Below are positions 1 to 64,000 of a stretch of 64,000 nucleotides of DNA, in pieces. The translations under genes and the position numbers were made by a program. The stretch lies in the IMG/VR virus record IMGVR_UViG_3300042868_007959, positions 189,880 to 253,879 of that record; one strand, 5' to 3'. Positions within the stretch are counted from its first letter, which is position 1; every line of letters starts with the position of its first letter. The notes beneath the pieces are model-generated. The model was given only the letters and a program-made list of their open reading frames with translations, had not been told where the DNA came from and ran no database searches.

Positions 1-17
1 ACATTAAAGTTTTAATT

Positions 18-206
18 CTATTTAATTGCTCCGTTAAGTTCTTCATTAAATATTTTTTTTAATTCTTCTTTATATAATTGTATTTCTTCTTGTAAGATTT
101 CAATACTCTCTTTATCATTTATATTATAAATATTAAATAAATTATTAATTTCATCTAATCTATTTTTTATAATATCTATTCTTTCTTGTATTTCTAAAAC
201 TATCAT
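18..206 (-). CDS. small coiled-coil hypothetical protein
   Basis: 62-aa ORF overlapping the stop of 203..2041 by 4 nt; heptad-like I/L/E/K pattern. Confidence 0.55.
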   Translation of the reverse strand: MIVLEIQERIDIIKNRLDEINNLFNIYNINDKESIEILQEEIQLYKEELKKIFNEELNGAIK

Positions 207-2041
207 TTTTGATTTTTTAAATAATCCTCTTGTTGTTGATTTAATAAATCTATTGCATCCGATCCTTTTTTACCGTCATCTACACCAGACACTGCATCCA
301 TCTCTTCTTTATTATCAACGTATCTAACATTATCTTTTCTATTCTTTTCATCGGTAGGTGCCATTTCTATATTAGATACTTCTTTACCACTTATACTTTT
401 ATTCATTAAATCAGAAGTTTGTGTAGATAACCAATCCTTAAATTTTTTAGTTTGAAATTTAGGGTTATTTAGTAACCACTCTCTTGATTTTTTTATATCG
501 TCTTCAGTTGGTATTTCTTCACTTTTTGTCCAAGGTCTCCATCCTTTAGTATAAGCGTTATTAAGTAATGTATTATCTGTAATTGATCCATCAGAAAGAA
601 ATATTTCTTTAGTAGACTTCCAGTCATAACCATCATTTTTAATATTAGTTTGCACAGTTGGTTTAAGAGAATGTTGTACTAAATTAATTTTATCCGATAA
701 CCATTTAGCTACTTCAGGTTCACTTAAAACCTCTGATAATATAACATACATACCTAACTCTTGTAAAGCTTCTTTTCCTGCAATAGTTTTCATATACGCA
801 TTTAATGATGTAACTACATCACCATTATTTTGTAAAACTAAATTTTTAAAGTTTTTATTTTTTGAAACTGTAAGTAAGTTAGCCCTACCTACCCTACTTT
901 CTATTTTTGTTAATGCGTCACTGTAAATTTTTGCAGATTTAGGATCAATTTTAGCAAAATTATTAATTATATCGTGTCCGACTAATATCTCAGATTGATT
1001 AAGTCCGTATTTATCTGCAGTTTCTTTATAAATTTTTACTAATTTTTGATTTTTTACATCGGTTGATACATTTTTTAAAAGAGGTAATTCATTATCAACC
1101 CTTTTAATTACATCATCCGCATACTTATAAACTTTAATATTTGCACTACCTTTAGTCAATATTCTATTAGTTTGACTAACACCTCCTCCTAAAAATCCAC
1201 CAAAAAGTGTTAACCCACCAGCGAGTATAGCGGCATCTCTTTCTTCTTTTGTTTTCGCATTAAAAGCCTCGACACCATATGTAGAAGCATTCGCAAAATC
1301 TATTCCCGCACTTAACGCTAACCCAACTCCTGGTATTGCTAGTACTGCAATAGAAGCGATATCCAAAGCACAATGATAGTCACTAAAACAATCCCCAATA
1401 TACTCCCATACACTGGTAGATTTTTCATATTGATTTAAAGTTCCCTTATTGTATGAAATATCATAACTAGCAATTTTTTGTATTCTGTTTTTTATTTGAC
1501 TGTAATTATCTGACCCAAAATACTTAGTAAAAAAGTTCCACCAACCTTCAGGAAAATAAGACGACCTCCAAGCATTTTTATCATACTTAAAAGTTGCTTC
1601 TAATTCTTTTTGAATTTTTCCCCACTGAAAATAAATAGTATCATTATTTGCGATATCAGATGCTCTCTGTTTACCTATCATTTTATCCGATATTTGATCA
1701 GCCAAATCACTGAAATCTTTTGCAACATATAGTCCACCTCCCGCTGCCACATTACATGTACCTAATTCCGCTTTTGAAATACAAACATCATACATACCTT
1801 TGGTACCTGTAATTACTTTTTCAGCGATATAAACATTATTTAATTCCTTTATAGCATTTAATGCTGATTGAGCAAAAACATGATTGGCAGACAATGAACC
1901 ACCTATTAAATAATTGGGCCAACCATTACTTCTTAAAAAATTTTTAGTAGATTCAACCTCATTACTAATAGATGATTTAGTTTCTTCTTTTAAAAATATT
2001 CTTTTATATTGATTTTCCGTTATGAAAATTTTTTTTTTCAT
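203..2041 (-). CDS. putative head-packaged protein with ITE leader and pre-toxin-like hydrophobic module
   Basis: 612-aa ORF; N-terminus MKKKIFITENQYKRIFLKEE; central HCALDIASIAVLAIPGVG...IDFANASTY...AAILAGGLTLFGGFLGGG. Confidence 0.6.
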   Translation of the reverse strand: MKKKIFITENQYKRIFLKEETKSSISNEVESTKNFLRSNGWPNYLIGGSLSANHVFAQSALNAIKELNNVYIAEKVITGTKGMYDVCISKAELGTCNVAAGGGLYVAKDFSDLADQISDKMIGKQRASDIANNDTIYFQWGKIQKELEATFKYDKNAWRSSYFPEGWWNFFTKYFGSDNYSQIKNRIQKIASYDISYNKGTLNQYEKSTSVWEYIGDCFSDYHCALDIASIAVLAIPGVGLALSAGIDFANASTYGVEAFNAKTKEERDAAILAGGLTLFGGFLGGGVSQTNRILTKGSANIKVYKYADDVIKRVDNELPLLKNVSTDVKNQKLVKIYKETADKYGLNQSEILVGHDIINNFAKIDPKSAKIYSDALTKIESRVGRANLLTVSKNKNFKNLVLQNNGDVVTSLNAYMKTIAGKEALQELGMYVILSEVLSEPEVAKWLSDKINLVQHSLKPTVQTNIKNDGYDWKSTKEIFLSDGSITDNTLLNNAYTKGWRPWTKSEEIPTEDDIKKSREWLLNNPKFQTKKFKDWLSTQTSDLMNKSISGKEVSNIEMAPTDEKNRKDNVRYVDNKEEMDAVSGVDDGKKGSDAIDLLNQQQEDYLKNQK

Positions 2042-2052
2042 ATTACTATTAG

Positions 2053-3093
2053 TTATTTAACTTTTGGTTCGACTCTAAATGTACAATCATTAAGATTATT
2101 ATCTGCATCTATAATTGTAATATTATGTTCCGATGGTTTTAAATTTAATGTAGTATATACCGCATTAAGTGAATCTGATCTAAAACTAATTTTTATTTTC
2201 CCGTTTTGAGGATTTTCTTTTTTCTGCATAAAAGTATAACCTCTTTCACCATTAAATTTATATTGGTTTCCTGTAATTTTCTTTATTTTACCAATTACCC
2301 TACCTCTAGTATCTTTGACATCATATTTTTGACCTTCTACTCCTTTTGAAACTGAGGCTTCCCCACTTCTATAATCAGATATATATTTATTCTCCTCAAA
2401 TGAAGATATCATAGTCATAAGTTTTTCATTACCCTCAAATTTATTATAGAAATTAGCCATACATCTCTCTACAGTTTTATATGCATCTGGATCAAACCCA
2501 AATTCTTCTAAATCTCCAGGACCAGCCCCTTTAGACCAAGCTTTATACATTGCTTTAAGATGTTCTTTACAACTATCTATATTATTGCTAATATCTTTTC
2601 TATCTACTTTTACGTCAGTTTTAATATCTTTTTTGATACCTTTACCTTCTTTTTTGGACATAAACTGTAATTCCGCATCTTTTGTAATATAAATTTCTAC
2701 GGGTGTACCACTATCATCATTAACTCTTTTTTTAACATAATACATATCTTTACCTGGTTTTGGTCTAGATACTGTCCCTAACTTCAATTTAATGTCAACA
2801 AATGACATTCTTTTCACATAAGTCTTTCCACCAATAACTTTTTGTTCATAGAAATCTAATGAATCACTTTCACTCCCTTCTATTTCTTTTTTCTTTTCAT
2901 CTGTTAATTCAACAAATCCTTCAGGAATGTTCGGATTAGGTTTACCATCATCCTTTTTACCATCATCCTTCTTATCATCATCAACTGGTTTATCATCCTC
3001 ACCTTCTACTAAATTCCCAAACAATCTCTCTTCAGTAAATAAAGATTTCATTCTCAGTATTTGTTCATTTAAATTTAAAATATTTTTTCCCAT
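2053..3093 (-). CDS. hypothetical protein with LNEQILRMKSL leader (putative internal head protein)
   Basis: 346-aa ORF; leader motif followed by LVE and a D/K linker; ATATTTAT upstream. Confidence 0.6.
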   Translation of the reverse strand: MGKNILNLNEQILRMKSLFTEERLFGNLVEGEDDKPVDDDKKDDGKKDDGKPNPNIPEGFVELTDEKKKEIEGSESDSLDFYEQKVIGGKTYVKRMSFVDIKLKLGTVSRPKPGKDMYYVKKRVNDDSGTPVEIYITKDAELQFMSKKEGKGIKKDIKTDVKVDRKDISNNIDSCKEHLKAMYKAWSKGAGPGDLEEFGFDPDAYKTVERCMANFYNKFEGNEKLMTMISSFEENKYISDYRSGEASVSKGVEGQKYDVKDTRGRVIGKIKKITGNQYKFNGERGYTFMQKKENPQNGKIKISFRSDSLNAVYTTLNLKPSEHNITIIDADNNLNDCTFRVEPKVK

Positions 3094-3148
3094 AATTTTT
3101 CTATTATATACAATTATTCTAATAAATAAATATTAGATAAAAATAAAA

Positions 3149-3170
3149 AATCCCACCTAAAGATGGGATT
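3149..3170 (-). terminator. intrinsic terminator after tail tube gene
   Basis: AATCCCA/TGGGATT stem with an A-run on the + strand (U-tail on -). Confidence 0.6.
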
Positions 3171-3196
3171 AATTAAAATATATGTCATTCTAAAAA

Positions 3197-3685
3197 TTAG
3201 AATACACTTATTGCTCTATCAAAACGAAGTGTTGCAGTAATATCTGCCAAATCAGAAGATGAATAATCTAATGACCCAAAGTCCACATCGTTTAATTGTG
3301 TCCCTTGTAAAATCCATTTTTGAACCACTACACCTGTTGGGTCTAACATCTCTAACTCTATGTCTTTCTTATAACCTGCAGCATAACCTTGTCTACCTGT
3401 TACAGATTCAGAGTGTAAACGAACCCACTCCATTAACGCCTGAGTCGCAGAAGGACCAATAGGGTCTCTAAAAGTTACAGAGATTGATTCCCAGTTAAAT
3501 CTACCAATTACATATGTAGAAGTATTTAAAAAAGGTATCTCCACCTCTTGACTCGTATATTTTGGTCGGCTAGTTGTAGATACCCACCATTCTTGAATTC
3601 CCAATTCATCTGGAAATCTCAAAATAAACCTATTCTTTCTTAGCGGTTCGTAAGGAACAGGCATTCTCATTAATAAATCAGCCAT
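3197..3685 (-). CDS. gp19: tail tube protein (T4 gp19-like)
   Basis: 162 aa; EPLRKNRFIL, GRFNWESISVTFRD, YKKDIELEMLDPTGVVVQKWILQG, LDYSSSD, TLRFD are typical contractile-tail tube motifs. Confidence 0.9.
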   Translation of the reverse strand: MADLLMRMPVPYEPLRKNRFILRFPDELGIQEWWVSTTSRPKYTSQEVEIPFLNTSTYVIGRFNWESISVTFRDPIGPSATQALMEWVRLHSESVTGRQGYAAGYKKDIELEMLDPTGVVVQKWILQGTQLNDVDFGSLDYSSSDLADITATLRFDRAISVF

Positions 3686-3756
3686 CTTAATTTTTTTTTA
3701 ATTTTTTTTTATTAGTTGTATTATTTATTATATAAATATTGAATTTTTAGAAAAAT

Positions 3757-6753
3757 TTATTTTTCAATAATAATTCTTTTCTTTTTAGGGTTATTTGGGT
3801 CAGATGTATCATACACATTAAAATGTATCTCTGGATATTTCACACTCAATTCTTTCCTTATTAAATTTTCAATAATCTCTATATTACTTAAATCGTCATC
3901 ACTATAACCAACACTAATACCCTCAAAATCAGGGTTATCCTTTATTTCTTCAATTTGTTCTATAACTCTTTCCACAAAACTCCTAAACGCAATTTCTTTT
4001 CCTTTTTCGGGATTTGTACTTGATATATCTAAACCAAAACTATTTAAAAATTCTTTTGAAGATACTGGATGATAATCTTGTAATTTAAGATAATCATTTA
4101 TTGATGTGTCTTTAAGGTTACCCATCATTTTTTCTTTTTCACTATAAGAAAAGTTTTTATCTATTAATACTTTAATACCATCTATTAGTGACTGTGGTGA
4201 ATTTGATCTGGCAGTAATGATAGAGAAGTCATCTCCATTAATTAAAGCCTCTTTAAAATCATTAAAACTAGGTCCGTAACTTCTACTATCTATTGCATAT
4301 TTAACATCTCTAATAAAAGAATCGTACTCTCTAAAATCTTTAAACGCTTCTAATATGTCATTATTAATATATCTAAACTCATCACCTAATTTATGTCTAA
4401 TAGATCTAAATTGTTCGGTAGAAACTGAAACAGGTACCCAATGTAATCCACCAACTTTATATTCTAAATGAATTCTTGTTGGCATTTTTAAAATATTATC
4501 ATCCCAATCGAATGAATATGTTTTTTTGATTGATTCAGTTAAATAACTTTTTTTATATATAATAGATTCATTTTTGGGAGTTTCATTCTCATCATCGGTT
4601 AAACCACTAACAATAAATGGTAATAACGCTGGAAATCCAGCCTCAATCAACTTATAAGCTTGTCTATATAAATCCTTTTCAAGTTTTTTTGCTTGTTCAG
4701 GATAAATTTTTTTCCATTTACGTTCTAATTTACCTAGTACATCAAAAAATTCTCTTGGTATATTATTAACCCAAGCATCAACATCTTTTAACTCATTTCC
4801 TAATTTAACTTGATCAGTAACATTTTTATTTAAAAATTTATCTATAAATGTTTTAAAATAATCTTTTATTTTTTCTACACCTGTTAGATTATTAATATTT
4901 GGTTTTTCTGCACTCAACATAGTTTTATATTTTTGTAAGTCAATATCTACTAATTTCTGAGATTTATTTGTCCCCCTTAAATAATCAACTAGAAAAGTTG
5001 CAAAACCTTTATTTTTTTCTAAAGTACCTAACTCCAACAAAGTTTTAATATTTGCAGTGAATTCCGCCTCAATTTCCTTAACATGACTCCAATAACTTAA
5101 ATCACTTGCAGATTCTTTTACAATCCTCTCAATTTCGGGTGTAGTTATATTATTCTCTATATATTTTAAAAATTGTCTATCATTTAAATTTTCTGTTTTG
5201 TTTTTTATTTTTTTATAATTATCCCCAAACTCAGACCAACTATCAATTGATAATTTTAGAGATCTAATTTTAACATCGTTACCAAATAAATTTATATCAA
5301 ACTTAGTAAGTGGGATTTTCACTGTATCCTTACTTATATATTTTTCAGGTATAATTTTATTTTCTAAAGCCCATTTTTTGAATTCATGTACCCAACTGTA
5401 ATCCTTACTAGTATCTATATTTTTTTCCACCCCAAATTGACTAACCGCCTTTTCAGCAGCGTCATTATCCTCTCTTTGCCATTGGAAAAAATCTGCGTTA
5501 TCTACTTCCTCATTTTTTATGGGTGTCTTTTCTCTTTTACTTTTTAAATAATCCCAAGCCTCTTTCCCATCTACGAATTCGCTTGATTTATAAGTATTAA
5601 AACTATGATTACTTTTTTTTTGTATGACGTGTGTTAATTCATGATAAATCGTATGAAATATAGTATTTTTTAATTCTTCTAAATCTTTAGGATTTCTAGC
5701 TTTTTTTATTTCTTTTGTATTGATTATAACCCATTGACCCCAATTACCATTTATTTCATCTGCATACATTCTTACCCCTAAAGGAACATCGTATCTATAA
5801 ACATACTTTTCTTTTAATTTAGGATCTTTTAATATTTTTTCATTTTTAACCCAGTCCTTTATATACGGTTTTTTATCCCAATCAGCATTTTCAAAAGTCT
5901 TATCATATTCCTCTTTATATAGATCAAATAATTTATCATCATCAATTTTTGCATTATTAAACTGCTCAGGACCTTTATCATTTAAAGAAAATTTTACGTT
6001 ATCACCATTTATCTGTAATGTAACATAAATAGGTTCACCAGTATTTGTATCATACCCCCATTGATCCTCAAAACCATATTTTTTAAACGACGCATCTATA
6101 ATATCCCACTCATCTTTTGGAATATCAGATAATTTTAATCCAGATACTTGTTGTGGTATTTCTTTAGAATCTGTATCTAAATCTATTTTAGTATCGTCTA
6201 TATTTGATAAATTACCTTCATTATCTATAGTATAATTTTTTATCTCACCACCTTCAGTTTTTTGTACTATATTCTTACCACTTTTTTTATCTTTAACTAC
6301 AATAGTTTGTGATTTAGGTTTCGTTGGTGAGTACGTACCTTTACTTTTTTTCCATAAATCAAAAACTATCCCCCTTAAATCTCCTTCAGTTGGTAAATCA
6401 TTTATCACTTGTAAAATTAAATTATCATCTGCAGTTTTTAAGAATCCACTATCTGACCATTTTTTGAAATTAATAACTGCCTTATTTGTGTAATCCCAGT
6501 CAATTCCTGTTGATTTCCATAAAGATTTATAGTCATTTAAATGTTTACCTAGATCATCAAAACTTTTTATTTCAGTATTTAAAAAATTAGTTGCAAGTTT
6601 TGGATCAACATTCTTAATAGCCTTAGCGACTGCGGAAGAACTATCTTCTAAAGCATCCACTAATCTTCTACCAATTCCTTGTTCAGAAATTAAATTATTA
6701 TTTAAAAATTTTTTTAATTTTTTAATTTCCTTTTCTGAAAATAATTTACTCAT
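3757..6753 (-). CDS. large multidomain protein: zincin-like HExxH domain plus C-terminal HAD-like phosphatase
   Basis: 998 aa; HTIYHELTHVIQ...KEIEAE; C-terminal SFDWDDNIL, IITARS, GYSDDDLSN (HAD motifs I, II, IV). Confidence 0.65.
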   Translation of the reverse strand: MSKLFSEKEIKKLKKFLNNNLISEQGIGRRLVDALEDSSSAVAKAIKNVDPKLATNFLNTEIKSFDDLGKHLNDYKSLWKSTGIDWDYTNKAVINFKKWSDSGFLKTADDNLILQVINDLPTEGDLRGIVFDLWKKSKGTYSPTKPKSQTIVVKDKKSGKNIVQKTEGGEIKNYTIDNEGNLSNIDDTKIDLDTDSKEIPQQVSGLKLSDIPKDEWDIIDASFKKYGFEDQWGYDTNTGEPIYVTLQINGDNVKFSLNDKGPEQFNNAKIDDDKLFDLYKEEYDKTFENADWDKKPYIKDWVKNEKILKDPKLKEKYVYRYDVPLGVRMYADEINGNWGQWVIINTKEIKKARNPKDLEELKNTIFHTIYHELTHVIQKKSNHSFNTYKSSEFVDGKEAWDYLKSKREKTPIKNEEVDNADFFQWQREDNDAAEKAVSQFGVEKNIDTSKDYSWVHEFKKWALENKIIPEKYISKDTVKIPLTKFDINLFGNDVKIRSLKLSIDSWSEFGDNYKKIKNKTENLNDRQFLKYIENNITTPEIERIVKESASDLSYWSHVKEIEAEFTANIKTLLELGTLEKNKGFATFLVDYLRGTNKSQKLVDIDLQKYKTMLSAEKPNINNLTGVEKIKDYFKTFIDKFLNKNVTDQVKLGNELKDVDAWVNNIPREFFDVLGKLERKWKKIYPEQAKKLEKDLYRQAYKLIEAGFPALLPFIVSGLTDDENETPKNESIIYKKSYLTESIKKTYSFDWDDNILKMPTRIHLEYKVGGLHWVPVSVSTEQFRSIRHKLGDEFRYINNDILEAFKDFREYDSFIRDVKYAIDSRSYGPSFNDFKEALINGDDFSIITARSNSPQSLIDGIKVLIDKNFSYSEKEKMMGNLKDTSINDYLKLQDYHPVSSKEFLNSFGLDISSTNPEKGKEIAFRSFVERVIEQIEEIKDNPDFEGISVGYSDDDLSNIEIIENLIRKELSVKYPEIHFNVYDTSDPNNPKKKRIIIEK

Positions 6754-6777
6754 ACTAATAAATATTGTGGTTAATTA

Positions 6778-6803
6778 AAAAACCCAATCTAAGATGGGTT
6801 TTT
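6778..6803. terminator. hairpin, probable bidirectional terminator
   Basis: AAAAACCCA..TGGGTTTTT. Confidence 0.6.
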
Positions 6804-6830
6804 ATTAATGAAAAATAAATACACATAAAT

Positions 6831-6861
6831 TTTGTATATTCAAAAAATAATTATATATTTG
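6831..6861 (+). promoter_or_regulatory. Bacteroidota primary-sigma type promoter (-33/-7)
   Basis: TTTG-N19-TATATTTG, 15 nt before ATG 6877. Confidence 0.7.
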
Positions 6862-6876
6862 TTTAAAATAACTGAT

Positions 6877-7218
6877 ATGTGTAAAATTAAAAAAGAAGCC
6901 GAACAATATAAAGATTCGTCAACATCTAAATTAAAAAGGGTTATTATTAATTATAAATTTCTATCCTTCTCTAATACAAAAAATTTTAATTTTGTAATTA
7001 CACTACTTTTTATTTTGATACCATTTTTTTTAATGTCAAAAATAACTGTTTTTACATTATCATTAGTTATTGTTTCACATTATTTCATTTTCTGTAAATA
7101 TCTTTATGAAAAGAAAAAATGGAAAATGGTTAGTGATGAAGAAAAAAATGAAATAGATGAAATCATTATAATATTAGAATCTTACTTAGAAGATAGAAAA
7201 AACAAAAAACCCCTATAA
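6877..7218 (+). CDS. small two-TM membrane protein
   Basis: hydrophobic FVITLLFILIPFFLM and ITVFTLSLVIVSHYFIF; start moved to ATG 6877 because the track's TTG start lies inside the promoter. Confidence 0.7.
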   Translation: MCKIKKEAEQYKDSSTSKLKRVIINYKFLSFSNTKNFNFVITLLFILIPFFLMSKITVFTLSLVIVSHYFIFCKYLYEKKKWKMVSDEEKNEIDEIIIILESYLEDRKNKKPL

Positions 7219-7230
7219 TAAGGGGTTTTT
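7205..7230. terminator. bidirectional intrinsic terminator
   Basis: AAAAACCCCT-ATAATA-AGGGGTTTTT between convergent genes. Confidence 0.75.
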
Positions 7231-7242
7231 ATATTTTATTAA

Positions 7243-7833
7243 TTATCTTCCTGTTCTTCCGTATTGTCTTGATCTTCCTTTGAAAGCCAATGCTAATCCT
7301 GCTGCAACCATAGCCAACGATATTGGTCCACCATAATTTCCTGCTCCAGCCATTTCTACGAAATCATGAATTTTTGTAGTCAACTCAAATTCTGACCAAC
7401 CAGTTATATTTCCAAGTGCAGTGATTGCTCCCGATAAAGCTAAACCAGCTCCACCACCCATCATTGCTTTCTCACCGAATGCAGCATTTCTACCACCCAT
7501 TCTTCTTGGTGTGTCTTCATTTTCTCTAATTCTTCTTTCAGACATACGACCAGAATTTGGTTCATTTACCTTTCTTTCTAACATTCTAGATTCCTCTGGT
7601 GTTAATTCGGGTAAAATTTCTTCTTTAAAGAAGTCTGAAATTAAATCAACAACTTCACTTTTAGATAATTCACCACCTTCTAAATCATTAAGATCATCAT
7701 TAGAATATTTCGATAAATTTAAATTACCGTATGTTGGGTGAACATCATCCATTCCACCCATATCCTCTTTAATAACTCTTTTGACTATTCTTCTTAAATC
7801 AGTCTCAGTTAATCTTACTATTCTTTTTGCCAT
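7243..7833 (-). CDS. putative head-packaged protein with LTE leader and C-terminal Gly-rich hydrophobic hairpin
   Basis: MAKRIVRLTETDLRRIVKRVIKE; GGGAGLALSGAITALG and GPISLAMVAAGLALAF. Confidence 0.65.
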   Translation of the reverse strand: MAKRIVRLTETDLRRIVKRVIKEDMGGMDDVHPTYGNLNLSKYSNDDLNDLEGGELSKSEVVDLISDFFKEEILPELTPEESRMLERKVNEPNSGRMSERRIRENEDTPRRMGGRNAAFGEKAMMGGGAGLALSGAITALGNITGWSEFELTTKIHDFVEMAGAGNYGGPISLAMVAAGLALAFKGRSRQYGRTGR

Positions 7834-7857
7834 TTTGTAAAATATTTTTTATTTTTA

Positions 7858-8142
7858 TTAGGATTGTACTCCTGAATTTTGTTTGTCTTTAAGACAATTT
7901 AGTGCTGCAATAGCTTTCATACCTTCACCCATAGGATCCTTAAGTATTATTCCCCCAATTTCCTTAACACATTTAGTATAATCTCCTGTTGTACAAGACA
8001 TAGGTGCTTTAATACCTGCATCCTCACAACATTTCACTAAATCTTCTTTTGGATCTGATTCTTCCTTCAAAAGTTTGTTTACGATTCTCTTCATATCTGA
8101 TTCAGACAAAGTTATCGTTTTACCGTTTTTTCTAATTTTCAT
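7858..8142 (-). CDS. small Cys-containing protein with LSE leader
   Basis: MKIRKNGKTITLSESDMKRIVNKLLKEE; 5 Cys in the remainder. Confidence 0.65.
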   Translation of the reverse strand: MKIRKNGKTITLSESDMKRIVNKLLKEESDPKEDLVKCCEDAGIKAPMSCTTGDYTKCVKEIGGIILKDPMGEGMKAIAALNCLKDKQNSGVQS

Positions 8143-8194
8143 CTTTTTTGTTTTTAAAATTGTTAAAAGGGGTTATTACACCCCATATTTATTA

Positions 8195-11044
8195 TTAAAT
8201 GTTATCAAAACTAGCACCTGTGTTAGTGATATTAAATTCTATCGAAATAAATTCTAATGATCTAGTTGGTTTGATAAATATTCTTCCGTTTAATTCGTTT
8301 CTGTCAATAGATTCTGGTGTATCATCTAATGTTACTCTAAAATCAGTTAACCCTCTTTCTTTTCTGATATTATCTAATATTGGATTAACTAAACTTAAGA
8401 ACTGATTTCTTACAACATCATCATTTTGTTCAAACAACAATCTGATAGATACTGCGGATATAAGTTTTCTAGCTTGTAGTAACAATCTTCTAACGTTAAT
8501 TCTGTTAAGAGCACTTTCTCTAACTTGTAATGTTTTATTACCAAAGATAACAACCCCTACATCAGAGAATGTCGCCATAGGATTAATTCTACCTTCATAT
8601 AAATTATCTCTTTCGTCTAATTTAAGTTTAACTCTAGCTTTAATTGCGGTAGTTGTACCTCTATTTAAACCTGCTGCTGCGAACCAAGGGAATGCAACAT
8701 TATCAGTCAATGCGATGTTTCTTACAACTTCTACAGTTGGTGGTAACCAAACATATCTATTATTTTCTGAATCATTCATTTGTAACCAAGGCCAATATGT
8801 AGCGGAATAATTAGAATCTATTCCTGAATCTTCTACAACACTAACTGCCTCTTCCGCTGACAATACAACCCCATCCACATCTACGTCAGGTGTGGTAATT
8901 ATATATAGTGAATCCGCTCTATCAGTTTCAACCATATCAACTGCATTTTCAATTAAACTTGTATTATCTCTCAAATCAATACCAGGTGTTGCAAATACAT
9001 TTATATTTACCGCTTCTGGATTATTAAATGTGTAAATACCATTTAAAAATGCGTAATAATCAGAAGTTATTCCGTCATCACCTTCACTAGTGACAAATGT
9101 ATTAAATATTCCTTTACTTAAACCTAAAATTCCTTTAGTTCCGTTTTTAACGTAATTATCACCATTAGTTCTTTTAGTTCTATATTCGTCCCATCCGTCC
9201 CATCCACCGTAAGGTGCGAAAGTGAATTTTCTAGACGCTATCTTTTCATATGGTCCACCTACTAATGATAAGTCAGTTGTAAATGCTGATATACCAACTT
9301 GTAAAGTAGGTACATAACTTACACTACCTAAATCTATTAAAGAACCAGTTGCGTTCACATCTAAATGGAAACCATCCGTTCTACCTGTATATATACCGTC
9401 ATTAACTGCATTTAATCCCTTATAATCAAAGAAATCTTGATCCACTCCAATATCACTATTTAAACCTAAGTAAGTTTTTCTTAATTTAGATGTATTGAAA
9501 TCTGAGTATTTAGTTTTATATTCTATTTTTGGTGGTAACGCAGTTCTATTAGAACCAACATATGTTCTATTTAACACACCCTCAAATCCTGATGGGAAAT
9601 GGTTACCTAAATCTGGATCGTTTCCGTCCCATAATTCAACCATAACACATTTACTTCTTAATGGAAATTCACCATCAATTGTACCAATTTTTCTTCCTAT
9701 AAATCCAATAGAATTACTATCCATAGATAAAGAAGAATATTTCTCTATTACATTAGGGTTAGCGTCTGTATCGTTAAAACTTCTAATTAACAAATCAAAT
9801 GTTTTATTATCAGGTTGAATGTTTATAATAGAGAACTTAATATCTTGATTTGCAGCATTACCGTCAGATATTGTTACAAACCTAAATAACCTTTGTAATG
9901 TTGACCCTACACCGATACCTTTAACTTCCGAAAGAACCCAAGGAGATAATGCAGTTTTCCAACCCTCTAAATAATTATTAAGGTTATTTGTAATTGTCCC
10001 ACCTATTTCTACAAATGATGTATCTAAACCTCTAACTTTACCTGCACTAATCAAATCTTCCAATACATTAGTATAGATTTCTTCTACCCATAATTCAGTT
10101 TCCTTATCTTGTGTAGATTGACCGAATACTCTAGGTAAGAAATTCTTTTTAGTTCTATCCATAGAAACTTCATAGTTAAAGTTTACCCCATTGAATGTGG
10201 TACCAGTAATATTAAATGAAGCCAATGAGTTTGATGGTAATAATGATGTATTAGTCATTATTGTGTCAGTGGCACCTGTTACATCATATGTTAATGTTTC
10301 TGTCCCATCATAAGATCCTCTCGATCTTAAAGTAGCAATTACACTACCATCTATATCTGTATAACAAGTTGCAGTATAACTAACAACTGTACCACTTGTA
10401 GTTCCTGTTACAAATCCTGTAGAACCACTCCCTTTTGTAAGGACTGTCATATCAAATGTTGCCCCACTGAAATTACAACCATTTTTAACATAATATGGTG
10501 TAGTTACATTAATTGTGTCACCAGTACTTAATAAACCTACTGATGTAAATAACCCATTAATTTGTCCATCCGCATATAATGCAGTTAAATTAGGATCATT
10601 AAATGTAATAGTAACAGGTAATCCCGCAGTAGTTGCAGAATATGTTAATAGTAATGGGTAACTTGTTGTATTTGTAATACCAGTTGTAGTTGGATCCTCT
10701 GAAGAATCTAGTGTGATAGACCACGCATTACCAGCTTTATATCCTGATAAACCTAAAACTCTACTAACATATAATTGATTAGTTTGAGATAGGAACGATT
10801 TTGCGATGTAATTTAATTCATATTTGTTAAAACCATTAGCTTTATATTTTTCGGGGTTTAGTCCACCAAAATAACTAATGAATTCACCGTAATTAGAGAT
10901 GAATACAGGTTCAAAAGCTGGTCCTTTAGGTGTCTCACCTAATAGTCCCAACGTAGTAACCCCAACTTGTCTAGTTACGAATGTTAAGTCTTTTTCAGAT
11001 GTGAACACACCTGGACTCACAAAAATTCTGTCTGTTGATGCCAT
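8195..11044 (-). CDS. gp18: contractile tail sheath protein (T4 gp18-like)
   Basis: 949 aa; SPGVFTSEKD, GETPKGPAFEP, YWPWL, PWFAAAGLNRG, INPMATF, FGNKTLQ, RINVRRLL, FEQND, IKPTRSLEFISIEF. Confidence 0.95.
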   Translation of the reverse strand: MASTDRIFVSPGVFTSEKDLTFVTRQVGVTTLGLLGETPKGPAFEPVFISNYGEFISYFGGLNPEKYKANGFNKYELNYIAKSFLSQTNQLYVSRVLGLSGYKAGNAWSITLDSSEDPTTTGITNTTSYPLLLTYSATTAGLPVTITFNDPNLTALYADGQINGLFTSVGLLSTGDTINVTTPYYVKNGCNFSGATFDMTVLTKGSGSTGFVTGTTSGTVVSYTATCYTDIDGSVIATLRSRGSYDGTETLTYDVTGATDTIMTNTSLLPSNSLASFNITGTTFNGVNFNYEVSMDRTKKNFLPRVFGQSTQDKETELWVEEIYTNVLEDLISAGKVRGLDTSFVEIGGTITNNLNNYLEGWKTALSPWVLSEVKGIGVGSTLQRLFRFVTISDGNAANQDIKFSIINIQPDNKTFDLLIRSFNDTDANPNVIEKYSSLSMDSNSIGFIGRKIGTIDGEFPLRSKCVMVELWDGNDPDLGNHFPSGFEGVLNRTYVGSNRTALPPKIEYKTKYSDFNTSKLRKTYLGLNSDIGVDQDFFDYKGLNAVNDGIYTGRTDGFHLDVNATGSLIDLGSVSYVPTLQVGISAFTTDLSLVGGPYEKIASRKFTFAPYGGWDGWDEYRTKRTNGDNYVKNGTKGILGLSKGIFNTFVTSEGDDGITSDYYAFLNGIYTFNNPEAVNINVFATPGIDLRDNTSLIENAVDMVETDRADSLYIITTPDVDVDGVVLSAEEAVSVVEDSGIDSNYSATYWPWLQMNDSENNRYVWLPPTVEVVRNIALTDNVAFPWFAAAGLNRGTTTAIKARVKLKLDERDNLYEGRINPMATFSDVGVVIFGNKTLQVRESALNRINVRRLLLQARKLISAVSIRLLFEQNDDVVRNQFLSLVNPILDNIRKERGLTDFRVTLDDTPESIDRNELNGRIFIKPTRSLEFISIEFNITNTGASFDNI

Positions 11045-11075
11045 TTAATTTATTTTTTTTACTTATTATTAATTA

Positions 11076-11222
11076 ATTTCTTTAATTATAAATATGCGGT
11101 TTTTTATGAAAAAATATTTTTTGAGTTTGATAAAATAAATTTAGTATGAATTTTATCATACTTTTGTCATACTTATATATAAAAAGGAAATGAAGAGGGA
11201 TAAAAATTTAAAAATCACGCCT
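11076..11222. repeat. direct repeat copy 1 (late motif + operator + 5' end of RHH gene)
   Basis: identical to 13399..13534 except for an 11-bp extra TTTGTCATACT. Confidence 0.9.
11143..11173. promoter_or_regulatory. palindromic operator candidate with extra half-site
   Basis: AGTATGA-ATTTTA-TCATACT-TTTG-TCATACT just upstream of the RHH ORF. Confidence 0.55.
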
Positions 11223-11348
11223 CAAACGCATAAACTTCTAAAGGAATATTGTGAAAATAATGGACTTAAAATGTTTGCGTTTGTGGAGAAATTAATAAAA
11301 GAAAAGTGTAAACCAAAAACAGATTTATATGGTGATGAAATTAATTAA
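11190..11348 (+). CDS. ribbon-helix-helix (Arc/CopG-like) DNA-binding protein, copy 1 (not in ORF track)
   Basis: translated by hand: MKRDKNLKITPQTHKLLKEYCENNGLKMFAFVEKLIKEKCKPKTDLYGDEIN; beta(KNLKI)-helix-G-helix pattern. Confidence 0.7.
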   Translation: MKRDKNLKITPQTHKLLKEYCENNGLKMFAFVEKLIKEKCKPKTDLYGDEIN

Positions 11349-11364
11349 TAATCACCTTCACCTT

Positions 11365-11691
11365 TTAAATAATAGTTTTAATCTGATTATAAACAGTTAC
11401 TACGCCTTCACCATAAGAAGTATAGGAATCCATTTCAGTTTTAGTTTTATTTAATTCATTTAATTTTGTGCCGTCAGATAAAATATAAAAATTGGCTGAA
11501 TCCCATTTACCTTGAGTTGACACATCAATATCAATCCTATAAAGTAAATCATTAATCATAGCTTCAAAAATACCATCCATTAACTCTGTTAAATCATTTT
11601 GGTTATTTATGGTAAACGTACTTTCAGGTAAAGAATAAGTGTTAATAATTAAATTATTATATACTAGTTCTATGTTAAGATAATCATTCAT
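11365..11691 (-). CDS. hypothetical protein, possible fibre-associated chaperone
   Basis: 108-aa ORF immediately downstream of fibre-like gene 11697..13400. Confidence 0.5.
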   Translation of the reverse strand: MNDYLNIELVYNNLIINTYSLPESTFTINNQNDLTELMDGIFEAMINDLLYRIDIDVSTQGKWDSANFYILSDGTKLNELNKTKTEMDSYTSYGEGVVTVYNQIKTII

Positions 11692-11696
11692 TTTAA

Positions 11697-13400
11697 TTAA
11701 TTTTTAATAATCATTATATATAATTCACCCTGTCTATTAAGGGTTAAGTCGGAAGAAATTAAACCACTCATTGATATACCAGCAGAAGTATTCCTAAAAA
11801 TTGCTCTAACATCTAAAGTGTGGTTACCAACACTTAAATTTAATAGTGCCCCCATTGACCAAAGAGCACTCGTCCAACCAGCGTTTACGGTGTTTGGGTT
11901 AGTTGTTGTAATTCTTCTAAATGATCCGTTTGATAGTGGTCCAACACCATCCACCCATAACGCTATATCTACAGTAAAACTATTGCTCGAACCATTTGAA
12001 TTTTGCATACCACCTGATGTGAAAACATAAACTGAACAGTTATTAGGTACAGTTATTGTTTGTGTTAAACCAGGTATTAACTGATAACCAACAGTAGCGT
12101 TAGTCATCGTCAGTGTTGATGTACCATAAGAAGCATAAGTTGTTTGTCCTAATGTACCTACCCCAGCAACTAACTTACCTCCCGTATCGAATGATGCCAC
12201 TTGAGATGGTGTCCCCGATCTATTTGTTACAGTAACAGTAGATGCGGTAGTACTTTGTAACGAAGTATTTCCGTTAACAGTTAAATTTCCTGATACAGTT
12301 CCCCCACTTTTATCATACTTATTTGAAATATTAGTTTGAATTGTTTGAATAATAGTACAACCACTTAAAGTATCACAAGTTAAACCTTGTTGTGTCGGTA
12401 TTGTTGAAACCGCATATGAATAATGAGTGGACCCTTCCGTAACCAATGTTATTATATGTGCTTGATTACTCGTATTAGTTGCTCTAACTTTCGCAACTAT
12501 ACTATCACTAACCGTTAATGGTGTTCCACTAAAATAACCATCAGTAAGTTGCATTGATGGATTAGGTGAATTAGTCGTTACAGGTGTGGGGTCGGTTGCG
12601 AATAACAACGTTTCAGTCCCACCACTTGTTCTTTTATAAACCTCAACAAATATATTAAAAGATGCATTATTATTTTGTTTATAAGAATGTAAATAAAAAC
12701 TCCAAATACCTCCTGGTAATAATGTTCTGTTTAATGGATTTGTTTGAAAAGAGACAATTGTACCAGTTAAACCAGCATTAATTGTCACACCACTTGTTTG
12801 TTCAGACGCAGTGCTAGCAGTTGTACTCAAAAACCTATACCCATTTTTTGGTTGTGATAAGTTTAAGTAAAAAGTTTGACCTCCACCACCACCTCCCGTT
12901 GAGCCAGTAAAATTAATACCAAAATTTGGATATGTTCCATTCACACTTATATTCGTTCCACCTGTTATAGTTACCGTTTGGTCAGGTGATGTATTTACGA
13001 TGGTTACAAGACCGTTAGTTGTGTTTGCAGAAATTCCTGTTCCACCTGTTACACCACTTACAGGTAAATTAAAATATGTTGTAGCCGATATTGTTGTTGC
13101 GGTTAATCCATTCGTAAATGTTGTTGGTCCTGTTACAGTTCCACCACTAAACAATGTATCGGCATAATTAGGTACATTTAAATTATTACCTATATATGTA
13201 GATGGTCCTGAAGTTCCTGATGTGGTTAGAACTAATGATCCACCACCACCTCCTATTGCATTCGCAAGTTGTTGTACTGTTCCCTTATATGATGATCCAT
13301 ATGGATTTTGCGATGTATCACCAGTATTAACTATGTGAATTAAATCATTTAAACCTATACTACTAGCAATTAATCTATCGGTTAATCTTTGTTTACTCAT
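11697..13400 (-). CDS. tail fibre/appendage-like protein
   Basis: 567 aa, G/T/S-rich; YDKSGGTVSGNLTVNG fibre motif; C-terminal beta-sandwich-like LSVGNHTLDVR; ATATTTAT upstream. Confidence 0.65.
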   Translation of the reverse strand: MSKQRLTDRLIASSIGLNDLIHIVNTGDTSQNPYGSSYKGTVQQLANAIGGGGGSLVLTTSGTSGPSTYIGNNLNVPNYADTLFSGGTVTGPTTFTNGLTATTISATTYFNLPVSGVTGGTGISANTTNGLVTIVNTSPDQTVTITGGTNISVNGTYPNFGINFTGSTGGGGGGQTFYLNLSQPKNGYRFLSTTASTASEQTSGVTINAGLTGTIVSFQTNPLNRTLLPGGIWSFYLHSYKQNNNASFNIFVEVYKRTSGGTETLLFATDPTPVTTNSPNPSMQLTDGYFSGTPLTVSDSIVAKVRATNTSNQAHIITLVTEGSTHYSYAVSTIPTQQGLTCDTLSGCTIIQTIQTNISNKYDKSGGTVSGNLTVNGNTSLQSTTASTVTVTNRSGTPSQVASFDTGGKLVAGVGTLGQTTYASYGTSTLTMTNATVGYQLIPGLTQTITVPNNCSVYVFTSGGMQNSNGSSNSFTVDIALWVDGVGPLSNGSFRRITTTNPNTVNAGWTSALWSMGALLNLSVGNHTLDVRAIFRNTSAGISMSGLISSDLTLNRQGELYIMIIKN

Positions 13401-13534
13401 TTCTTTAATTATAAATATGCGGTTTTTTATGAAAAAATATTTTTTGAGTTTGATAAAATAAATTTAGTATGAATTTTATCATACTTATATATAAAAAGGA
13501 AATGAAGAGGGATAAAAATTTAAAAATCACGCCT
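13399..13534. repeat. direct repeat copy 2
   Basis: matches 11076..11222; palindrome AGTATGA-N6-TCATACT at 13466..13485. Confidence 0.9.
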
Positions 13535-13651
13535 AACACTCACAAATTACTTAAAGATTATTGTGAGGAAAATGGACTTAAGATGTTCTCTTTTGTTGAG
13601 AAATTAATAAAGGAAAAGTGTATTAAACCTAAAGATATTTATGGTGAATGA
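13502..13651 (+). CDS. ribbon-helix-helix DNA-binding protein, copy 2
   Basis: MKRDKNLKITPNTHKLLKDYCEENGLKMFSFVEKLIKEKCIKPKDIYGE; start set by comparison with copy 1. Confidence 0.7.
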   Translation: MKRDKNLKITPNTHKLLKDYCEENGLKMFSFVEKLIKEKCIKPKDIYGE

Positions 13652-13657
13652 AAATCC

Positions 13658-14917
13658 CTAATATAGAGTCCAACCCTGTAAACTACTAATAGACATCTCC
13701 ACTGAAGATGCAGTGGCACCATTAGTTCTTCCTGCCCAAAATGAAAGTAGTGTAGTATTTGATGGTAGGTTTGTTGTTATAGTTCCACTTTCTTGACCCA
13801 ATTGAGTTGTACCGCTAATAGAAGTTATTCTCCATTGTACTGTTGATCCACCAAATGCATTATATAATTCCAAAGAATAGAATTTTGTATTGGCAGCACC
13901 TGCAGTTCTATTAGATGGGAAATTAGTCGCATTTAATGGTATTTTAGTTGCGACACCACTTCCGTCATTATGGAAAATACTCATAAAAGAATCTGCTGGT
14001 GCGGAACCGACACCAATAATATTTAATAATGAACTTACTGCACTTGCACCTATAAGTGTATCATTTAAAGTACCTGATAAACCTGCAAAAAGAAATGAGT
14101 TTGAATTATAAGTAGATTCTGTACCAAAAGTGAAATTTAAAATTGTATAAAAACCTGTTCCCAAACAAAAATCGGTTGGTGATGCCCCTGCCGAATTTGC
14201 ACCTCTATATCCACAAGTTGAGTTTGACGATACGTTACTATTAAAACGACAACGTGGTATTTTTATGGTGCTTGATCCTGCTAAAAAAACAGTTGTTGGT
14301 GTACCCATTGCTACACCTGTTGCTAATCCTGAAACATATACAGTTGTTGTATTAAAACCAAAAGTATAATATCTATCAATATTATAAGCTTGTGGTGTTG
14401 TAAGTGAACCATAAGATGAATTAAAAGAAGTAGGTAAATTTACATATGTAGTTGCAGATATTGTAGAAAAACCACCATAACCATCTGCCCTAATAAAAGC
14501 CGTTTCAGATGATGTGTTATTTTCAACTATTATATTTTTATCCGTATTACTTCCAGTCCCCCCTTTAAATTGGACACCCCCTAATGTTGAGTTAGTGACA
14601 ATTTCTGGGTTTACTGAATTATTATATGCTTGTTGTAATGTTGTTGTTGATAATGGTAAATTTAAATAAGTTGTTGCGGATATTGTATTAGCCGTTAGAC
14701 CACCATTAATTACAAAATTACCAGTTACTGTATCACCTGTTCTATGTACTCTATCCCAACCAATAGGGATGATATCATTAGCGGTTGTACCTGACGTATA
14801 TAAAATAACATCTGAGGTATTTAATGCAATTTCACCTAATTTTATATCACCAGGTAATGGAATTTTACCTGGTACATTAGATCTTTTTAAAAGAAATGTA
14901 CTCTGTCTTTTAGCCAT
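13658..14917 (-). CDS. tail fibre-like protein with Mtd_N-like N-terminus
   Basis: LLKRSNVPGKIP...LGEIALNTSD N-terminal motif; ISATTY(L/V)NLP twice. Confidence 0.65.
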   Translation of the reverse strand: MAKRQSTFLLKRSNVPGKIPLPGDIKLGEIALNTSDVILYTSGTTANDIIPIGWDRVHRTGDTVTGNFVINGGLTANTISATTYLNLPLSTTTLQQAYNNSVNPEIVTNSTLGGVQFKGGTGSNTDKNIIVENNTSSETAFIRADGYGGFSTISATTYVNLPTSFNSSYGSLTTPQAYNIDRYYTFGFNTTTVYVSGLATGVAMGTPTTVFLAGSSTIKIPRCRFNSNVSSNSTCGYRGANSAGASPTDFCLGTGFYTILNFTFGTESTYNSNSFLFAGLSGTLNDTLIGASAVSSLLNIIGVGSAPADSFMSIFHNDGSGVATKIPLNATNFPSNRTAGAANTKFYSLELYNAFGGSTVQWRITSISGTTQLGQESGTITTNLPSNTTLLSFWAGRTNGATASSVEMSISSLQGWTLY

Positions 14918-14998
14918 ATTTATGACAATTTTTATAAATCCTAATTAAAGGTAATTAAAGCATATGTATGCTATTTTAATAAATATCATAAAAAATAA

Positions 14999-15023
14999 AA
15001 AAGGAAAGATTAACTTTCCTTTT
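14999..15023 (-). terminator. intrinsic terminator
   Basis: AAAAGGAAAG-ATTAA-CTTTCCTTTT. Confidence 0.65.
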
Positions 15024-15044
15024 ATCTTAATAAAGTATATATGA

Positions 15045-16262
15045 TTAATAAGAACCACCATCTAAAGTGTCAAATTCGGTAAGAACTCTAACACCTTTTA
15101 TACTACCTGCGGAACCGTTATCAGTAACACCCGTACTTCTTATAATTATATCATTTAATTGTGTAATCCACCCTCTATTAGAATATCCTGTTAAAGATGT
15201 ATATTCTGAAATATTAGGAACTTGTGTTGAGGTTAACCCAGTAAGATTTTGTAACCTAACAATATCAAAATTAACATCTCCATTAGAAACACCATTACCA
15301 TCTTGTATAGCAAAACCTGAATTAACAGATGTTAGTGTAGTACTACCAGTTGGGTTATAATTTAATGTTATATTAGGATCCTCAACATATAATTCACTTG
15401 TAAAAGCAGATATTGAAGGTCCAAATACTTTTAAACTACCTTGTATTGTAACATCACCTGAAGCCTCTATATTACCAACACCTAAAGTATTTGTACCATC
15501 TTCATATGTAAATTCACTTTCATCAACTAACAACCCACCACTACCAACATAAACAACTCTTCCTGATGTTAAATTACTAAATGATAATCCTGAAACAGTA
15601 TTAATTGATTCGGATAATGGTAATACACCACCATTTTGTTCAATACTTAATGTATTGGTTGCGGGATTATAAGTAAATCCTGTGACATATGTATCAGTAA
15701 AAGTGAGAGAAGATAAACTAACTGAATATGGTAAACCCCCATCATTTTTATAAAAATCAATTGAAGTAGTGCCACTATTATATGTACCACCCGTAGTAAA
15801 AGTATTTTCTGTAACTAAAATAAAAGGACCCCCAGACGGTGATATATTATATTCTAATTGTAGTGTTTGGTTATTGGAGTTATTTGTAGCCCCACTAGTT
15901 AAAGTTCCACCAGTAACATACGTACCTATTCCTTGAATCGATGATATATCTGCCAATACAAAACCATTTGTTGTACCTGAAAGAAATTTACCTATTAAAC
16001 CACTACCTGATTGATTTTCATATTTAGTTATTCTATTCCTAATTTTTAACTCATAAAGATTTGATCCTACTTCGAAGAAAGTTGCATTACCTCCCGTACC
16101 CGCTGGAGTCCATTCAGATGTGGATGATGTTACACCTGAGAACATCATTATACCATCCGCAGTGTTTACTATAGGTTCTCCTTTAAGTAATGTTGCCCCC
16201 GAAAAAGGTGCATTAGGGACAGTATTATTTTTTATTACTAATTTAGTCTGTCTATTTGCCAT
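15045..16262 (-). CDS. tail fibre-like structural protein (Mtd_N-like N-terminus)
   Basis: LLKGEPIVNTADG; VEDPNITLN fibre motif; C-terminal LDGGSY. Confidence 0.65.
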   Translation of the reverse strand: MANRQTKLVIKNNTVPNAPFSGATLLKGEPIVNTADGIMMFSGVTSSTSEWTPAGTGGNATFFEVGSNLYELKIRNRITKYENQSGSGLIGKFLSGTTNGFVLADISSIQGIGTYVTGGTLTSGATNNSNNQTLQLEYNISPSGGPFILVTENTFTTGGTYNSGTTSIDFYKNDGGLPYSVSLSSLTFTDTYVTGFTYNPATNTLSIEQNGGVLPLSESINTVSGLSFSNLTSGRVVYVGSGGLLVDESEFTYEDGTNTLGVGNIEASGDVTIQGSLKVFGPSISAFTSELYVEDPNITLNYNPTGSTTLTSVNSGFAIQDGNGVSNGDVNFDIVRLQNLTGLTSTQVPNISEYTSLTGYSNRGWITQLNDIIIRSTGVTDNGSAGSIKGVRVLTEFDTLDGGSY

Positions 16263-16293
16263 TTTTTATTTTTTTTATAAATATTTTATTTTT

Positions 16294-16914
16294 TTAATAA
16301 GTACCACCCATTAAAGTATCATTTTGTATTATAGAACTATCTGCAGTTATAATTCTTAATTCACTATTACTGTCTAAACCTAAATTTAATGTAGGTGTAG
16401 TTACACTAATAGATGAAGTCCAAACCGTAGAATTACCACTAACAGTATTTATTTCTCTAAATCTTTTTAAATGTGTACCGACATCAGATGTTCCGTCATT
16501 AGTAGGTGTTATATTCCCACCCACTTCAGTATTACCCGTCACCAATAAATCACCATTTATAGTAAAACCAGTAACTTTATTTATTGTTGCGGAAAATTCT
16601 GCATTATCACCTCTAGTGATAATAAAAGTATTTTTATCATCGTATTCAAAATCTATGACACCCGAAGCTCCAGAAATGATAGTATTTATATTCCTATATT
16701 GGACTAATCCCGTCAAATTATCAATAACTAATATACGATTAAGTGTGTTGTTATTAGATACGGAATTTAATTTTAATTGATCTTGAACAGTTACGGGGGA
16801 ACAACCATATATATTACTTGTCCATATACCTGTACACGCAGTAAGTGTCTCAAACTCATTTGTGTTTGTTACAATATAATTTTGTTTTATATTTGAATTA
16901 TCACAACTACTCAT
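16294..16914 (-). CDS. fibre-associated structural protein
   Basis: NITPTNDGTSDVGTHLKRFREI fibre motif; C-terminal LMGGTY. Confidence 0.55.
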   Translation of the reverse strand: MSSCDNSNIKQNYIVTNTNEFETLTACTGIWTSNIYGCSPVTVQDQLKLNSVSNNNTLNRILVIDNLTGLVQYRNINTIISGASGVIDFEYDDKNTFIITRGDNAEFSATINKVTGFTINGDLLVTGNTEVGGNITPTNDGTSDVGTHLKRFREINTVSGNSTVWTSSISVTTPTLNLGLDSNSELRIITADSSIIQNDTLMGGTY

Positions 16915-17942
16915 AGTATTATTCCACTTATTTCTACTTCTGAAGATTTACTAACATCAGTTTTATTAACCTTAATGTATAATTGATCTCCGTTATTTAC
17001 GGTAAATGGTAAAGTTACTATACTACCATTTTTCTTAAATAAAACTGAATTTGCATTTGTCACTGTTAAATCATTATACGTTGCAGATATATCTATTGGT
17101 ATTGTGACATTGTTTGTCCCTGATTTAAAAATAACATTTAAACATATCCCATTATTTTTAGTATCTAAATTAACTTGATACGATGCCCTATATAATTCTT
17201 CACTAATTTCGAAAAAATTTATTGCTCTACTTATTGCTGGTGTTACTATAAAATCATCTTCGTCTAATAAGTAACCTAACATTTTTATGGTAAATAGTTG
17301 AACATAATATTTCCTCTCATCTAAGTTTGATATCACACTCTCATCACCAATACTATCCATTATTAATGGTATTGGGTGACCGTTAACTTTAATATATTTT
17401 TCTAAAGATGAAAAAGAAGTTAACATTTTTCTATTCATAAAATTTAAATCCCTCATCCTATTACAAAATAATCTAACTTCATACAGAATATCAACTGATA
17501 CTGGTTGTGGAATTTTATAAATATCGAAACCATTTCTATTACCATCCCATGTCGGTATCTTCATATAAGTGAAGGTAGGTCTACCAGGTATATTAAATTT
17601 TCCCGCATAATTAGTACCTTGTTGTGCATCAGGTTTTCTTACTATGGTAATAAATGGTAGTTTTATATTTTTATCTATATCGGTAAATTGCCAAGTTTTA
17701 GAGAATTCCGCCCATCTTTGTGCACTTAAAAATAAAACAGGAACTTTTTCTCCCGCCAAACTTAAATCTATATCATTATTTACATAGTTAATCATTTCAC
17801 TATCCATATCTTCATGTAAAATACCTTTAGGGAGATAAGTTCCTTTATCGGCAATTTCATCAAGTATACTTTGTCTCTGCTCAAAACCTTGTTTATGAGG
17901 AGTTATGTTAACATATTTTTTATAATTTTTTGGTAAACCCAT
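16911..17942 (-). CDS. tail terminator / sheath stabiliser (T4 gp15-like)
   Basis: KVPVLF..QRW, LPFITIVR, PQPVSVDILYEV; located next to gp14-like gene. Confidence 0.65.
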   Translation of the reverse strand: MGLPKNYKKYVNITPHKQGFEQRQSILDEIADKGTYLPKGILHEDMDSEMINYVNNDIDLSLAGEKVPVLFLSAQRWAEFSKTWQFTDIDKNIKLPFITIVRKPDAQQGTNYAGKFNIPGRPTFTYMKIPTWDGNRNGFDIYKIPQPVSVDILYEVRLFCNRMRDLNFMNRKMLTSFSSLEKYIKVNGHPIPLIMDSIGDESVISNLDERKYYVQLFTIKMLGYLLDEDDFIVTPAISRAINFFEISEELYRASYQVNLDTKNNGICLNVIFKSGTNNVTIPIDISATYNDLTVTNANSVLFKKNGSIVTLPFTVNNGDQLYIKVNKTDVSKSSEVEISGIIL

Positions 17943-17943
17943 A

Positions 17944-18456
17944 TTACATTCCGTTAAATTCGTCTAAGTCAGTTGGTACACAAGTTATTGATCGATAAAA
18001 CCCTTTATACCCACCAATAGTATGTGTGTTATCTGAGAATAATTTACCGTCATTTGAAACTGTAAAATATTTAATTTTTGTTTCTGTTTCAGGATACGCA
18101 ATATAATCACCATAATTAATATCTATACCTAATTCATCCAATTGATCTTGATATACACCTAAAGTAATATTACCCCTTTCAAGTAATCTTAATGAACCAT
18201 CACTGTTATAACTTTTATTGGTAGGTGTTGCGTAACTAAAACTAACAGGTATTTCTATTGGTGGTTTGAACCTTATTTCGTTCTTACCTGCCTCACCATA
18301 AATATCATCATTGGTGGTATCAACTCTATCGACACGATAAAGAATTACCTTAATATTGATATCTCCTTCTAACCACTCTCTTCCAAAGTCAATTTCTAAT
18401 TCAAAATCGTCTTGTGAAAAAAATTTGTTTAATCTTTCTATTGGTACTTTACGCAT
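17944..18456 (-). CDS. neck/head-closure protein (T4 gp14-like)
   Basis: VILYRVD, DDIYGEA...FKPPIEI, GDYI motifs. Confidence 0.65.
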   Translation of the reverse strand: MRKVPIERLNKFFSQDDFELEIDFGREWLEGDINIKVILYRVDRVDTTNDDIYGEAGKNEIRFKPPIEIPVSFSYATPTNKSYNSDGSLRLLERGNITLGVYQDQLDELGIDINYGDYIAYPETETKIKYFTVSNDGKLFSDNTHTIGGYKGFYRSITCVPTDLDEFNGM

Positions 18457-18521
18457 AATTATTAAATCTTATTTATAGATAAATATTTATTTTTAAGAAA
18501 AAATTCCCTATAATTATAAAT

Positions 18522-20315
18522 ATGTTAGATATTAACGATATTAACAATTTGGATTGCGAAAGTTTATTGTCATCATATGAGGGTAAAAACCCTTATATAC
18601 GTTATATGCGTAAAAAATTAACCACTGAAAAGAATTATTTTTTAACCAATAGTCAGTCTAATTATATAAAAAATTACTATTATTGTGAACCTAAAATCAT
18701 AAATAGGGTTGTTGAGTTAACTAACTATTTTTCTGATCAACTTAAAGAAGAACATAAATTAAAAATTACACCTAAAAGAATTTTTATTGACACTCTTTTA
18801 GCGGAATCTGATAAGGCAATTCATGTTCTCTGTAAATTTCATAAGAATCAAGAGGATTTTAAACTGATATGGATACCTGTAACTCAACTTTTAGATGACA
18901 TTCATTATGAAGAATTAACTATCGATGTTGATTTTGAAAAATATAAAGATTTAGATAAAAGAGGTTGGAAGGCATTTAAACATCAAGAAGATGGAATTAA
19001 ATTTTTAATTAATAATAAAAAGTGTATTCTTGCTGACGATATGGGATTAGGTAAAACTTATCAGTCAATAGTTGCGGCATTAGAAAGTAATTCTGAAAGA
19101 GTTTTAATTATATGTCCTTCATCACTTAAAATAAATTGGAAAAGGGAAATTGAAAATTTTTGTGAAGATGTATCTATTATTAATGGTAATCAGTGGAATC
19201 CTGAACGTTTTACTATAATTAACTACGACATTTTAAAAAATTTCCATACCGTAAAGGAAAGGGGAAAAGAGTATGAAGATTGGGAACTTAGAAAAGAATT
19301 ACTAGATTTTAATCCTGACTTAATAATTTTAGATGAGGCTCACTACATAAAAAATCATAAAAGTATAAGGGGGAAAATCATTAAGGATATATCTAAAAGT
19401 TTTAACAATGCTAGAGTTTGGTTATTAACGGGAACACCTATCGCAAATAGACCTATGGATTATTATAATTTATTATCTATAATTGATTCTCCTGTCGCAA
19501 ACAATTGGGTTCATTTTGCAAAAACATATTGTGAAGGGATGAGGTTTAAAAAAGGTGGTAAATTTGTATGGGTTACTAAGGGTGCGTCTAATTTAGATGA
19601 ATTATCTTCTAAAACTAGAAGAACAATACTTAGAAGAAAAAAGGATGAAGTTTTAGATTTACCTGAAAAATTAATTACACCTGTTTATTTAGAATTACAA
19701 AATGTTAATGGATATCGAAATGTTTGGGAAGACTATTTAAAAAATAGGAAAATTGATGGTAAGAAGGGTAACCCTGCTAAGGATCTTGTTGAGATGACTC
19801 TATTAAGAAGTTTTATCGCAATGGAAACTGTACCATACTCAATTGAAAAAGCGGAGGAAGCTTTAGAATTAAATAAAAAGGTTATTATCTTTTGTAATTT
19901 CAATGAAGAGATGGATACTTTTATACGACATTTTGGTAATAAATGTGTTTCAGTAAGAGGTGGGATGACAGATAAACAAAAACAACAGTCAGTAGATAGA
20001 TTTCAAGAGGACGATAATTGTATGGTATTTATAGGACAAATAAAAGCTGCGGGTGTTGGGTTAACTTTAACTAAGGCAGAAATTGTAATTATGAATTCTT
20101 TAGATTGGGTACCAGGTAATCATGAGCAGGCAGAGGATAGAGCATATAGAATTGGACAAAAAGAAACTGTGAATATTTATTATATGTTGATAGATGAAAC
20201 TATTGATACTTTAATATGGCACATATTAAATGAAAAAAGAAAAATTATCGGAACTATAATGGGTGAAGATGAAATAATAAATGAATTTTTAAAAAATATT
20301 GAAAATGGAAAATGA
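18522..20315 (+). CDS. SNF2-family (SMARCAL1/HARP-like) helicase
   Basis: LADDMGLGKT, DEAH, LTGTP, GVGLTLT, QAEDRAYRIGQ. Confidence 0.92.
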   Translation: MLDINDINNLDCESLLSSYEGKNPYIRYMRKKLTTEKNYFLTNSQSNYIKNYYYCEPKIINRVVELTNYFSDQLKEEHKLKITPKRIFIDTLLAESDKAIHVLCKFHKNQEDFKLIWIPVTQLLDDIHYEELTIDVDFEKYKDLDKRGWKAFKHQEDGIKFLINNKKCILADDMGLGKTYQSIVAALESNSERVLIICPSSLKINWKREIENFCEDVSIINGNQWNPERFTIINYDILKNFHTVKERGKEYEDWELRKELLDFNPDLIILDEAHYIKNHKSIRGKIIKDISKSFNNARVWLLTGTPIANRPMDYYNLLSIIDSPVANNWVHFAKTYCEGMRFKKGGKFVWVTKGASNLDELSSKTRRTILRRKKDEVLDLPEKLITPVYLELQNVNGYRNVWEDYLKNRKIDGKKGNPAKDLVEMTLLRSFIAMETVPYSIEKAEEALELNKKVIIFCNFNEEMDTFIRHFGNKCVSVRGGMTDKQKQQSVDRFQEDDNCMVFIGQIKAAGVGLTLTKAEIVIMNSLDWVPGNHEQAEDRAYRIGQKETVNIYYMLIDETIDTLIWHILNEKRKIIGTIMGEDEIINEFLKNIENGK

Positions 20316-20574
20316 TGTTAGAGTAAAAGTATTTTCGATGAAAGGTTGCCCTCATTGTGAAAATCTGAAAAATAAATTAAATGAAAACAATATAGATTAT
20401 ATTGAAATCGATATTGATGAGAATGAAAAGTTATATGAAACCTTTTCTAAAAAGGTTGACAATGAATTTTTACCCGCAATACTAATTGATAGAACCGCAT
20501 TTGTTCCAGAAAAATCTTTTAATACGATTGATGAGGCAGTAGAATTAGTTAAGAACCACTTTCTTCTGGATTAA
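20299..20574 (+). CDS. glutaredoxin-like protein
   Basis: VKVFSMKGCPHC, cis-Pro FLPAI; likely start is ATG 20305. Confidence 0.85.
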   Translation: MKMENDVRVKVFSMKGCPHCENLKNKLNENNIDYIEIDIDENEKLYETFSKKVDNEFLPAILIDRTAFVPEKSFNTIDEAVELVKNHFLLD

Positions 20575-20917
20575 TTTCATCATGTATATTTGAGTCCCAA
20601 TTTTTGGGTGTATGTTTGTCGATAAATTTTGCGATTCTATTGATTAAGTTATTCTCATTCTCATTGTCTTCGACATGACCAAAACCCTCACCGTCATTGT
20701 GACCTAAATCATGTACCAAATCTTTTTTAAATTCAATGATTTCCTTTCTTTTTTCCTCATCATCGCATTCCTGATAAGCGTTTTCAATTAACCTTAAAGC
20801 GTCTATCAGTAATTGTTGTGCCTTATGTAGTGATGACATACAAGCATTATCTCTACCATTAAGGGGATCACCTAATTCATTTGTATAAGATTCCTTTATG
20901 ATGTCACCAAATTTCAT
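20549..20917 (-). CDS. hypothetical protein (IIKES leader)
   Basis: 122-aa ORF co-oriented with 20917..21288. Confidence 0.55.
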   Translation of the reverse strand: MKFGDIIKESYTNELGDPLNGRDNACMSSLHKAQQLLIDALRLIENAYQECDDEEKRKEIIEFKKDLVHDLGHNDGEGFGHVEDNENENNLINRIAKFIDKHTPKNWDSNIHDEINPEESGS

Positions 20918-21288
20918 TATTTTAGTGACAACAAGTATCTTAATTTATTTAATTCAGCCATAACTTCATCTCTTATATTTAAAAGGTCACTATCGTTTTC
21001 AGAATTAAGTTTTTCGTTTAAACTTTTTAACCAAGAAATATTTTCTTTTATAAATGAATTTAAATCTAATGTTTCAGTATTTTTTAAGATAATACTACCC
21101 TCACCACTTTCAAAAGTTACTCTACCATATTTTCCCATATAAGTTTCAATAAACCCATCGATTAAGTCATCTAATGAATCATAAATCCCTCCATAGGCAC
21201 TATGTTTTGCAAATGATTTAGTTTGCCAATGCAATACTCTGAATTGTTGTTGCATTCCAACAAATTTTATTACTAGTTCCTCTTTCAT
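20917..21288 (-). CDS. ferritin/Dps-like phage protein (DUF5856-like)
   Basis: HWQTKSFAKH...YDSLDDLIDGFIETYMGKYGR...LLNIRDE...KLRYLLSL. Confidence 0.75.
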   Translation of the reverse strand: MKEELVIKFVGMQQQFRVLHWQTKSFAKHSAYGGIYDSLDDLIDGFIETYMGKYGRVTFESGEGSIILKNTETLDLNSFIKENISWLKSLNEKLNSENDSDLLNIRDEVMAELNKLRYLLSLK

Positions 21289-21343
21289 ATTTTTTACTAT
21301 ACATTTATCAATTATTAGATATTTATTAATAAATATATCAGTT

Positions 21344-22486
21344 ATGCCAAATTATTTAAATGATGACTTAAAAAATGAATTATTTACACAAATAAAACAT
21401 AGATTAGGTGCACCAATTCGAAAAATTGAGTTAGATTGGGATCAGATGAATTCCCTTTTAGAGACCGCAATTGAGGATTATGCTCAAAGAGTACAAGATT
21501 GGTTGATAGAAAACCAATGGTCTTCAGTATTAGGGAAACAAGCGGATAAAATTGATATTGCATTTGCGTTAACAACAAGATCATTGGATTTTGAAAGTAA
21601 TTTTTCTTATGCGTATTCTAAACAAGTTGGATTACAACAAAGAGGTCCTTGGGAATTAAAGAAAGATTATGTAACTATCATAAGAAATCAACAAGTATAT
21701 CAGATACCTGCTGGTAGAGAAATAAATGAAATATTATGGTTAACACCGAACTCTACTAATCACGCATTATATTCATTTGCGGGATTTGGTGATTATGGTT
21801 TTGGTGGTGGTTTTGGTCAAGTACCTTACGCTGGTTGGGGACAAGGTGGTGGATTAGGTAATGGTGGATTTTATGTAGCACCCGCTTTTGATGTATTACT
21901 TAGGGCAGCTGATTTTAGTTTAAAATCTAAATTATTAAGAAGTGAGTTATCTTATAAAGTTACTGCAGGACCTAATGGTACTAGATTATTACATCTTATG
22001 CCGATACCTGGTAGTAGAATATCTTTTGCATCCGCAGGTTTACAAGGTGGACAATTAGGGATATCGGGTACAAAAGTTTGGTACCACTACTATGAATCGG
22101 GAGATGATAGAGATAAATGTTTAGCAGAAAACTCTGACATTATAAAATTACCTAATGATGTACCATTATCTAAATTAAGATACTCTGATTTAAATGAACC
22201 TACAAAGATTTGGGTTAGAAGATATTTAACTGCATTATTTAAAGAATCTTTAGGTAGAGTAAGAGGTAAATTTAGTGGGGCATTAAAAGTACCAGACGCT
22301 GAGTTAACTATGGATTTTGATAGTTTACTTAATGAAGGTAAAGAAGAACAATTAAAGTTATTAGAACAATTGGATTTAAGATTAGAAAGATTATCTAACG
22401 TAAAACAATTGGAGAATAAAGCTTTAGAGGCAGAAAATTTAAACAAATCATTGACTTATCGACCTTTGGGTCTTTACGTCATATGA
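21344..22486 (+). CDS. gp13: neck protein (T4 gp13-like)
   Basis: LGAPIRKIEL; WVRRYLTALFKESLGRVRGKF; LLNEGKEE. Confidence 0.8.
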   Translation: MPNYLNDDLKNELFTQIKHRLGAPIRKIELDWDQMNSLLETAIEDYAQRVQDWLIENQWSSVLGKQADKIDIAFALTTRSLDFESNFSYAYSKQVGLQQRGPWELKKDYVTIIRNQQVYQIPAGREINEILWLTPNSTNHALYSFAGFGDYGFGGGFGQVPYAGWGQGGGLGNGGFYVAPAFDVLLRAADFSLKSKLLRSELSYKVTAGPNGTRLLHLMPIPGSRISFASAGLQGGQLGISGTKVWYHYYESGDDRDKCLAENSDIIKLPNDVPLSKLRYSDLNEPTKIWVRRYLTALFKESLGRVRGKFSGALKVPDAELTMDFDSLLNEGKEEQLKLLEQLDLRLERLSNVKQLENKALEAENLNKSLTYRPLGLYVI

Positions 22487-25315
22487 GAATTCATCTGCAA
22501 TTCCATAATCCTCAAACATATATGTAGGAGATACACCTATACGGTTCCAGAATTCTAATTCTTCATCAGTTATAGTTAATAAATCTATTAATTTATCTTG
22601 ATCACTTTCGTTAAATGGTTTACCTGATGTTAAAGTTAATTCTTGTGCAGTAAAATACTTTCTTTCTAATGGTGATGTTATCATTATATCTTCCCTAACA
22701 GAAGGATCGAAACATACTAATAATGGTTTTACTCTTTTATTGAAGGCATCTAAATATCTTTCTACATTGTATTCACCTGTCGCATTTGGATCATTTTCTA
22801 AAAGATTATTTGGTATGTATCTACAATTTACAACAATATCTACCTTTGAGGTGTCAGGCATCTTACCATTACTAATATAATAAAGTTCAGTTTCTTTTTT
22901 GGTAAATTTACTATGTGCCTTTGTCTGAACATCTCCATGTGATTTTTTACTACCTGTATTTACATAATAAATTGTATCACCTAAATTAACATTTAAATTT
23001 TCATTAATAATTAATTCCATATGAGCTTGTCTAGCCATTGACCCACCAGATTTATTTGTAGTTTTCATTTTCTTTTTGTACTCATCTAAAGATATCCTTA
23101 CTCTAGATTTATTGGCAATTTTAGAAAGTGGTATTTCTTGATTATAAATCATTTCTATTGTTTCATAATATTCAGTCACAAATTCTAATCCGTTACCATC
23201 TAAAAGAAGTCTGATACCTTTATCGATAAATTCAGAAATATAAACTGGCATTTTTTTAGACTTAATAGAGTTACCCACTAATTTAACTTTACCATCTATT
23301 AAATCTGCGTAATTTTTTCTCGCTAAGTTAATAGTTGCGGAACATATTTCATCTACATCTAATCCCATCACACCTTTCATATACTTATCATTATATTCAG
23401 AAACTACTGCAGACATTCCTTTATATGTTTTACCTAATTTATTGAAGTGATGATTACCATTTGACGTATAAACATATCTATCTACATCGTTTGGTACAGA
23501 GAAGTTGAATCCATCTGTATCTCCCACTAATGGTTTAAATCCTTTTGATGCGAAAAATCTAATCATATGTCTTAGATATTGTCTACCTGTACATGTAATT
23601 TTTTCACCCATATCTGAATCACCCCAAGGATAAACGTTTGGTGCGGAAATAGAGCCAAACATTCCATTATTAAGAATTTTAAGTGGTAATTGTTTTTTAT
23701 CATAATATGAAGATTTTTCTGAATCACCCTCAACCTCATATTTCTTCTTTAATTCTTTATAAAGATTTCTATAGTCATAGTTGTATTGTAATAACCCTCT
23801 CATTGCACCCATAACATCACAATCAGTAAATACATTATGTGTCAACTGAATAGATGGGTATAGGGAAGCAAAGTCAAATTTAACTACATTTTGACTAAAA
23901 CCTACTTCTAATAATCTAGATAAACCACCTATAAACCCTTTAGATGGCATAGTATGTGGGATTGCAATACCACTTCTATAATACCACCCTAACATAAGTA
24001 ATTTCCATGTTGCGGCAGTACCCATTGTGGATGATCTCATAAATGATGTTGGTAAAACTTTAGATAAAAGAAAAGTTGCTTGATTAAAAATATTATCTAC
24101 CTTTTCTGTTTCCCATAAGTCATCTATTAGATATCGTTCTACAATATCGCAACCTTTTAGTTTAATTAATCCACCATTATTTAATAATTGTTCTACAGTT
24201 TCATCAGATAGGTTAACCTCACCAGCGATATCCTTTATCTTACCCCAGTTACCATTTTCTTCGTTTAACCAATAATCATTTTCAGTATCTCCATATATTT
24301 TACCTAACTTATCACCTTGTATATAAACTCGATTTGATTTTGCAACATTGGAGTATTTTGTTATATATTTTAATCCTGCCTCTTTAATAGAAGAATTAAT
24401 CGCTTGTGCCCTTCTAACTGCATGATATACATCCATAATATTATACCCCCACATATGTGTCTGTTCATAATTTTCCATTTCAGGACCCATTTTAAGTGTT
24501 TGAGTCTTTCTATAAAATGGGATACTTCCTAATGTCTTGGCAATTTTTGTAATATCAATACCTAAAATCCTGCATCTCTCAACTATAAAATACCAGTCAA
24601 AGTTCTCTGAATTATATCCTGATATAATTGCTGGTTTAAGATGGTTAATAACTTTAAAAAATGTTGTTATTGCTTCTGACTCTCTATCGTTTATTTCTTC
24701 TTCTGTATCACCGTTTATAGAAAGTACATGTTGGAAATCTCTATTATCCTTCATACCAACCTGAAATATCCTACAAGTTTTAGGATCTAATCCAGTTGTT
24801 TCTAAGTCAAATGAAAATCTATGGACATCATCATATTCGTCCATCCCTTTAAAAAGTCTTTTACCTGATTGTATTAAAAATTGTTCAGTAGGACTGATAG
24901 ATAAAAAGTTACTTCTATTTTCTTCTAAGAATATATCCATCTTTCCCTTTTTGAAAAAATTTAATAAATCCCCATAAGTACCTCTCGATCTAACTAAAAA
25001 TTTATAACCATTTTCTAAACGTGATACCGTATCATCATTTTCATCTTTTATCGATAATGGTATAAACTTAATTTTATATTCTTTGATTTTGTTTCTAATT
25101 TCTCTTCTATCTCCACCATATAACTTACTTAAGTCAATACTCTTCATCCATAAAAAGGGAGTAAACTTATGTTTTTCTATACGTTTCCCATTTTCTGGGT
25201 CGTGTATGATAAGATAAACTTTGTTTTCGTAGTATGAGGATTCTACCCCAACTATATATTTTTGTTCATCGTATCCCTCTAAATACTCTTTAATGTCATC
25301 TACTGAAGCAAGCAT
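22448..25315 (-). CDS. polB: family B DNA polymerase
   Basis: ExoI FDLETTG, ExoII GYNSENFD, ExoIII YLIDD; DFASLYPS, KILNNGMFG, GDTDG. Confidence 0.95.
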   Translation of the reverse strand: MLASVDDIKEYLEGYDEQKYIVGVESSYYENKVYLIIHDPENGKRIEKHKFTPFLWMKSIDLSKLYGGDRREIRNKIKEYKIKFIPLSIKDENDDTVSRLENGYKFLVRSRGTYGDLLNFFKKGKMDIFLEENRSNFLSISPTEQFLIQSGKRLFKGMDEYDDVHRFSFDLETTGLDPKTCRIFQVGMKDNRDFQHVLSINGDTEEEINDRESEAITTFFKVINHLKPAIISGYNSENFDWYFIVERCRILGIDITKIAKTLGSIPFYRKTQTLKMGPEMENYEQTHMWGYNIMDVYHAVRRAQAINSSIKEAGLKYITKYSNVAKSNRVYIQGDKLGKIYGDTENDYWLNEENGNWGKIKDIAGEVNLSDETVEQLLNNGGLIKLKGCDIVERYLIDDLWETEKVDNIFNQATFLLSKVLPTSFMRSSTMGTAATWKLLMLGWYYRSGIAIPHTMPSKGFIGGLSRLLEVGFSQNVVKFDFASLYPSIQLTHNVFTDCDVMGAMRGLLQYNYDYRNLYKELKKKYEVEGDSEKSSYYDKKQLPLKILNNGMFGSISAPNVYPWGDSDMGEKITCTGRQYLRHMIRFFASKGFKPLVGDTDGFNFSVPNDVDRYVYTSNGNHHFNKLGKTYKGMSAVVSEYNDKYMKGVMGLDVDEICSATINLARKNYADLIDGKVKLVGNSIKSKKMPVYISEFIDKGIRLLLDGNGLEFVTEYYETIEMIYNQEIPLSKIANKSRVRISLDEYKKKMKTTNKSGGSMARQAHMELIINENLNVNLGDTIYYVNTGSKKSHGDVQTKAHSKFTKKETELYYISNGKMPDTSKVDIVVNCRYIPNNLLENDPNATGEYNVERYLDAFNKRVKPLLVCFDPSVREDIMITSPLERKYFTAQELTLTSGKPFNESDQDKLIDLLTITDEELEFWNRIGVSPTYMFEDYGIADEFSYDVKTQRSISQ

Positions 25316-25343
25316 ATTTTATTTATTAAAAACTTTTTAAGTA

Positions 25344-25375
25344 CAAATATACTAAATTATTTTTAATATATCAAT
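25344..25375 (-). promoter_or_regulatory. Bacteroidota-type promoter for polB
   Basis: ATTG-N20-TATATTTG on the - strand. Confidence 0.5.
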
Positions 25376-25739
25376 TATCTAAAACATTTATAAATAATTC
25401 GTCTCTAATAGGTGCGATTAATTTACCTGTACCATCTAGAAAATTAATTGTAAAGTACCCATTATATCTTCCAGACTTATTTGTTTGTTGTTCTGTAAAC
25501 TTATATGTTATAAAATATGTTGGGGTTTCACTATTTTCACAATCATTGGCAACCGACATTTCTATGTATGATGGTGAACATGAAATTTTTTTGACTTTTG
25601 TTTCTACATCGTACATAGTAAATGTTATAGTAGCGTTTTGTATTTTCTCATAAAACTTACGAAAATCATTTCTACCGTCATTAACTAATTCCATTTTTAG
25701 TTTTGGTAGTGTACTATCTTTGTTGATAAAAAATTCCAT
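25371..25739 (-). CDS. BppU N-terminal-like baseplate/fibre adaptor
   Basis: FINKDSTLPKL...ATITFTM...YKFTEQQT..SGRYNGYFTINF. Confidence 0.55.
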   Translation of the reverse strand: MEFFINKDSTLPKLKMELVNDGRNDFRKFYEKIQNATITFTMYDVETKVKKISCSPSYIEMSVANDCENSETPTYFITYKFTEQQTNKSGRYNGYFTINFLDGTGKLIAPIRDELFINVLDN

Positions 25740-25751
25740 ATTATATAAATA

Positions 25752-27416
25752 TTAACCATTATTAATTTCTTCCCTTATTGTTGTAATATCTAAACTACAA
25801 CCAAATAATTTAAATTTACTAATCCCACCTTCAAAAGTACCAGCAAAATTTTCTTGTAGTACTAAGTTTTCGTCCTTAATATCAGGACCATTAACCGTAT
25901 TAGATTCTATTAATCCTTGAGTACCTCCACCTAAACTGTAATTAAATGGAACACCTTGTTGTTTTTCTCTATATTCATCTAATTCCCTAAAAATAAACTC
26001 ATCAAAATCCTCTAAAGTCCATTTTAAATATCCATTAACATAAACTGTTAATACACCTTTTCTTCTAGGTTTATTCACTAATTCACATTGGGTATATTGT
26101 TCATAAGGTTTAAACCTTATTGCAACATTTGTCCACACATCTTCTGATATAATACCAGGAGAACTATAACATTCATAAATACTAGTTCCTGTAACATATT
26201 TTGTGGTTACCGAAGTTGCCGTAGTAGTTCCTGTACACCCACATCCACATTGTTCATGACAATCTACTATTGTCGTTGCCGTAACTGCCGAACAAACTCC
26301 TGTCAATATTATAGTTCTAAACCCTATACTTCCATCATCCTTAATTCTAAACCCTAATGCGTTATCTATAATGTCCGCATTTTTATCTTTTTCTTGTGTT
26401 ATTTCTGTAGTTATACCACTAAAACAACAACAACTTGATGGTTGATATACTAAAAAAGGATTATTATTTAACACTTCTTCTGAAATCACAGGTGGGGGTA
26501 AAGGATATCCTGATGAGGTAGTATACCCAGTTTCACCACTAAATAAATCCCAAAACTTATTTTCTGCCCTAGTACCCATATAAAAGAAAAATCCTTTATT
26601 ATTAGGGTATGTATTATTAAGTGTATTACCTACACAAGATTCGGAACTTTTATTTAATAAGAACGTTGCCGTCCACCCATCTAAACATTCGACATCTAAA
26701 CCACCTAATCTTTCAGGTAATATTTGATAATTGTATGGAATTGGTTTTGTATCTAAATAACATTGATACGCCTTATTCGGATCGACAGTACAAGTTTGTC
26801 CTGTTGTATCACCCGTACCACAACAATCAGTTACGGTGTCTCCACTACAAATAGTAGGACATCTAAACCAATCTAACGGCCAAATAAATTTATTATCACT
26901 TATTTCATTGAAATAGGTGATATCAGATAATTTAAAGAATCCTTGATAAAACCCACCACATAATTGAGAATATCTACCTACCTCTAAGTCCGTAAGAACA
27001 TCTATTGGGTAATCGTATGTACAACCAGTAACTCTAGTCATAGAGAACCTTGTATCTGCTGATGTTAATGTTAAAGATGATCCTGTAAACGATGATAAAA
27101 AAGTTGCCCCACTGGTTGGTGTATTACAATCGTATATTATAAAACCATTATCAATACCCGTCAAACCAATATCATTTAATGTGATTCCACTACCATTGAT
27201 TGTTGCACCTGTCCAAGTAGTTAAACTATAAAGAGTATTTCCTGAGTAACACGCATCATTATCAATATCAATGTCAACTAAAATACAATCCTCTAATATT
27301 TGATCATTATCTTGTTCGTCTGTACAATCATAACATAAAAATAAGTCCCAGTAGTCACTGTTACTTAATCTCATTTTTAAACAATTGTCAAAATTATGTT
27401 GGTATATATTACTCAT
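25752..27416 (-). CDS. Cys-rich virion protein with LamG/ConA-like C-terminal domain
   Basis: WTNVAIRF, LTVYVNG, LGGGTQG, FEGGISKFKLF. Confidence 0.55.
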   Translation of the reverse strand: MSNIYQHNFDNCLKMRLSNSDYWDLFLCYDCTDEQDNDQILEDCILVDIDIDNDACYSGNTLYSLTTWTGATINGSGITLNDIGLTGIDNGFIIYDCNTPTSGATFLSSFTGSSLTLTSADTRFSMTRVTGCTYDYPIDVLTDLEVGRYSQLCGGFYQGFFKLSDITYFNEISDNKFIWPLDWFRCPTICSGDTVTDCCGTGDTTGQTCTVDPNKAYQCYLDTKPIPYNYQILPERLGGLDVECLDGWTATFLLNKSSESCVGNTLNNTYPNNKGFFFYMGTRAENKFWDLFSGETGYTTSSGYPLPPPVISEEVLNNNPFLVYQPSSCCCFSGITTEITQEKDKNADIIDNALGFRIKDDGSIGFRTIILTGVCSAVTATTIVDCHEQCGCGCTGTTTATSVTTKYVTGTSIYECYSSPGIISEDVWTNVAIRFKPYEQYTQCELVNKPRRKGVLTVYVNGYLKWTLEDFDEFIFRELDEYREKQQGVPFNYSLGGGTQGLIESNTVNGPDIKDENLVLQENFAGTFEGGISKFKLFGCSLDITTIREEINNG

Positions 27417-30400
27417 CTAATTAAATATAGGGCGATATCATTATTTATATCTTTCATTTTTATCCACCTACTTGGTATCTGTTGATTTTTCAGTACCCTT
27501 ACTTGACCGACTAACCCAACAACATTCCATTCAGGTCTTTCAGATCTAGGGATATATAACATATTAGGATCAAAATTTTGACTTAATTTTGGTGTTTGTT
27601 CCGTTATTGTTTTGTAAATGGTTTCACCACTTTCAGTTATATAATCTATCATATCATATGAATAGTCTTCCATAATATATCTACCCCATTCATCTTTTTC
27701 ATATTTTCCTACCCATTCATCTGCGGTACCTCCTTCATTGTTACCGATAAGTGTAGGGTTAGAAGAAATAACACCCATAGCGTTATTTGCGTCAACACAT
27801 ACTTTTATTTTATCATCTACTAATTCGACTACTGTACCGTAAGGTATTGAATCTCCTGATAAAGATTCAAAGTATTCAGCGTAATCCGCACCAGAGTTAT
27901 ATGTTGCACCAGCACCATAAACATTACCAGCCGAATCGACTCTAAATGCATTTGATCTAGAGGCGTTACTGGTACCTTTACCGATAATGAAGTATTGGTT
28001 AGCGTTTGTTATATTATTATATTTACCAGATACGTGTTGTCCTGCTTCATAAGCAATAGTACCCAAACCCTCTGAGTGAGAATATTGAGTAGTTGCAGAT
28101 GTTTGGTAACCCTCTGAGTGCGAATAATCTCCAGTAGATTCTGTGGAATACCCTTCAGCGTGAGAATATTGACCAATAGATTCTGACCTAAAACCTTCAG
28201 AATGTGAATATGCCCCAATAGAATCAGTATCATATCCTTCAGAATGTGAAGCAGTACCTTGAGCTATTGTAAATCTACCTTCAGAATGTGAATATGACCC
28301 AATAGAATCTGATCTATCACCTTCAGCGTGTGAACTAATTCCTGATGCCAAAGTCTGAAACCCTTCTGAGTGTGAATAGGAAGTTGTTGCAGATGTTTGG
28401 AATCCTTCAGCGTGTGAAGCAATTCCTGATGATAAAGTTTCTCTACCTTCAGCGTGTGAATGTGAATTAGTTGCACTTGTTTGAAGTCCTTCAGCGTGTG
28501 AACTTAGTCCTGATGCCAAAGTTTGTTGACCTTCAGCGTGTGAATAGAAAGTTGTTGCACTTGTTTGATTGCCTTCAGCGTGTGAACTAGTTCCTGTAGC
28601 CAAAGTCTCTGCCCCTTCAGCGTGTGAATAGGAAGTTGTTGCACTTGTTTGATCACCTTCAGCGTGTGAATATACCCCCAATGCTAAAGTAAAGCTACCT
28701 TCAGCGTGTGAACCAGTTCCTGATGCCAAAGTTTGGTTCCCTTCAGCGTGTGAATAGGCAGTTGTTGCAGACGTACTTATACCCTCTGCGTGAGAAGCAG
28801 TTCCTGACGCTAAAGTACCTATACCTTCAGCGTGTGAAGAGTAAGTTGTTGCACTTGTCGGATTAGGAACTAACCCAGATTTACCGAAAAATACCCCACC
28901 TTCTGCGTGTGAAGCAGTTCCTGAAGCAATATTACCGACACCTTCAGAGTGTGAATATTGTCCTGATGCAGTTGTTCCCGATCCTTCAGCGTGTGAAGCA
29001 GTTCCTGATGCAATAGTTGTACCTCCTTCAGCATGAGAAACATCTCCAGATGCTAAAGTACTTACACCTTCAGAGTGTGAATTAATACCACTAGCAGTTG
29101 TAGTATCCCCTTCAGCGTGTGAATTTTGTCCTGATGCCAAAGTCACACGTCCTTCTGCGTGTGACCCAAATCCTGATGCAATAGTTGATTGACCTTCAGC
29201 GTGTGAATGTCGTCCTGACGCTAAAGTACCTATACCTTCAGCGTGTGAAGAGTAAGTTGTTGCACTTGTTGGTATACCTACTAACCCTAACTTACCTAAA
29301 AATGCCCCACCCTCAGCGTGTGAAGCAATACCTGAGGCAATATTAAAATAACCTTCAGCGTGTGAATAATCACCACTTGCGGTTGTAATCCAACCCTCAG
29401 AGTGAGAACTAGTACCACTAGCAGTTGTCTGATAACCTTCAGAGTGTGAATAATCCCCACTCGCAATTGTTTGAAATCCTTCCGCATGTGATGTAGCCCC
29501 ACTTGCGGTTGATAAATTACCTTCAGCATGTGAATAATCACCGATAGCACTTGTTTGAACTCCTTCAGAGTGCGACATAATCCCAATTGCAAATGTATCC
29601 GCCCCTTCAGCGTGTGAAAAATCACCACTAGCAGTTGTTTGGAATCCTTCAGCGTGTGAACCAAAGTTTCCACCTGCAATTGTTTGATAACCTTCCGCAT
29701 GTGATGTATCACCACTTGCGGTTGTCTGATAACCCTGAGCCAATGATAATAAACCACTAGCGACTGATCCACTATTTTTAACCACTATTGCGTCTACACC
29801 TGTTGATGCCGTCCAAAATGTTACTCCTGATGTGGCACCCGATGCAGATAACCAAGTGGCGTTACCAACAGAGTCGGAAACTAAAACATAACCATTTGTT
29901 GCTCCTGATGTAACTTGTAAAGTTGTTGTTTTTGTCTTACCACTAACATCTAGTTTTTCAGATGGTGTCGTAGTTCCAATACCTAAATAACCTGCAATAT
30001 AATTATATCCCTCATCTTTTATATATATACCCCATCTATTTGTTGGTGGGGGGATATTTCCAGATCTTGTGGATTGATCATCCATATAAAACCCATATAT
30101 ATTATTTGTTGATCCATTATGGGTTAAAGTTATATCAAAACCATTCATCCAAAAACCAACATACTCATTTATAGTACCACCTGCAGTCAAATTCCTTAAT
30201 ACAGATGACGAACTTTTAACTATATCATTGTAAGTTCCTGTGTTTGTTTGAATTTGTACTACATTAATTTCGGATGTTAAAGCTTCATTACTATTTAATA
30301 ATGATAAATCACCTGTATATAATATTAGATTTGCCTTTGAATAAAATTCCCCATTTGTTGGTGATGTTATGTTTGGATATAATAGTGTACCGTCACCAAC

Positions 30401-32557
30401 AACATTAGATGATGATGTGGTTGTTGGTCTAAATTCTTTGTATATAGATTTTATAGTAGATGTGTCCGTAGGTGTTGAAACTCCGTCTAAATAATAAAAA
30501 GATGGTGATGTACCTGTTGTTAATGAAGACGTTTTAAAAAACGATGTACCACTAACTGTTAATCTTTCCGTAGGTGAAGACGTACCGATACCAACGTACC
30601 CTCTTGTTACACCACTACCTTGTATATGTATATCGGGTGTATTTCCTGAAGACGCATCTTGACCAGCATAAAATCTTATATAATCTGCACTAGTAGCACC
30701 GTATTCACTTATAATATTTAAACCGTAAGCGTTTACACCTGCATATAAGTGAACATCTCCCGGATTACCATAGTCTGGATATAGTAAATCATCCCAAGAC
30801 CTAATACCTAAACTGACAGATGCTTGTGGTTTTGTTAAATATGGTGGAATCTCCACGCTAAATCTAGGAACATTTGTTTTTCCACTTATTGCAAATCTAC
30901 CCCCTACGGATGTTGGATCATAAAAAAGTCTAGAATTTGTGTTAACGACATCTAATAAATATTGTGGGTTAGATGTATTAATACCAACGTACCCTCTTGT
31001 TACACCACTACCTTGTATATGTATATCAGGAGTTGTACCATTTGCAGTTTGTCCCGCATAGAATCTAATATAGTCTTCAGTACCCGTACCAGGTGAATTA
31101 ATTAAGTTTAACCCATTTGACGCATTACCCGCATATGTAAACATATCCCCTACTTTACCATACACAGGAGTAAGTGTATCATCCCAAGCCCTCATACCTA
31201 ATTGACCTCCCGCAACTGGTTTAGTCAAATATGGTGCAATTGTTATACCTAATCTTGGTAGATTTGTATTTCCACTTATTACAACCAATCCACCAAACGA
31301 TGTGGGATCATAATAAAGTCTAGAATTTGTGTTAACAACATCTAAAGAATATTGTGGAGTCTCTGTACCGATACCTAATCTACTATTGGTAACATCAATT
31401 GTAACTCCACTAGTGGAACCAAAATAAACATTTCCTTCATCCAAAGGATTAACATTTAAAGGAGAACAAGAATGTATGTTCGATACATATAAATCATTGA
31501 CACAATCTCCTGACGAACCTATTGTATCTGCAGAAAAATTAATTATTGTCCCTGAATTCGCACTTAATGATGGATCAAATAACCAAACACCGTTTGAGTC
31601 CGAATATATTCTAGAATCTACACCATTACTGACACCATCTTCTAGTGTAAAACCACCACCGATTGCGGTTAAATGTGTTCCACTATAATTTAAAATAATA
31701 TTATTATCTTTAGATCTAATAATTTCTGTGTTTATTGTAGTGGCAGAACCATTTACAATTACATCACCATTTATAGTAACATCCGAATTGAATGTAATAC
31801 CTGAAGAACAATCATTTATTGTTTCTAAATTAACTATTGGTAAACATGATCCTGAAAGTAATGAAGATAAGGAATTCCAACCCCCTTTACCCGTATCATC
31901 TATTTGAGTCAATACATAATTAGTTGTCGCTGAACTAGCACCATTACTTATAGTAATTTTATTTGTAATTAATCTACCATCTACTGATATATTTTCTTTA
32001 GATGATAAATAATCTAACGGTCCTTTATAATCTAAGGTACCCGCAGAAAAGTTTTCTTGGGAAGCACTTGTGACACCACTAAATACATTGGGATTAAATT
32101 GAGATACATTGATAAAACTATATGTTACACTATAACCAGTATATTCTGTACCTATTATATAGTCACCAGTATACCCTGTTTGTGTTAATGTCCAAAACGG
32201 ACCAACCACTTGTGTGTCCGCACTCAGTATTGTAATGGGTAATGTTAACCCCGAAGTCGTAGCCGAAAATAAAGGATTAGTCCAAGTGGTTGCGGTATAC
32301 CCACTAAAAAGTGGATTGTAATAAGGTGATAATGGGTTTGAGACATCGAAAACGGTAGTTCCTGTGTTCCCACTAAACACTGCGTTTTCTGTCGAAACAA
32401 CCCCTAATGAAACAGTTGTTGCGGTATTGACACCTGTTGGGTAACTACTAAATGGTATTCCTGATAGTATTTTACCGTCAAAAGTTGCAGTTTCACCAGT
32501 TATTATCTTAGCTTGTCTTGAAAGATCTAATAATGTTGTAAATTTATTTATAGGCAT
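27413..32557 (-). CDS. giant tail fibre/appendage with SHAEG (YadA-head-like) repeats and C-terminal peptidase G2 intramolecular chaperone
   Basis: 1714 aa; G(I/V)G(I)GT repeats; 38 SH(A/S)EG repeats; GADYAEYFE...GVIS...RPEWNVVGLVGQVRV. Confidence 0.8.
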   Translation of the reverse strand: MPINKFTTLLDLSRQAKIITGETATFDGKILSGIPFSSYPTGVNTATTVSLGVVSTENAVFSGNTGTTVFDVSNPLSPYYNPLFSGYTATTWTNPLFSATTSGLTLPITILSADTQVVGPFWTLTQTGYTGDYIIGTEYTGYSVTYSFINVSQFNPNVFSGVTSASQENFSAGTLDYKGPLDYLSSKENISVDGRLITNKITISNGASSATTNYVLTQIDDTGKGGWNSLSSLLSGSCLPIVNLETINDCSSGITFNSDVTINGDVIVNGSATTINTEIIRSKDNNIILNYSGTHLTAIGGGFTLEDGVSNGVDSRIYSDSNGVWLFDPSLSANSGTIINFSADTIGSSGDCVNDLYVSNIHSCSPLNVNPLDEGNVYFGSTSGVTIDVTNSRLGIGTETPQYSLDVVNTNSRLYYDPTSFGGLVVISGNTNLPRLGITIAPYLTKPVAGGQLGMRAWDDTLTPVYGKVGDMFTYAGNASNGLNLINSPGTGTEDYIRFYAGQTANGTTPDIHIQGSGVTRGYVGINTSNPQYLLDVVNTNSRLFYDPTSVGGRFAISGKTNVPRFSVEIPPYLTKPQASVSLGIRSWDDLLYPDYGNPGDVHLYAGVNAYGLNIISEYGATSADYIRFYAGQDASSGNTPDIHIQGSGVTRGYVGIGTSSPTERLTVSGTSFFKTSSLTTGTSPSFYYLDGVSTPTDTSTIKSIYKEFRPTTTSSSNVVGDGTLLYPNITSPTNGEFYSKANLILYTGDLSLLNSNEALTSEINVVQIQTNTGTYNDIVKSSSSVLRNLTAGGTINEYVGFWMNGFDITLTHNGSTNNIYGFYMDDQSTRSGNIPPPTNRWGIYIKDEGYNYIAGYLGIGTTTPSEKLDVSGKTKTTTLQVTSGATNGYVLVSDSVGNATWLSASGATSGVTFWTASTGVDAIVVKNSGSVASGLLSLAQGYQTTASGDTSHAEGYQTIAGGNFGSHAEGFQTTASGDFSHAEGADTFAIGIMSHSEGVQTSAIGDYSHAEGNLSTASGATSHAEGFQTIASGDYSHSEGYQTTASGTSSHSEGWITTASGDYSHAEGYFNIASGIASHAEGGAFLGKLGLVGIPTSATTYSSHAEGIGTLASGRHSHAEGQSTIASGFGSHAEGRVTLASGQNSHAEGDTTTASGINSHSEGVSTLASGDVSHAEGGTTIASGTASHAEGSGTTASGQYSHSEGVGNIASGTASHAEGGVFFGKSGLVPNPTSATTYSSHAEGIGTLASGTASHAEGISTSATTAYSHAEGNQTLASGTGSHAEGSFTLALGVYSHAEGDQTSATTSYSHAEGAETLATGTSSHAEGNQTSATTFYSHAEGQQTLASGLSSHAEGLQTSATNSHSHAEGRETLSSGIASHAEGFQTSATTSYSHSEGFQTLASGISSHAEGDRSDSIGSYSHSEGRFTIAQGTASHSEGYDTDSIGAYSHSEGFRSESIGQYSHAEGYSTESTGDYSHSEGYQTSATTQYSHSEGLGTIAYEAGQHVSGKYNNITNANQYFIIGKGTSNASRSNAFRVDSAGNVYGAGATYNSGADYAEYFESLSGDSIPYGTVVELVDDKIKVCVDANNAMGVISSNPTLIGNNEGGTADEWVGKYEKDEWGRYIMEDYSYDMIDYITESGETIYKTITEQTPKLSQNFDPNMLYIPRSERPEWNVVGLVGQVRVLKNQQIPSRWIKMKDINNDIALYLIR
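28060..29750 (-). repeat. coding tandem repeat, about 42-nt unit (CCTTCAGCGTGTGAA core on +)
   Basis: 14-aa SHAEG units; 57-bp exact duplicate at 28802..28858 and 29213..29269. Confidence 0.9.
30588..31027 (-). repeat. internal duplication of about 130 aa in the fibre gene
   Basis: 47-bp exact repeat at 30588..30634 and 30981..31027 (DIHIQGSGVTRGYVGI). Confidence 0.85.
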
Positions 32558-32616
32558 AACTTTATTTTTAAATAAATATTTAGAATTGTGTTATATTTAT
32601 ATAAAAAAGATTTATT

Positions 32617-33456
32617 ATGAATAAAACATTTAAAAAGTCCGATATTAATACGTATTTAGGTAAAAAAAATGTTCTGAGGGAGAATGAGTTAAATGAATTA
32701 ATAGGTACCAATGGGGCATTAATTAATCCTAGTAATAGCTACAAACAAAATAGAAATTTTATAAAATCTAAAAAAACTACTGATGATTATGTTAGAAGTT
32801 CTACTCAAGGACCTGAGGCATACTTTATATATGGTGGACCATATTATGGTATCAATTACGCATATATTGTTAATGAAGAAGAAAATATTTTAGATAGTGA
32901 TACTGAAGAAATCTATGATGAGTTGGATGTTGTACCATCTAAAAAATATAGTAGAGACGATAAAGAAAGAAAGTATAGGGAAGCCAAAAAAATGGCGGAT
33001 AAAGATATAAGTTCACATTATTTCAGACAATCTGATCCTGTATATGATCATTTACCATCAGATGAGTGGAGAAATTATAAATTACCTAATGACACTAAAT
33101 TTGATTTTGATATTACAGAAAATGAAGATTCTATGAAATCATTGGTTGATGAGATAATTAGAAACAAAAAAGATACTACTAGAGATTTTGTTAAAAAAAT
33201 GAAAGAGTCTGATATTATAGTAGGGATGGATAAAATAGCAGACATTAGCGAATTAAAAGATGTACATGAAAAACCAATGGTTATAAGAAAAATAAATAGT
33301 CTATTGGATTTAATACATAAAGAAAATCTAAAAGGTGATGAGTTGGGAATATTATTGAACCACTTAATTGATAATTTAGATATTTATAGTATGAAAGAAG
33401 AACATAGAGAAATAATTGGTGATAAAATAAAGTATGGCGAGCAGGAAGGAAAATAA
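32617..33456 (+). CDS. hypothetical late protein
   Basis: 279-aa ORF; ATATTTATA at 32593; several LxE/VNE sites. Confidence 0.6.
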   Translation: MNKTFKKSDINTYLGKKNVLRENELNELIGTNGALINPSNSYKQNRNFIKSKKTTDDYVRSSTQGPEAYFIYGGPYYGINYAYIVNEEENILDSDTEEIYDELDVVPSKKYSRDDKERKYREAKKMADKDISSHYFRQSDPVYDHLPSDEWRNYKLPNDTKFDFDITENEDSMKSLVDEIIRNKKDTTRDFVKKMKESDIIVGMDKIADISELKDVHEKPMVIRKINSLLDLIHKENLKGDELGILLNHLIDNLDIYSMKEEHREIIGDKIKYGEQEGK

Positions 33457-33982
33457 AGGTGGTAATAGTAAGTTACATGGGAAATATTATAATTGCCCAA
33501 ATTATGTACTTAATGCAGTTACCAATGCCGTAAAAACTTATGAAACTTTAAAAAAGGAAGATATCAGTAATAATAAAGCTACTGAAGGATATAAAAGAGC
33601 TAAAGGTATTCTAGAAAATAAAAAAATAGAATATAAACAAATGAAAAGGATAAAAAACTGGTTCGATAATTATGATGGTAAACATGAGGATATCGAATAT
33701 AGACTTAATGGTGGTAAAACAATGCACAATTGGGTAGACTCAACTCTTAATAAAGAAACACAGTCTATTAAAGCACCTAAAAAAATAAAAAGTGAAACAG
33801 GTTTGTCAAATCAATTTATTAAACAACACGAAAAAGATACTACTAAAGTTAATAGACAAACATTGAAGATAAAATTACCTAAACTTAGTAAAGATATAAG
33901 TGGACAATTATCGAGAGGAAAACCTGTTTATGAAGAAATTTTAAGAATACAAAAATTAATAATATATGAATCTAAAATATAA
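33434..33982 (+). CDS. hypothetical phage protein
   Basis: 182 aa; GYKRA..I......KRIKNWF...LNGG...NW; C-terminal VYEEILRIQKLI leader-like motif. Confidence 0.6.
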   Translation: MASRKENKGGNSKLHGKYYNCPNYVLNAVTNAVKTYETLKKEDISNNKATEGYKRAKGILENKKIEYKQMKRIKNWFDNYDGKHEDIEYRLNGGKTMHNWVDSTLNKETQSIKAPKKIKSETGLSNQFIKQHEKDTTKVNRQTLKIKLPKLSKDISGQLSRGKPVYEEILRIQKLIIYESKI

Positions 33983-33987
33983 AAACT

Positions 33988-34332
33988 ATGGCAAAGACTA
34001 AATTAATGGAATTAGGTGATCAATTTAGAGTTGATAACGTAATTAAAAACGTATACTTAGATAGTGATGGTAAAAAGTACGGACCTACTCACCCAAACGC
34101 ATTATCAGATGGTGATAATAAAGGTAGAGGTACTAGTGGTAATAGTGATCAATTAAATACTATTAATGGTGGAAACGATATAGACATCAATGGTAACCCT
34201 ACTTATCCAGGTAGTGGTAGAAAACAATTAATCGCTAGAAATGAATCAAAATATGGTAACCCTACAGGACCTAATGGTTACGGTCCAAGTAAACCTTACT
34301 ATCCTAACTATATATTTAATAATAATCAATAA
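33988..34332 (+). CDS. hypothetical N/G/P-rich protein
   Basis: 114-aa ORF in operon. Confidence 0.6.
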   Translation: MAKTKLMELGDQFRVDNVIKNVYLDSDGKKYGPTHPNALSDGDNKGRGTSGNSDQLNTINGGNDIDINGNPTYPGSGRKQLIARNESKYGNPTGPNGYGPSKPYYPNYIFNNNQ

Positions 34333-34340
34333 TATATAAA

Positions 34341-34709
34341 ATGAAGCTTTACTATTTAGCCGAAGGACTTATACTTGAATTAGCAAATAAAGAAACTGTT
34401 AAAAAAATAATGGACGGAAAACGTTTAGCTTCTGTTTATTATGACGATGGTGAAGATCCAGGTGGTAAGAATAAAAGATGGATTGAAATATATTGTTATG
34501 GAATCTCAAAAAGAAATAATGATATGGTTCGAGTTTATCAGATAGGTGGAGATACTAAAACAATCCAACCTGGATGGAAAACGTTTAGGGTTGATAGAAT
34601 GGATAATTTAGAAATGTTAGGTGGTACATTTGAAGAACCTAGACCACTATTTAATCCTAGTGGAGACAAGGATATGATACAGATTTATAAAATTTTAAAT
34701 TTTGATTAA
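34341..34709 (+). CDS. standalone WYL-like domain protein
   Basis: SVYY...RWIEIYCYG...VRVYQ...GWKTFRVDRM. Confidence 0.6.
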   Translation: MKLYYLAEGLILELANKETVKKIMDGKRLASVYYDDGEDPGGKNKRWIEIYCYGISKRNNDMVRVYQIGGDTKTIQPGWKTFRVDRMDNLEMLGGTFEEPRPLFNPSGDKDMIQIYKILNFD

Positions 34710-34711
34710 AA

Positions 34712-35290
34712 ATGAGTAATGCAGAAAGATTAAAAGAAATTTTAAGTAGATCAAAAGCGGTTATGCAAATTACGGAGCAAAACCACGGATCAACTTCTAA
34801 TGGAAGTCAAAGTAATGAATATAGTAGTGAAGAAAAAGAAATACCTAATTTAACTGAAAATTTTATTAGGGAAAACCAAAGAACCTCTTCTTCCTCAGTA
34901 GCCCCAGTAAATGGTAAATATAGAAACATAAATAAATCTAAAATGCCTGAAGCAATTAAAAGGGCGATGATAGATAATCCAATAGATATTCCAGAATCAC
35001 CATACCATACATTTGAGTTAGAAGATGTTCCTGAGTTATTGGTGAATGAACAAAGAACTAATAACCAACCTAAAAAAACTAACAAAGTTTCTAATGTAAA
35101 TGAAACTGTTAAAAGTACTATTAACGAAAGTACAATAAGAAAAATAGTTAGAGAAGAAATAGAGAGTGTAGTTAGAACAGTGGTAGAAGAATATTTTGAT
35201 AAATCACTAGTTACTGAAGATATACAAATCAAAGTAGGACAAACTATATTTTCAGGTAAATTAAAACCGTTACCATCTAAAAGAAAATAA
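34712..35290 (+). CDS. hypothetical protein
   Basis: 192 aa; SKMPEAIKRAMIDNPI; INESTIRKIVREEI. Confidence 0.65.
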   Translation: MSNAERLKEILSRSKAVMQITEQNHGSTSNGSQSNEYSSEEKEIPNLTENFIRENQRTSSSSVAPVNGKYRNINKSKMPEAIKRAMIDNPIDIPESPYHTFELEDVPELLVNEQRTNNQPKKTNKVSNVNETVKSTINESTIRKIVREEIESVVRTVVEEYFDKSLVTEDIQIKVGQTIFSGKLKPLPSKRK

Positions 35291-35314
35291 TAAAACCCTC
35301 ATTAGAGGGTTTTA
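35291..35314. terminator. bidirectional intrinsic terminator
   Basis: TAAAACCCTC-ATTA-GAGGGTTTTA between convergent genes. Confidence 0.8.
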
Positions 35315-35322
35315 TTTTATAT

Positions 35323-35892
35323 TCACAATTGTGAAACTAATTCATTAAGTCCCTCATCAATCTGAGACTTAGGTAACCAAAAAGTTAAATCTCCGATAGA
35401 ATCGATTTTTAATCTAAGCATTTTTTTAAATACCTCAACATCCTCTTGTTTTTTAACATATGGGATATTTAATGCTTTTGAACATACTGGACCAACACCT
35501 GTCGCTTGTGATCTCCAATCAGTCAAATCTTTACCACAACATCTACAAGAAGATACATCTGAAGTATTCATTCTACCCGTAACTTGATACGCTTTAGTTG
35601 TTTCGTTAAGAACTTTAGTGATAGTAACTAAAAACGGATTAAATTCTAATTCATTGTCAACGGCAATTCTTTTGGCAATAAATTTAGTGACTTTCAGATT
35701 AACATTAACTTCTTTAAAATTTGGTTCTGTTTTAACCACTACTGTCTTAGAGAAAAATTTTGATGCTGCGTCTAATTGTTTAGGTGTTAGTGAACCATAT
35801 TTAATAAGACCACCTTTTAAAGAAAGAATAAAAACATTTGTCCCTACATATTCCTTAACATTTTTTGTAATTACTGAATTTTCCATAGTCAT
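35323..35892 (-). CDS. DUF6011-like zinc-finger protein
   Basis: CRCCGKDLTDWRSQATGVGPVC; N-terminal GSLTPKQ. Confidence 0.7.
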   Translation of the reverse strand: MTMENSVITKNVKEYVGTNVFILSLKGGLIKYGSLTPKQLDAASKFFSKTVVVKTEPNFKEVNVNLKVTKFIAKRIAVDNELEFNPFLVTITKVLNETTKAYQVTGRMNTSDVSSCRCCGKDLTDWRSQATGVGPVCSKALNIPYVKKQEDVEVFKKMLRLKIDSIGDLTFWLPKSQIDEGLNELVSQL

Positions 35893-35907
35893 TTAGTTTT
35901 GATATTG

Positions 35908-35938
35908 TAAAGATACAATAATTATTTTAATATACAAA
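35908..35938 (-). promoter_or_regulatory. Bacteroidota-type promoter
   Basis: TTTG-N19-TATCTTTA (one mismatch to TAnnTTTG). Confidence 0.55.
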
Positions 35939-35980
35939 TTTTTTATCATTTTTTTATATTTATAGGAAAACTAATTTTTT

Positions 35981-37774
35981 ATGTCAAAAACTAATTTAAC
36001 TGAAGAACTAAGAAGAATGAAAAACTTAATGGTGTATAATAATGGACAATATAATAATCCATTAAGGGAGGCAGTTGATACAACTACCCTACCATCGTTT
36101 AGTGAAAAGGTGGATTTCGGAGGAGGATGGTATACATTAGATGGAGAATATAAAGGGACAACTTGGAACATTCCTGATGATTTGAAGGATGAGTTGTCGT
36201 CAGTTAAAGAATTTTTATTAAAAAATCCATCTGGGTATATTGTTGACGTAAGAATAGATTCGGGTGAATCAAAAATACCTAATGTGGATGCGACAGGTAA
36301 AAAAGGAACTTATCCTAGTAACAAAGTACCACCTAAATATCTATCTAATGAACGAATGAAAACAATTAAAGATTATGTTACAAGCGTTTTTGATACTTGG
36401 GTTGAAGAAGGTGTTATAAAAGATAAATTAAATATTGTTACAACAGAACCAGTTATTGGGGGAACTAAATGGGTTGGTCAGGAATTTTGTCCAGAAGATA
36501 AAAGAGCTGGTGATCCTGAGGGATATAAATGTACAACCGCATTTAATGATGGATTGGCTAAGGGTAAATATGCCGATTTTAAGAAAGCGTATATTGAGGA
36601 GCAGTATGTTGAGGTAGTAATTAAAGTTAATAAAATTGAGGGTGAAGAAGAGACGCCAAAAGAGGTAACAGGTAAAGATCCATTAGAATGTGCAACAAAT
36701 TTAAAAATACGAATTTGGGTTGCGTCACACGACTGTCAAAATGCCGAATTTTTTGTTTATGCAAATAATACCCCATTAAAAAATACAGTGGGGGGAATGA
36801 CTGCAAATTTAAATAATAGTAGTGTTGATAGAGGGGTACCTAGAACAAACTCACAACCAACATTTCAGTCGGAATTCTTAAATCCAGGATATGGATATTT
36901 ACCAAATGGAGATGGTACGTATGGTTATAAATACGGTTCAATAAATAAAGAAGGAAATTTAAGGGGGGGTAGATCCGATACATTTATTTTAAGCGAACAA
37001 CAAGTTAAAGATATAATCAATGAAAATCAAAATAAAAATAGTAAATCAATAATCTCTTTATGGATGATAGCCACTACAAGTAATGCACATAAGGATATCC
37101 CTCAAGTGACAATAACTTTGGGTGACGAAGTTATTTACGACAAAGCCCCTAAAATTACTAAAGGAAAACTATTATCTTTTGATGTTTGTACAAAGAAAGT
37201 AACTGAAAGTAGTGATACTCAAGAACCTGATTTAGGGGCACAAATTAATAAAATAGTTAGGGAAAAAAGAGAATTACAGGAAAAAAATATTACATCTGGT
37301 AAAGTCACAAAGAAAAAACAAATGAAATTAGATCAAAAAGGTGTAGTCTTAGAAAGATCCGAAATTCTAGTAGATAAAATTACATCTTTATTATCTTTTC
37401 TATCTAAAAATATAACATCTACAACAGAGGTAAGTGATGACGTTAAAAAAAGACTATCAGATGATTTTATTGAGATGCAGAAAGAATTAAAAGGAGATAT
37501 AGAATCGGGAATACCATCATTAGAGGCAACTTGGGATGGTGAAAAATTAACATTTGTAGATAAAACTATTAGAAATAGTGATTTATATGGTGATATAAGA
37601 ATGGATATTACTAAATTTTATAAAGGATTTATCTTAGCGTATTATAGATTTAAAAAATTCAACCCAAAAGGGATACCGACTGAATCGGATTGGGCGGGTA
37701 ATGTAGATGGTAAAAAACTTTTAGAAAGAATGAAAGTACCTAAAATATCACAAGAATTTGGATTAACGGTATAA
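35981..37774 (+). CDS. leader-bearing protein with OmpA-C-like domain (paralog A)
   Basis: MSKTNLTEELRRMKNLM; IDSGESKIPN...LSNERMKTIKDYV...EQYVEV. Confidence 0.55.
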   Translation: MSKTNLTEELRRMKNLMVYNNGQYNNPLREAVDTTTLPSFSEKVDFGGGWYTLDGEYKGTTWNIPDDLKDELSSVKEFLLKNPSGYIVDVRIDSGESKIPNVDATGKKGTYPSNKVPPKYLSNERMKTIKDYVTSVFDTWVEEGVIKDKLNIVTTEPVIGGTKWVGQEFCPEDKRAGDPEGYKCTTAFNDGLAKGKYADFKKAYIEEQYVEVVIKVNKIEGEEETPKEVTGKDPLECATNLKIRIWVASHDCQNAEFFVYANNTPLKNTVGGMTANLNNSSVDRGVPRTNSQPTFQSEFLNPGYGYLPNGDGTYGYKYGSINKEGNLRGGRSDTFILSEQQVKDIINENQNKNSKSIISLWMIATTSNAHKDIPQVTITLGDEVIYDKAPKITKGKLLSFDVCTKKVTESSDTQEPDLGAQINKIVREKRELQEKNITSGKVTKKKQMKLDQKGVVLERSEILVDKITSLLSFLSKNITSTTEVSDDVKKRLSDDFIEMQKELKGDIESGIPSLEATWDGEKLTFVDKTIRNSDLYGDIRMDITKFYKGFILAYYRFKKFNPKGIPTESDWAGNVDGKKLLERMKVPKISQEFGLTV

Positions 37775-37788
37775 TAAATTAATAAATT

Positions 37789-39846
37789 ATGAAAAAAAAC
37801 AATTTAACAGAAGAATTAAATAGGATAAAGAATCTAATGGTTTACAATAATGGAGACTATAGAAATCCTATATATGAATTTGAGTTATTAAATGAAGCCC
37901 CTACTGATGAAGTAAAAGAAGTTTCTTTACAAGCCAATTTTAAATCAGGTAGATGGAAAGATACATCGTTACCAAAAACAGAAATTTTGGCTGAACTTAA
38001 AGAAGCAATAGATTGGCTAAAACAAAAATCTAAAGAAATAAAAGATAGTGGTGGTATAATAGGTGGACAAGCAAAAATTTTAACAGTTCAAATAGAAGCT
38101 GGAGAATCACAAGTAACCAATTACGATGCTGAAGTAGATCCTAAAGTCAAATTAGAAGAAAAAGTTTTATCTGAAAGAAGGGCTAAGACTATACAAACTT
38201 TCTTAACTAATTACTTTAAAAAATTACAAAAAGATAAGACTATTGATGCAATACCTGTATTTGAGGCACCTGTAGTTAAAATTGGTCCAACACCTTGGAA
38301 TCCTAAAGGAGGTGATGAAGCGACAGATAAAAAATTTACTAAAGAACAATATATAAAAGTTAATTTTAAATTAACTCCACCTTCAGCTTGTTTGGAGGGA
38401 TTAGTTATTGAGGTTATGTATGTAAAAGAACCGAATCCTTCATTTCCATGTAGAGGAGGACACCAATGTGACGACGCATTATTTGATGTTTATTTGAATG
38501 AGACTAAATTAGATGGGGTAGCTAACTTAAATAATGCCGAAGATGGTGGAAGTAGAAGTTCTAAATTTGTAGTTTCACCACAACAAGCGTTATCGATATT
38601 AGGTAATAAACCAGGAAACATTATGATATCTTTTGTATGTAAAAACAAAGATAAAAGATGTCACTCAAGTACACCTGAGATTAGATTAAGTAAAGGTGGT
38701 ACAGTTGTATATCACGAATGTACACCCTCAATCAGTGAAACTAATGATTATTCTAAAATAGATGTGATGGAATTAGATGCGTGTGGTAATTTAATTAAAA
38801 AGGGTCAAGAAAAGAAAACTGCACAAAAAGATGAATCTTTAATGAAACCACCTGCAGGTATCAAAAAAGGGTGGGTGGTTTACGACATTGCAACTAAATT
38901 ACCTGTTTTTAAAGATACTTCGGCTTCTACAGATTTACAAGAAAATATTTACAAAAAATACTTACCATTATACGGTTATAATTTTGGTGGTTACGAACCT
39001 GAGATTTATAAAGGTAATTGTAATGAAGCAAAAATTTACGGTGGATGGTGTTTGTGGTCAGGTATAAAAATTAATTATGTAAATGATCAATTTTGTGGTG
39101 GAGCTGAATCGGGTTCGTCATATAAATTAGGTTCAGAAAGTACGGTTAATACTAATTTAGGTAAAAGTATAACTAATAGTATGAGGAATTATATGTTAGA
39201 TAATTGTGATAGTTCTACTATGGGAGTAGAATTGGGTGACATAATAACAGTTAAAAAAGATGATATACCAAAACAATTTAATTTTAAAAGATTATATTCT
39301 CCATTAGGAGTTTATTCTAACCCAAAAATTGTCGGTAATGCATCTACACCATTTAAATTAGTTCCAAATGAAAAACCTAATGGTATAAATTTCACACCTA
39401 AATTATTTACAGATTTTGTTAATAATATATATGGCACAGAACAAACCACAATAAAAACTCAAAACCTAATCAATTTAATCACAACCACTACTGTTTCTGA
39501 TTTAAGTGATTCGACAAATGCAATATCATTCTTCATCACCACTACAGATGAAACTTTTGGATCTACAACATTTCCTAATTCAACAAAAATCGATTCGTAT
39601 GTTAGTAAATATAATACATTTAAAAATGAAAAATTAACGGGAAGTGTTGTAGTTGGTGGATTTAAAGAAATACAAAATACATTTCTTAGTTTAAGTGTTA
39701 TCAGAAAATATGAAAAGGGTATTTTTAAAAACAATACTTTACGTGTTATGTTATATGGAAATCAACCATATTCATCAGTTGCGCAAAAATTGATATCTTT
39801 AGGATTGATTAAAGAAAAAAGTGGTAAATTAGTTTTATCTAAATAA
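37789..39846 (+). CDS. leader-bearing protein with OmpA-C-like domain (paralog B)
   Basis: MKKNNLTEELNRIKNLM; FKSG, IEAGESQVTN...LSERRAKTIQTFL...EQYIKV. Confidence 0.55.
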   Translation: MKKNNLTEELNRIKNLMVYNNGDYRNPIYEFELLNEAPTDEVKEVSLQANFKSGRWKDTSLPKTEILAELKEAIDWLKQKSKEIKDSGGIIGGQAKILTVQIEAGESQVTNYDAEVDPKVKLEEKVLSERRAKTIQTFLTNYFKKLQKDKTIDAIPVFEAPVVKIGPTPWNPKGGDEATDKKFTKEQYIKVNFKLTPPSACLEGLVIEVMYVKEPNPSFPCRGGHQCDDALFDVYLNETKLDGVANLNNAEDGGSRSSKFVVSPQQALSILGNKPGNIMISFVCKNKDKRCHSSTPEIRLSKGGTVVYHECTPSISETNDYSKIDVMELDACGNLIKKGQEKKTAQKDESLMKPPAGIKKGWVVYDIATKLPVFKDTSASTDLQENIYKKYLPLYGYNFGGYEPEIYKGNCNEAKIYGGWCLWSGIKINYVNDQFCGGAESGSSYKLGSESTVNTNLGKSITNSMRNYMLDNCDSSTMGVELGDIITVKKDDIPKQFNFKRLYSPLGVYSNPKIVGNASTPFKLVPNEKPNGINFTPKLFTDFVNNIYGTEQTTIKTQNLINLITTTTVSDLSDSTNAISFFITTTDETFGSTTFPNSTKIDSYVSKYNTFKNEKLTGSVVVGGFKEIQNTFLSLSVIRKYEKGIFKNNTLRVMLYGNQPYSSVAQKLISLGLIKEKSGKLVLSK

Positions 39847-40065
39847 TTATTCAGATTCCACACTAAAACGAGTGGATTTAATAATTTTTTTATCTTCTTT
39901 AGACATTTCTCTAATAGTCTCTTTGTATGCACGTTTTAGGATTCTATCGTATTGACGTTCAGTTATACATGTGCCATCCGTCAACTCAATCGATTTTTCA
40001 GTCGCACAAGACGTAAGTGAAAAAATACTTACAAAGAATACTGTTTTAAAAATTAAATTTTTCAT
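39847..40065 (-). CDS. small lipoprotein
   Basis: MKNLIFKTVFFVSIFSLTSC signal peptide with lipobox. Confidence 0.7.
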   Translation of the reverse strand: MKNLIFKTVFFVSIFSLTSCATEKSIELTDGTCITERQYDRILKRAYKETIREMSKEDKKIIKSTRFSVESE

Positions 40066-40085
40066 AGTGTTTGATTTTATATAAA

Positions 40086-40117
40086 CAAATGTATATAAAA
40101 CATTTTAAACTGCCAAA
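40086..40117 (-). promoter_or_regulatory. Bacteroidota-type promoter
   Basis: TTTG-N20-TACATTTG, perfect consensus. Confidence 0.7.
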
Positions 40118-40187
40118 TTTTTAATTAATTTTTTTTTAATATTTAAAAATAAAACTTTAATATCTATACTTAGATAAAAAGTTTATT

Positions 40188-41444
40188 ATGAGTAAAATTA
40201 AAGTATTAGTTGTCCCAAGTGACAGAACAGGAGTTTCGTATTATAGATCTACAATACCCCATATTAAATTAGAAGAATATTTTCCGAATGACTTTCATGT
40301 TGATATTGATTATGAACCTGAATTATTAAATGATAATTTTTTAAAACAGTATGACTTAATACATTATCATAGAACTTTAGGTGACTATAACGATATAAAA
40401 GGAATATTAGATAGATGTGATAGATTAGGTATCGCAACAATTATGGATATAGATGATCATTGGGCACCAGGATCAGATCACCCAGCTTGGGAAATTATTA
40501 AGTCTAATGAGTTAGATAAGAAAATCCTTAACAATATAAAGGTATCTAAAAATGTCACTACTACAACAAAAATATTTGCTGATGAGATAAGTAAACATAA
40601 TAAAAATGTATTTGTAATACCAAATGCAATCGATCCTTTAGAAAAACAATATCAAAATAACTCTGAAAAAAGTGAAAGGATAAGAATTGGATGGTTAGGT
40701 GGTTCATCTCATTTAAAGGATTTGGAAATATTAAAAGGTTTAATGACTAAATTGAGACATGATGGTTTAATCGATAAAGTACAATTTGTCTTATGTGGAT
40801 TTGATTTAAGAGGTACTATGACTTTAATCGATCAAAAGACTGGACAACAAACACAAAGACCGATAAAACCAAAAGAATCTGTTTGGTATTTATATGAAAA
40901 AATATTTACTGATGATTATAAAATTGTTAGTGAAGAGTATAGAGATTTTTTACTTTCTTTTGAAAATAAAGAATATGAAAATGTTATGAATGAGCCATAT
41001 AGAAGAGTATGGACAAAACCTATTACTTCTTATGCCTCAAATTATAATCTATTTGATATATCATTGGCACCATTAAAAGAGAGTAACTTCAATAAAGTTA
41101 AATCACAATTAAAAATAATTGAGTCTGGATTCCATAAAAAAGCGGTAATCGCACAAGATTTTGGACCTTATCAAATAGATGTCATTGATTCATATGAAAA
41201 AGGTGGTACTATAAATCAAAACGGTAACGGGTTTTTAGTCCCTACATCAAAAAACCATAAATTATGGTATTCGCATTTAAAAAGATTAATAGAAAATCCT
41301 GAATTAATTACTAGTATGGGTGAAAATCTATATAATACTGTTAATGGTAGATACGATATGAAAACAGTTTGTGGACAAAGAAGTGAATTATATAAAAAAT
41401 TAGTTTCAGAAAAAAAATATGTCGATGTTGATTTAGTCAATTAA
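40188..41444 (+). CDS. GT-B fold glycosyltransferase (GT4-like)
   Basis: GVSYYR..PH, MDIDDHW, VIPNAID, IGWLGGSSH..DL, DISLAPL...FNKVKSQLKIIE. Confidence 0.85.
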   Translation: MSKIKVLVVPSDRTGVSYYRSTIPHIKLEEYFPNDFHVDIDYEPELLNDNFLKQYDLIHYHRTLGDYNDIKGILDRCDRLGIATIMDIDDHWAPGSDHPAWEIIKSNELDKKILNNIKVSKNVTTTTKIFADEISKHNKNVFVIPNAIDPLEKQYQNNSEKSERIRIGWLGGSSHLKDLEILKGLMTKLRHDGLIDKVQFVLCGFDLRGTMTLIDQKTGQQTQRPIKPKESVWYLYEKIFTDDYKIVSEEYRDFLLSFENKEYENVMNEPYRRVWTKPITSYASNYNLFDISLAPLKESNFNKVKSQLKIIESGFHKKAVIAQDFGPYQIDVIDSYEKGGTINQNGNGFLVPTSKNHKLWYSHLKRLIENPELITSMGENLYNTVNGRYDMKTVCGQRSELYKKLVSEKKYVDVDLVN

Positions 41445-41473
41445 AATCTTTATTCTTATATAAAAATATTAAT

Positions 41474-42040
41474 ATGGAATTAAAAGAAAAAATTATTAAA
41501 AACAGAGAAAAGTTCGACAAGACTTCAAAGACTAATGATATATTTAGTGAATCTTTAGTGAATTTTTTAGGTGAAGATTTATTCACTGCACCTGCATCTA
41601 ATATGGAAAGTATGTACAATGCATTTCCAGGAGGTTTAATCGATCACATTTTAAAAGTCACCAAATATGCAGTTTATTTAAATGATAGTTTACCTGAAAA
41701 TATAAGGGTAGATAAAAAATCTATCATTAAGGTATGTTTCTTACACCAGATAGGTAAGACATTTTTATATAAATTTTGTGAATCTGAATGGCATAGAAAT
41801 AATTTAGGTAAAATGTATGATTTTAATGAGGATTTAATCTCTATGAAAATAGGTGAAAGATCCGCATACTACGCCTTATCTAATGGAGTTGAGTTAACAG
41901 AAGAGGAATACCAATCGATTATTAATTATGATAAATCGGAAGATGATAAACAATCTAAATGGTATGGATCAACATTATCCACTCTACTAAGACAGGCAAA
42001 TGAATTATCAATAATAGAATGTAAAAAAATAAATAAATGA
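41474..42040 (+). CDS. YhaM-like HD-fold protein with degenerate metal ligands
   Basis: APAS...AFPGGLIDH, FLHQIGK (HD to HQ), LLRQAN. Confidence 0.65.
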   Translation: MELKEKIIKNREKFDKTSKTNDIFSESLVNFLGEDLFTAPASNMESMYNAFPGGLIDHILKVTKYAVYLNDSLPENIRVDKKSIIKVCFLHQIGKTFLYKFCESEWHRNNLGKMYDFNEDLISMKIGERSAYYALSNGVELTEEEYQSIINYDKSEDDKQSKWYGSTLSTLLRQANELSIIECKKINK

Positions 42041-42615
42041 TAGATAACGATGATTTTGACTCTTCTTTTGCGAAAGACCTTAGAGAGTTAGACGAATTAA
42101 ATGCGTTGATGTCTCAAATAGAGACATTAGATAACAAAAATTTATTTGATCTTGATATCAATGATTTTAAAATAAGAACAAAATTTACAAATAATTCTAA
42201 TAATCCAGATCCTGAATACGCAAAGATTGGTGATAGTGGATTCGATTTAAGGGCATTTATTTCAGAACCGATTACTTTGAAACCTTTGGAAAGAAAGTTA
42301 ATACCTACTGGTTTACGTTTTGAATTAACCCCAAATACTGAATTACAAGTTAGACCTAGAAGTGGTATGGCACTTAAATATGGTATTTCTGTTTTAAACA
42401 CTCCTGGTACAGTGGACGAGGGTTACAGAGGTGATGTAGGTATTATCGCAGTTAACTTAAGTAACGATGACTATACGATACAACCAGGGGAAAGAATCGC
42501 ACAAGGAGTTATTGTCAATGTAATAGGGCAAGGAATTAGTGATCTTTCCAAAGTAAATAATTTATCTGAAACTGAAAGAGGTGAAGGTGGATTTGGATCA
42601 AGTGGTAAATATTAA
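42037..42615 (+). CDS. dut: trimeric dUTPase
   Basis: SGFDLRA, RPRSG, GTVDEGYRG, RIAQ, RGEGGFGSSG. Confidence 0.95.
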   Translation: MIDNDDFDSSFAKDLRELDELNALMSQIETLDNKNLFDLDINDFKIRTKFTNNSNNPDPEYAKIGDSGFDLRAFISEPITLKPLERKLIPTGLRFELTPNTELQVRPRSGMALKYGISVLNTPGTVDEGYRGDVGIIAVNLSNDDYTIQPGERIAQGVIVNVIGQGISDLSKVNNLSETERGEGGFGSSGKY

Positions 42616-42621
42616 TGTTAT

Positions 42622-44196
42622 ATGATTAGTGTAGTATTCTCAACAAGAACTGATAACCAAAAACATATTAACCATTTAAAGCATTCATCAGGATTATCTA
42701 AAAATATAGAAATTTTACAATATGTTAATAATGGAGAATATTCGTTAACTGAAATATATAATAGAGGCTTAAAAGATTCTAAATATGACATTGTAATTTT
42801 CTGTCATGATGATATTCTATTTAATAAGGATGGTTGGGGTAAAAAAATAATTAATCACTTTAATCGCAGTGACTTTTCTATCTTAGGTATTGCAGGAACT
42901 ACTGATATACCTTTATCAGGTAAATGGTGGGAAGATAGCACCAAAATGGTAGGTATTGTAAAACACTCTAATGGTGGTAGAACTTGGGAATCCAAGTATT
43001 CATCGAATTTCGGTGATGATATTTTAGAAGTGGTAACTACTGATGGATTATTTTTTGCGTGTCACAAACAAAGAATAAAAACAGATTTCGATGAGAATTT
43101 AAAAGGTTTTCACTTCTACGACATAGATTTTACTTATAACAATCATCTACTAGGTTCAAAAGTGGGGGTAATCTTTGATGTTAAAGTTACACATATGTCT
43201 ATAGGTGAGACTAATTCTCAATGGGAAAGTAATCGTCTACAGTTTGTTGAGAAATATAAAGATAGTTTACCTCATAAAATTGAACCTGAAATAAGGGTAG
43301 AACACAAAGAAATCAATTTAAAAGAAACCCCAAAATTATCGATAATTATACCAACTAAAGGTAATGTTGATTTTTTAAAACAATGTATTGACTCTATATA
43401 TGATAATGATGGGTATACTATGTTTAAAATTTATATTGCAGATACAGGATCAACTGAAGAAGAAATTAATATCATTAAAGAATATATTTCTAAAATGGGT
43501 GATCAGATAAAATTAATTGAGTACGATTATTATAATTTTGCCAAAATAAATAATGATGTAGTCAATAATCATATAGAAAAAGATACTGAAGTTTTATTAT
43601 TTTGTAATAATGATATTAAGTTAGTAAATAATGCAATCACTAAAATGATTGATACCTATAATAAAAATAAAAACACTGTGGGTACTATTGGTGCCAGATT
43701 ACATTATGGTAACAACACCATACAACACTCAGGAATTATAATGTATATATCACAAAATGGTAGAGTTAATGGACAAAAACGTTTAGTAAATATACATTTA
43801 TCTCATTATGGGTTGCGTTCATACTATAACTACCATGTAGACACTAAAAAAGATGTATTTGGTAATACTGCTGCATTTATGATGATATCTAAAAATCTTT
43901 TTTTGGATATTGGTGGCTTTAATACTTCATACAATGAATGTTTCGAAGATGTCCAATTAAATGTTGAATGCATTAGTAGAAATAAAGTAAATATATTTGT
44001 TGGTGAATCTGTATGTTATCACTATGAAAGTATAACTAGAAATAAAAGTGAGGAAAAATTAAAAAGAGAGTCAGAAGACTACACAAAAAGAATAATACCT
44101 TTTATTCTTAATAATAAAAAAACATTTGACTACTTCACTAATATAAAAAGAAAAGATTTTGAAAATTTAATCGGAAATGGAAACACCCCTAATTAA
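42622..44196 (+). CDS. two-domain GT-A (GT2-like) glycosyltransferase
   Basis: YNRGL...FCHDD...FHFYD; SIIIPTK, ADTGS, FAKINN, FCNNDI, FEDV. Confidence 0.88.
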   Translation: MISVVFSTRTDNQKHINHLKHSSGLSKNIEILQYVNNGEYSLTEIYNRGLKDSKYDIVIFCHDDILFNKDGWGKKIINHFNRSDFSILGIAGTTDIPLSGKWWEDSTKMVGIVKHSNGGRTWESKYSSNFGDDILEVVTTDGLFFACHKQRIKTDFDENLKGFHFYDIDFTYNNHLLGSKVGVIFDVKVTHMSIGETNSQWESNRLQFVEKYKDSLPHKIEPEIRVEHKEINLKETPKLSIIIPTKGNVDFLKQCIDSIYDNDGYTMFKIYIADTGSTEEEINIIKEYISKMGDQIKLIEYDYYNFAKINNDVVNNHIEKDTEVLLFCNNDIKLVNNAITKMIDTYNKNKNTVGTIGARLHYGNNTIQHSGIIMYISQNGRVNGQKRLVNIHLSHYGLRSYYNYHVDTKKDVFGNTAAFMMISKNLFLDIGGFNTSYNECFEDVQLNVECISRNKVNIFVGESVCYHYESITRNKSEEKLKRESEDYTKRIIPFILNNKKTFDYFTNIKRKDFENLIGNGNTPN

Positions 44197-44824
44197 CATA
44201 TTAACTAGAACATCTAATAGACCTAAAGGGTTTAAAATTAATGTTGAAAATATAAAAAATCAGACATACAAAAATATTAACCATATTGTCTGTACTGATA
44301 ATAAAGATTCTATAAACTATATTAAAGAAAATGGTATAGAAAATTTTATTTTTATAGATAGAGAGGAGATTATTAAAAATGATAAATCCCCAAACCCGCA
44401 CACTGGAGTATATTCACCACATAACCTTTATTTTAATGAAATGATAAAATTGGTTAATGAGGGATGGGTAATTTATTTAGATGATGACGATAGATTTACT
44501 TCATTAGATACAGTAGAAAAAATAGTTAATATTATTAATGAATGTAATGAAGATTTTTTAATCTATTGGAGAATGATTTATTCGAATGGTGTAGTGTTAC
44601 CAGTGGATATGTCAAATGGTAGATATCCATTCATAGGTGGTATTGGTGGATCGTGTTTTACTTTTAATAGTAAATATCGAAATTTATCTATATGGGATGG
44701 ATGGAAATGTGGTGATTTTAGAGTAATCAAAAAATTACATGATAATATACCAAATAAAGTATGGGTACCTGAAAATTTTATTTTTGTACCATCACAGGGT
44801 TTTGGATTAAAAGAAGATTTATAA
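44177..44824 (+). CDS. GT2-like glycosyltransferase
   Basis: NILTRTSNRP, QTYKN, YLDDDD, GDF. Confidence 0.8.
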   Translation: METPLINILTRTSNRPKGFKINVENIKNQTYKNINHIVCTDNKDSINYIKENGIENFIFIDREEIIKNDKSPNPHTGVYSPHNLYFNEMIKLVNEGWVIYLDDDDRFTSLDTVEKIVNIINECNEDFLIYWRMIYSNGVVLPVDMSNGRYPFIGGIGGSCFTFNSKYRNLSIWDGWKCGDFRVIKKLHDNIPNKVWVPENFIFVPSQGFGLKEDL

Positions 44825-45465
44825 TGGATTTTTTTAACGATAATAACACAGAAATTTTAATAGTAAATTATAATACACCAGATTATATTATAAGATTACA
44901 TAGTCAAATAAGAGAATATATTTCTTCGGAAATAACAATTAATATTATTGACGGTAGTGATGAAAAATTAAAAATTAGGGGTGATGAGTTCCCTCAATTG
45001 AATAAAAGAATGGAACTTATTTTAAAAGAAGATAAGTTTACTAACCACCATTTAATAGGATACAATATCCATCATGGTCCAGGTATGGATTATGGATTAA
45101 AAAAAATACAGAAAAAATATGTCTTAATTTTAGATTCAGATGTTGAAGTTTGTAACAAAGGTTTATTAAATATTTTTTCTAAAAATATCACAAAAGAATT
45201 TTATACTATAGGTAGAATAGTGACAGTTGATGATGGTGGAAATAATACCCATAAAAATGGGTATAAATATGTTCACCCTAGTACAATGATGTTGGATAGG
45301 GAATTTTATATGGGATTTGATATACCTTTTATAAAACACGGTGCACCATGTTTGAATTTTATGAAAAAAATAAACCCTAAATTTTTAATAGATATTAAGA
45401 ATATTGATGATTATGTGAAATACGTTGGTCGAGGTACTAGAAAATTTTTTGGTATGAATTTATAA
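44824..45465 (+). CDS. GT2-like glycosyltransferase
   Basis: IVNYNT, IDGS, NIHHGPGMD, LDSD. Confidence 0.8.
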   Translation: MDFFNDNNTEILIVNYNTPDYIIRLHSQIREYISSEITINIIDGSDEKLKIRGDEFPQLNKRMELILKEDKFTNHHLIGYNIHHGPGMDYGLKKIQKKYVLILDSDVEVCNKGLLNIFSKNITKEFYTIGRIVTVDDGGNNTHKNGYKYVHPSTMMLDREFYMGFDIPFIKHGAPCLNFMKKINPKFLIDIKNIDDYVKYVGRGTRKFFGMNL

Positions 45466-45481
45466 AAATATTGAATAAGTT

Positions 45482-46174
45482 ATGAAGATAAGTTTTAATA
45501 TGGCAACTATGCCTGAAAGGTTGAGTGGGGCAATAAAAACAATAGAATCTATTTATGATCAGGCAGACATAATAAGGTTGTATTTAAATAAATTTGATGA
45601 GGTACCTAATGAATTTAAAAGAGATAAAATTGTTACTCACATAGGAGATGATTTGAGATCGACAGGTAAATTGTTTTGGGCGTTAAATAAAGATGAGTAT
45701 TATTTTTGTATTGATGACGACTTAATTTATCCACCAACGTATTCTAATGATATGATTAGTAAATTAAATGAGTATAATGATGAAATAATTGTATCGTTAC
45801 ATGGTAAAATTTTAAAAGATGGTATAAAAAATAGTTATTTTAGGGATTTAAAATTAGGTCTACATTGTTTACATGATGTGAATGTAGATACTTGGGTACA
45901 TGTAATTGGTAACGGTGTTAGTACATTTAATACTAATAAAATTGTAATTGATTATAAAAAATTTAAATATAACTATATGGACGATATTATGGTATCATTA
46001 GAAGTACAAAAACAAAATAAAGGTGCTTTAGTGATGGCACATAAATCAAACTATCTATTATATAATGCACCAAAAGGGGGTACATTACATGGTGAATATG
46101 CCAATAACGATTCGACTCAAACAGAAATGGTTAATAGTATTGAGTGGGAAATATTACAAAAACCTAAAATTTAA
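45482..46174 (+). CDS. GT-A fold glycosyltransferase
   Basis: MATMPER, GKLF, CIDDDLIYP, GNGV, MDDI. Confidence 0.75.
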   Translation: MKISFNMATMPERLSGAIKTIESIYDQADIIRLYLNKFDEVPNEFKRDKIVTHIGDDLRSTGKLFWALNKDEYYFCIDDDLIYPPTYSNDMISKLNEYNDEIIVSLHGKILKDGIKNSYFRDLKLGLHCLHDVNVDTWVHVIGNGVSTFNTNKIVIDYKKFKYNYMDDIMVSLEVQKQNKGALVMAHKSNYLLYNAPKGGTLHGEYANNDSTQTEMVNSIEWEILQKPKI

Positions 46175-46177
46175 AAT

Positions 46178-46885
46178 ATGGAAAAATATATTATAGGAAC
46201 TGGATGGTGGTGTGATGGTAGCGGCACCCACACACACAGTAAACACCAACCTTATGTAGATAAAAAAACTAGACAAGTAGAATTTTTTGATTTATGGTAT
46301 AAATCTGTTATGAAATTTACTAACCCACATAATATTGTTGTTATTGATTCGAATAGTCCAATAAAACCCAATATTATAGATAAAGAAAATGTTAAATTAT
46401 TTTCTTTAAATCAAAATTATGGTGCTGCGGTAGATGGTACCAGTAAAGGTATTTTATCGGGTTGGGATAGAAGTGTTTTACTTTCCGCAAGTATTTCTTT
46501 TTTGGAAGATGTAGATTATTTTGTTTACGTAGAACAAGATTGTGTTTTATGGGGTACAAATATAATTGAGGATATAATTCGTAGTATGGGTGATAAAAAA
46601 ATTGCGTTAGGTAGTGGAATTGGTACACCTCAGCCAATACAACAGTCTTTAATTGTAGTAAAAAGAGAATATATTCCTACATTTTTAAAACTAGAGTTTG
46701 ATAATGATAAAGAAAATTTAAAAATATCGCCAGAAAATAGATATTATAAACATTTTACAAACGATATAAAATTTTTAGAAATAGATTATGGTAGAAAAAG
46801 ACCCATAGATTTCAATAAAAAACAATTCTATATACAACATTTAAACACTAGTGAATTAGAGCAATATAAAAATAAATTGTTATGA
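46178..46885 (+). CDS. putative glycosyltransferase (GT-A-like)
   Basis: VIDSNSP, YFVYVEQDC (ExD variant), YIQH; lies in the GT cluster. Confidence 0.55.
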   Translation: MEKYIIGTGWWCDGSGTHTHSKHQPYVDKKTRQVEFFDLWYKSVMKFTNPHNIVVIDSNSPIKPNIIDKENVKLFSLNQNYGAAVDGTSKGILSGWDRSVLLSASISFLEDVDYFVYVEQDCVLWGTNIIEDIIRSMGDKKIALGSGIGTPQPIQQSLIVVKREYIPTFLKLEFDNDKENLKISPENRYYKHFTNDIKFLEIDYGRKRPIDFNKKQFYIQHLNTSELEQYKNKLL

Positions 46886-47451
46886 GTAAATTTAAGATAA
46901 ATACGAAGGGTTATTGGGAAAGTGATACATCATATGGGCATCATTTTGACGGTGGTATATATAATGGTATTGTTTCTTTAATTGAAAAATTTGGGGTGAC
47001 AAATGTAGTTGATTTTGGATGTGGGATGGGGGATTATATAAAACGTATTATGGATTTGGGATATAAATGTGAGGCGTATGATGGTAACCCTAACACACCT
47101 TTATTAACAAATGGAATAGGTAAAGTTTTAGATTTTTCCGAAAAGTTTAATCTTAACAGAAAATTTGATTTAGTTATCAGTTTAGAGGTTGGTGAACACA
47201 TTCCGAAAGAGTATGAAAATATTTATATCAATAACATATGTAATCATAGTAATAATTATATACTCATTAGTTGGGCAATTATTGGTCAAAGTGGTGATGG
47301 GCACGTAAATTGCCAAAACAATGATTATGTCATAAAAGAAATGGATAAAAACGGTTTTGAGTATGACGAATTAAACAGTACCAACTTAAGGAACTTAACC
47401 ACAAATGCGTGGTGGTTTAAAAATACAATAATGTTTTTTAAAAAAAAATGA
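46882..47451 (+). CDS. class I SAM-dependent methyltransferase
   Basis: VVDFGCGMG, FDLVISLEVGEHI, GHVNC. Confidence 0.88.
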   Translation: MSKFKINTKGYWESDTSYGHHFDGGIYNGIVSLIEKFGVTNVVDFGCGMGDYIKRIMDLGYKCEAYDGNPNTPLLTNGIGKVLDFSEKFNLNRKFDLVISLEVGEHIPKEYENIYINNICNHSNNYILISWAIIGQSGDGHVNCQNNDYVIKEMDKNGFEYDELNSTNLRNLTTNAWWFKNTIMFFKKK

Positions 47452-47457
47452 GAATAA

Positions 47458-47562
47458 GTTGATACCCCTTATACTATTCATTTGTGGTATGAAAGAGTGA
47501 GTAAAAACATAACTCAAAACAGAAATCAAATTTATAATAACTTAATATTTAAATTAAAATGA
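47458..47562 (+). pseudogene. possible C-terminal remnant of a glycosyltransferase
   Basis: startless frame VDTPYTIHLWYERVSKNITQNRNQIYNNLIFKLK*; YxIHLW resembles GT32-type C-termini. Confidence 0.3.
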
Positions 47563-47604
47563 ATTTATAGTTTATAAATTGAAAAAATATATTAATATTT
47601 AAAT

Positions 47605-48360
47605 ATGAGTAGAAATAGAAGAAAAAATAAACAACTTTCAGAGGAAGAAATCTTAGAAATGGAAGCGTTTCTTAATAGAAACAATATTGAGGAGGAAAAA
47701 GTTTTTAAAACTATAACCATCAATGTAAAATGTAAGACAGAAAATCAAAAAAAATTAGTAGACTCTATAAAAAATAATGAAATTACTATATGTAGTGGTT
47801 TACCTGGATCAGGTAAGACTTTTTTATCTTGTGCAGAGGCATTAAAACTGGTTACTCTCGAAGAAAGGTATAAAAGAATTGTACTAATAAAATCAATAAC
47901 CCCATTAAAGAATGAGGAGATTGGGCATTTACCTGGAGATTTAAAAGAAAAAATGGCACCGATAATGGAATCTTTTACTGATAATATTAGAAAATTAATT
48001 GGTAAAAGTAGAATGGATAAATTAATTGAGTTAGGTGTGATAGAAATTGTACCAATCGCATTTGCTAGAGGTAGAAGTATCGATAACTCAGTAATATTAA
48101 TCGATGAGGCTCAAAATATTACATTAGATAATATACGCACACTTATGACTAGAATTGGAGATAATTCTAAAATGGTTATTATGGGTGACGTTAAACAAAA
48201 AGATTTAAGAAATAAAAAAGATAGTTCTTTAGGTGTAGTATTAGAAAAATTTAAAGATGTTAAAGATTTTGGTTGTGTTGAATTAAGAAATCCAGAGGAT
48301 GTTATTAGAAATCCTATAATAAAATTAATCGAAGAGATTTTTGAAACGTTAGAACCTTAA
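47605..48360 (+). CDS. phoH: PhoH-like ATPase
   Basis: GLPGSGKT, IGHLPGDLKEK, RGRS, IDEAQN, TRIG, GDVKQKD, RNPII. Confidence 0.93.
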   Translation: MSRNRRKNKQLSEEEILEMEAFLNRNNIEEEKVFKTITINVKCKTENQKKLVDSIKNNEITICSGLPGSGKTFLSCAEALKLVTLEERYKRIVLIKSITPLKNEEIGHLPGDLKEKMAPIMESFTDNIRKLIGKSRMDKLIELGVIEIVPIAFARGRSIDNSVILIDEAQNITLDNIRTLMTRIGDNSKMVIMGDVKQKDLRNKKDSSLGVVLEKFKDVKDFGCVELRNPEDVIRNPIIKLIEEIFETLEP

Positions 48361-48361
48361 T

Positions 48362-48742
48362 ATGATTTTTATAAGTAATAAAATTGAAGTTAGGGATTCG
48401 TTAACACACGGTAGAGGTGTTTTCGCTAAAGAAGATATTAATGAAGGTGAAATCATAGAAAATTGTCATTTTACTATTTTAGAACAACCTTTCATTTCTA
48501 TCGATAAAAAATTGCAAGAATATGTGTTTGCTTGGCCAAAAACTTCTTTTGCATCAAAATCTGTTGTAGTTTGGGGTTTTGGGTCAATCTATAATCACTC
48601 TAAAAATAATAATGCTGATTGGGTGACTAGTGAAGAAAATAATTTATTTACATTTTTTGCGATAAAGAATATTAAATCGGGTGAAGAGATTTATACTAAT
48701 TATGGTGAGGGATATGAAAAAGTAGTAAAAACTGTACAGTAA
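48362..48742 (+). CDS. SET-domain lysine methyltransferase
   Basis: HGRGVFA, YNHSKNNN, IKSGEEIYTNYG. Confidence 0.9.
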   Translation: MIFISNKIEVRDSLTHGRGVFAKEDINEGEIIENCHFTILEQPFISIDKKLQEYVFAWPKTSFASKSVVVWGFGSIYNHSKNNNADWVTSEENNLFTFFAIKNIKSGEEIYTNYGEGYEKVVKTVQ

Positions 48743-48909
48743 TGGGTAAGTATCTATTAAAAACAAAAAAAGACGAAGTGATAAATAATACCACACAAGA
48801 AAATTTAGAAGTGGCATTAGAATTTTTTTCGTCATTAAAAAAAATAACCGTTAAAGAGTTATTAAAGATATATAAAGTAGAAAAATATGAAAGTAGGAAT
48901 AACAATTAA
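48742..48909 (+). CDS. small hypothetical protein (not in ORF track)
   Basis: 55 aa MGKYLLKTKKDEVINNTTQENLEVALEFFSSLKK...; fills the gap and is coupled to the SET stop (TAATG). Confidence 0.55.
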   Translation: MGKYLLKTKKDEVINNTTQENLEVALEFFSSLKKITVKELLKIYKVEKYESRNNN

Positions 48910-49498
48910 TGGGGTAGTAAGAGATTTTATGACTAAGTTTGAATCTGTCTACGATAAATACTATCCTTCTGAGTTAGATGAGGAACCAATCAAAAGAGAA
49001 ATAACTACATCTAACCTGTTAGATCATTTTAATTTTACTGGTGGAACTGAGGAGTTAAATAAATTTCTTTATGTCGATTCATCGTTAGAGATATTTGGTC
49101 ACGCTGGTGAAACTAAATTAAATTCTGTAGAACATTTAAATCAGTTACATAACCTAATAGAGGATATGGGACATACACCTATTGTAGTTAGTAGGGAATT
49201 AAATAATAGTAAACCTGCAACTTTATTTTTCTTATCTAAATTATCTGCAAAAATTAATAAAATTATTTTTATTAAAGACTATGATAAAGTTTGGGATTAT
49301 GTGGATGTAATAATAACTGCAGATCCTGAAATTTTAGACAATAAACCAAATAGTAAAATAACTATAAAAGTTATTAATCACTATAATAAAGATAGTGAAT
49401 CAGACTATACTATTTTGGATCTAAAAGAAATTTTAGACGATAAAAAATTATTAGAAAAAATATTAAATACTAAAACAATCGAATTTGAAGATGTTTAA
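48887..49498 (+). CDS. 5'(3')-deoxyribonucleotidase-like HAD-fold protein, degenerate active site
   Basis: KVGITINGVVRD (DxD replaced), DVIITAD, YN near the C-terminus. Confidence 0.55.
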   Translation: MKVGITINGVVRDFMTKFESVYDKYYPSELDEEPIKREITTSNLLDHFNFTGGTEELNKFLYVDSSLEIFGHAGETKLNSVEHLNQLHNLIEDMGHTPIVVSRELNNSKPATLFFLSKLSAKINKIIFIKDYDKVWDYVDVIITADPEILDNKPNSKITIKVINHYNKDSESDYTILDLKEILDDKKLLEKILNTKTIEFEDV

Positions 49499-49542
49499 TA
49501 TTTACTTATCTAAATTTTATAATAAAATAATAATAAAAACTT

Positions 49543-49881
49543 ATGGAAAACGATAATTTACTTTTAGAGATTGGCGGAAAAGAACTTTATTTCGATATTG
49601 ACAAACTTTCAGATGTTGTTAAAATAGAAAATAAAGTAGTAGACAATGTTATAATAAAAAAAGAATCCATCGATAATGGTGATGATGATATTATGGATGA
49701 AAGTGCAATCCAGATAGACATCACTAAATATGAATTATATAGAGAGATGATTGCAACTATATTAGGATATATGGACGAAATCGATGATAAAATGGGTTCA
49801 GTCGCACTTAATAAAACAAATATCCCATTTAAAATGGCGTATAATACTTTACTAATGAAGGGTATTATAAAAGAATTATAA
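49543..49881 (+). CDS. hypothetical protein
   Basis: 112-aa ORF; C-terminal PFKMAYNTLLMKGII. Confidence 0.65.
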   Translation: MENDNLLLEIGGKELYFDIDKLSDVVKIENKVVDNVIIKKESIDNGDDDIMDESAIQIDITKYELYREMIATILGYMDEIDDKMGSVALNKTNIPFKMAYNTLLMKGIIKEL

Positions 49882-49903
49882 TAACAAAAAAAAATAAACT
49901 ATT

Positions 49904-51028
49904 ATGAGTGAACAATTAGAAAAAATTAAAGAATCGATCGAAAAAATAAATAATAAGGATTTTGGTATTTATTTTTTCACTATCGACACAAAAGGTAACC
50001 CAACTGCGGGAGTTGCAACAATTTACGAACACGTAAAAAAATTAAGAGATTTAGGTTACAACGCACAAATCTTACATGATAAGGATGACTATAAACTTAG
50101 GGAAGATGAAAATGGTATTGGTATTGCGGACTGGTTAGGTGAAGAATACGCTAACTTACCACACATATCTATAGAATCCCAAAAATTACAAGTTGGGACT
50201 TCTGATTTTGTTGTTATACCTGAAGCGTTTGCTAGTATTATGAAACAAACAGTCAACTTCCCATGTAAGAGAATCGTATTTTTACAATCATATGAATATA
50301 TTTTTGAAATGTTAGAGATCGGTGAGGGTTGGGAACAGTTTGGTATTAAAGATGTAATTACAACTAACGAAAATTTAAGTAAGTATGTAAATTCATTATT
50401 TAGAGGAATGACAACTGATATTATTCCATTAGGTATCCCTTCTTATTTTGAGAATGATGGTAAACCTAAAGTACCTACCGTTGCAATGGTTGCGAGAGAT
50501 AAAAGAGAATTACTGAAAATAGTAAAAATATTTTATCAAAAATATCCACACTATAGATTTCTTACCTTTAGAGATATGTCAGGGTTACCTAGAAAGACTT
50601 TTGCTAATGAATTATCCAAATCCTTTTTAAGTGTGTGGATTGATGAGTTATCAAGTTTTGGCACATTCCCATTAGAATCGATAAAAACTAACACACCTGT
50701 TATCGGTAAAATACCTAGAATGGTTCCTGAGTGGATGGGGACAATCGATGAAGCAGGTAATCTTAATTTAAATGATAATGGTATATGGACGGCAAATCTT
50801 AATTCTATACCAGATATCATTGCTACTATGGTAGGACTTTATTTGGAGGACGCTTTACCACAAAATATTATGAATGGTATGGTTGAATGGTCAGATAAAT
50901 ATTCTACAGAGGACTCAGATAAAATTTTGGGTGAAGTTTATGACAAAATTTTTAAGAGAAGAATTGTTGAATTGGAATTTAGTTATCAACAAATTTCTAA
51001 TACAGAAGAAAACGTAGAGGTTAAGTAA
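49904..51028 (+). CDS. GT-B-like glycosyltransferase
   Basis: AGVATIYEHVKKL..LGY, DFVVIPE, SFGTFPLES..TNTPVIG. Confidence 0.7.
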   Translation: MSEQLEKIKESIEKINNKDFGIYFFTIDTKGNPTAGVATIYEHVKKLRDLGYNAQILHDKDDYKLREDENGIGIADWLGEEYANLPHISIESQKLQVGTSDFVVIPEAFASIMKQTVNFPCKRIVFLQSYEYIFEMLEIGEGWEQFGIKDVITTNENLSKYVNSLFRGMTTDIIPLGIPSYFENDGKPKVPTVAMVARDKRELLKIVKIFYQKYPHYRFLTFRDMSGLPRKTFANELSKSFLSVWIDELSSFGTFPLESIKTNTPVIGKIPRMVPEWMGTIDEAGNLNLNDNGIWTANLNSIPDIIATMVGLYLEDALPQNIMNGMVEWSDKYSTEDSDKILGEVYDKIFKRRIVELEFSYQQISNTEENVEVK

Positions 51029-51058
51029 AATAATAACATAAAATTAAAGTAAAAAAAT

Positions 51059-51835
51059 ATGAATAGTATTTCATTAATAGTACCAGTACATAAATTAGAA
51101 AAAACATATTTAGATTCTTGTATAACAAGTATTAAAAATCAAAAAGAAAAACCTGATGAAGTTTTATTTGTCACATCAAATGATACAGAATTAAAAGAAT
51201 ATCTTAATAGTTATGATTTCGATCAAATTAAAGATATTGTTAGAATTGTAGAAAATGAAAGTGGAGATTACGGATTCCAATCACAAATGAATTACGGTGT
51301 AAAAGAAAGTAAATCAGAATATTTTACTTTTGTAGAATATGATGATGAAATATCCCCAATATGGATTAAAAATGGTAAAGAGTATTCTGAACATTATCCT
51401 GAGGTAGGAGTATTTTTACCTATAATATATGAAACAGATGAAAATGGTAGATTTATCTCATTCACTAATGAGAGTGTTTGGGCAAAAGATTTTTCTGAAG
51501 TAAGTGGATACTTAGATAACAACGCACTACAAAGAGTTCAAAACTTTAATTTTGACGGTATGGTTGTTAAAAAAAGTATTTATGAAGATAATGGTGGGTT
51601 AAAATCAAATATGAAATTAACATTCACATATGAATTTTTATTAAGAATGACATATTTTTCTGTTCCAGTTATGGTAATCCCTAAATTAGGTTATAAACAC
51701 ACAAACAATAGAGAAGGTTCACTTTTTGTGGAATATAAATCAACTATAGATGTATTAGAAAGTAAATTTTGGGTTAACAAAGCTAAAAAAGAATATTTTT
51801 ACACACAAGATAGGGGAATAACATACGAAGTATAA
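51059..51835 (+). CDS. GT2-like glycosyltransferase
   Basis: SLIVPVH, SIKNQ, MNYG, FVEYDD, YEFLLR. Confidence 0.8.
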   Translation: MNSISLIVPVHKLEKTYLDSCITSIKNQKEKPDEVLFVTSNDTELKEYLNSYDFDQIKDIVRIVENESGDYGFQSQMNYGVKESKSEYFTFVEYDDEISPIWIKNGKEYSEHYPEVGVFLPIIYETDENGRFISFTNESVWAKDFSEVSGYLDNNALQRVQNFNFDGMVVKKSIYEDNGGLKSNMKLTFTYEFLLRMTYFSVPVMVIPKLGYKHTNNREGSLFVEYKSTIDVLESKFWVNKAKKEYFYTQDRGITYEV

Positions 51836-51842
51836 ATTTTTT

Positions 51843-52577
51843 ATGTTAGAAGAACCTAAGAAAAGAGGTAGAAAGAGAACAAACAATTTATATTTTGGTC
51901 CTGAACAGGAAGAAGCAGTAGTTAAATTTTTAACATGTGAGTCATATAACGAAAGAAATAAAATTTATAATGAATATCTAAAAGCCCCAATAGATAAGAT
52001 GGTAGAATCCATCATAAGACGATATAAATTATATAGGAAAGAGTATGAGTATGAAGATGTTCATTCAGACACTCTTTCTTTTTTAATAACTAAAATGCAC
52101 AATTTTAAACCAGATAAGAATAAAAAAGCTTATTCCTATTTTGGTACGATATGTAAACATTATCTTTTAGGTCAACTTATAAAAGACGATAAGAAGTTAA
52201 AATCTGATGTATCCTATGAAGATGTATATCGGACTGTAGAAACTATGGAAGAATTTACTTATACCATAGATGATGACAAAATACAATTAGATACTTTTAT
52301 AGATGAAATTTCTGCAAGTATTAAAGGTGAAATGAAATATAATAAATTATCTGAAATAGAACTTAAAGTTGGTTTAGCATTGACTACTATTTTAGATAAC
52401 TGGGAAACTATATTTGAACAAATTGAAAGTGGTAACAAATATAACAAAAATTTAATTTTATCTTATATAAGAGAAATATCTGATCTATCTACTAAAGATA
52501 TAAGAGTAGGTATGAGAAGATTTAAGAAGATTTATGGTTTATTGAAAAACGATAAATTAGAAGACGATTCTTTGTAA
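51843..52577 (+). CDS. phage late sigma factor (T4 gp55-like)
   Basis: sigma region-2-like NFKPDKNKKAYSYFGTICKHYL; N-terminal YF..EQEEA. Confidence 0.7.
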   Translation: MLEEPKKRGRKRTNNLYFGPEQEEAVVKFLTCESYNERNKIYNEYLKAPIDKMVESIIRRYKLYRKEYEYEDVHSDTLSFLITKMHNFKPDKNKKAYSYFGTICKHYLLGQLIKDDKKLKSDVSYEDVYRTVETMEEFTYTIDDDKIQLDTFIDEISASIKGEMKYNKLSEIELKVGLALTTILDNWETIFEQIESGNKYNKNLILSYIREISDLSTKDIRVGMRRFKKIYGLLKNDKLEDDSL

Positions 52578-52591
52578 AAATTTATTATTAG

Positions 52592-52599
52592 ATATTTAT
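52592..52599 (+). promoter_or_regulatory. candidate phage late promoter ATATTTAT (representative copy)
   Basis: same motif in sense orientation upstream of about 19 structural or late genes (see findings). Confidence 0.65.
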
Positions 52600-52614
52600 A
52601 GTTAAACAATAGAC

Positions 52615-52998
52615 ATGAGTAGACCTAAAAAAACTAAAATCAATTTAGATAAAAATAGTTTACAGGAATTAATGCAAGAAATTTATAATGATTGTAGTAA
52701 TATAATGAATAGTGCTAGAAGAGAAATAAATGAAAGAAAAGTTAGAGTTAATATAGAAGACGTTAATGACGAATACCAAATTGGTAAAGTTAATAATGAA
52801 ACTCTTAAAATTTTAGAAACCACTATTGATAAAAAAATAGCTTTAGCAAAATTACAATCTCAGATACTTGGTAATAAAAGTAATGAAGATGATGGCAATA
52901 ATGTAGGTAATGGTATTACAGAAGAAGATAAAAATATTCTAAGAGAATTATTTAAAGAAAAGGCTGGTAATAAAAATACTAAATACGATATAGATTAA
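52615..52998 (+). CDS. hypothetical late protein
   Basis: 127-aa helical ORF; ATATTTATA upstream. Confidence 0.6.
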   Translation: MSRPKKTKINLDKNSLQELMQEIYNDCSNIMNSARREINERKVRVNIEDVNDEYQIGKVNNETLKILETTIDKKIALAKLQSQILGNKSNEDDGNNVGNGITEEDKNILRELFKEKAGNKNTKYDID

Positions 52999-52999
52999 A

Positions 53000-54706
53000 A
53001 TGAACGAAAAATTTAAGAATGTTGTTTGTGAACCTAAAGATGCTATTGGAGATGTTAAGAGAAATATTCTAGAGTTAATATCACTGAATCAGACTATATG
53101 TAATAATTTACCTAATTTATCTATACCTACTGCAATTCCAGATGTACCCGATTTAAATTTTAGTCAGAGAGTTGTTGACTTATTAAATGATATTTTAGCA
53201 ACTGTTTCAGGTATTAATATTGATGAGATGAGGATGCAGTTGATAAATTGGCTAGTTGAACAATTACAACCACTTTCTGAGGATTTATCCATTACAATGA
53301 TAGATACTATAAAATGTTGTTACGCTTGTAAGATTAATCCTCAGATACCAAATTGGTTATTTGTGACTGACCCATCAACTATAACATTTGATGCAACTGG
53401 AACCCCTATACCAAATAGTGGATCACCTGGGTTAGGTATAAATATTGAGTTAAATAAATTAGATTTAACTTGTTTATTTTCGGTTGACCCTAATTCTACA
53501 GTAGGTAAACTATTTTATGATGGTACTGCAATAGATGATATAAATGTGTTCCTATGGGAAGTGATACAAGAAAATGGTAACCCTTTAATATGGAAAGATC
53601 CTACATCTGGTAAAGAGATTATGGAAGTTAGATATATTGAGGATAGTCCTACCTCATTTGTTGAAAATAATGGATCTAGTGAATTTCAAAATATAGAATC
53701 TAGACCTAGAGTTTTTAATATTAGAATTGTTAATCAGACATACCAAAGTAAAACACTTATAACTTTTTTAGTGGATTATTTTAATAGTCAAAATCCATTA
53801 TTCAATCCTGATAAAGTTATACCAAATGTAATAGATTTAATTTATGGTAGTTTAACTAATAAAGTTAATTTACCTGATGAATGTTTAAACAAAGTAGTTG
53901 AAACCGAAAAGGCAATAGAAGATTATATAGATAAAGGTATCGATAATCCAGATGTTGAATTTGATGAAAGTTTCTATACTTTTACAACTGCACAAATTGT
54001 TAATATAAAACAAACTGTAAATGAAAAAAAATTAGGTGTTAAACAATTTAAAAAATGTTGTGCAAAACAAATTAGTAGTATTTCGTTTGAAACTTTAAAA
54101 GAGATAGATGATAACATTAAAGCAACTTCCACTCTTCAAGAAAAAATTCAAGTATATACAAAATCTCTTAATAATTTAATTTCTGAATCTTCAGAAGGTG
54201 TAAAAAATTTAGATAAAAATAGTGCGAATGGCGAATTTTTAGCCAATTTTATAAGTGCATTACAAGTTGCATTAACTAAAATTGTATTGTCACCAAAAAA
54301 TCTATTAATGTTAAATACGTTCTATTATTTGGTTAATTCTGAACCCGTTAAAAAAGTAAAAATAAAAGAATTACTTAAGGAATTTGAATGTATTATTGCG
54401 GTGATAATTGGGAATTTATTAAAAAAGATAATTTATGAATTTCTTTTACCTATGATATTAAAAGCTCTGAAACAAATTGTATTATGTGCGATTAGAAAAA
54501 AAATAAAAGAAATAAATGAAAATTTCTTAAAAACAAAAAGAAGTTTATTACCTCCTTTTGTTAATGATACTTTAAATGCGATAGAAGGTTTATTAGGTAA
54601 AGCTGAAAATGTTGTAGATAAAGCTAGAGGTTTTACGGATAAAGTTAATTTAGATTCATTGAGTAATGTGAGTCTATTCAATAAGAAAAATAGATTTTGT
54701 GATTAA
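53000..54706 (+). CDS. hypothetical virion (baseplate-region) protein
   Basis: 568-aa ORF in a late operon with a gp5-like gene; CC motifs. Confidence 0.5.
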   Translation: MNEKFKNVVCEPKDAIGDVKRNILELISLNQTICNNLPNLSIPTAIPDVPDLNFSQRVVDLLNDILATVSGINIDEMRMQLINWLVEQLQPLSEDLSITMIDTIKCCYACKINPQIPNWLFVTDPSTITFDATGTPIPNSGSPGLGINIELNKLDLTCLFSVDPNSTVGKLFYDGTAIDDINVFLWEVIQENGNPLIWKDPTSGKEIMEVRYIEDSPTSFVENNGSSEFQNIESRPRVFNIRIVNQTYQSKTLITFLVDYFNSQNPLFNPDKVIPNVIDLIYGSLTNKVNLPDECLNKVVETEKAIEDYIDKGIDNPDVEFDESFYTFTTAQIVNIKQTVNEKKLGVKQFKKCCAKQISSISFETLKEIDDNIKATSTLQEKIQVYTKSLNNLISESSEGVKNLDKNSANGEFLANFISALQVALTKIVLSPKNLLMLNTFYYLVNSEPVKKVKIKELLKEFECIIAVIIGNLLKKIIYEFLLPMILKALKQIVLCAIRKKIKEINENFLKTKRSLLPPFVNDTLNAIEGLLGKAENVVDKARGFTDKVNLDSLSNVSLFNKKNRFCD

Positions 54707-54708
54707 TT

Positions 54709-55158
54709 ATGGCAGCAAGTGACGGATGTAATAGTAATAAAGGTGATATTTACAAAAATATTGGCATTGCGGGTGCATTAGTAACTATCGCATTACTCCT
54801 TAAAAAGGCATTTAAAACACCTAAGAAATTACCACCTATATCTAAAGAAGAAATTCTAATAGGTGTTAAATTTAGAGAGGGAATGAGTTCTATTGAAATC
54901 GCCTCTAGAATTATAGAAAGAAAAAAGGAGATCGGTATTGGTATCGGTCCATTACCTAGCGGTGCGGAGAATCTCGAATTAAAGATGGAAGTAATACGAG
55001 TAGAAGAAATTGTTAATGCGATACAAACAAAAATGAAAATAGAGGGTGCATTTCCCGCAGGTGTCGCAATAACTGCAACAGGTGGAAATGCTGGAGGACC
55101 AATTGTTGTACAAGGTGCAACAACACAATCAGTTAAAGTAGAAGGTATTGCAAGATAA
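54709..55158 (+). CDS. baseplate/spike-associated protein
   Basis: EEIVNAIQ...ITATGGNAGGPIVVQG; lies upstream of the gp5-like gene. Confidence 0.45.
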   Translation: MAASDGCNSNKGDIYKNIGIAGALVTIALLLKKAFKTPKKLPPISKEEILIGVKFREGMSSIEIASRIIERKKEIGIGIGPLPSGAENLELKMEVIRVEEIVNAIQTKMKIEGAFPAGVAITATGGNAGGPIVVQGATTQSVKVEGIAR

Positions 55159-55162
55159 AATT

Positions 55163-55354
55163 ATGGAAAATAGTGTAATCAATTGGGAAAATATAGGTAA
55201 TTCTTCTATTAAAATGAAATTAGAAGAATTATTACATGAACAAACGGCATTAAAGGATAGGATAATAAAACTTTCTGAAAAGTTAGAATCTGTAGAAAAG
55301 GAATATTACTATGGGAATAAAGTTTTAGTAAAAAGATATAAAGGAGAAGAGTAA
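55163..55354 (+). CDS. small coiled-coil hypothetical protein
   Basis: ATG 55163 within track ORF 55148..55354. Confidence 0.55.
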   Translation: MENSVINWENIGNSSIKMKLEELLHEQTALKDRIIKLSEKLESVEKEYYYGNKVLVKRYKGEE

Positions 55355-56658
55355 TGAATAATTATTATACAGACAGTACTAATACTAACGTAATACCAAT
55401 TATAAGGGTTGGTGAAGTTATTTCTGTGGTAGACACAACTAAATCGGGAAGAATAAAAGTTAGAATTACAGGCGTTGATGACACAGAAAGTGATAAAAAT
55501 TTAATAGATTGTGTACCATTATTACCAAAATATTTAATAACATTACCTAAAGCTGGAGAATGTGTTTTCGTATTCCAATATGAATATAATGACTCATCCC
55601 CAACTGCCTCATTTAAAAACAAAAGATTTTGGATTGGACCACTAATAACTCAACCAAATAGGTTACCTGAAGAAACATATAATTCAGCACTTTCGATATT
55701 ACCCGATGGATATACCAAATTAAAGGACCCAAATTTAGAAATTGGTGCCTATGGGGAAGATGAGGATATTATTTTACAAGGTAGATATAATACTGATATC
55801 TTACAAAAAGATAGACAAATTTGGTTAAGAGTTGGGAAGAATATTGAGGGTGAACTTAATAAATTTAATAACAAAACTTTAGGGTATGTACAGTTAAAGT
55901 TTGGTGGTGAAAAATTAAAAAGAAATTTAGTAGATAAAGAAATAGTTACGTATGTGGAACAACAACCTGATAAAATTATTAGTGTAATTTTAAATACTAT
56001 TACAAATAATGGTAATATTTTATCTGGTGATTTACCTGCAGACACTTATAGAAAGGATGATATTAATAGAACTGAAATAAGTGTAGTCATAAATGATGCA
56101 AAAAGTGGTGCGGAGATCGCTAGTTTCTCCAATAGTAATTCCTTTTTAGGTAGTTCCTCTAGGGATTCCTCATTGGAGGCGGCTAAGTCATTTATAGACG
56201 TAAATAAAGGTGAACGATGGAGAATAAAATCAAAATCGAATGATATAATTGCAATATATAAAGGGGATAATGGTATCGCAACATTTACAAGTAAACCTAT
56301 TGAGGTTAGAAAGAAAATAAAAGAAGTTAAATTAGAAACTAATAAAAGTGATAAAACTAGTGTTGTTAACATTGTAGCAAATAAAATTAATTTTATTAGT
56401 CATGACGGTGAACACACATTTAATTTAACTGATCCTAAACAGTTGATAACTGATGATGAACAACAGAAGATAAATAATGAGGCTCATCCAGTAGTTTATG
56501 GAGATATTCTAGTAGAATTTTTACAATTAGTTAAAAAATATGTAGAGTTACACGTACACCCTTATCATGGATTAACTGCGGACCCAAGTACTGTTACAAC
56601 AAACGTATTAAGTTTTGATTTAAATAAATTATTAAATAAGAATATTAATACTAATTAA
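55354..56658 (+). CDS. baseplate central spike (gp5/gpV-like)
   Basis: OB-fold GEVISVVD..KSGRIKVRI, PKAGECV; C-terminal HVHPYH metal-binding tip motif. Confidence 0.7.
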   Translation: MNNYYTDSTNTNVIPIIRVGEVISVVDTTKSGRIKVRITGVDDTESDKNLIDCVPLLPKYLITLPKAGECVFVFQYEYNDSSPTASFKNKRFWIGPLITQPNRLPEETYNSALSILPDGYTKLKDPNLEIGAYGEDEDIILQGRYNTDILQKDRQIWLRVGKNIEGELNKFNNKTLGYVQLKFGGEKLKRNLVDKEIVTYVEQQPDKIISVILNTITNNGNILSGDLPADTYRKDDINRTEISVVINDAKSGAEIASFSNSNSFLGSSSRDSSLEAAKSFIDVNKGERWRIKSKSNDIIAIYKGDNGIATFTSKPIEVRKKIKEVKLETNKSDKTSVVNIVANKINFISHDGEHTFNLTDPKQLITDDEQQKINNEAHPVVYGDILVEFLQLVKKYVELHVHPYHGLTADPSTVTTNVLSFDLNKLLNKNINTN

Positions 56659-56679
56659 GATATTTATTTATAAAAAGAA

Positions 56680-58086
56680 ATGGTATACAGAACTTATATA
56701 GATAAAAATAATACAATTATTTTTGGGACAAGTATTAACACAGGAAGAAATCCCATCGTAGAGTTGTATTATGGTGGTAAAGAAACACAAACTGATTACA
56801 CAAGACATTTATTATATTTTGATGTTTCCGATTTACAGGAAAAATATAATAATGGTGAATTAGGTGATTTATCTGAAGTAACTCACATATTAAGAATGAC
56901 AAATAGTTCATTTTTTGATAAAGATTTGCAGGCACAAAAATTATTAGATGGTAAACAAAGAACATCTTCTTTTGATTTAGTACTATTTAAAATAAATCAA
57001 TTTTGGGATGAGGGTTGTGGTTATGACTATAGAGAAACAAAATATGAAAATTATAATAGTGATATTACCTTTGTTGAATCCGCAAGTAATTGGTTAAATG
57101 CAACAACAGTAAATAGTTGGTTACAACCAGGTGTATATTCAGGATCACCCACATCAATTACAATTAATACACAACATTTTGATAAGGGAAATGAGAACAT
57201 CGAAATGGACATCACTAATGAAGTTAATAAACTTATAACTGGTGGTAGTATAAATTATGGGTATGGGTTATCATTTGAAAGACCATTAGAGTTAAAAGAA
57301 ATTGTACCCTCACAGTATGTAGGATTTTTTAGTAGACACACTCAAACTTATTATGAACCATTTTTAGAAACTATATGTGATAATACTATTAGAGATGATA
57401 GAAAAAATTTCTATAGGGGTAAATTAAATAGATTATATTTTTACACTAATTTAGGTAGTGAACCTACAAATTTAGATACTAAACCTACTGTAACCGTTAA
57501 TGATAGTAATGGTACTATTATATCCGCATATACTAGTAGTGATGTTAAACAATCAGATAAGGGGGTTTATTATATTGAACTATTCGTACCTATATCAAAC
57601 ACCCAATGTGGATTATTTACCGATGTATGGTCAGATATAGTAATAGATGGTAATATACGTCCAGATGTTACATTAGAATTTGAGGTAAAAGACGATACTG
57701 AATATTATAACTTCGGAGATAGCGAATCTCTACCTATAGAATATATGGTTAATTTAAGTGGTATTATGAGGGATGAAAAAATAAAAAGAGGAGATAAAAG
57801 AAAAGTATTTGTCAATGCTAGATTACCCTATACAGTTAATGAAAGTAGTGTAATCGATGGTTTACAATATAGATTGTGGGTTAAAGAAGGTAATGCAGAA
57901 GTTAATGTAATAGATTGGTCAGATGTTAATAGAGCCTATTTAAGGAATTATTTTATTTTAGATACTTCTTGGATGATACCTAATGAATATTTTATCGATA
58001 TTAAATTAAAATCTAATCAATTGGTAAAAACCTATACTAATACTCTCAAATTTAACATTATCAATCAAGTAGATTATTCACATTAA
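56680..58086 (+). CDS. virion protein with DNRLRE-like N-terminal domain
   Basis: RHLLYFDVS..., WDEG.G, SNW...W..PG; ATATTTAT upstream. Confidence 0.45.
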   Translation: MVYRTYIDKNNTIIFGTSINTGRNPIVELYYGGKETQTDYTRHLLYFDVSDLQEKYNNGELGDLSEVTHILRMTNSSFFDKDLQAQKLLDGKQRTSSFDLVLFKINQFWDEGCGYDYRETKYENYNSDITFVESASNWLNATTVNSWLQPGVYSGSPTSITINTQHFDKGNENIEMDITNEVNKLITGGSINYGYGLSFERPLELKEIVPSQYVGFFSRHTQTYYEPFLETICDNTIRDDRKNFYRGKLNRLYFYTNLGSEPTNLDTKPTVTVNDSNGTIISAYTSSDVKQSDKGVYYIELFVPISNTQCGLFTDVWSDIVIDGNIRPDVTLEFEVKDDTEYYNFGDSESLPIEYMVNLSGIMRDEKIKRGDKRKVFVNARLPYTVNESSVIDGLQYRLWVKEGNAEVNVIDWSDVNRAYLRNYFILDTSWMIPNEYFIDIKLKSNQLVKTYTNTLKFNIINQVDYSH

Positions 58087-58919
58087 TCAGTAATATTGAT
58101 AGGTTCAATTCCTTCTGGTAATTTAAAATTAGTTTCGGACAGTTTATTTAAAACATCTTTTATAGTTAAATCAAATGTCTTAAATATATTTTCCTTTGTC
58201 ATAGGTGTAGGATATGGGACATTAAATGACATTAAATCTATTTTATCTCTGTCATTAATTTCTCCCAATACGTTAGAATATGTACTAATAACCTTAAATT
58301 CATTTTGATTTATATTTTGATATCCATTCCTATCAAATTCCCAAGGTAACCGTTCTATCTTATTACCATCCCCATCAATAGAGTAAAAATCTATTGACAC
58401 TGATAATGTTCTACTACTAATTGCGTCCATAGTAAGATAATGTCTTCTATAAGTCCCATCTATTTGATAATTTGGTAAGGATATGTACATATAAAAACCT
58501 CTAAATCCGCTACTAAGACTAACTACCCTACCTTCAATCGATTCTGCTCCCACATCTCCATCAAAATGTAAATTAACTTCGTAATTATTTTCATTTAATT
58601 TAGAAAATTCACTTGATAAAGAAGATAAATTTTCGTGAAATAATCTATAAATTGGTTCTTTTTTACGTATCGATTGATGTGGTGCAAATAATTCTCTAGC
58701 TGACCATGAAAATGTTTTGGTTAACGAATAAGCACTTTCATAATCTAAATTAAAATCCTCTATCAATTCTGCCGCAACATCCCACTGGTTAAAGTTGGTA
58801 TTACTATCCCCGTATTTTTTATACAACATCTCTAAAATTCTTTTTTCTTGTGGACTGAATTCAGATGACACATCAATTAACCTAGATTCTAAAATTACGT
58901 ATTTCTTTTTTATTCTCAT
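58083..58919 (-). CDS. hypothetical protein (VILES leader)
   Basis: 278-aa ORF downstream of the capsid gene. Confidence 0.6.
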   Translation of the reverse strand: MRIKKKYVILESRLIDVSSEFSPQEKRILEMLYKKYGDSNTNFNQWDVAAELIEDFNLDYESAYSLTKTFSWSARELFAPHQSIRKKEPIYRLFHENLSSLSSEFSKLNENNYEVNLHFDGDVGAESIEGRVVSLSSGFRGFYMYISLPNYQIDGTYRRHYLTMDAISSRTLSVSIDFYSIDGDGNKIERLPWEFDRNGYQNINQNEFKVISTYSNVLGEINDRDKIDLMSFNVPYPTPMTKENIFKTFDLTIKDVLNKLSETNFKLPEGIEPINITD

Positions 58920-58956
58920 AATTACAAATATACTAATAAATATTTTAAAAAATAAA

Positions 58957-58981
58957 AAAGGGTAGAAAAAATCTACCCTTT
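58957..58981 (-). terminator. intrinsic terminator after the major capsid gene
   Basis: AAAGGGTAGA-AAAAA-TCTACCCTTT. Confidence 0.8.
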
Positions 58982-59004
58982 AATAACTTTATTTTAAATT
59001 AAGA

Positions 59005-60762
59005 TTATCTTAATTCGTTAAGATCAAAAGTTTGAACTCCATCAACAGTTACAGTTCCGTAGAATCTGTTGTTCACCATTTTCTTAGCGTATCTCGTCAT
59101 GATACCTTTAGTTGGTGCAAAGTTAAACGGATTTTGTAATGTAGGTGTCAATTGTAGAGGTACATACGGTGCGTAAATGTATCCTGTATCTAACAATGAT
59201 TTACCTTTGTGTCCAATAATGATTGAGTTAGCTGGTGCATAAGGGTCTCTAAATACAGTATATCTACCACCTAATGAACCGATTTTCTCAATACCCATAT
59301 TGTATTGGTCTTGCTCTGGAGAAGCGTTTGATACGTGGAAGTATTCTAAATCGTCAAAAATTGCTGATACCTCAGAAGATACAACGATAAAGTTAGCTCC
59401 ACCTCTCAAAGTAGACTTATGAATTTGAGCAGATACTTGATTTACTTTTGTAATCAATGTCTGATTCCACTCTTTTTGAGTGTATGCGTTGAAACCACCA
59501 CCGTTGTTAGCTCTCTTCCAACCGTTGTAATCCCATCTCAATTGCCATGCTGCTCCTTTTCTTAAATCTCTTAAGATCTCTCTATCAATCTCAGCAGCTA
59601 CCTGCTCAGACAATAAAGCCGTAAGTTCAGCTTCAGCATCGATGTTATGGAATGCACTAACGTCTTGTGCTAATTCAGGTGACCAAGTAGCTCTTAGTTT
59701 TCTTTCTGTAACCGATACAACTACTTCATCCAATTCAAAAGATACTTCACCCATTTCTGTAGCGAATTCTAATGTTGCATATTGTGCCCAAGATACAGAT
59801 AAATTTCCCCACTGTTCTGCCGTTGTAGCTGAAGTAGCACCTACATAACCATCGAAGTTTGAAGATGTACAATTGATACAAGCTGGGTGAGTTAAATCTA
59901 ATTCGATTAATAAACATCCGTCAGGTTGACAAATATTAGTATAATCAACAATACCTCTACCATATTTTTGAGATACTAATCTGAATGGTACTACACCACC
60001 TGCAGCGATAATAGTTTTACCATCTTTATCTAAGATAGCGTCATCACTAGTTACTGTTAAAGAAGCTAAGAAAGACTCAGTATCCATTTCGTTTCCGTCT
60101 GGTCCTGTCAATCTACCTGCATTTGTAGAAGAGAAACCAGTAATACAAGCTTTAACTGTTCTAACTGAACCGTCAGCTGCTAATGGTTGATCTTCAAAAG
60201 GTGTTTCAACTTTCTCACCACTAGCGTTTAAAACAACTGGATTTAATCCACCATTATAAACTGTTCTAGTACCTTTAGATGCGTCATACAATCCGTCATT
60301 GTAGAATAAATCATAAAGATTTTTCTTTCTATACTCTGTTGTCATACCAGACGCACCATTACAATCTACAATTACACACTGAGGTAAAGAACCGTTAGTA
60401 GAGTTACCATTTAAATCAAATGCTCCGTTAGATGTTTTTGGTACAAAGAAGAATAATTTTCCGATTGGCATGTTCATCGCTTGTACTGATACGATATCGT
60501 TAGCCAATAATTTAGAGAATACTCTTCTCACAATAGGGAAAACTACTGTTTCGAATGATCCAGAAGAATCAGCCGATGTTGATTCGTTCAATAGAGCAGA
60601 CGCTTGGTTTTCATATAACTGTGCGATGTTCTCTTTGATGTGACCTTTTAAACCTTCTAAGAATCCTAATGAATTCCATTTAGAAATGGTTTTAGATCTA
60701 ATTTGTTTTAGGTGTTCTAGTCCGATATTACCGACTTCACCTGAATTTAATAAATGTCCCAT
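59005..60762 (-). CDS. gp23: major capsid protein (T4 gp23-like)
   Basis: KW...LEG, LYENQ, PIVRRVF, VSVQAMNMP.G, RKLRATWSPELAQD, EIDREI, YAPYVPL, TRYA. Confidence 0.96.
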   Translation of the reverse strand: MGHLLNSGEVGNIGLEHLKQIRSKTISKWNSLGFLEGLKGHIKENIAQLYENQASALLNESTSADSSGSFETVVFPIVRRVFSKLLANDIVSVQAMNMPIGKLFFFVPKTSNGAFDLNGNSTNGSLPQCVIVDCNGASGMTTEYRKKNLYDLFYNDGLYDASKGTRTVYNGGLNPVVLNASGEKVETPFEDQPLAADGSVRTVKACITGFSSTNAGRLTGPDGNEMDTESFLASLTVTSDDAILDKDGKTIIAAGGVVPFRLVSQKYGRGIVDYTNICQPDGCLLIELDLTHPACINCTSSNFDGYVGATSATTAEQWGNLSVSWAQYATLEFATEMGEVSFELDEVVVSVTERKLRATWSPELAQDVSAFHNIDAEAELTALLSEQVAAEIDREILRDLRKGAAWQLRWDYNGWKRANNGGGFNAYTQKEWNQTLITKVNQVSAQIHKSTLRGGANFIVVSSEVSAIFDDLEYFHVSNASPEQDQYNMGIEKIGSLGGRYTVFRDPYAPANSIIIGHKGKSLLDTGYIYAPYVPLQLTPTLQNPFNFAPTKGIMTRYAKKMVNNRFYGTVTVDGVQTFDLNELR

Positions 60763-60794
60763 TTTTTTATTTTATTTATTTTATTTGTTATTTT

Positions 60795-62102
60795 TTATGA
60801 GATTCTTCTCATTAAATCTTTAATTGCCGTAATCTGTGGATCAACATAAGCAGTTGACTCATTTAAATTAGTAGCAGTATAAGATTTTACTGTTTTGTTA
60901 ACTTTATTTTCAACAGACTCATTCATTGGTTTTTTATTATCCATTTCAGACTTTATAGTTCTATAGATATTTTTAGATTCTTTAATCGTTTCCGCATTAT
61001 CAAATCTTTTTAATATATCCATTTTTTCTTTTTTAGTTGTAGAATGTTCAGTGAACAATCTGTTAACATAAGCCAAATTGGTATTAAATAACGCAACCTC
61101 ATTAAGTTTGTCTTTAAAAATATTAAGAGCTTTTTTATATTCTTCGTTTTTACTTTTTAGCTCTTCGTATTCTTTCATTATTTTGGATTCGGAAACTGTG
61201 TTAACAATTGGTTTTCTATTGACTAAAGGTTTACGAACAGTTTTAGATTCTCTAGCCGCAAATCTAGCACCGTTGTATCTTTGTTTACCACTTGTTCTAT
61301 TATGTCTTTGCAACTTATCTTCTGAAATCTCTTCCTCGTCAATATATGCCCCTTCACCCATTGCATCATAGTCTTCATCAGTATGAAAATTTTCACCTTC
61401 ATCACCTGCTAACATCTCATACATTGGAGAATCTTCTTCTAAGTGAATTTCATAGATAGTTTCATCACCACCTTCTTCATCTTCATACATAGAACCTGAT
61501 CCACATTCAGAACAATATTCCTTTTCTTTCAAACCAAATCTATCTTCCATAGATTCCTTAATGTAATACTCTACACCAGTTTCATTATCTTTTAAATGAA
61601 TTCCACCTGCATCCTTAACTACTTCTACTTCATCATCGTCACCCAATTTGTTTTTAAACACATGAATAACTTCTTCGTCAGAAGCACCTGTTAAGTCTAA
61701 CACTTCCTCTTCGTCATCACCCATATCCATCATATCGAAATTAAGTTCTGATTCATCATCTTCTTCTTCACCAGCGTCTAAATCTAGATCAACATCTAAA
61801 TCTAAATCAACAGGTTCTTCAGAGTCTTCTTCTTCAGAGTCTAATTTTAATTCTGTTTCGGGTTCTTCGACACCTTCTTCATTGTCAAGATCTAACTCAA
61901 CTTCATCATCTTTGGATCCTTCTAAATCAATATCGTCCACTTCTTCTTCATCTTGTTCTTTTAAAGATGACTCAACGATACTCTCAATTTCTCTCGACAA
62001 GTGTGCCGAAAGCATTTCTTTCGTGTTGGCTTTTAAGGCATCCTCAATAGACTTAGCTTCTAGCAAAGCCTCTTCGATGATATTTTTCTTTTTTTCAGCC
62101 AT
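60795..62102 (-). CDS. prohead core scaffold protein (gp22-like)
   Basis: very acidic; between protease and capsid genes; LNEVALFNTNLAYVNRLF; many [ILMV]xE sites. Confidence 0.75.
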   Translation of the reverse strand: MAEKKKNIIEEALLEAKSIEDALKANTKEMLSAHLSREIESIVESSLKEQDEEEVDDIDLEGSKDDEVELDLDNEEGVEEPETELKLDSEEEDSEEPVDLDLDVDLDLDAGEEEDDESELNFDMMDMGDDEEEVLDLTGASDEEVIHVFKNKLGDDDEVEVVKDAGGIHLKDNETGVEYYIKESMEDRFGLKEKEYCSECGSGSMYEDEEGGDETIYEIHLEEDSPMYEMLAGDEGENFHTDEDYDAMGEGAYIDEEEISEDKLQRHNRTSGKQRYNGARFAARESKTVRKPLVNRKPIVNTVSESKIMKEYEELKSKNEEYKKALNIFKDKLNEVALFNTNLAYVNRLFTEHSTTKKEKMDILKRFDNAETIKESKNIYRTIKSEMDNKKPMNESVENKVNKTVKSYTATNLNESTAYVDPQITAIKDLMRRIS

Positions 62103-62161
62103 TTTGTTTTTTTTAAAATTTTATTATTTAAATTATTGTAAACGCAATTTTGCATTCTATT

Positions 62162-62169
62162 ATAAATAT
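62162..62169 (-). promoter_or_regulatory. candidate late promoter ATATTTAT for scaffold-capsid operon
   Basis: ATAAATAT on + is ATATTTAT on -, upstream of 62102. Confidence 0.6.
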
Positions 62170-62199
62170 ACTATTTTTCGAAAAAGTTTATTTTTTTTT

Positions 62200-62889
62200 T
62201 TAATCAAGTAAGAAATTTGTTAAACTATCTTTAAGATTGTCCACATTTTTTTTATTTTTTGATTCCGACATTTGTTGTTCTTTAGATGGTTCTTCACTAT
62301 AAATCCAAGACCCTGGAGTTGATGGTGACGTAACCACATCCCAACAGATTAATTCATAATCATCTTGAACTACGTTTCTACCATTTTCTTTTTCTAATGA
62401 TCCAACACCTCTAGATGATACACCAATCTTTAATCCTTTTCTTATATAGTTGGCTACTCTGTCACCCTCACAAGATATGATACCTTGATTAACAAATCCT
62501 GGTGACATTATAATTTCTAACTTACCCATCAGTACATTACCTTCCCACCATAAATCGATTACATTATGTGAAATTCTACTTACGGCAACAATAGATGATT
62601 CAGGATGATCCGCCTCACCTAATGCTCTTTTTTCTTTAATTAGTTTTAGATAGTTTTCTGCCTCTCTTCTTAGTATGGCTTCGGGATATACTCTTTCATT
62701 TTTGTTTTCTACTCCATATTTTTGTAATACGGCATAAACAACTAAGGGCTCCTCTATAATGGGTTGCCCTTGAGTTAGTTTATTTACTTCGTTAACGAAA
62801 TTTCTATTATCTTTAGGTGAAATGTAACCTGCGTCATATTCGACAAGAATACCTTTCTTTTTTACTTCATTTTTTTTTAAAATCTCCAT
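62200..62889 (-). CDS. gp21: prohead core protease (T4 gp21-like)
   Basis: NKNERVYP, ALGEADHP, SH, GVSSRGVGS, WDVVTSPS. Confidence 0.93.
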   Translation of the reverse strand: MEILKKNEVKKKGILVEYDAGYISPKDNRNFVNEVNKLTQGQPIIEEPLVVYAVLQKYGVENKNERVYPEAILRREAENYLKLIKEKRALGEADHPESSIVAVSRISHNVIDLWWEGNVLMGKLEIIMSPGFVNQGIISCEGDRVANYIRKGLKIGVSSRGVGSLEKENGRNVVQDDYELICWDVVTSPSTPGSWIYSEEPSKEQQMSESKNKKNVDNLKDSLTNFLLD

Positions 62890-62935
62890 AATAGTGATAT
62901 AGTTTTATTATAAATATATCACTATACTAAAAAAA

Positions 62936-63373
62936 TTATTTTTTGGTTTTATGGAATTTAAAAATGGAGTTATTCTCTAGGCAATTATCTATTACATTAT
63001 ATATAATGTTTTTTGTTGCCTCTATAAGTAATGGTTGATTTATTGGTAAACACTTTTTTTGGTATAGTGTTATTTCGCATGACATAAAACTTCTTTTACT
63101 GATATCAAATCCTGAAGTCCTCATATCCAAATCTACAATATATTTATCATTATGAAATAAATTTATATTGAGATTGTTATTTAAATTTTGTTTTATTTTC
63201 TTTCTTATATTACTTAAAAAAGTAGTATAATTTTGTTCTTTTTCATTTTCAATTATCTCTCCCCACGCAGTAAAGTTTAAATACAAACTTTTTGATTCTT
63301 TATTATTTACTGTCCCTATTTTAGTTTTATAGTTGTCTAATAAATCTAATTTTAATTCTTTTCCTAATTTCAT
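62936..63373 (-). CDS. hypothetical protein
   Basis: 145-aa ORF. Confidence 0.65.
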   Translation of the reverse strand: MKLGKELKLDLLDNYKTKIGTVNNKESKSLYLNFTAWGEIIENEKEQNYTTFLSNIRKKIKQNLNNNLNINLFHNDKYIVDLDMRTSGFDISKRSFMSCEITLYQKKCLPINQPLLIEATKNIIYNVIDNCLENNSIFKFHKTKK

Positions 63374-63413
63374 TAATTTTCCTTATCATATCTTGTTATT
63401 TATAATTTAATAA

Positions 63414-63442
63414 AGTATACGGAAAAATATGGGTGATGTCAA
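63414..63442 (-). promoter_or_regulatory. sigma70-consensus-like promoter
   Basis: TTGACA-N17-TATACT upstream of 62936..63373. Confidence 0.45.
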
Positions 63443-63454
63443 ATTACAATAAAA

Positions 63455-63474
63455 AAACCCTCATAAGAGGGTTT
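63455..63474 (-). terminator. intrinsic terminator
   Basis: AAACCCTC-ATAA-GAGGGTTT. Confidence 0.7.
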
Positions 63475-63479
63475 AATAT

Positions 63480-64000
63480 TTATTCGTTATCGATTGTTTC
63501 TTTTAGGTTATATAATTTGATTACATCATTATGGTAATCATCTTTTTTATATTCAGTAGTTAATAACTTATCTTTTACTTTCAATAATTTATCTTTTAAA
63601 TCTAAATCTATATTCTCATTTAATTTTTTATCTATTGAATCAATACATTCTCTCTTTAAATTATTTACGGTATTTACTTTATCTTCATTTTTACCGTTTA
63701 AAATACTTTTAATAATTTTTTTCTCCGATTCAGTAATTTCACTATATTTTTCATTAAATTTATTAACCATTATTTTAGTTAAAATACTTGGGGATATATC
63801 TATAGTATCTGTGTGTTCCGTAACTTCTGATTTAGTTACCATACGATCAACTAATCTATTAAGAGACTCATTAAAAATTTCTATGTTGGAAGGATTCTTT
63901 TTTATCGTACTTAAATATGATATATCAGAATAAAAACTATTATTTTCTTTGGTCATTTTTTTCCCTTTTAAAAGATTAGATAATATTACATTACCCTCAG
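63480..64000 (-). CDS. hypothetical protein, probably truncated by the window edge
   Basis: track ORF 63480..63956; the frame appears open to the window end. Confidence 0.55.
   Translation of the reverse strand, partial: EGNVILSNLLKGKKMTKENNSFYSDISYLSTIKKNPSNIEIFNESLNRLVDRMVTKSEVTEHTDTIDISPSILTKIMVNKFNEKYSEITESEKKIIKSILNGKNEDKVNTVNNLKRECIDSIDKKLNENIDLDLKDKLLKVKDKLLTTEYKKDDYHNDVIKLYNLKETIDNE

What the first reader, a model, noticed from the sequence alone, without database searches (positions are those of the whole stretch)
203..39846. Shared protease-cleavable leader on unrelated late proteins: candidate capsid-targeting and payload-delivery system
Seen: otherwise unrelated ORFs begin with a similar short amphipathic motif, followed by a second [ILMV]xE. 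Examples: 203..2041 IFITENQYKRIFLKEE; 2053..3093 LNLNEQILRMKSLF...LVE; 3757..6753 LFSEKEIKKLKKFL...LISEQ; 7243..7833 VRLTETDLRRIVKRVIKE; 7858..8142 ITLSESDMKRIVNKLLKEE; 35981 NLTEELRRMKNLM...LRE; 37789 NLTEELNRIKNLM...LLNE. Similar motifs are C-terminal or internal in 33434..33982 (VYEEILRIQKLI), 34712..35290 (INESTIRKIVREE) and the scaffold end (LNES...ITAIKDLMRRI). Weaker cases are 20549 (IIKES), 34341 (LILE) and 58083 (VILES). Most are under the ATATTTAT motif. Known: T4 gp21 cleaves after L/I-x-E, and T4 internal proteins use a short cleaved capsid-targeting sequence; here the capsid (LLNE-S) and scaffold carry the same sites. Inference: this is a modular address tag, mimicking the scaffold tail, that loads a large and exchangeable set of effectors into the head for injection at infection.
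Basis: partly seen in the sequence, partly recalled or inferred. Interest (0 to 1): 0.85.

Follow-up and report, generated by a model that had tools for sequence, protein, structure and literature searches.

The report
Shared leader tags on phage proteins
An uncultured 254-kb T4-like phage, and hundreds of its relatives, put one of a few short conserved leader peptides ending in the T4 head-protease cleavage motif on the front of many unrelated late proteins; this most likely marks them for loading into the capsid and release there, a much expanded version of the T4 capsid targeting sequence, but nothing has been tested at the bench.

Summary
The core observation is real and stronger than stated. 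Seven window ORFs (203, 2053, 3757, 7243, 7858, 35981, 37789) start with one of four conserved leader classes. Each leader is 19-36 aa long and has an L/I-x-E near its start and another at the leader/body junction. Profiles built from relatives hit only these seven N-termini in the six-frame window.

In 80 related loci, 205 of 791 ORFs carry a leader on about 44 unrelated bodies. The class-2 leader alone marks 399 protein clusters among 1.84 billion representatives, almost always at residue 1. Leaders are swapped between homologous bodies, recombination breakpoints fall at leader ends, and conservation acts on the peptide.

The phage has a gp21-type (S77) protease, a gp23-type capsid protein with an invariant L-[LI]-x-E propeptide end, an acidic scaffold and a gp55-like late sigma factor. 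In a sister subclade, leader genes lie between the protease and scaffold genes.

Best reading (about 0.6): cleavable capsid-targeting tags, that is, T4 CTS logic without sequence similarity. "Mimics the scaffold tail" is not supported. Packaging, cleavage and injection are all inferred. I call it a new variant of a known kind.

The parts
7858..8142 (-). Class-1 leader protein, 94 aa. Leader = residues 1-27 (nt 8062-8142), with L-S-E at residue 14 and L-K-E at residue 27.
   Evidence: HMM i-E 2.5e-22 at the ORF start. No Pfam or PHROG family. Follows the sheath gene on the same strand.
7243..7833 (-). Class-1 leader protein, 196 aa. Leader = residues 1-23 (nt 7765-7833), with L-T-E at residue 10 and I-K-E at residue 23. 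The body ends in a hydrophobic segment and a basic tail.
   Evidence: HMM i-E 3e-13. Shares only the leader with 7858 (blastp residues 4-31 vs 8-35). A terminator-like hairpin at 7205-7230 follows it.
3757..6753 (-). Class-4 leader protein, 998 aa. Leader = residues 1-24 (nt 6682-6753), ending in I-S-E followed by Q-G-I-G-R-R. The C-terminal ~270 aa (nt 3760-4575) may be a HAD-like domain.
   Evidence: HMM i-E 1.4e-22. ATATTTAT lies 4 nt upstream. The body N-domain is 56% identical to a class-2-led protein in L040, starting at the junction. HAD-like matches in the ESM Atlas have TM-by-row 0.69-0.88. Pfam is silent and the AF2 model is poor.
2053..3093 (-). Class-2 leader protein, 346 aa. Leader = residues 1-30 (nt 3004-3093), with L-N-E at residue 10 and L-V-E at residue 30, followed by an acidic linker.
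   Evidence: HMM i-E 6.5e-20. ATATTTAT lies 32 nt upstream, after the tube-gene terminator.
203..2041 (-). Class-3 leader protein, 612 aa. Leader = residues 1-19 (nt 1985-2041), with I-T-E at residue 9 and L-K-E at residue 19.
   Evidence: HMM i-E 3.3e-18. In a phage whose sheath is 99% identical (L002), DNA homology stops 58 nt into this gene and the body there is an unrelated 1199-aa protein. The AF2 model is mostly helical with low confidence.
35981..37774 (+). Class-2-variant leader protein, 597 aa. Leader = residues 1-30 (nt 35981-36070), with L-T-E at residue 8 and L-R-E at residue 30.
   Evidence: HMM i-E 8.5e-4. ATATTTAT lies 17 nt upstream. In L164 the flanking genes are near-identical and the first 24 residues are identical, but the body is only 36% identical.
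37789..39846 (+). Class-2-variant leader protein, 685 aa, paralog of 35981. Leader = residues 1-30 or 1-36 (nt 37789-37896), with L-T-E at residue 8, I-Y-E at residue 30 and L-N-E at residue 36.
   Evidence: HMM i-E 1.5e-3. Paralogy with 35981 at 2e-24.
62200..62889 (-). Prohead protease of the T4 gp21 family, the presumed processing enzyme.
   Evidence: Pfam Peptidase_S77 3.9e-23. PDB 5JBL (T4 gp21) 5.5e-18, with His and Ser at the two aligned positions where the crystallised chain has Ala. A conserved N-terminal L-[IV]-E is present in orthologs.
60795..62102 (-). Scaffold-like acidic protein between the protease and capsid genes, the presumed docking partner.
   Evidence: Gene position. Net charge -68. 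[LI]xE observed/expected 1.33 across orthologs. Conserved L-N-E-S-T site before the C-terminal tail. No similarity of the tail to the leaders.
59005..60762 (-). Major capsid protein of gp23 type. The putative propeptide is residues 1-60 (nt 60583-60762) and ends in L-L-N-E.
   Evidence: Pfam Gp23 1.8e-71. L-[LI]-x-E is invariant in about 60 distinct orthologs and is followed by a variable-length linker. [LI]xE observed/expected is 2.3 in the first 65 aa and 1.0 in the rest.
51843..52577 (+). Late sigma factor (gp55-like) that would drive the ATATTTAT units.
   Evidence: phrog_234 late sigma transcription factor, 3.7e-5.
11088..11095 (-). ATATTTAT candidate late promoter heading the sheath-7858-7243 unit. 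Sister copies lie at 6758-6765(-), 3126-3133(-) and 35956-35963(+).
   Evidence: 24 of 38 copies lie in the 5.3% of the window that is intergenic, and 22 lie within 80 nt upstream of a same-strand start.
58083..58919 (-). Possible short (11-aa) leader ending in I-L-E on the gene just after the capsid gene. Uncertain.
   Evidence: The N-terminus M-R-I-K-K-K-x-[VIL]-L-L-E is conserved in 17 orthologs. In sister clades the same slot holds genes with the short fifth leader class. It is not a hit of any leader HMM.

Best explanation
The leaders are cleavable capsid-targeting propeptides. Late in infection the tagged proteins are made together with the head and tail proteins. The basic N-terminal leader, probably helical, docks them onto the very acidic scaffolding core (or the inner shell) while the prohead forms. 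The gp21-type serine protease then cuts after the L/I-x-E at the leader/body junction, and probably also after the upstream L/I-x-E. This frees the mature cargo inside the head and lets the small leader fragments escape. The cargo would leave with the DNA at infection.

The tag is short and self-contained, so any gene recombined behind it becomes a packaged protein. That explains the fast cassette turnover.

Shown here: the tags exist, they are N-terminal, they are modular, they are selected as peptides, they end in L/I-x-E, they sit in late-type units, and they co-occur with a T4-type head module.

Inferred: docking partner, cleavage, packaging, ejection and effector function.
For: 1. N-terminal exclusivity.
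- All seven window hits are at ORF starts.
- 205 tagged ORFs in 80 loci. Apart from eight ORFs with a mis-called start or a fused relic, all have the leader at the ORF start.
- 399 class-2 clusters among 1.84e9 representatives, nearly all starting at residue 1, with lengths of 31-962 aa.

2. Modularity.
- About 44 body clusters.
- The same body (73% identical) has a class-1 leader in some phages and a class-2 leader in others, with homology starting at L-x-E-G.
- Class 4 vs class 2 on the 3757 family.
- DNA homology between near-identical phages ends 58-59 nt into two leader genes.
- The leader is identical while the body is 36% identical in L164.

3. Peptide-level selection.
- Third-codon-position mismatches are about twice second-position mismatches.
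- The leader is more conserved than the body in every family.

4. Cleavage logic.
- Information content collapses right after G-N-L-V-E.
- [LI]xE ends within 5 aa of the anchor in 92 of 134 proteins (expected 3.8%) and within 20 aa in 118 of 134 (expected 17%).
- S77 protease with catalytic His and Ser.
- Invariant L-[LI]-x-E at the capsid propeptide end.
- [LI]xE is enriched in the scaffold (1.33) and the capsid propeptide (2.3), and mildly depleted in cargo bodies (0.84-0.93, against 1.11 in untagged ORFs).

5. Head-module synteny.
- In a sister subclade, class-1 and short class-5 leader genes lie between the protease and scaffold genes and just after the capsid gene. This is the region where T4 has core genes gp67 and gp68 (the T4 gene order is from my own knowledge).

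6. Late context.
- ATATTTAT units and a gp55-like sigma factor.
- No tags in the glycosyltransferase/dUTPase/PhoH block.

7. Precedent.
- T4 internal proteins and Alt carry 10-20-aa CTS propeptides cut by gp21 after L/I-x-E. The CTS alone packages foreign proteins (PMC9026906, PMC5694885).
Against: - There is no experimental datum of any kind: no virion proteome and no cultured member of the clade.
- In this phage the tagged genes sit between and after the sheath and tube genes, not in the head module.
- The leaders have no sequence similarity to the T4 CTS and are 2-3 times longer.
- The first L/I-x-E is part of the conserved motif, so its 'enrichment' is not independent of the profile.
- Some of the downstream second sites belong to one body family.
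- Amphipathicity is not significant.
- The sequences used for the statistics are related to each other.
- Cargo functions are almost all unknown, and both AF2 models were poor.
Confidence: 0.6

Rival explanations
1. The tag is a tail-loading signal. It directs cargo into the tail tube lumen or onto the baseplate or tail tip, as the N-terminal signal peptides of eCIS/PVC payloads do, and is not necessarily cleaved.
For: In this phage and in most of the 80 loci, the tagged genes lie directly between the sheath and tube genes and right after the tube gene, on the same strand. Some cargo carries peptidoglycan-binding domains, as tail-associated lysins do. PVC payloads use N-terminal signals to enter the tube (PMC11495950).
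Against: - No Pvc15-like AAA ATPase appears among the window proteins scanned.
- In the sister subclade the tagged genes lie in the head module.
- The junction motif matches the head protease and the capsid propeptide site.
- T4 also places its sheath and tube genes next to its head genes (own knowledge).
- A phage tube must hold the tape measure and pass DNA.
- Cargo lengths of 60-1200 aa and nine tagged genes per genome are hard to fit in a tube.
Confidence: 0.12
2. The tag is a non-packaging handle: a shared helix for oligomerisation, chaperone binding or membrane association of late accessory proteins. The L/I-x-E pattern would then be a by-product of helix composition.
For: The leaders are basic, helix-prone and rich in L, I, K, R and E, so x-E after L/I is compositionally likely. 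Some cargo has MORN or peptidoglycan-binding domains that act at the envelope. One body ends in a hydrophobic segment.
Against: - Conservation drops sharply exactly after the junction Glu.
- When the leader is swapped, homology starts at L-x-E.
- Where the first junction site has Asp, Gly or Lys, an [LIV]-x-E usually follows within 9-17 residues.
- The scaffold and the capsid propeptide are enriched in the same motif, while cargo bodies are mildly depleted.
- No hydrophobic signal sequence is present.
Confidence: 0.15
3. The conserved leader is mainly a DNA-level recombination or translation-start cassette, or simply a relic of common ancestry of one expanded gene family. The peptide itself would have no address function.
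For: Recombination breakpoints coincide with the leader. A 'solo' leader followed by a stop codon exists. T4-type genomes are known to shuffle modules at short conserved cassettes (PMC2839356).
Against: - About a quarter of leader codons differ synonymously between different body families, and the third position varies most.
- Conservation does not extend into a shared 5' UTR: three leader genes have the promoter motif and four have none.
- The bodies are unrelated by blastp and Pfam.
- The leader is more conserved than the body in every family.
Confidence: 0.05

Closest known systems
Capsid targeting sequence (CTS) of phage T4 internal proteins IPI, IPII, IPIII and of Alt, processed by prohead protease gp21
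   Same: - An N-terminal tag on otherwise unrelated proteins.
- A gp21-family (S77) protease and a gp23-type capsid protein in the same genome.
- The tag ends in L/I-x-E.
- The tagged genes are variable between close relatives.
- The small class-1 proteins (94 and 196 aa) fall in the size range of the T4 IPs (95, 100 and 193 aa).
   Different: - No sequence similarity: the leader HMMs score about 2 bits or less on the T4 IP and Alt N-termini.
- The leaders are 19-36 aa, against about 10 aa for the T4 IPII/IPIII CTS.
- There are at least four classes in this genome and a fifth in relatives, not one.
- There are two L/I-x-E sites per leader.
- Cargo reaches about 1200 aa, with hundreds of families (399 clusters for one class).
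- At least nine tagged genes lie in 67 kb.
- The genes cluster around the sheath and tube genes.
- Packaging and cleavage are untested here.
N-terminal propeptides of inner-body and ejection proteins of giant phages phiKZ, 201phi2-1 and SPN3US
   Same: Jumbo genomes. A diverged gp21-like protease cuts after Glu. Many head-internal proteins are ejected into the host. Propeptides are thought to target proteins into the prohead. Some paralogs share an identical N-terminal 15 aa (PMC5694885).
   Different: Their propeptides are mostly longer than 100 aa and protein-specific, not a short tag shared by unrelated proteins. Their motif is S/A/G-x-E or A-x-E, not L/I-x-E. They have a different capsid lineage and no identified gp22-like scaffold.
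N-terminal signal peptides of eCIS / Photorhabdus virulence cassette payloads
   Same: Short N-terminal tags make diverse, exchangeable payloads load into a contractile injection machine. The payload genes are clustered next to the sheath/tube operon (PMC11495950, PMC10097599).
   Different: Their cargo goes into the tube lumen with the help of an AAA ATPase, and no protease step is involved. Here there is no such ATPase in the window. There is a head protease and a matching cleavage motif at the junction.
Encapsulin cargo-loading peptides (comparison from my own knowledge, not tested here)
   Same: A short conserved peptide on unrelated cargo proteins directs them to the interior of an HK97-fold shell.
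   Different: They are usually C-terminal, they bind the shell protein directly, they are not cleaved, and the compartment neither holds DNA nor ejects anything.

Membership tests
T4-type capsid targeting sequence / gp21-processed head-internal proteins | The tag is at the N-terminus of otherwise unrelated proteins | tested here: met
   All significant hits are at ORF starts, on about 44 body clusters. 399 clusters carry the class-2 leader.
T4-type capsid targeting sequence / gp21-processed head-internal proteins | The genome encodes a gp21-family (Peptidase_S77) prohead protease with catalytic His and Ser, plus a gp23-type capsid protein | tested here: met
   Pfam S77 3.9e-23 and Gp23 1.8e-71. 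Alignment to T4 gp21 structure 5JBL at 5.5e-18.
T4-type capsid targeting sequence / gp21-processed head-internal proteins | The tag ends in the gp21 cleavage motif L/I-x-E | tested here: met
   This is met at the sequence level only.
T4-type capsid targeting sequence / gp21-processed head-internal proteins | Sequence similarity to the T4 CTS | tested here: not met
   I fetched the T4 IPI, IPII, IPIII and Alt N-termini from NC_000866. The leader HMMs give about 2 bits or less, and none of those matches is at the N-terminus. A 10-aa tag cannot establish or exclude homology.
T4-type capsid targeting sequence / gp21-processed head-internal proteins | The tag is removed by the protease in the prohead | not testable with these tools
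   This needs N-terminomics or an in vitro cleavage assay.
T4-type capsid targeting sequence / gp21-processed head-internal proteins | The protein is present in the head, and the tag is sufficient to package a foreign protein | not testable with these tools
   No cultured member of the clade is available. No leader match was found in 50,697 GenBank phage records.
T4-type capsid targeting sequence / gp21-processed head-internal proteins | Late expression together with head genes | tested here: inconclusive
   All seven genes lie in units headed by ATATTTAT, which also precedes the scaffold, protease, sheath and tube genes. A gp55-like sigma factor is present. No transcript data exist.
Giant-phage (phiKZ/SPN3US) ejection-protein propeptides | Long (over 100 aa) protein-specific propeptides cut at S/A/G-x-E or A-x-E | tested here: not met
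   The leaders are 19-36 aa, shared between unrelated proteins, and have L/I at P3. The family definition is taken from PMC5694885.
eCIS/PVC payload signal peptides | A dedicated AAA ATPase loader (Pvc15-like) encoded with the machine | tested here: not met
   No AAA ATPase family appeared among the window proteins scanned with Pfam or PHROGs. The other 190 kb of the contig was not seen.
eCIS/PVC payload signal peptides | Payload genes clustered next to the sheath and tube genes | tested here: met

The most novel reading that the evidence does not exclude
The four or five leader classes form an address code. Each class would specify a different docking site, copy number or ejection order inside a jumbo T4-like head. 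The tags would then work like a 'signal peptide for injection', so that the whole injected effector repertoire of an uncultured, widespread phage clade could be read directly from metagenomes. That repertoire would run to hundreds of ORFan families and include envelope-active and enzyme-like cargo.
Probability: 0.2. Interest if true: 0.85.

Novelty: new variant of a known kind. Interest (0 to 1): 0.62.

Why it matters
If the tags do load proteins into the head, four things follow.

1. They give a sequence-only way to list the proteins that a large, uncultured clade of about 250-kb T4-like phages injects. The clade has more than 300 sheath relatives and more than 580 capsid relatives in IMG/VR. 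Injected proteins are the class that in T4 includes anti-restriction and host-takeover factors.
2. They show that the CTS principle, known from a 10-aa tag in T-even phages, has been scaled up into a multi-class tagging system with very fast cargo turnover.
3. They offer new, portable packaging tags for engineering.
4. They explain why so many ORFans cluster around the sheath and tube genes in these genomes.

If the tags do something else, they are still one of the most widely shared short modules in these genomes and need an explanation.

Tried and rejected
- Pfam and PHROGs on the seven proteins found no family.
- tblastn of two cargo proteins and of the class-1 and class-2 leaders against 50,697 GenBank phages found nothing useful.
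- The search for homologous proteins on the leader region returned only close orthologs, all unnamed.
- A strict degenerate DNA pattern for one leader core gave only 34 IMG/VR hits and no new copy in this contig beyond the gene already known.
- I tested the scaffold-tail mimicry with leader HMMs on 78 scaffold orthologs and rejected it: maximum 2.8 bits, median negative.
- Helical hydrophobic moment against shuffles was not significant, so I do not call the leaders amphipathic with confidence.
- AlphaFold2 of 203..2041 gave pLDDT 58.8. AlphaFold2 of the 3757 C-terminal domain gave pLDDT 52.7. Both are too poor for a fold search, so I ran none.
- The HAD-like lead for 3757 therefore rests on ESM Atlas structure matches and on my reading of D-x-D, T-A-R-S and D-D-D motifs. 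Pfam does not see it.
- The apparent class-3/class-2 'swap' in body cluster 1 turned out to be a single-linkage artefact: a shared 86-aa domain, not a leader swap.
- I considered a tape-measure role for the post-tube genes and rejected it, because lengths range from about 190 to 1200 aa among close relatives.
- A secretion signal is rejected because there is no hydrophobic core.

Full report
**What the window is.** The window is the last 64 kb of a 253,879-bp IMG/VR contig. GC content is about 29%.

Genes identified in the window:
- A gp23-type major capsid protein at 59005..60762 (Pfam Gp23 1.8e-71).
- A gp21-type prohead protease at 62200..62889 (Peptidase_S77 3.9e-23; PDB 5JBL 5.5e-18). It has His and Ser at the two positions where the crystallised T4 chain has Ala. 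From my own knowledge these are the catalytic residues.
- A very acidic scaffold-like protein between the two (net charge -68).
- A tail sheath at 8195..11044 and a tail tube at 3197..3685.
- Fibre-like proteins, a DNA polymerase and a helicase.
- A gp55-like late sigma factor at 51843..52577.
- A non-structural block at 40188..51835 holding glycosyltransferases, a dUTPase, a methyltransferase, a SET-domain protein and PhoH.

The nearest cultured relatives are distant. Flavobacterium phage immuto has a capsid protein 43% identical over the C-terminal 41% of the protein. IMG/VR holds at least 328 sheath relatives and at least 588 capsid relatives.

**The observation.** In 80 loci fetched with the sheath protein, a regex pass and then HMMs showed that 205 of 791 ORFs start with one of four leader classes. 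All 205 are on the sheath strand.

| Class | Start | Helical core | End |
|---|---|---|---|
| 1 | M-K-I-K-K-N-G-K-V-I-x-L-[TS]-E-S-D-L-[KR]-R-I-V | within the start | V-[IL]-K-E |
| 2 | [LI]-N-E-E-I-x-R-[IM]-K-S-L-F-T-E-E-R-L-[YF]-G-N-L-V-E | within the start | as shown |
| 3 | I-[TS]-E-x-Q-Y-[KR]-R-[VI]-F-L-x-E | within the start | as shown |
| 4 | L-F-S-E-K-E-I-K-K-L-K | within the start | L-x-[ST]-E-Q |

Eight apparent exceptions in the loci resolve as follows:
- Five are mis-called start codons.
- Three are copies of one ORF that ends in a 'solo' leader followed at once by a stop codon.

Two further tagged genes lie just outside the window start. This genome therefore has at least nine tagged genes in about 67 kb.

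**Breadth.** I searched a 36-position profile of the class-2 leader against 1.84 billion representative proteins.
- It found 399 proteins at E <= 1e-3 and 220 at E <= 1e-10.
- In the 150 listed, the match almost always starts at residue 1.
- Protein lengths run from 31 to 962 aa.
- Of 114 of these scanned with Pfam, only about 17 carry any domain: PG_binding_1 in 9, MORN in 6, PG_binding_3 in 6.

No leader match exists in 50,697 GenBank phage records. All homologs in the large protein collection are unnamed. I found no paper describing this system in six full-text searches.

**Modularity.** After the leader is removed, the 205 proteins fall into about 44 blastp clusters.

Two clean leader swaps exist:
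- A 113-aa body that is 73% identical carries a class-1 leader in four phages and a class-2 leader in three. Homology begins at L-[DN]-E-G.
- The N-domain of the 3757 family follows a class-4 leader in the window. It follows a class-2 leader in L040, and also in a paralog in this same genome. Homology begins at L-x-[ST]-E-Q-G-I-G-R-R.

Between phages whose sheath genes are 99% identical, DNA homology stops 59 nt into the class-4 gene and 58 nt into the class-3 gene. The bodies beyond those points are unrelated. In L164 the neighbours of 35981 are near-identical and the first 24 residues are identical, yet the body is 36% identical.

Leader codons differ synonymously in about a quarter of positions between different body families, and third positions vary about twice as much as second positions. 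In every family the leader is more conserved than the body. The unit under selection is therefore a peptide.

**Why a protease-cleaved head address is the best reading.** T4 gp21 cuts after L/I-x-E. T4 internal proteins and Alt enter the prohead core through 10-20-aa N-terminal CTS propeptides, which gp21 removes. The CTS alone packages foreign proteins (PMC9026906, PMC5694885, PMC3012670).

Here:
- Every leader class ends in [LIV]-x-E and has another such site near its start.
- Information content in class 2 stays at 3-4.3 bits up to the junction and falls below 1 bit within three residues after it.
- [LI]xE ends within 5 aa of the G-N anchor in 92 of 134 representatives (expected 3.8%) and within 20 aa in 118 of 134 (expected 17%). 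Leaders whose first junction site has Asp, Gly or Lys usually carry an [LIV]-x-E 9-17 residues further on.
- The capsid protein has an invariant L-[LI]-x-E at about residue 60, followed by a variable-length linker and then the conserved core.
- Protease orthologs conserve an N-terminal L-[IV]-E.
- [LI]xE observed/expected is 2.3 in the capsid propeptide, 1.33 in scaffolds, 1.11 in untagged ORFs, and 0.84-0.93 in cargo bodies.
- In a sister subclade, class-1 genes and genes with a fifth, 10-11-aa leader (M-x-x-L-I-K-K-[IL]-L-[KR]-E) sit between the protease and scaffold genes and just after the capsid gene.
- The leaders are mostly basic (+2 to +5) and the scaffold is strongly acidic. Docking by charge is my inference.
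- All seven genes lie in same-strand units headed by ATATTTAT. This motif is concentrated in intergenic DNA: 24 of 38 copies lie in 5.3% of the sequence. It also precedes the sheath, tube, scaffold and protease genes. None of the roughly 20 metabolic or early-type genes carries a leader.

**What is not supported, and the caveats.**
- Leader profiles do not resemble the scaffold C-terminal tail.
- There is no similarity to the T4 CTS.
- In this phage the tagged genes flank the sheath and tube genes, so a tail-lumen loading signal of the eCIS type (PMC11495950) is a real rival. Against it: no AAA loader in the window, the head-module synteny in the sister clade, and the junction motif.
- The statistics use related sequences, and partly use motifs that define the profiles.
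- Cargo function is almost unknown. The 3757 C-terminus matches HAD-like folds in the ESM Atlas and shows D-x-D, T-A-R-S and D-D-D motifs. Pfam and AF2 give no confirmation.
- The model of 203..2041 is helical but of low confidence.

**Verdict.** The best-supported mechanism is a cleavable capsid-targeting tag, at confidence about 0.6. It works like the T4 CTS but is not demonstrably homologous to it, and it is far more elaborate: several classes, longer tags, two sites per tag, large cargo, and hundreds of families. I rate it a new variant of a known kind.

Noticed in passing
window 51843-52577 (+) and 38 ATATTTAT sites, e.g. 11088-11095(-), 62162-62169(-), 62910-62917(-): A gp55-like late sigma factor is present. 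ATATTTAT in sense orientation is concentrated upstream of structural genes: 24 of 38 copies are intergenic and 22 lie within 80 nt of a same-strand start. It is a candidate late promoter and differs from T4's TATAAATA.
   Followed up: partly
window 6832-7218 (+): A 128-aa TTG-start ORF with long hydrophobic stretches lies antisense in the 490-nt gap between two leader genes. It is bounded by a bidirectional hairpin at 7205-7230. It could be a small membrane protein or a decayed cassette.
   Followed up: no
window 39847-40065 (-): A 72-aa lipoprotein-like ORF (signal sequence plus Cys) sits right after the 37789 gene on the opposite strand. It has a weak internal class-3-like motif (i-E 0.084).
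   Followed up: no
window 27413-32557 (-): A 1714-aa fibre- or appendage-like protein (phrog_25468, pre-neck appendage hits) contains a stretch at about 28-30 kb with GC 0.43, against about 0.29 elsewhere.
   Followed up: no
window 40188-51835 (+): A block of at least four family-2 glycosyltransferases, a dUTPase, a methyltransferase, a SET-domain protein and PhoH. It has no ATATTTAT motif upstream of any of its genes and no leaders. It may be a DNA or surface glycosylation module.
   Followed up: partly
L104, L110, L124, L145, L154 (sister subclade), e.g. L145:977-1779 and L110:5854-7808: A fifth, very short leader class (M-x-x-L-I-K-K-[IL]-L-[KR]-E, 10-11 aa) occurs on genes between the protease and scaffold genes and after the capsid gene. 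30 of 78 regex hits start within the first 11 residues.
   Followed up: partly
L032:10569-11744, also L033 and L062: A 391-aa ORF ends in a complete class-1 leader followed immediately by a stop codon. It looks like a relic of a deletion at the leader/body junction.
   Followed up: no
L161 (Flavobacterium phage immuto, NC_055915) 3922-4386, 5435-6193, 15602-15823: This cultured distant relative has leader-like N-termini, for example one ending in R-R-M-Q-K-L-A-G-I-I-T-E, near its terminase, portal and protease genes. One of them occurs twice in the genome. It is a possible experimental model.
   Followed up: partly
P0002 and P0003 (class-2 representatives): Some proteins carry two class-2 leaders in tandem, the second starting at residue 38 or 104.
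   Followed up: no
L169:745-2913 and L169:2924-3607 (same contig, just beyond the window start): Two more tagged genes belong to this phage. One is a 722-aa class-2 protein whose body N-domain is a paralog of the window's class-4 protein 3757. The other is a 227-aa Cys-rich protein with a short class-2 leader.
   Followed up: yes
L162:533-1408: A DUF559/HNH-like gene is inserted directly after the tube gene in one relative, ahead of four tagged genes in a row.
   Followed up: no

What the first reader, a model, noticed from the sequence alone, without database searches (positions are those of the whole stretch)
3125..62918. Strand-specific late promoter ATATTTAT, the reverse complement of T4's TATAAATA, paired with a gp55-like sigma
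Seen: ATATTTAT in gene-sense orientation about 5-60 nt upstream of starts. Minus-strand genes: near 3126, 3732, 6758, 11088, 13411, 14979, 16277, 18479, 21329, 25745, 32572, 58936, 62162, 62910. Plus-strand genes: near 21319, 32593, 35956, 52592, 56660. Divergent late pairs carry one copy in each orientation (21319..21336; 32572..32600). It is absent before polB, the GT cluster start and the morons. Inference: this is the element recognised by 51843..52577. Caveat: the genome is very AT-rich and the octamer also occurs inside genes.
Basis: partly seen in the sequence, partly recalled or inferred. Interest (0 to 1): 0.6.

Follow-up and report, generated by a model that had tools for sequence, protein, structure and literature searches.

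The report
Late-promoter octamer of far-T4 phages
A sharply defined, gene-oriented DNA word (ATATTTAT, core TATTTAT) sits just upstream of the head and tail genes of this freshwater T4-like phage and its relatives. It is most likely the late promoter read by the phage's own divergent gp55-type sigma factor, making it a new sequence variant of a known system.

Summary
All 19 listed sites exist. Across the 253.9-kb genome, ATATTTAT is the commonest sense-strand octamer between same-strand genes (43 sense, 5 antisense). Upstream regions hold 62 copies against 8.5 ± 2.9 in dinucleotide shuffles.

- **Sharpness:** no one-mismatch variant is enriched except ATATTTGT, which belongs to a second class, the canonical Bacteroidota host promoter.
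- **Position:** the octamer lies at the same distances from start codons as the host -7 box and often directly follows terminators.
- **Genes:** it precedes the tail tube, sheath, fibre, head protease and scaffold–capsid genes. polB, primase and SSB carry the host-type promoter.
- **Conservation:** it is gene-specific in 50 related contigs. The core also marks structural genes in Flavobacterium phage immuto and Microcystis phage Mel-JY01.
- **Sigma link:** those two phages share only the gp55-like sigma with this genome, which also encodes two canonical sigmas outside the window.

The 244-aa protein has a sigma region-2 fold and weak but colinear similarity to gp55. No transcription start data exist, so both promoter function and the sigma assignment are inferred. 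Verdict: a new variant of a known kind. The 'reverse complement of T4' framing is true of the letters but probably not meaningful.

The parts
51843..52577 (+). 244-aa divergent gp55-type sigma factor, the candidate reader of the motif. It has no ATATTTAT upstream of itself.
   Evidence: phrog_234 'late sigma' E 3.7e-5; Pfam Sigma70_r2 20.9 bits, below the cut-off. AF2 model: residues 19-124 match sigma region-2 domains, and the top six VIA hits are all sigmas (SigB Z 8.1, rmsd 2.7 Å over 85 residues). hhalign to the gp55 family: E 1.3e-3, 106 colinear columns. Orthologues lack the motif upstream in 0 of 48 cases.
52592..52599 (+). ATATTTAT 15 nt before gene 52615-52998, directly after the sigma stop codon.
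   Evidence: Conserved upstream of 35/41 orthologues exactly and 41/41 as TATTTAT, while the flanking intergenic sequence diverges. The same arrangement occurs after immuto gp118.
56660..56667 (+). ATATTTAT 12 nt before gene 56680-58086.
   Evidence: 34/40 orthologues exact, 40/40 TATTTAT.
58936..58943 (-). ATATTTAT 16 nt before gene 58083-58919, placed 13 nt after a terminator hairpin and T-run.
   Evidence: Present in 29/30 orthologues, whereas the overlapping host-like TATATTTG is not conserved.
62162..62169 (-). ATATTTAT 59 nt before gene 60795-62102, which is followed by the Gp23-type major capsid gene 59005-60762 that has no motif of its own.
   Evidence: Present in 21/21 orthologues; 0/36 capsid-gene orthologues have their own copy.
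62140..62157 (-). Stem-loop in the leader, starting 5 nt after the octamer.
   Evidence: All 14 distinct orthologous leaders fold into a hairpin starting mostly 5-10 nt after the octamer, built from different stem sequences (z -1.7 to -6.1 against shuffles). This fits a 5' end lying between octamer and hairpin.
62910..62917 (-). ATATTTAT 20 nt before the head maturation protease gene 62200-62889.
   Evidence: phrog_207 E 1.7e-39.
3732..3739 (-). ATATTTAT 46 nt before the tail tube gene 3197-3685.
   Evidence: phrog_4542 E 3e-26.
11088..11095 (-). ATATTTAT 43 nt before the tail sheath gene 8195-11044.
   Evidence: phrog_23 E 9e-61. Lies inside a duplicated ~290-nt cassette.
13411..13418 (-). 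ATATTTAT 10 nt before gene 11697-13400, in the second copy of the duplicated cassette.
14979..14986 (-). ATATTTAT 61 nt before the fibre-like gene 13658-14917, after a terminator.
32572..32600 (.). Divergent pair: a minus-strand copy (32572-32579) before the 1714-aa appendage/fibre gene, and a plus-strand copy (32593-32600) before gene 32617-33456.
21319..21336 (.). Divergent pair: a plus-strand copy before gene 21344-22486 (adaptor-like) and a minus-strand copy before gene 20917-21288.
18479..18490 (.). Overlapping divergent pair: a minus-strand copy before gene 17944-18456 and a plus-strand copy 31 nt before the helicase gene 18522-20315.
6758..6765 (-). ATATTTAT only 4 nt before the ATG of gene 3757-6753, after a terminator. 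Candidate leaderless transcript.
   Evidence: The 4-5 nt distance class is shared with host-type boxes. The host spacing from box to transcription start is 4-5 nt (PMC6847099).
25745..25752 (-). ATATTTAT 5 nt before the ATG of gene 25371-25739.
3126..3133 (-). ATATTTAT 32 nt before gene 2053-3093, after a terminator.
16277..16284 (-). ATATTTAT 14 nt before gene 15045-16262.
35956..35963 (+). ATATTTAT 17 nt before gene 35981-37774.
25344..25351 (-). Contrast class: host-type box TATATTTG 28 nt before polB 22448-25315.
   Evidence: This class has TTTG 19-20 nt upstream, matching the Bacteroidota sigma-A consensus (PMC6847099).

Best explanation
ATATTTAT (conserved core TATTTAT) is the -10-like core of this phage's late promoters.

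The phage is a distant T4-like myovirus, probably of a freshwater Bacteroidota host. It appears to use two promoter classes.
- Early and middle genes (polB, primase, SSB, SbcD-like nuclease, NAMPT, RNA ligase) carry the host sigma-A promoter, TTTG-N19-20-TATATTTGT.
- Late transcription units carry the octamer and no -33 box. These include the tail tube, sheath, fibres, head protease and the scaffold-to-major-capsid operon.

The likely anatomy of a late promoter is:
1. a statistical T-tract 12-16 nt upstream of the octamer;
2. the octamer itself;
3. four G/C-free bases;
4. an A-rich position where initiation probably occurs, about 5-7 nt after the octamer.

Genes whose ATG lies 4-5 nt downstream would then be leaderless.

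The element is most likely read by host core RNA polymerase carrying the phage's 244-aa gp55-type sigma (51843-52577). That gene sits in a motif-free, non-late gene cluster. Its region-2-like domain would bind the melted non-template strand, as T4 gp55 does.

What is shown: the enrichment, strand bias, sharpness, position, gene association, gene-specific conservation, and co-occurrence with the sigma gene across phages. What is inferred: promoter activity, late timing, the start site, and which factor reads the element.
For: **Statistics.** z = 18.6 genome-wide and z = 12 in the window against dinucleotide shuffles. It is the top sense octamer at 43 to 5. No mismatch variant is tolerated.

**Position.**
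- The distance-to-ATG profile (peaks at 4-5 and 12-20 nt) matches that of the 37 host-type TAnnTTTG boxes.
- Sites only 3-5 nt from the ATG leave no room for another promoter element downstream.
- G/C is nearly absent for six bases after the octamer, followed by A at about 70%. T4 late promoters show the same AT-rich feature downstream of the box (PMC2988020).
- 10 of 65 sites follow a perfect-stem terminator.
- Divergent gene pairs carry one copy in each orientation.

**Gene class.** All PHROG-identified structural genes or operons in the window are preceded by the octamer. Ten host-type-promoter genes sampled outside the window are mostly DNA or nucleotide metabolism genes, and none is a virion component.

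**Footprint.** Orthologues of motif-bearing genes keep it in 35/41, 34/40, 29/30 and 21/21 cases, and the 7-mer core in 41/41 and 40/40. Orthologues of motif-less genes lack it in 0/43, 0/33, 1/45, 0/50, 0/48, 0/25 and 0/36 cases.

**Leader hairpin.** A hairpin is conserved by structure, not sequence, just downstream of the octamer in the capsid operon leader.

**Other phages.**
- Immuto (Flavobacterium host): TATTTAT 36 sense to 12 antisense, before the terminase, portal, sheath, tube and baseplate hub genes.
- Mel-JY01 (Microcystis host): in 11 of 20 intergenic regions of the structural module, although its genes use GGAG ribosome sites.

**Sigma link.**
- Immuto and Mel-JY01 have the gp55-like homologue but no Sigma70_r2 match in their complete records.
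- Local tblastn on the first 150 kb of immuto finds no homologue of this genome's other two sigmas.
- The sigma fold and gp55 colinearity are supported.
- Of the gp55 pocket residues, L54, R57, F86 and Y97 align to I57, R60, F88 and Y99. H95, which contacts A-9, aligns to Tyr, and T99 to Gly. This fits a change in the centre of the box.
Against: - There are no transcript 5' ends. The public metatranscriptome contigs cover only the capsid gene and its upstream neighbours, and cannot show starts, strand or timing.
- Homology to gp55 is weak: hhalign probability 19%, and the PDB profile search gives E 3.6 for gp55.
- The best structural Z of 8.1 is at the level the tool warns can be common for helical folds.
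- The genome has two bona fide sigma genes that could in principle read the motif.
- No gp45 clamp, gp44 loader or beta-clamp was found. A T4-style clamp-activated mechanism is therefore unsupported, although the record is only 78% complete.
- The octamer also precedes two helicase genes and many genes of unknown function. 'Late' is thus an extrapolation from the structural genes.
- The T-tract is statistical and is not conserved at orthologous sites.
Confidence: 0.62

Rival explanations
1. The octamer is a late promoter, but it is read by one of the phage's two canonical sigma factors: the RpoD/sigma-A-like 265-aa protein (genome 125314-126111) or the ECF-like 175-aa protein (genome 40494-41021). 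A sigma-A paralogue retuned from TTTG to TTTA would explain the close resemblance to the host -7 box.
For: Both genes match Sigma70_r2 strongly, at E about 1e-19. ATATTTAT and the host-type TATATTTGT share ATATTT and differ mainly by G to A. The complete jumbo relatives G001 and G002 also carry all three sigma types.
Against: Immuto and Mel-JY01 use the same TATTTAT core but have no Sigma70_r2 match in their complete genomes. Local tblastn on the first 150 kb of immuto finds no homologue of either protein. Late sites lack the -33 TTTG that a region-4-bearing sigma would be expected to use.
Confidence: 0.12
2. The octamer is a promoter element used by host sigma-A holoenzyme after modification by phage proteins. 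This would be an activator or sigma-appropriation mechanism like T4 MotA/AsiA or Mu C, with the 244-aa protein doing something else.
For: The octamer occupies the same position as the host -7 box and resembles it. No direct link to the sigma has been shown.
Against: The invariant G of the Bacteroidota -7 box is replaced, and no -33 box is present. The same core is kept in a cyanobacterial phage whose host sigma recognises different elements. The octamer is invariant to a degree typical of a sigma-read -10 element.
Confidence: 0.1
3. The octamer acts in the RNA, not as a promoter. It would be a 5'-UTR element for translation, processing or stability, on transcripts that start further upstream.
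For: It lies in gene sense close to start codons. Bacteroidota lack Shine-Dalgarno sites and use A/U-rich leaders (PMC6847099).
Against: Its distance to the ATG ranges from 3 to 89 nt. It often sits directly after terminators, where no upstream transcript would continue. In Mel-JY01 it lies 20-90 nt upstream of genes that have their own GGAG sites. Many genes inside operons lack it.
Confidence: 0.05
4. It is a compositional artefact of a 29% G+C genome.
For: The whole-window count is only modestly above shuffles, 38 against 26.5. The octamer also occurs inside genes.
Against: z = 12-18.6 in composition-matched upstream regions, 43 to 5 strand bias, equal orientations inside genes, and gene-specific conservation across diverged relatives.
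Confidence: 0.01

Closest known systems
T4 late promoters (TATAAATA at -13 to -6) read by gp55, with gp33 and the gp45 sliding clamp
   Same: A single, tightly conserved, AT-only 8-bp -10-like box with no -35 element and an AT-rich stretch downstream. It is used in either orientation before virion genes, in a phage with a Gp23-type capsid, and is paired with a small sigma that has only a region-2-like DNA-reading domain.
   Different: The box sequence differs. TATAAATA is not enriched in sense here (7 sense, 28 antisense). In the same orientation, TATTTATA differs at the two central positions. The sigma is 244 aa rather than 185 aa, with an extra C-terminal helical domain and a different C-terminal tail. 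No gp33, gp45 or gp44 was detected.
Variant late consensus sequences of other T4-related phages (KVP40, 44RR, cyanophage S-PM2; Aeh1 with a/gC at -13/-12)
   Same: An in-silico late consensus that tracks the gp55 lineage (PMC2988020).
   Different: Those variants keep the AAATA core. This clade has TTTAT, a change in the part of the box that gp55 flips into its pockets.
Bacteroidota sigma-A promoter (-33 TTTG / -7 TAnnTTTG)
   Same: Same position relative to start codons. It shares ATATTT with this phage's own host-type boxes, and an AT-rich or T-rich tract lies about two helical turns upstream.
   Different: The invariant G is replaced by A, the leading T is not required, and there is no -33 TTTG.
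Other phage-encoded late sigmas, such as SPO1 gp34 (own knowledge, not tested here)
   Same: A phage-encoded sigma redirects host core polymerase to late promoters with their own consensus.
   Different: Those sigmas recognise bipartite -35/-10 promoters. Here only one box is evident.

Membership tests
T4 gp55-type late sigma | Sigma region-2-like domain that binds the core polymerase and the -10-like element | tested here: met
   AF2 model residues 19-124: the six best VIA matches are all sigma region-2 domains (SigB Z 8.1, SigI 7.4, pro-sigma-K 7.3, AlgU 6.7, CnrH 6.5, ShbA 6.4). Pfam Sigma70_r2 scores 20.9 bits, just under the cut-off.
T4 gp55-type late sigma | Sequence membership in the gp55 family | tested here: inconclusive
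   phrog_234 E 3.7e-5 and 1.6e-6. hhalign to T4 gp55 alone gives E 0.0094, and to a 22-sequence gp55 profile E 0.0013 at probability 18.7%, 106 colinear columns. The PDB profile search gives gp55 7d7c_F only E 3.6.
T4 gp55-type late sigma | No region 4 and no -35 recognition | tested here: met
   The C-terminal domain model (pLDDT 80) matches only generic helical hairpins and no sigma-4 fold. No conserved -35/-33 element lies upstream of the octamer, only a statistical T-tract.
T4 gp55-type late sigma | Hydrophobic C-terminal clamp-binding tail (SLDFLYE-type) | tested here: inconclusive
   A conserved acidic-Gly-hydrophobic tail sits at or near the C-terminus (endings such as ...DNDLL...ENGFL...DKGLL; immuto ...DAGFSIQ). 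It is not the T4 motif, and no binding was tested.
T4 gp55-type late sigma | Partners gp33 co-activator and gp45 sliding clamp encoded by the phage | tested here: inconclusive
   The T4 gp45 and gp44 proteins and Pfam PF02916, PF09116 and PF00712 find nothing in the genome. The record is 78% complete, several of these searches had no positive control, and gp33 itself was not searched.
T4-type late promoter | Consensus TATAAATA in gene sense | tested here: not met
   TATAAATA occurs 7 times sense and 28 antisense between same-strand genes. The antisense excess is the complement of TATTTATA.
T4-type late promoter | A single, tightly conserved -10-like box with no upstream element, before late (virion) genes | tested here: met
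T4-type late promoter | Late transcripts start a few bases downstream, dependent on the sigma | not testable with these tools
   Only assembled metatranscriptome contigs were available. They give no 5' ends or timing.
Bacteroidota sigma-A promoter | -7 box TAnnTTTG with invariant G, plus -33 TTTG | tested here: not met
   The octamer has A where the G should be and no TTTG upstream. A separate class of 37 sites in the same genome does meet the definition (PMC6847099).

The most novel reading that the evidence does not exclude
A whole clade of far-T4 phages, spanning Bacteroidota hosts and at least one cyanobacterial host, may run late transcription with a self-contained gp55-type sigma. In this reading, its added C-terminal domain replaces the gp33/gp45 clamp-coupled activation of T4. 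Its box, TATTTAT, is a re-tuned TATAAATA with the central AA changed to TT. In Bacteroidota phages that box lies one base (G to A) away from the host -7 box, so a single position would separate early from late promoters.
Probability: 0.25. Interest if true: 0.7.

Novelty: new variant of a known kind. Interest (0 to 1): 0.55.

Why it matters
**A natural specificity variant of gp55.** gp55 is a minimal sigma that reads its promoter with a region-2-like domain alone. Here the central bases that T4 gp55 flips into pockets are changed, and two of the aligned pocket residues are changed with them. This gives a testable pairing for how minimal sigmas read single-stranded -10 DNA.

**Annotation.** The motif offers a simple marker for annotating late transcription units in the many uncultured T4-like phages of freshwater and marine Bacteroidota. 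Fifty related contigs were found in one scan.

**A tractable system.** The cultured phage immuto and its host Flavobacterium sp. LMO8 share the motif, so the prediction can be tested directly.

**Host prediction.** The contrast between host-type and late boxes in one genome supports assigning the host phylum from promoter sequences.

Tried and rejected
- **Whole-window count against shuffles.** Too blunt, because it mixes coding and non-coding sequence. Replaced by oriented upstream-region tests.
- **Public RNA runs.** Fourteen freshwater metatranscriptomes hold parts of the stretch, but only as short assembled contigs over the capsid gene and its upstream neighbours. They give no starts, strand or timing.
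- **Foldseek against PDB for the sigma.** No hit at E ≤ 0.001, although sigma factors dominate the top rows. VIA-align was used instead.
- **Consensus fold of the capsid-operon leader.** No pairs were predicted, because MAFFT misaligned hairpins with different loop lengths. Folding each leader separately resolved it.
- **Clamp and loader searches.** All empty. Treated as uninformative rather than as absence.
- **T7-like RNA polymerase family search.** Empty, with no control ringing, so uninformative.
- **Literature searches.** Searches for the motif, immuto, Mel-JY01, and phage promoters of the Bacteroidota type found no description of this element.
- **The T-tract as a leftover of terminator T-runs.** Rejected, because it persists in the 55 sites without a terminator.
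- **The 127-aa gene downstream of the sigma as a gp33 analogue.** Considered but not pursued. It carries a late motif itself and has no family match. No complex prediction was run, because no binding claim is made.

Full report
**What the window is.** The window is the last 64 kb of a single 253,879-bp IMG/VR virus record, 29% G+C and estimated 78% complete. It encodes:
- a Gp23-type major capsid protein at 59005-60762;
- a head protease, tail sheath, tail tube and fibre-like proteins;
- a family-B DNA polymerase.

The closest isolates by capsid and sigma similarity are Flavobacterium phage vB_FspM_immuto, Microcystis phage Mel-JY01 and an uncultured 484-kb phage. Freshwater and lake metatranscriptomes contain near-identical or related capsid-region contigs.

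- Of 121 genome-wide copies, 74 lie in the 7.5% of the genome that is non-coding. Of those, 65 point at a start codon within 100 nt.
- Between same-strand genes, ATATTTAT is the most frequent sense octamer, 43 against 5 for its complement, with Markov expectations of 5-13.
- Dinucleotide-preserving shuffles of the oriented upstream regions give 8.5 ± 2.9 against 62 observed genome-wide, and 2.0 ± 1.4 against 19 in the window.
- Inside genes the two orientations are equal, and density is about 30-fold lower.
- The word is sharp. None of 24 single-mismatch variants is enriched except ATATTTGT and, weakly, ATATTTAA.

**A second promoter class gives the frame of reference.** ATATTTGT/TATATTTG (22 to 1 and 21 to 2 sense to antisense) belongs to 37 sites of the form TTTG, a 19-20 nt spacer, then TAtaTTTGt. 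This is the published Bacteroidota sigma-A promoter. Its -7 box spans T-12 to G-5 and lies 4-5 nt from the transcription start (PMC6847099). The host is therefore very probably a member of the Bacteroidota. Genes behind these sites include polB in the window. Ten sampled outside the window include NAMPT, RNA ligase, primase, SSB, an SbcD-like nuclease, an HNH endonuclease and phosphoesterases.

**Anatomy of the ATATTTAT sites.**
- An alignment of the 65 sites shows no conservation immediately upstream of the octamer.
- There is a T-tract 12-16 nt upstream. It persists in the 55 sites that do not follow a terminator.
- G and C are almost absent for six bases downstream. A then reaches about 70% from the fifth base after the octamer.
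- Distances from octamer to ATG peak at 4-5 nt and 12-20 nt, the same profile as the host-type boxes.

Because some sites lie only 3-5 nt from the ATG, the octamer must be the most downstream promoter element. With the host spacing, those genes would be leaderless. This last point is an inference.

Ten sites follow perfect-stem terminators at a fixed offset. Three divergent gene pairs in the window carry one copy in each direction.

**Gene association.** In the window the octamer precedes:
- the tail tube, sheath and a fibre-like gene;
- the 1714-aa appendage gene and an adaptor-like gene;
- the head protease;
- the gene that heads the operon ending in the major capsid gene.

It is absent from the 12-kb plus-strand cluster of glycosyltransferase, dUTPase and related genes, which also contains the sigma gene. 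It is not exclusive to virion genes. An SNF2-type helicase in the window and a DnaB-like helicase elsewhere also have it. T4 likewise has late promoters before some non-structural genes (own knowledge).

**Conservation.** One scan of IMG/VR with the sigma protein returned 50 loci with homologues at 45-99% identity. Orthologues of the four motif-bearing genes within reach keep the octamer in 35/41, 34/40, 29/30 and 21/21 cases, and the 7-mer TATTTAT in 41/41 and 40/40. Orthologues of motif-less genes lack it: 0/43, 0/33, 1/45, 0/50, 0/48, 0/25 and 0/36. In the most distant loci the surrounding intergenic sequence is unrelated and only the core survives, with position 1 varying A > G > C.

The leader of the capsid operon adds a further constraint. 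All 14 distinct versions form a stem-loop, starting 5-10 nt after the octamer in ten of them, built from different sequences. This fits a 5' end between octamer and hairpin.

**Beyond the close relatives.**
- In cultured Flavobacterium phage immuto (34% G+C), TATTTAT is 36 sense to 12 antisense between genes, with ATATTTAT at 18 to 1 and CTATTTAT at 14 to 2. It precedes the terminase, portal, sheath, tube, baseplate hub and tail spike genes, and sits just after the sigma homologue gp118.
- Immuto's early region instead uses a different, very regular promoter: GTTG, about 20 nt, then TATATTTAGGTA.
- In Microcystis phage Mel-JY01, aTATTTATa occurs in 11 of 20 intergenic regions of the structural module, even though its genes carry GGAG ribosome sites typical of a different host.

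The late box is therefore constant while the early promoters and translation signals change with the host. It tracks a phage factor, not the host sigma.

**Which factor?** The 244-aa product of 51843-52577 matches phrog_234 (late sigma) at E 3.7e-5, and Sigma70_r2 just below threshold.
- An AlphaFold model built on 24 homologues (pLDDT 70.7) has an N-terminal domain whose six best structural matches are all sigma region-2 domains. The best is Z 8.1 at 2.7 Å over 85 residues. The tool warns that such Z values are not decisive for helical folds.
- Profile-profile comparison with a 22-member T4 gp55 family alignment gives E 0.0013 and probability 19% over 106 colinear columns.
- In that alignment, gp55 pocket residues L54, R57, F86 and Y97 correspond to I57, R60, F88 and Y99, which are conserved here. 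Y97 is the residue that stacks on A-12. H95, which contacts A-9, corresponds to an invariant Tyr, and T99 to an invariant Gly.
- Read in the same orientation as T4's box, TATTTATA keeps A-12 and A-8 and changes -10 and -9. The changed residues are therefore at least consistent with the changed bases. This is an inference from a weak alignment.
- The C-terminal 105 residues fold confidently (pLDDT 80) into helical hairpins with no sigma-4 match.
- The extreme C-terminus is a conserved acidic-Gly-hydrophobic tail. It differs from gp55's clamp-binding motif.

The genome also encodes an RpoD-like 265-aa sigma and an ECF-like 175-aa sigma, both outside the window. The complete jumbo relatives G001 and G002 carry all three types as well. 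The complete genomes of immuto and Mel-JY01 have no Sigma70_r2 match, and local tblastn on the first 150 kb of immuto finds no homologue of these two proteins. Both phages nevertheless have the gp55-like gene and the TATTTAT box. The gp55-like protein is thus the only sigma-type gene common to all motif-bearing phages examined.

**What is not established.** There are no transcript 5' ends, no timing data and no binding data. No gp45, gp44 or beta-clamp homologue was detected, and gp33 was not searched. Whether activation is clamp-coupled as in T4 is therefore unknown. The register of the box relative to +1 is also open. The host-like spacing of 4-5 nt fits the leaderless class and the A-rich position. 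T4's spacing would not fit that class.

**Comparison and novelty.** The system works like T4 late transcription: one invariant AT-only -10-like box, no -35 element, and a minimal phage sigma. It fails the T4 consensus test, since TATAAATA is not enriched in sense. Membership of the sigma in the gp55 family is only weakly supported. Known variants in T4-related phages keep the AAATA core (PMC2988020).

Six searches of the open-access paper library found no description of this box. The library does not cover most subscription journals. I therefore rate it a new variant of a known kind.

The 'reverse complement of T4' description is nearly correct as a statement about the letters, since TATTTATA is the exact complement. 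The orientation evidence, however, says the element functions in gene sense. The same-orientation comparison (two central substitutions) and the comparison with the host -7 box (G to A) are more informative.

Noticed in passing
Genome outside the window: G000:C1:125314-126111 (-) and 40494-41021 (-); loci L054, L055: Two further sigma genes: an RpoD/sigma-A-like 265-aa protein with regions 2 and 4, and an ECF-like 175-aa protein behind a host-type promoter. Their targets are unknown, and a third (middle) promoter class may exist.
   Followed up: partly
Window 6854, 11159, 25344, 40086 and genome-wide (37 sites): Canonical Bacteroidota sigma-A promoters (TTTG-N19-20-TATATTTGT) before polB, primase, SSB, NAMPT and other genes. 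They predict a Bacteroidota host for this uncultured phage.
   Followed up: yes
Window 11059-11335 and 13382-13647: A direct repeat of about 290 nt (81-93% identity). It duplicates a cassette holding a late octamer for the minus-strand gene, a divergent host-type promoter and a small plus-strand ORF (52 and 60 aa).
   Followed up: partly
Window 62140-62157 (-), and orthologous leaders in L002-L032: A stem-loop conserved in structure but not in sequence, at the start of the leader of the scaffold-to-capsid operon. It may be an mRNA-stabilising 5' hairpin.
   Followed up: partly
Window 6758, 25745; genome 13 sites: Octamers or host-type boxes only 4-5 nt from the ATG imply leaderless mRNAs in both promoter classes.
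   Followed up: partly
L057 (immuto 60-77 kb): Immuto's early region has about 20 nearly identical promoters of the form GTTG-N~20-TATATTTAGGTA(T/C)... before small genes. Their -7 box ends in TTTAG rather than the canonical TTTG.
   Followed up: partly
Window 52615-52998 (+): A conserved 127-aa gene with a basic N-terminus always follows the sigma gene (41 loci), and immuto has a 116-aa gene in the same position. It has no family match, and its function is unknown.
   Followed up: partly
Window 28001-30000: A G+C island (43% against about 29%) inside the 1714-aa appendage gene. It coincides with nine repeats of a phrog_25468 domain.
   Followed up: no
Window 59005-62533: Contigs from several freshwater and lake metatranscriptomes match the capsid gene and its upstream genes at 90-99% identity. 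This phage group is therefore present, and probably active, in lakes.
   Followed up: partly

Follow-up and report, generated by a model that had tools for sequence, protein, structure and literature searches.

Glycosylation of virion proteins by phage-encoded enzymes has been shown experimentally only in actinobacteriophages, with hints from one jumbo phage, and no acceptor sequon is known. In mycobacteriophages, O-glycans are reported at the C-termini of capsid and tail-tube subunits (Freeman et al. 2023, as cited in PMC12619734), and the jumbo phage XacN1 has virion glycoproteins (PMC5852040). [quoted passage not shown] The soluble enzyme SgtA adds O-GlcNAc to Thr in the collagen-like G-P-T repeats of BclA/BclA3, in the context T-G-P-T, and also accepts Ser (PMC7157674). 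The chlorovirus PBCV-1 glycosylates its capsid protein Vp54 at virus-specific, non-canonical N-T-x-T sequons, using virus-encoded enzymes such as A064R, which has two glycosyltransferase (GT) domains plus a methyltransferase, and builds the glycan in the cytoplasm without host ER/Golgi machinery (PMC9614988).

We examined a 64,000-nucleotide window (positions 189,880 to 253,879 of IMG/VR record IMGVR_UViG_3300042868_007959) from an uncultured 254-kb aquatic jumbo phage. Its tail sheath, fibres and a lectin-like protein carry about three times more copies of a short serine/threonine - small residue - any - threonine motif than chance allows, and the phage also encodes an unusually large set of GTs, which may act at these sites. 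At most sites of a structure model of the lectin-like protein, the motif has the geometry recognised by Aah and TibC, in that the [ST] at the end of a strand is followed by a [GA]-x turn; however, Aah has no sequence consensus whereas here there is a tight one, and Aah and TibC are host enzymes of a different family (not GT2/GT4-like) that act on bacterial adhesins. The SgtA context matches [ST]-G-x-T on a surface fibre protein, but here the motif occurs as isolated units in globular or β-structured domains; we found only five two-triplet runs such as SGETGYT and no collagen Pfam hit, and the GTs show no demonstrated relation to SgtA. As in PBCV-1, the virus encodes a multi-GT plus methyltransferase toolkit, here alongside a candidate acceptor-x-x-T pattern, but the chlorovirus linkage is to Asn on the capsid of a eukaryotic virus, whereas here the candidate acceptor is Ser/Thr, the capsid protein is not enriched, and no sequence relationship to A064R was found. 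In contrast to the C-terminal glycans of mycobacteriophages, the motif is dispersed through the sheath insertion, fibres and receptor-binding protein, and no defined sequon of this kind has been reported. The aquatic jumbo 'moraphages' (PMC12619734), with genomes up to 307 kb, carry PolB and four core GT orthogroups and have predicted Flavobacteriia hosts, which fits the low G+C of this phage (29%) and its four clade-conserved GT genes; that paper describes no motif.

Enrichment in tail and fibre proteins

A preliminary description of this sequence proposed that [ST]-[GA]-x-[TS] saturates probable surface regions of virion proteins. That observation is confirmed: all of the tetrapeptides it listed are present, and their number exceeds the expectation from local composition. 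The seven tail/fibre proteins, all encoded on the minus strand, are as follows.

8195..11044 (-), tail sheath (949 aa; matches to phrog_23 and Phage_sheath_1C), 13 motif sites
11697..13400 (-), fibre-like protein (567 aa, 28% S+T) with an SGGTVTG fibre-repeat-like segment and an ISATTYFNLP module, 19 sites
13658..14917 (-), fibre protein (419 aa; phrog_35830) whose N-terminus resembles a long-tail-fibre distal subunit, 8 sites
15045..16262 (-), fibre protein (405 aa), 15 sites
16294..16914 (-), small fibre/baseplate-associated protein (206 aa), 6 sites
25752..27416 (-), Cys-rich 'LamG' protein, a probable receptor-binding protein whose C-terminal half has a predicted ConA-like/CBM40/pentraxin jelly-roll fold, 18 sites
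27413..32557 (-), giant fibre (1714 aa) with a motif-rich N-terminal 940 aa (about nt 29738-32557) followed, by Pfam matches, by YadA-like SHAEG repeats and a C-terminal Peptidase_G2 intramolecular-chaperone domain, 48 sites

Pooled over these seven ORFs (4,814 aa), [ST][GA]x[ST] occurs 127 times against 52.1±6.4 in shuffles within 20-aa windows (z=11.7), and the best of 1000 shuffles reached 72. The stricter pattern [ST][GA]xT occurs 100 times against 28.1 (z=14.3). The other 49 ORFs (15,142 aa) give 24 against 23.4. Although local shuffles cannot model every structural sequence correlation, six ORFs are individually significant even against 12-aa local shuffles: the sheath (13 vs ~5.5), 11697-13400 (19 vs ~8.3, z≈4), 15045-16262 (15 vs ~4.2, z 5-6), 16294-16914 (6 vs ~1.2, z≈4.6), 27413-32557 (48 vs ~24.5) and the LamG protein, which gives the strongest signal (18 vs 2.3-4.1, z 7-10.6). 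ORF 13658-14917 is not significant on its own (8 vs ~5.2, z≈1.3). Sibling patterns of the same composition are not enriched. In an unbiased scan of all single-residue gapped patterns, SG.T and TG.T ranked first and second (z≈8), and SG.T ranked first (z=11) in the first 940 aa of the giant fibre.

The more specific claims of the preliminary description fared unevenly. In the sheath, 8 of 13 sites lie in the insertion region (aa 101-300, about nt 10145-10744) and only 2 in the conserved C-terminal core, as it had stated, and the rarity of the motif in PolB, the helicase and the GTs is likewise confirmed, with counts at expectation. The capsid protein, whose insertion had been listed among the motif-bearing regions, is not significantly enriched (4 vs 2.2), and several other large ORFs show no excess; the signal is confined to the sheath insertion, the fibres and the lectin-like protein. 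In the giant fibre, aa 1-940 contain 31 sites against 9.2 (z=8), while the SHAEG repeats (aa 941-1500), also cited as motif-bearing, contain 15 against 14.8, that is, no excess beyond local composition.

Conservation and residue specificity

The refined motif is Φ-[ST]-[GA]-x-T-Φ, and it is found clade-wide across hundreds of metagenomic relatives. Sites are conserved down to 35% identity, with S↔T and G↔A exchange at the same sites and a third position that is often free. The variable third position claimed in the preliminary description is therefore only partly true, since x is conserved at many individual sites, for example D at LamG site 119 and E at site 293. Sheath sites 136, 174, 193, 213 and 256 are kept in 50-56 of 57 homologs although the region is only ~64% identical, while other sites turn over among close relatives. 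For fibre 15045-16262, 16 homologs at 44-64% identity all have z of 4.3-13, with conserved sites fSGVT, lSGTT, vTGFT, vSGLT, iSAFT, pTGST and lTGLT. All 120 retrieved homologs of the LamG protein keep the excess (median z 9.4), and none had lost the motif. The excess also extends to 8,391 aa with no BLAST homology to any window ORF, in proteins next to distant GT homologs (61 vs 15.5).

We measured residue enrichment at each position in 69 kaa of non-redundant clade proteins. At position 0, S is enriched 3.9x and T 3.5x, but D (0.9x), N (0.7x) and G (0.6x) are not. At +1, G (3.6x) and A (3.5x) are equally enriched. At +3, T is enriched 3.6x and S 1.7x, but V (0.9x) and I (0.8x) are not. Control phages give a flat, generic profile (D 1.6 and S 1.6 at position 0; V 1.3 and T 1.2 at +3). 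Generic tight β-hairpins and ST-turns also favour D/N before the turn and need Gly rather than Ala within it, and β-strand starts accept V/I; this clade does not show that profile, which argues against an ordinary β-hairpin preference.

Nor is the excess a property of phage fibres or sheaths in general. T4 gp34 contains no copies in 1289 aa, the homologous sheath of Microcystis phage Mel-JY01 contains none in 812 aa, and LR756508 shows no excess. The whole genome of the T4-like Aeromonas phage Aszh-1 has 2.2 copies per 1000 aa against 14.3 per 1000 aa here. Across these controls the ratios of observed to expected were 0.5-1.4, with no ORF at z>4.

Structural context

In a moderate-confidence model of the LamG protein (pTM 0.69), most sites are tight turns preceding β-strands, at loop-to-strand junctions, with one site at a helix N-terminus. 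The turns between strands are two-residue turns with a Ser/Thr before the turn. Hydrophobic residues at -1 and +4 are conserved, implying that the two hydroxyls face away from the core rather than being buried; exposure is inferred only from this pattern and from the turn location. The full-length sheath model was poor (pLDDT 37, shallow alignment), but the insertion domain at aa 112-230 was confidently modelled as mainly β, with some sites mid-strand. A fold search with this domain gave no match above Z 4.7.

The glycosyltransferase cluster

The preliminary description had pointed to a GT/methyltransferase cluster at 40188..51835. The cluster is real and larger than described, with about 8 GT domains (6 GT-A-like and 2 GT-B-like) and 1-2 methyltransferases.

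40188..41444 (+), GT-B-like (GT1/GT4-type) GT, a core gene of the clade; its Atlas feature and structure neighbours are Glycos_transf_1 families
42622..44196 (+), two-domain GT-A glycosyltransferase (Glyco_tranf_2_5 + Glycos_transf_2; Pfam E=1e-28 and 1e-14), a core gene
44177..45465 (+), two small GT2-like ORFs (44177-44824 and 44824-45465) with weak Glycos_transf_2 hits (E=2e-5 and 2.5e-4)
46178..46885 (+), GT-A-fold (nucleotide-diphospho-sugar transferase-like) protein predicted from Atlas structural neighbours in GT8, GT2 and Nucleotid_trans families (TM 0.62-0.74)
46882..47451 (+), class-I SAM methyltransferase (Methyltransf_23, E=3e-7), to which the neighbouring ORF 45482-46174 is weakly similar (BLAST E=0.03)
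49904..51028 (+), second GT-B-like GT, a core gene, with Atlas neighbours in Glycos_transf_1/GT4 families
51059..51835 (+), GT2 glycosyltransferase (Glycos_transf_2, E=1e-15), a core gene

None of the GTs has a TM segment, and no lipid-carrier genes were recognised in the window. Four GT genes are conserved across the clade and linked to the fibre and LamG genes. Among 57 GT loci, a homolog of 40188-41444 is present in 42 (and within 10 kb of LamG/fibre genes in six), one of 49904-51028 in 29, and one of 51059-51835 in 25. The two-domain GT has 219 relatives in IMG/VR, but no full-length homolog was found in isolated phages, the controls above included. GT-bearing distant contigs have motif-rich ORFs, and the controls, in which this one GT was searched for and not found, lack the excess; no GT-negative member of the clade itself was found, so co-occurrence, observed in the positive direction within one clade, may simply reflect shared ancestry.

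Interpretation

The interpretation offered in the preliminary description, an O-glycosylation sequon giving a whole-virion glycan shield, is partly supported. It survived those of its own refutation criteria that could be examined, in that the excess is not explained by S/T/G composition and the sites do not appear to be buried, but the 'whole-virion' extent is not supported. Our analysis establishes the motif, its purifying selection at the level of the pattern, its specificity profile, its distribution and the GT repertoire. That the motif is modified at all, which residue is the acceptor, and that these GTs act on protein rather than on DNA or host glycans are inferences, without direct evidence of modification on any virion protein.

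The reading we favour, though tentatively and at less than even likelihood, is that Φ-[ST]-[GA]-x-T-Φ, a selected, clade-specific linear motif at strand-turn-strand junctions on outward-facing parts of the tail, is an acceptor site for cytoplasmic O-glycosylation by the phage's own soluble GTs. In this view an initiating GT would recognise the hydroxyl at the start of the turn (position 0, where S≈T), and would need a small neighbour (G or A) and a Thr three residues on as a recognition element (T>>S, as in N-x-T). The remaining GT domains and methyltransferase(s) would extend and cap an oligosaccharide, giving a glycan coat on the tail and fibres but not on the capsid. The residue preferences look like recognition of chemical groups (hydroxyl / small / any / hydroxyl) rather than generic turn propensities. 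A bolder form, which is possible but doubtful, is that an abundant, globally distributed clade of aquatic jumbo phages uses its own soluble multi-enzyme GT/methyltransferase toolkit to coat its tail sheath, fibres and receptor-binding proteins with a methylated oligosaccharide at this sequon, presented on β-turns. This would be the first sequence-defined sequon for phage virion glycosylation, and a tail-directed rather than capsid-directed coat. If the motif is a sequon, glycosylation sites could be predicted from sequence in thousands of environmental phage genomes; it would also explain why large aquatic phages keep many GT genes, and would raise the possibility that glycans on sheaths and fibres affect adsorption, resistance to proteases or grazers, or sticking to particles.

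Almost as likely is a structural explanation, in which the motif is the preferred strand-turn-strand or solenoid-corner element of β-hairpin-rich modules that spread by mosaic exchange through the clade's tail proteins and diverged beyond BLAST detection. The hydroxyls would then form side-chain/backbone hydrogen bonds (ST-turn-like, Thr ladders), and the GT cluster would be unrelated, acting on DNA or host polysaccharide. Many sites are invariant across ~2000 family members and flanked by conserved hydrophobic residues, as expected for a structural element; known fibre repeats (SGGTxTG) contain the pattern, tandem 'l.vTGNT.l' modules in fibre homologs look like solenoid coils, short modules are shared between fibres, and one control phage has a slight generic excess (ratio 1.3-1.4). 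A requirement for two hydroxyls would also be unusual for O-GT sequons, which are typically loose. The GTs sit among nucleotide-metabolism genes (HD domain, dUTPase, PhoH), and GT-A enzymes in phages often glycosylate DNA (bioRxiv 10.1101/2023.12.21.572611). A dUTPase/dCTP-deaminase-like ORF and an HD-domain ORF are adjacent, while no base hydroxymethylase (ThyS-like), 5mYOX/TET or C5-MTase was recognised by Pfam or NCBIfam within the 64-kb window, which leaves out the other 190 kb of the genome and in which many ORFs have no annotation. Against a structural origin stand the residue profile, the opposite profile of the control phages, the heterogeneous context of the sites (turn, mid-strand and helix N-terminus), their occurrence in unrelated folds and in sequence with no detectable homology, and their absence from the Mel-JY01 sheath. 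Even if structural, a clade-wide, chemically specific turn motif shared by unrelated folds would be an unusual case.

It is unlikely, though possible, that the motif is recognised by something other than a GT, such as another modifying enzyme (phosphorylation, acylation), a shared assembly chaperone or decoration protein, or that it forms a weak multivalent ligand-binding surface, for example for host glycans. The hydroxyl/small/hydroxyl specificity, clade specificity and restriction to tail proteins would suit such a role equally, and a SET-domain methyltransferase shows that the phage encodes other protein-modifying enzymes; however, no kinase, acyltransferase or candidate partner was identified in the window, where the only abundant candidate enzymes are GTs. 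An artefact of S/T/G-rich composition, internal repeats or post hoc definition of the motif is very unlikely. The SHAEG count, the non-significant capsid protein and ORF 13658-14917, and the fact that some sites belong to repeated modules such as ISATTYxNLP and to internal duplications point that way, but the shuffles with 20-aa and 12-aa windows, the flat sibling motifs, the unbiased scan, and replication in hundreds of homologs and in non-homologous sequence effectively refute it.

Further searches and motif controls

Searches of PDB and NCBIfam with the GT sequences gave only generic GT2 similarity (chondroitin synthase and EPS-type GTs). Bacterial relatives of the GT were four MAG loci with uninformative context, and precomputed Pfam annotation of gene context added nothing new. 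The 735-kb phage LR756501 has a GT-B homolog, but the 41 kb around it holds no S/T-rich ORFs.

Known sequons do not account for the signal. N-x-[ST] shows no consistent excess (z between -2.3 and 2.2), and the Bacteroidota general O-glycosylation sequon D-[ST]-[AILVMT] is not enriched in any of the eight structural ORFs (z between -1.6 and 0.9). A single shared homologous domain was ruled out, as all-versus-all BLAST of the motif proteins found only a 31-aa module (shared by 11697-13400 and 13658-14917) and a 59-aa module. A DNA-level motif was also ruled out: 16 different codon pairs are used, the hexamers occur almost only in frame, and T/G codon usage matches the gene-wide background. The A-class sites are not due to the ISATTYxNLP or SHAEG modules, since 326 of 364 lie elsewhere. 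Cys is enriched 3.2x at +3, but this comes mostly from a few conserved modules and we did not use it.

Genomic context

The window has a G+C content of 29% and forms the last 64 kb of the 253,879-bp IMG/VR contig UViG_3300042868_007959, which is from an uncultured jumbo myovirus. A nucleotide search returned no match to any isolated phage, and the best relative of the tail sheath is that of Microcystis phage Mel-JY01, at 33% identity. The structural genes lie on the minus strand up to 32.5 kb, while nearly all ORFs from 32.6 to 58 kb lie on the plus strand, with a sign change in GC skew there. No tRNA or tmRNA genes were found in this 64-kb end of the contig. The region from 0.2 to 32.5 kb, together with the major capsid gene, contains the following:

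8195-11044 (-), tail sheath (matches to phrog_23 and Phage_sheath_1C)
11697-13400 and 13658-14917 (-), two of several fibre-like ORFs on this strand, another being 15045-16262
18522-20315 (+), helicase
22448-25315 (-), family-B DNA polymerase (PolB)
25752-27416 (-), Cys-rich protein whose C-terminal half models as a ConA-like/CBM40/pentraxin jelly roll (the LamG-like protein)
27413-32557 (-), 1714-aa giant fibre with YadA-like repeats and a Peptidase_G2 chaperone domain
59005-60762, major capsid protein

The helicase and polymerase are embedded between the fibre/baseplate genes and the LamG/giant-fibre genes, which is an unusual mixing of replication and tail modules. The giant fibre combines a motif-rich N-terminal 940 aa, YadA-head-like SHAEG repeats and a C-terminal Peptidase_G2 autoproteolytic chaperone domain, and its N-terminal part has an internal duplication of about 130 aa (ISGNTNLPR...IHIQGSGVTRGYVGI near aa 428-520, repeated near aa 558-650).

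Enrichment of the motif

The preliminary description had observed that the tetrapeptide [ST]-[GA]-x-[TS] is dense in the structural proteins, and this observation is real: every tetrapeptide it quoted is present. Against whole-protein shuffles, six ORFs have z of 4-11, while all non-structural ORFs sit at expectation. Because a region rich in S, T and G might inflate the count, we repeated the test with shuffles confined to windows of 40, 20 or 12 aa, which preserve local composition. The six ORFs remain significant, and all same-composition sibling patterns ([ST]x[GA][ST], [GA][ST]x[ST] and others) are flat. Local shuffles do not capture every structural correlation. Pooled, the seven tail/fibre ORFs give 127 sites where 52.1±6.4 are expected (z=11.7; the maximum of 1000 shuffles was 72), and the other 49 ORFs give 24 against 23.4. 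To avoid relying on a motif defined after the fact, we also scored every single-residue gapped pattern. SG.T and TG.T ranked first and second (21 observed against 4.6 expected, and 26 against 6.8), and SG.T ranked first in the first 940 aa of the giant fibre (15 against 1.5).

Two narrower claims of the preliminary description fail. It had placed motifs even inside the SHAEG repeats, where the count equals the local expectation (15 against 14.8), and in an insertion of the capsid protein, which is not significantly enriched (4 against 2.2). ORF 13658-14917 is also not significant on its own.

Refinement of the motif

We measured enrichment by position in 112 non-redundant S/T-rich ORFs of the clade (69 kaa).

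Residue enrichment around the motif in clade ORFs
Position -1: enriched, V/F/L/I
Position 0: enriched, S 3.9x, T 3.5x; not enriched, D 0.9x, N 0.7x, G 0.6x
Position +1: enriched, G 3.6x, A 3.5x
Position +2: near background
Position +3: enriched, T 3.6x, C 3.2x, S 1.7x; not enriched, V 0.9x, I 0.8x
Position +4: enriched, Y/F/V/I

The motif is therefore Φ-[ST]-[GA]-x-T-Φ. The class with Ala at +1 is general and not an artefact of two repeated modules, as 326 of 364 sites lie elsewhere. The Cys signal at +3 comes mostly from a few conserved modules, and we discount it. One conserved module, T-I-S-A-T-T-Y-x-N-L-P, occurs once in fibre 11697-13400 and twice in 13658-14917, and recurs 29 times in non-redundant fibres of the clade.

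Codon analysis shows selection at the protein level: the motif is encoded by 16 codon pairs, almost only in frame. In the six enriched ORFs, Ser at position 0 is encoded by AGT in 71% of cases, against 29% gene-wide. AGT is the Ser codon one mutation from Thr ACT, which fits the frequent exchange of S and T seen at these sites.

Conservation

The LamG-like family has about 2000 members from freshwater and ocean samples, and all 120 members that we retrieved keep the excess, with a median z of 9.4. In an alignment of 41 sequences at 47-86% identity, position 0 is S or T in about 89% of residues, with free exchange between the two. Position +1 is G or A, sometimes swapping at the same site (S-[A23/G17]-D-T), position +3 is T or S in about 89%, and positions -1 and +4 are conserved hydrophobics. 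Nine loci reaching 35% identity show the same picture, as do 16 homologs of fibre 15045-16262 (z 4.3-13). In 57 sheath homologs, five sites in the variable insertion, which is only about 64% identical, are kept in 50-56 sequences while x varies; at site 174, for example, x is D17/S16/Q13/T5. Six other sites are present in only about 25 of 57, which is turnover.

Comparison with other phages and proteins

The pattern is not generic, as judged from a small control set of four genomes or genome segments. T4 gp34 has no [ST]G.T in 1289 aa, and gp37 has 6 where 2.6 are expected. The Mel-JY01 sheath has none in 812 aa, and its other large structural ORFs have none. LR756508 shows no excess. Across the whole T4-like Aeromonas phage Aszh-1, S/T-rich ORFs have 2.2 sites per 1000 aa (ratio 1.4, no ORF at z>4), compared with 14.3 per 1000 aa in the window (ratio 3.8). 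In 86 kaa of control proteins the specificity profile is flat and generic: at position 0, D 1.6 ≈ S 1.6 and T 0.9; at +1, G 1.2 = A 1.2; at +3, V 1.3 ≈ T 1.2. Across 206 retrieved loci of the clade (1584 distinct ORFs), by contrast, low-S/T ORFs are at expectation (78 against 73) while S/T-rich ORFs are 3-4x enriched.

Nor is the signal due to one shared domain. All-vs-all BLAST among the motif proteins finds only a 31-aa and a 59-aa shared module. Next to distant GT homologs (43-50% identity) lie large proteins that share only the ConA-like domain with the window; in their 8,391 aa with no BLAST homology to any window ORF, the motif is still 3.9x enriched (61 against 15.5). The LamG-like protein itself is very Cys-rich (CCCF and CGCGC clusters). 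In distant relatives (retrieved loci L059, L074, L081, L099 and others) the same jelly-roll domain is fused to different, non-homologous parts of 700-1400 aa and stays a few kb from the GT cluster, which is conserved synteny.

Predicted structural context

The model of the LamG-like protein is of moderate quality (pLDDT 64, pTM 0.69). It places most sites of the N-domain at a two-residue turn leading into a β-strand: for example, S58-G-N-T61 leads into strand 61-67, T111-G-S-S114 into strand 114-117, and S119-A-D-T122 into strand 123-129. One site is at a helix N-terminus. The model of the sheath was unusable overall, but its insertion at aa 112-230 is confident (pLDDT 86-92), and there the sites lie both at strand starts and inside long strands. 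With hydrophobic residues at -1 and +4, the hydroxyls at 0 and +3 should face away from the core, although this is inferred from the sequence pattern and not from computed accessibility.

The glycosyltransferase cluster

A Pfam search identified a two-domain GT-A enzyme (42622-44196), three more GT2-like ORFs, a methyltransferase, a SET-domain protein, PhoH and a dUTPase. Structural look-alikes in the Atlas add the following:

40188-41444 (+), GT-B-like enzyme
46178-46885, GT-A-fold protein
49904-51028, GT-B-like enzyme

This gives a total of about 8 GT domains, none with a predicted TM segment. Among the annotated ORFs of the window, many others having no annotation at all, we recognized no lipid-carrier, flippase or polymerase gene, no sugar-nucleotide gene, and no hydroxymethylase or TET-like gene. 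Four GT genes (those starting at 40188, 42622, 49904 and 51059) recur across the clade, and the homolog of the GT-B-like gene at 40188 lies within 10 kb of LamG or fibre genes in six independently retrieved loci. This co-occurrence of GTs and motif was shown only in the positive direction and within one clade. The two-domain GT has no full-length homolog in isolated phages. The scale of this soluble GT machinery resembles what PBCV-1 uses for its capsid glycan (PMC9614988), and it matches the "four core GT orthogroups" of the aquatic "moraphages" (PMC12619734), which may be this clade.

Interpretation

Three facts need explaining together: a tight linear pattern is under selection in unrelated tail proteins, it is specific to one clade, and its residue preferences are for chemical groups (hydroxyl, small, any, hydroxyl) rather than for conformational propensities. 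These come from the analysis itself; that any motif residue is modified, and that the GTs are the enzymes responsible, is inferred, with no experimental evidence of modification. A modification site for a clade-specific enzyme would explain all three facts, and the only abundant candidate enzymes are the GTs. The geometry matches the strand-loop-strand element, with the acceptor at the loop start, that the Aah/TibC O-glycosyltransferases recognize (PMC3835316), and T-G-x-T is the context in which SgtA glycosylates BclA3 (PMC7157674). The asymmetry between positions (S≈T at 0, T>>S at +3) recalls acceptor-plus-helper sequons such as N-x-T and the N-T-x-T of PBCV-1. We therefore tentatively favor an O-glycosylation sequon. 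The reading offered in the preliminary description, a sequon serving the GT/methyltransferase cluster, is supported in part.

The main alternative, which we consider only slightly less likely, is a clade-specific structural turn or solenoid-corner motif spread by module exchange, with the GTs acting elsewhere. The rival role for the GTs, DNA glycosylation by GT-A enzymes, is well documented in phages (bioRxiv 10.1101/2023.12.21.572611) and cannot be excluded here, because our searches did not extend to the other 190 kb of the genome. The structural explanation is favored by the invariance of many sites, their hydrophobic flanks and their location at turns, but it is disfavored by the specificity profile and by the absence of the motif in other lineages.

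Other genes in the glycosyltransferase region

A 126-aa SET-domain protein (48362-48742, +; PF00856, E=1e-17) sits directly after PhoH inside the GT cluster. SET-domain lysine methyltransferases are rare in phages, although PBCV-1 has one. Directly after the last GT, a 244-aa ORF (51843-52577, +) has a weak Sigma70_r2 match (E=3e-4) and is possibly a phage sigma factor. The GT-B-like enzyme at 40188-41444 has a 35%-identical full-length homolog in a 735-kb uncultured phage (LR756501.1, 540613-541803), as well as 22-27%-identical homologs in about 130 Escherichia and Klebsiella myoviruses, some of which are annotated as glycosyltransferase or "disaccharide synthase".
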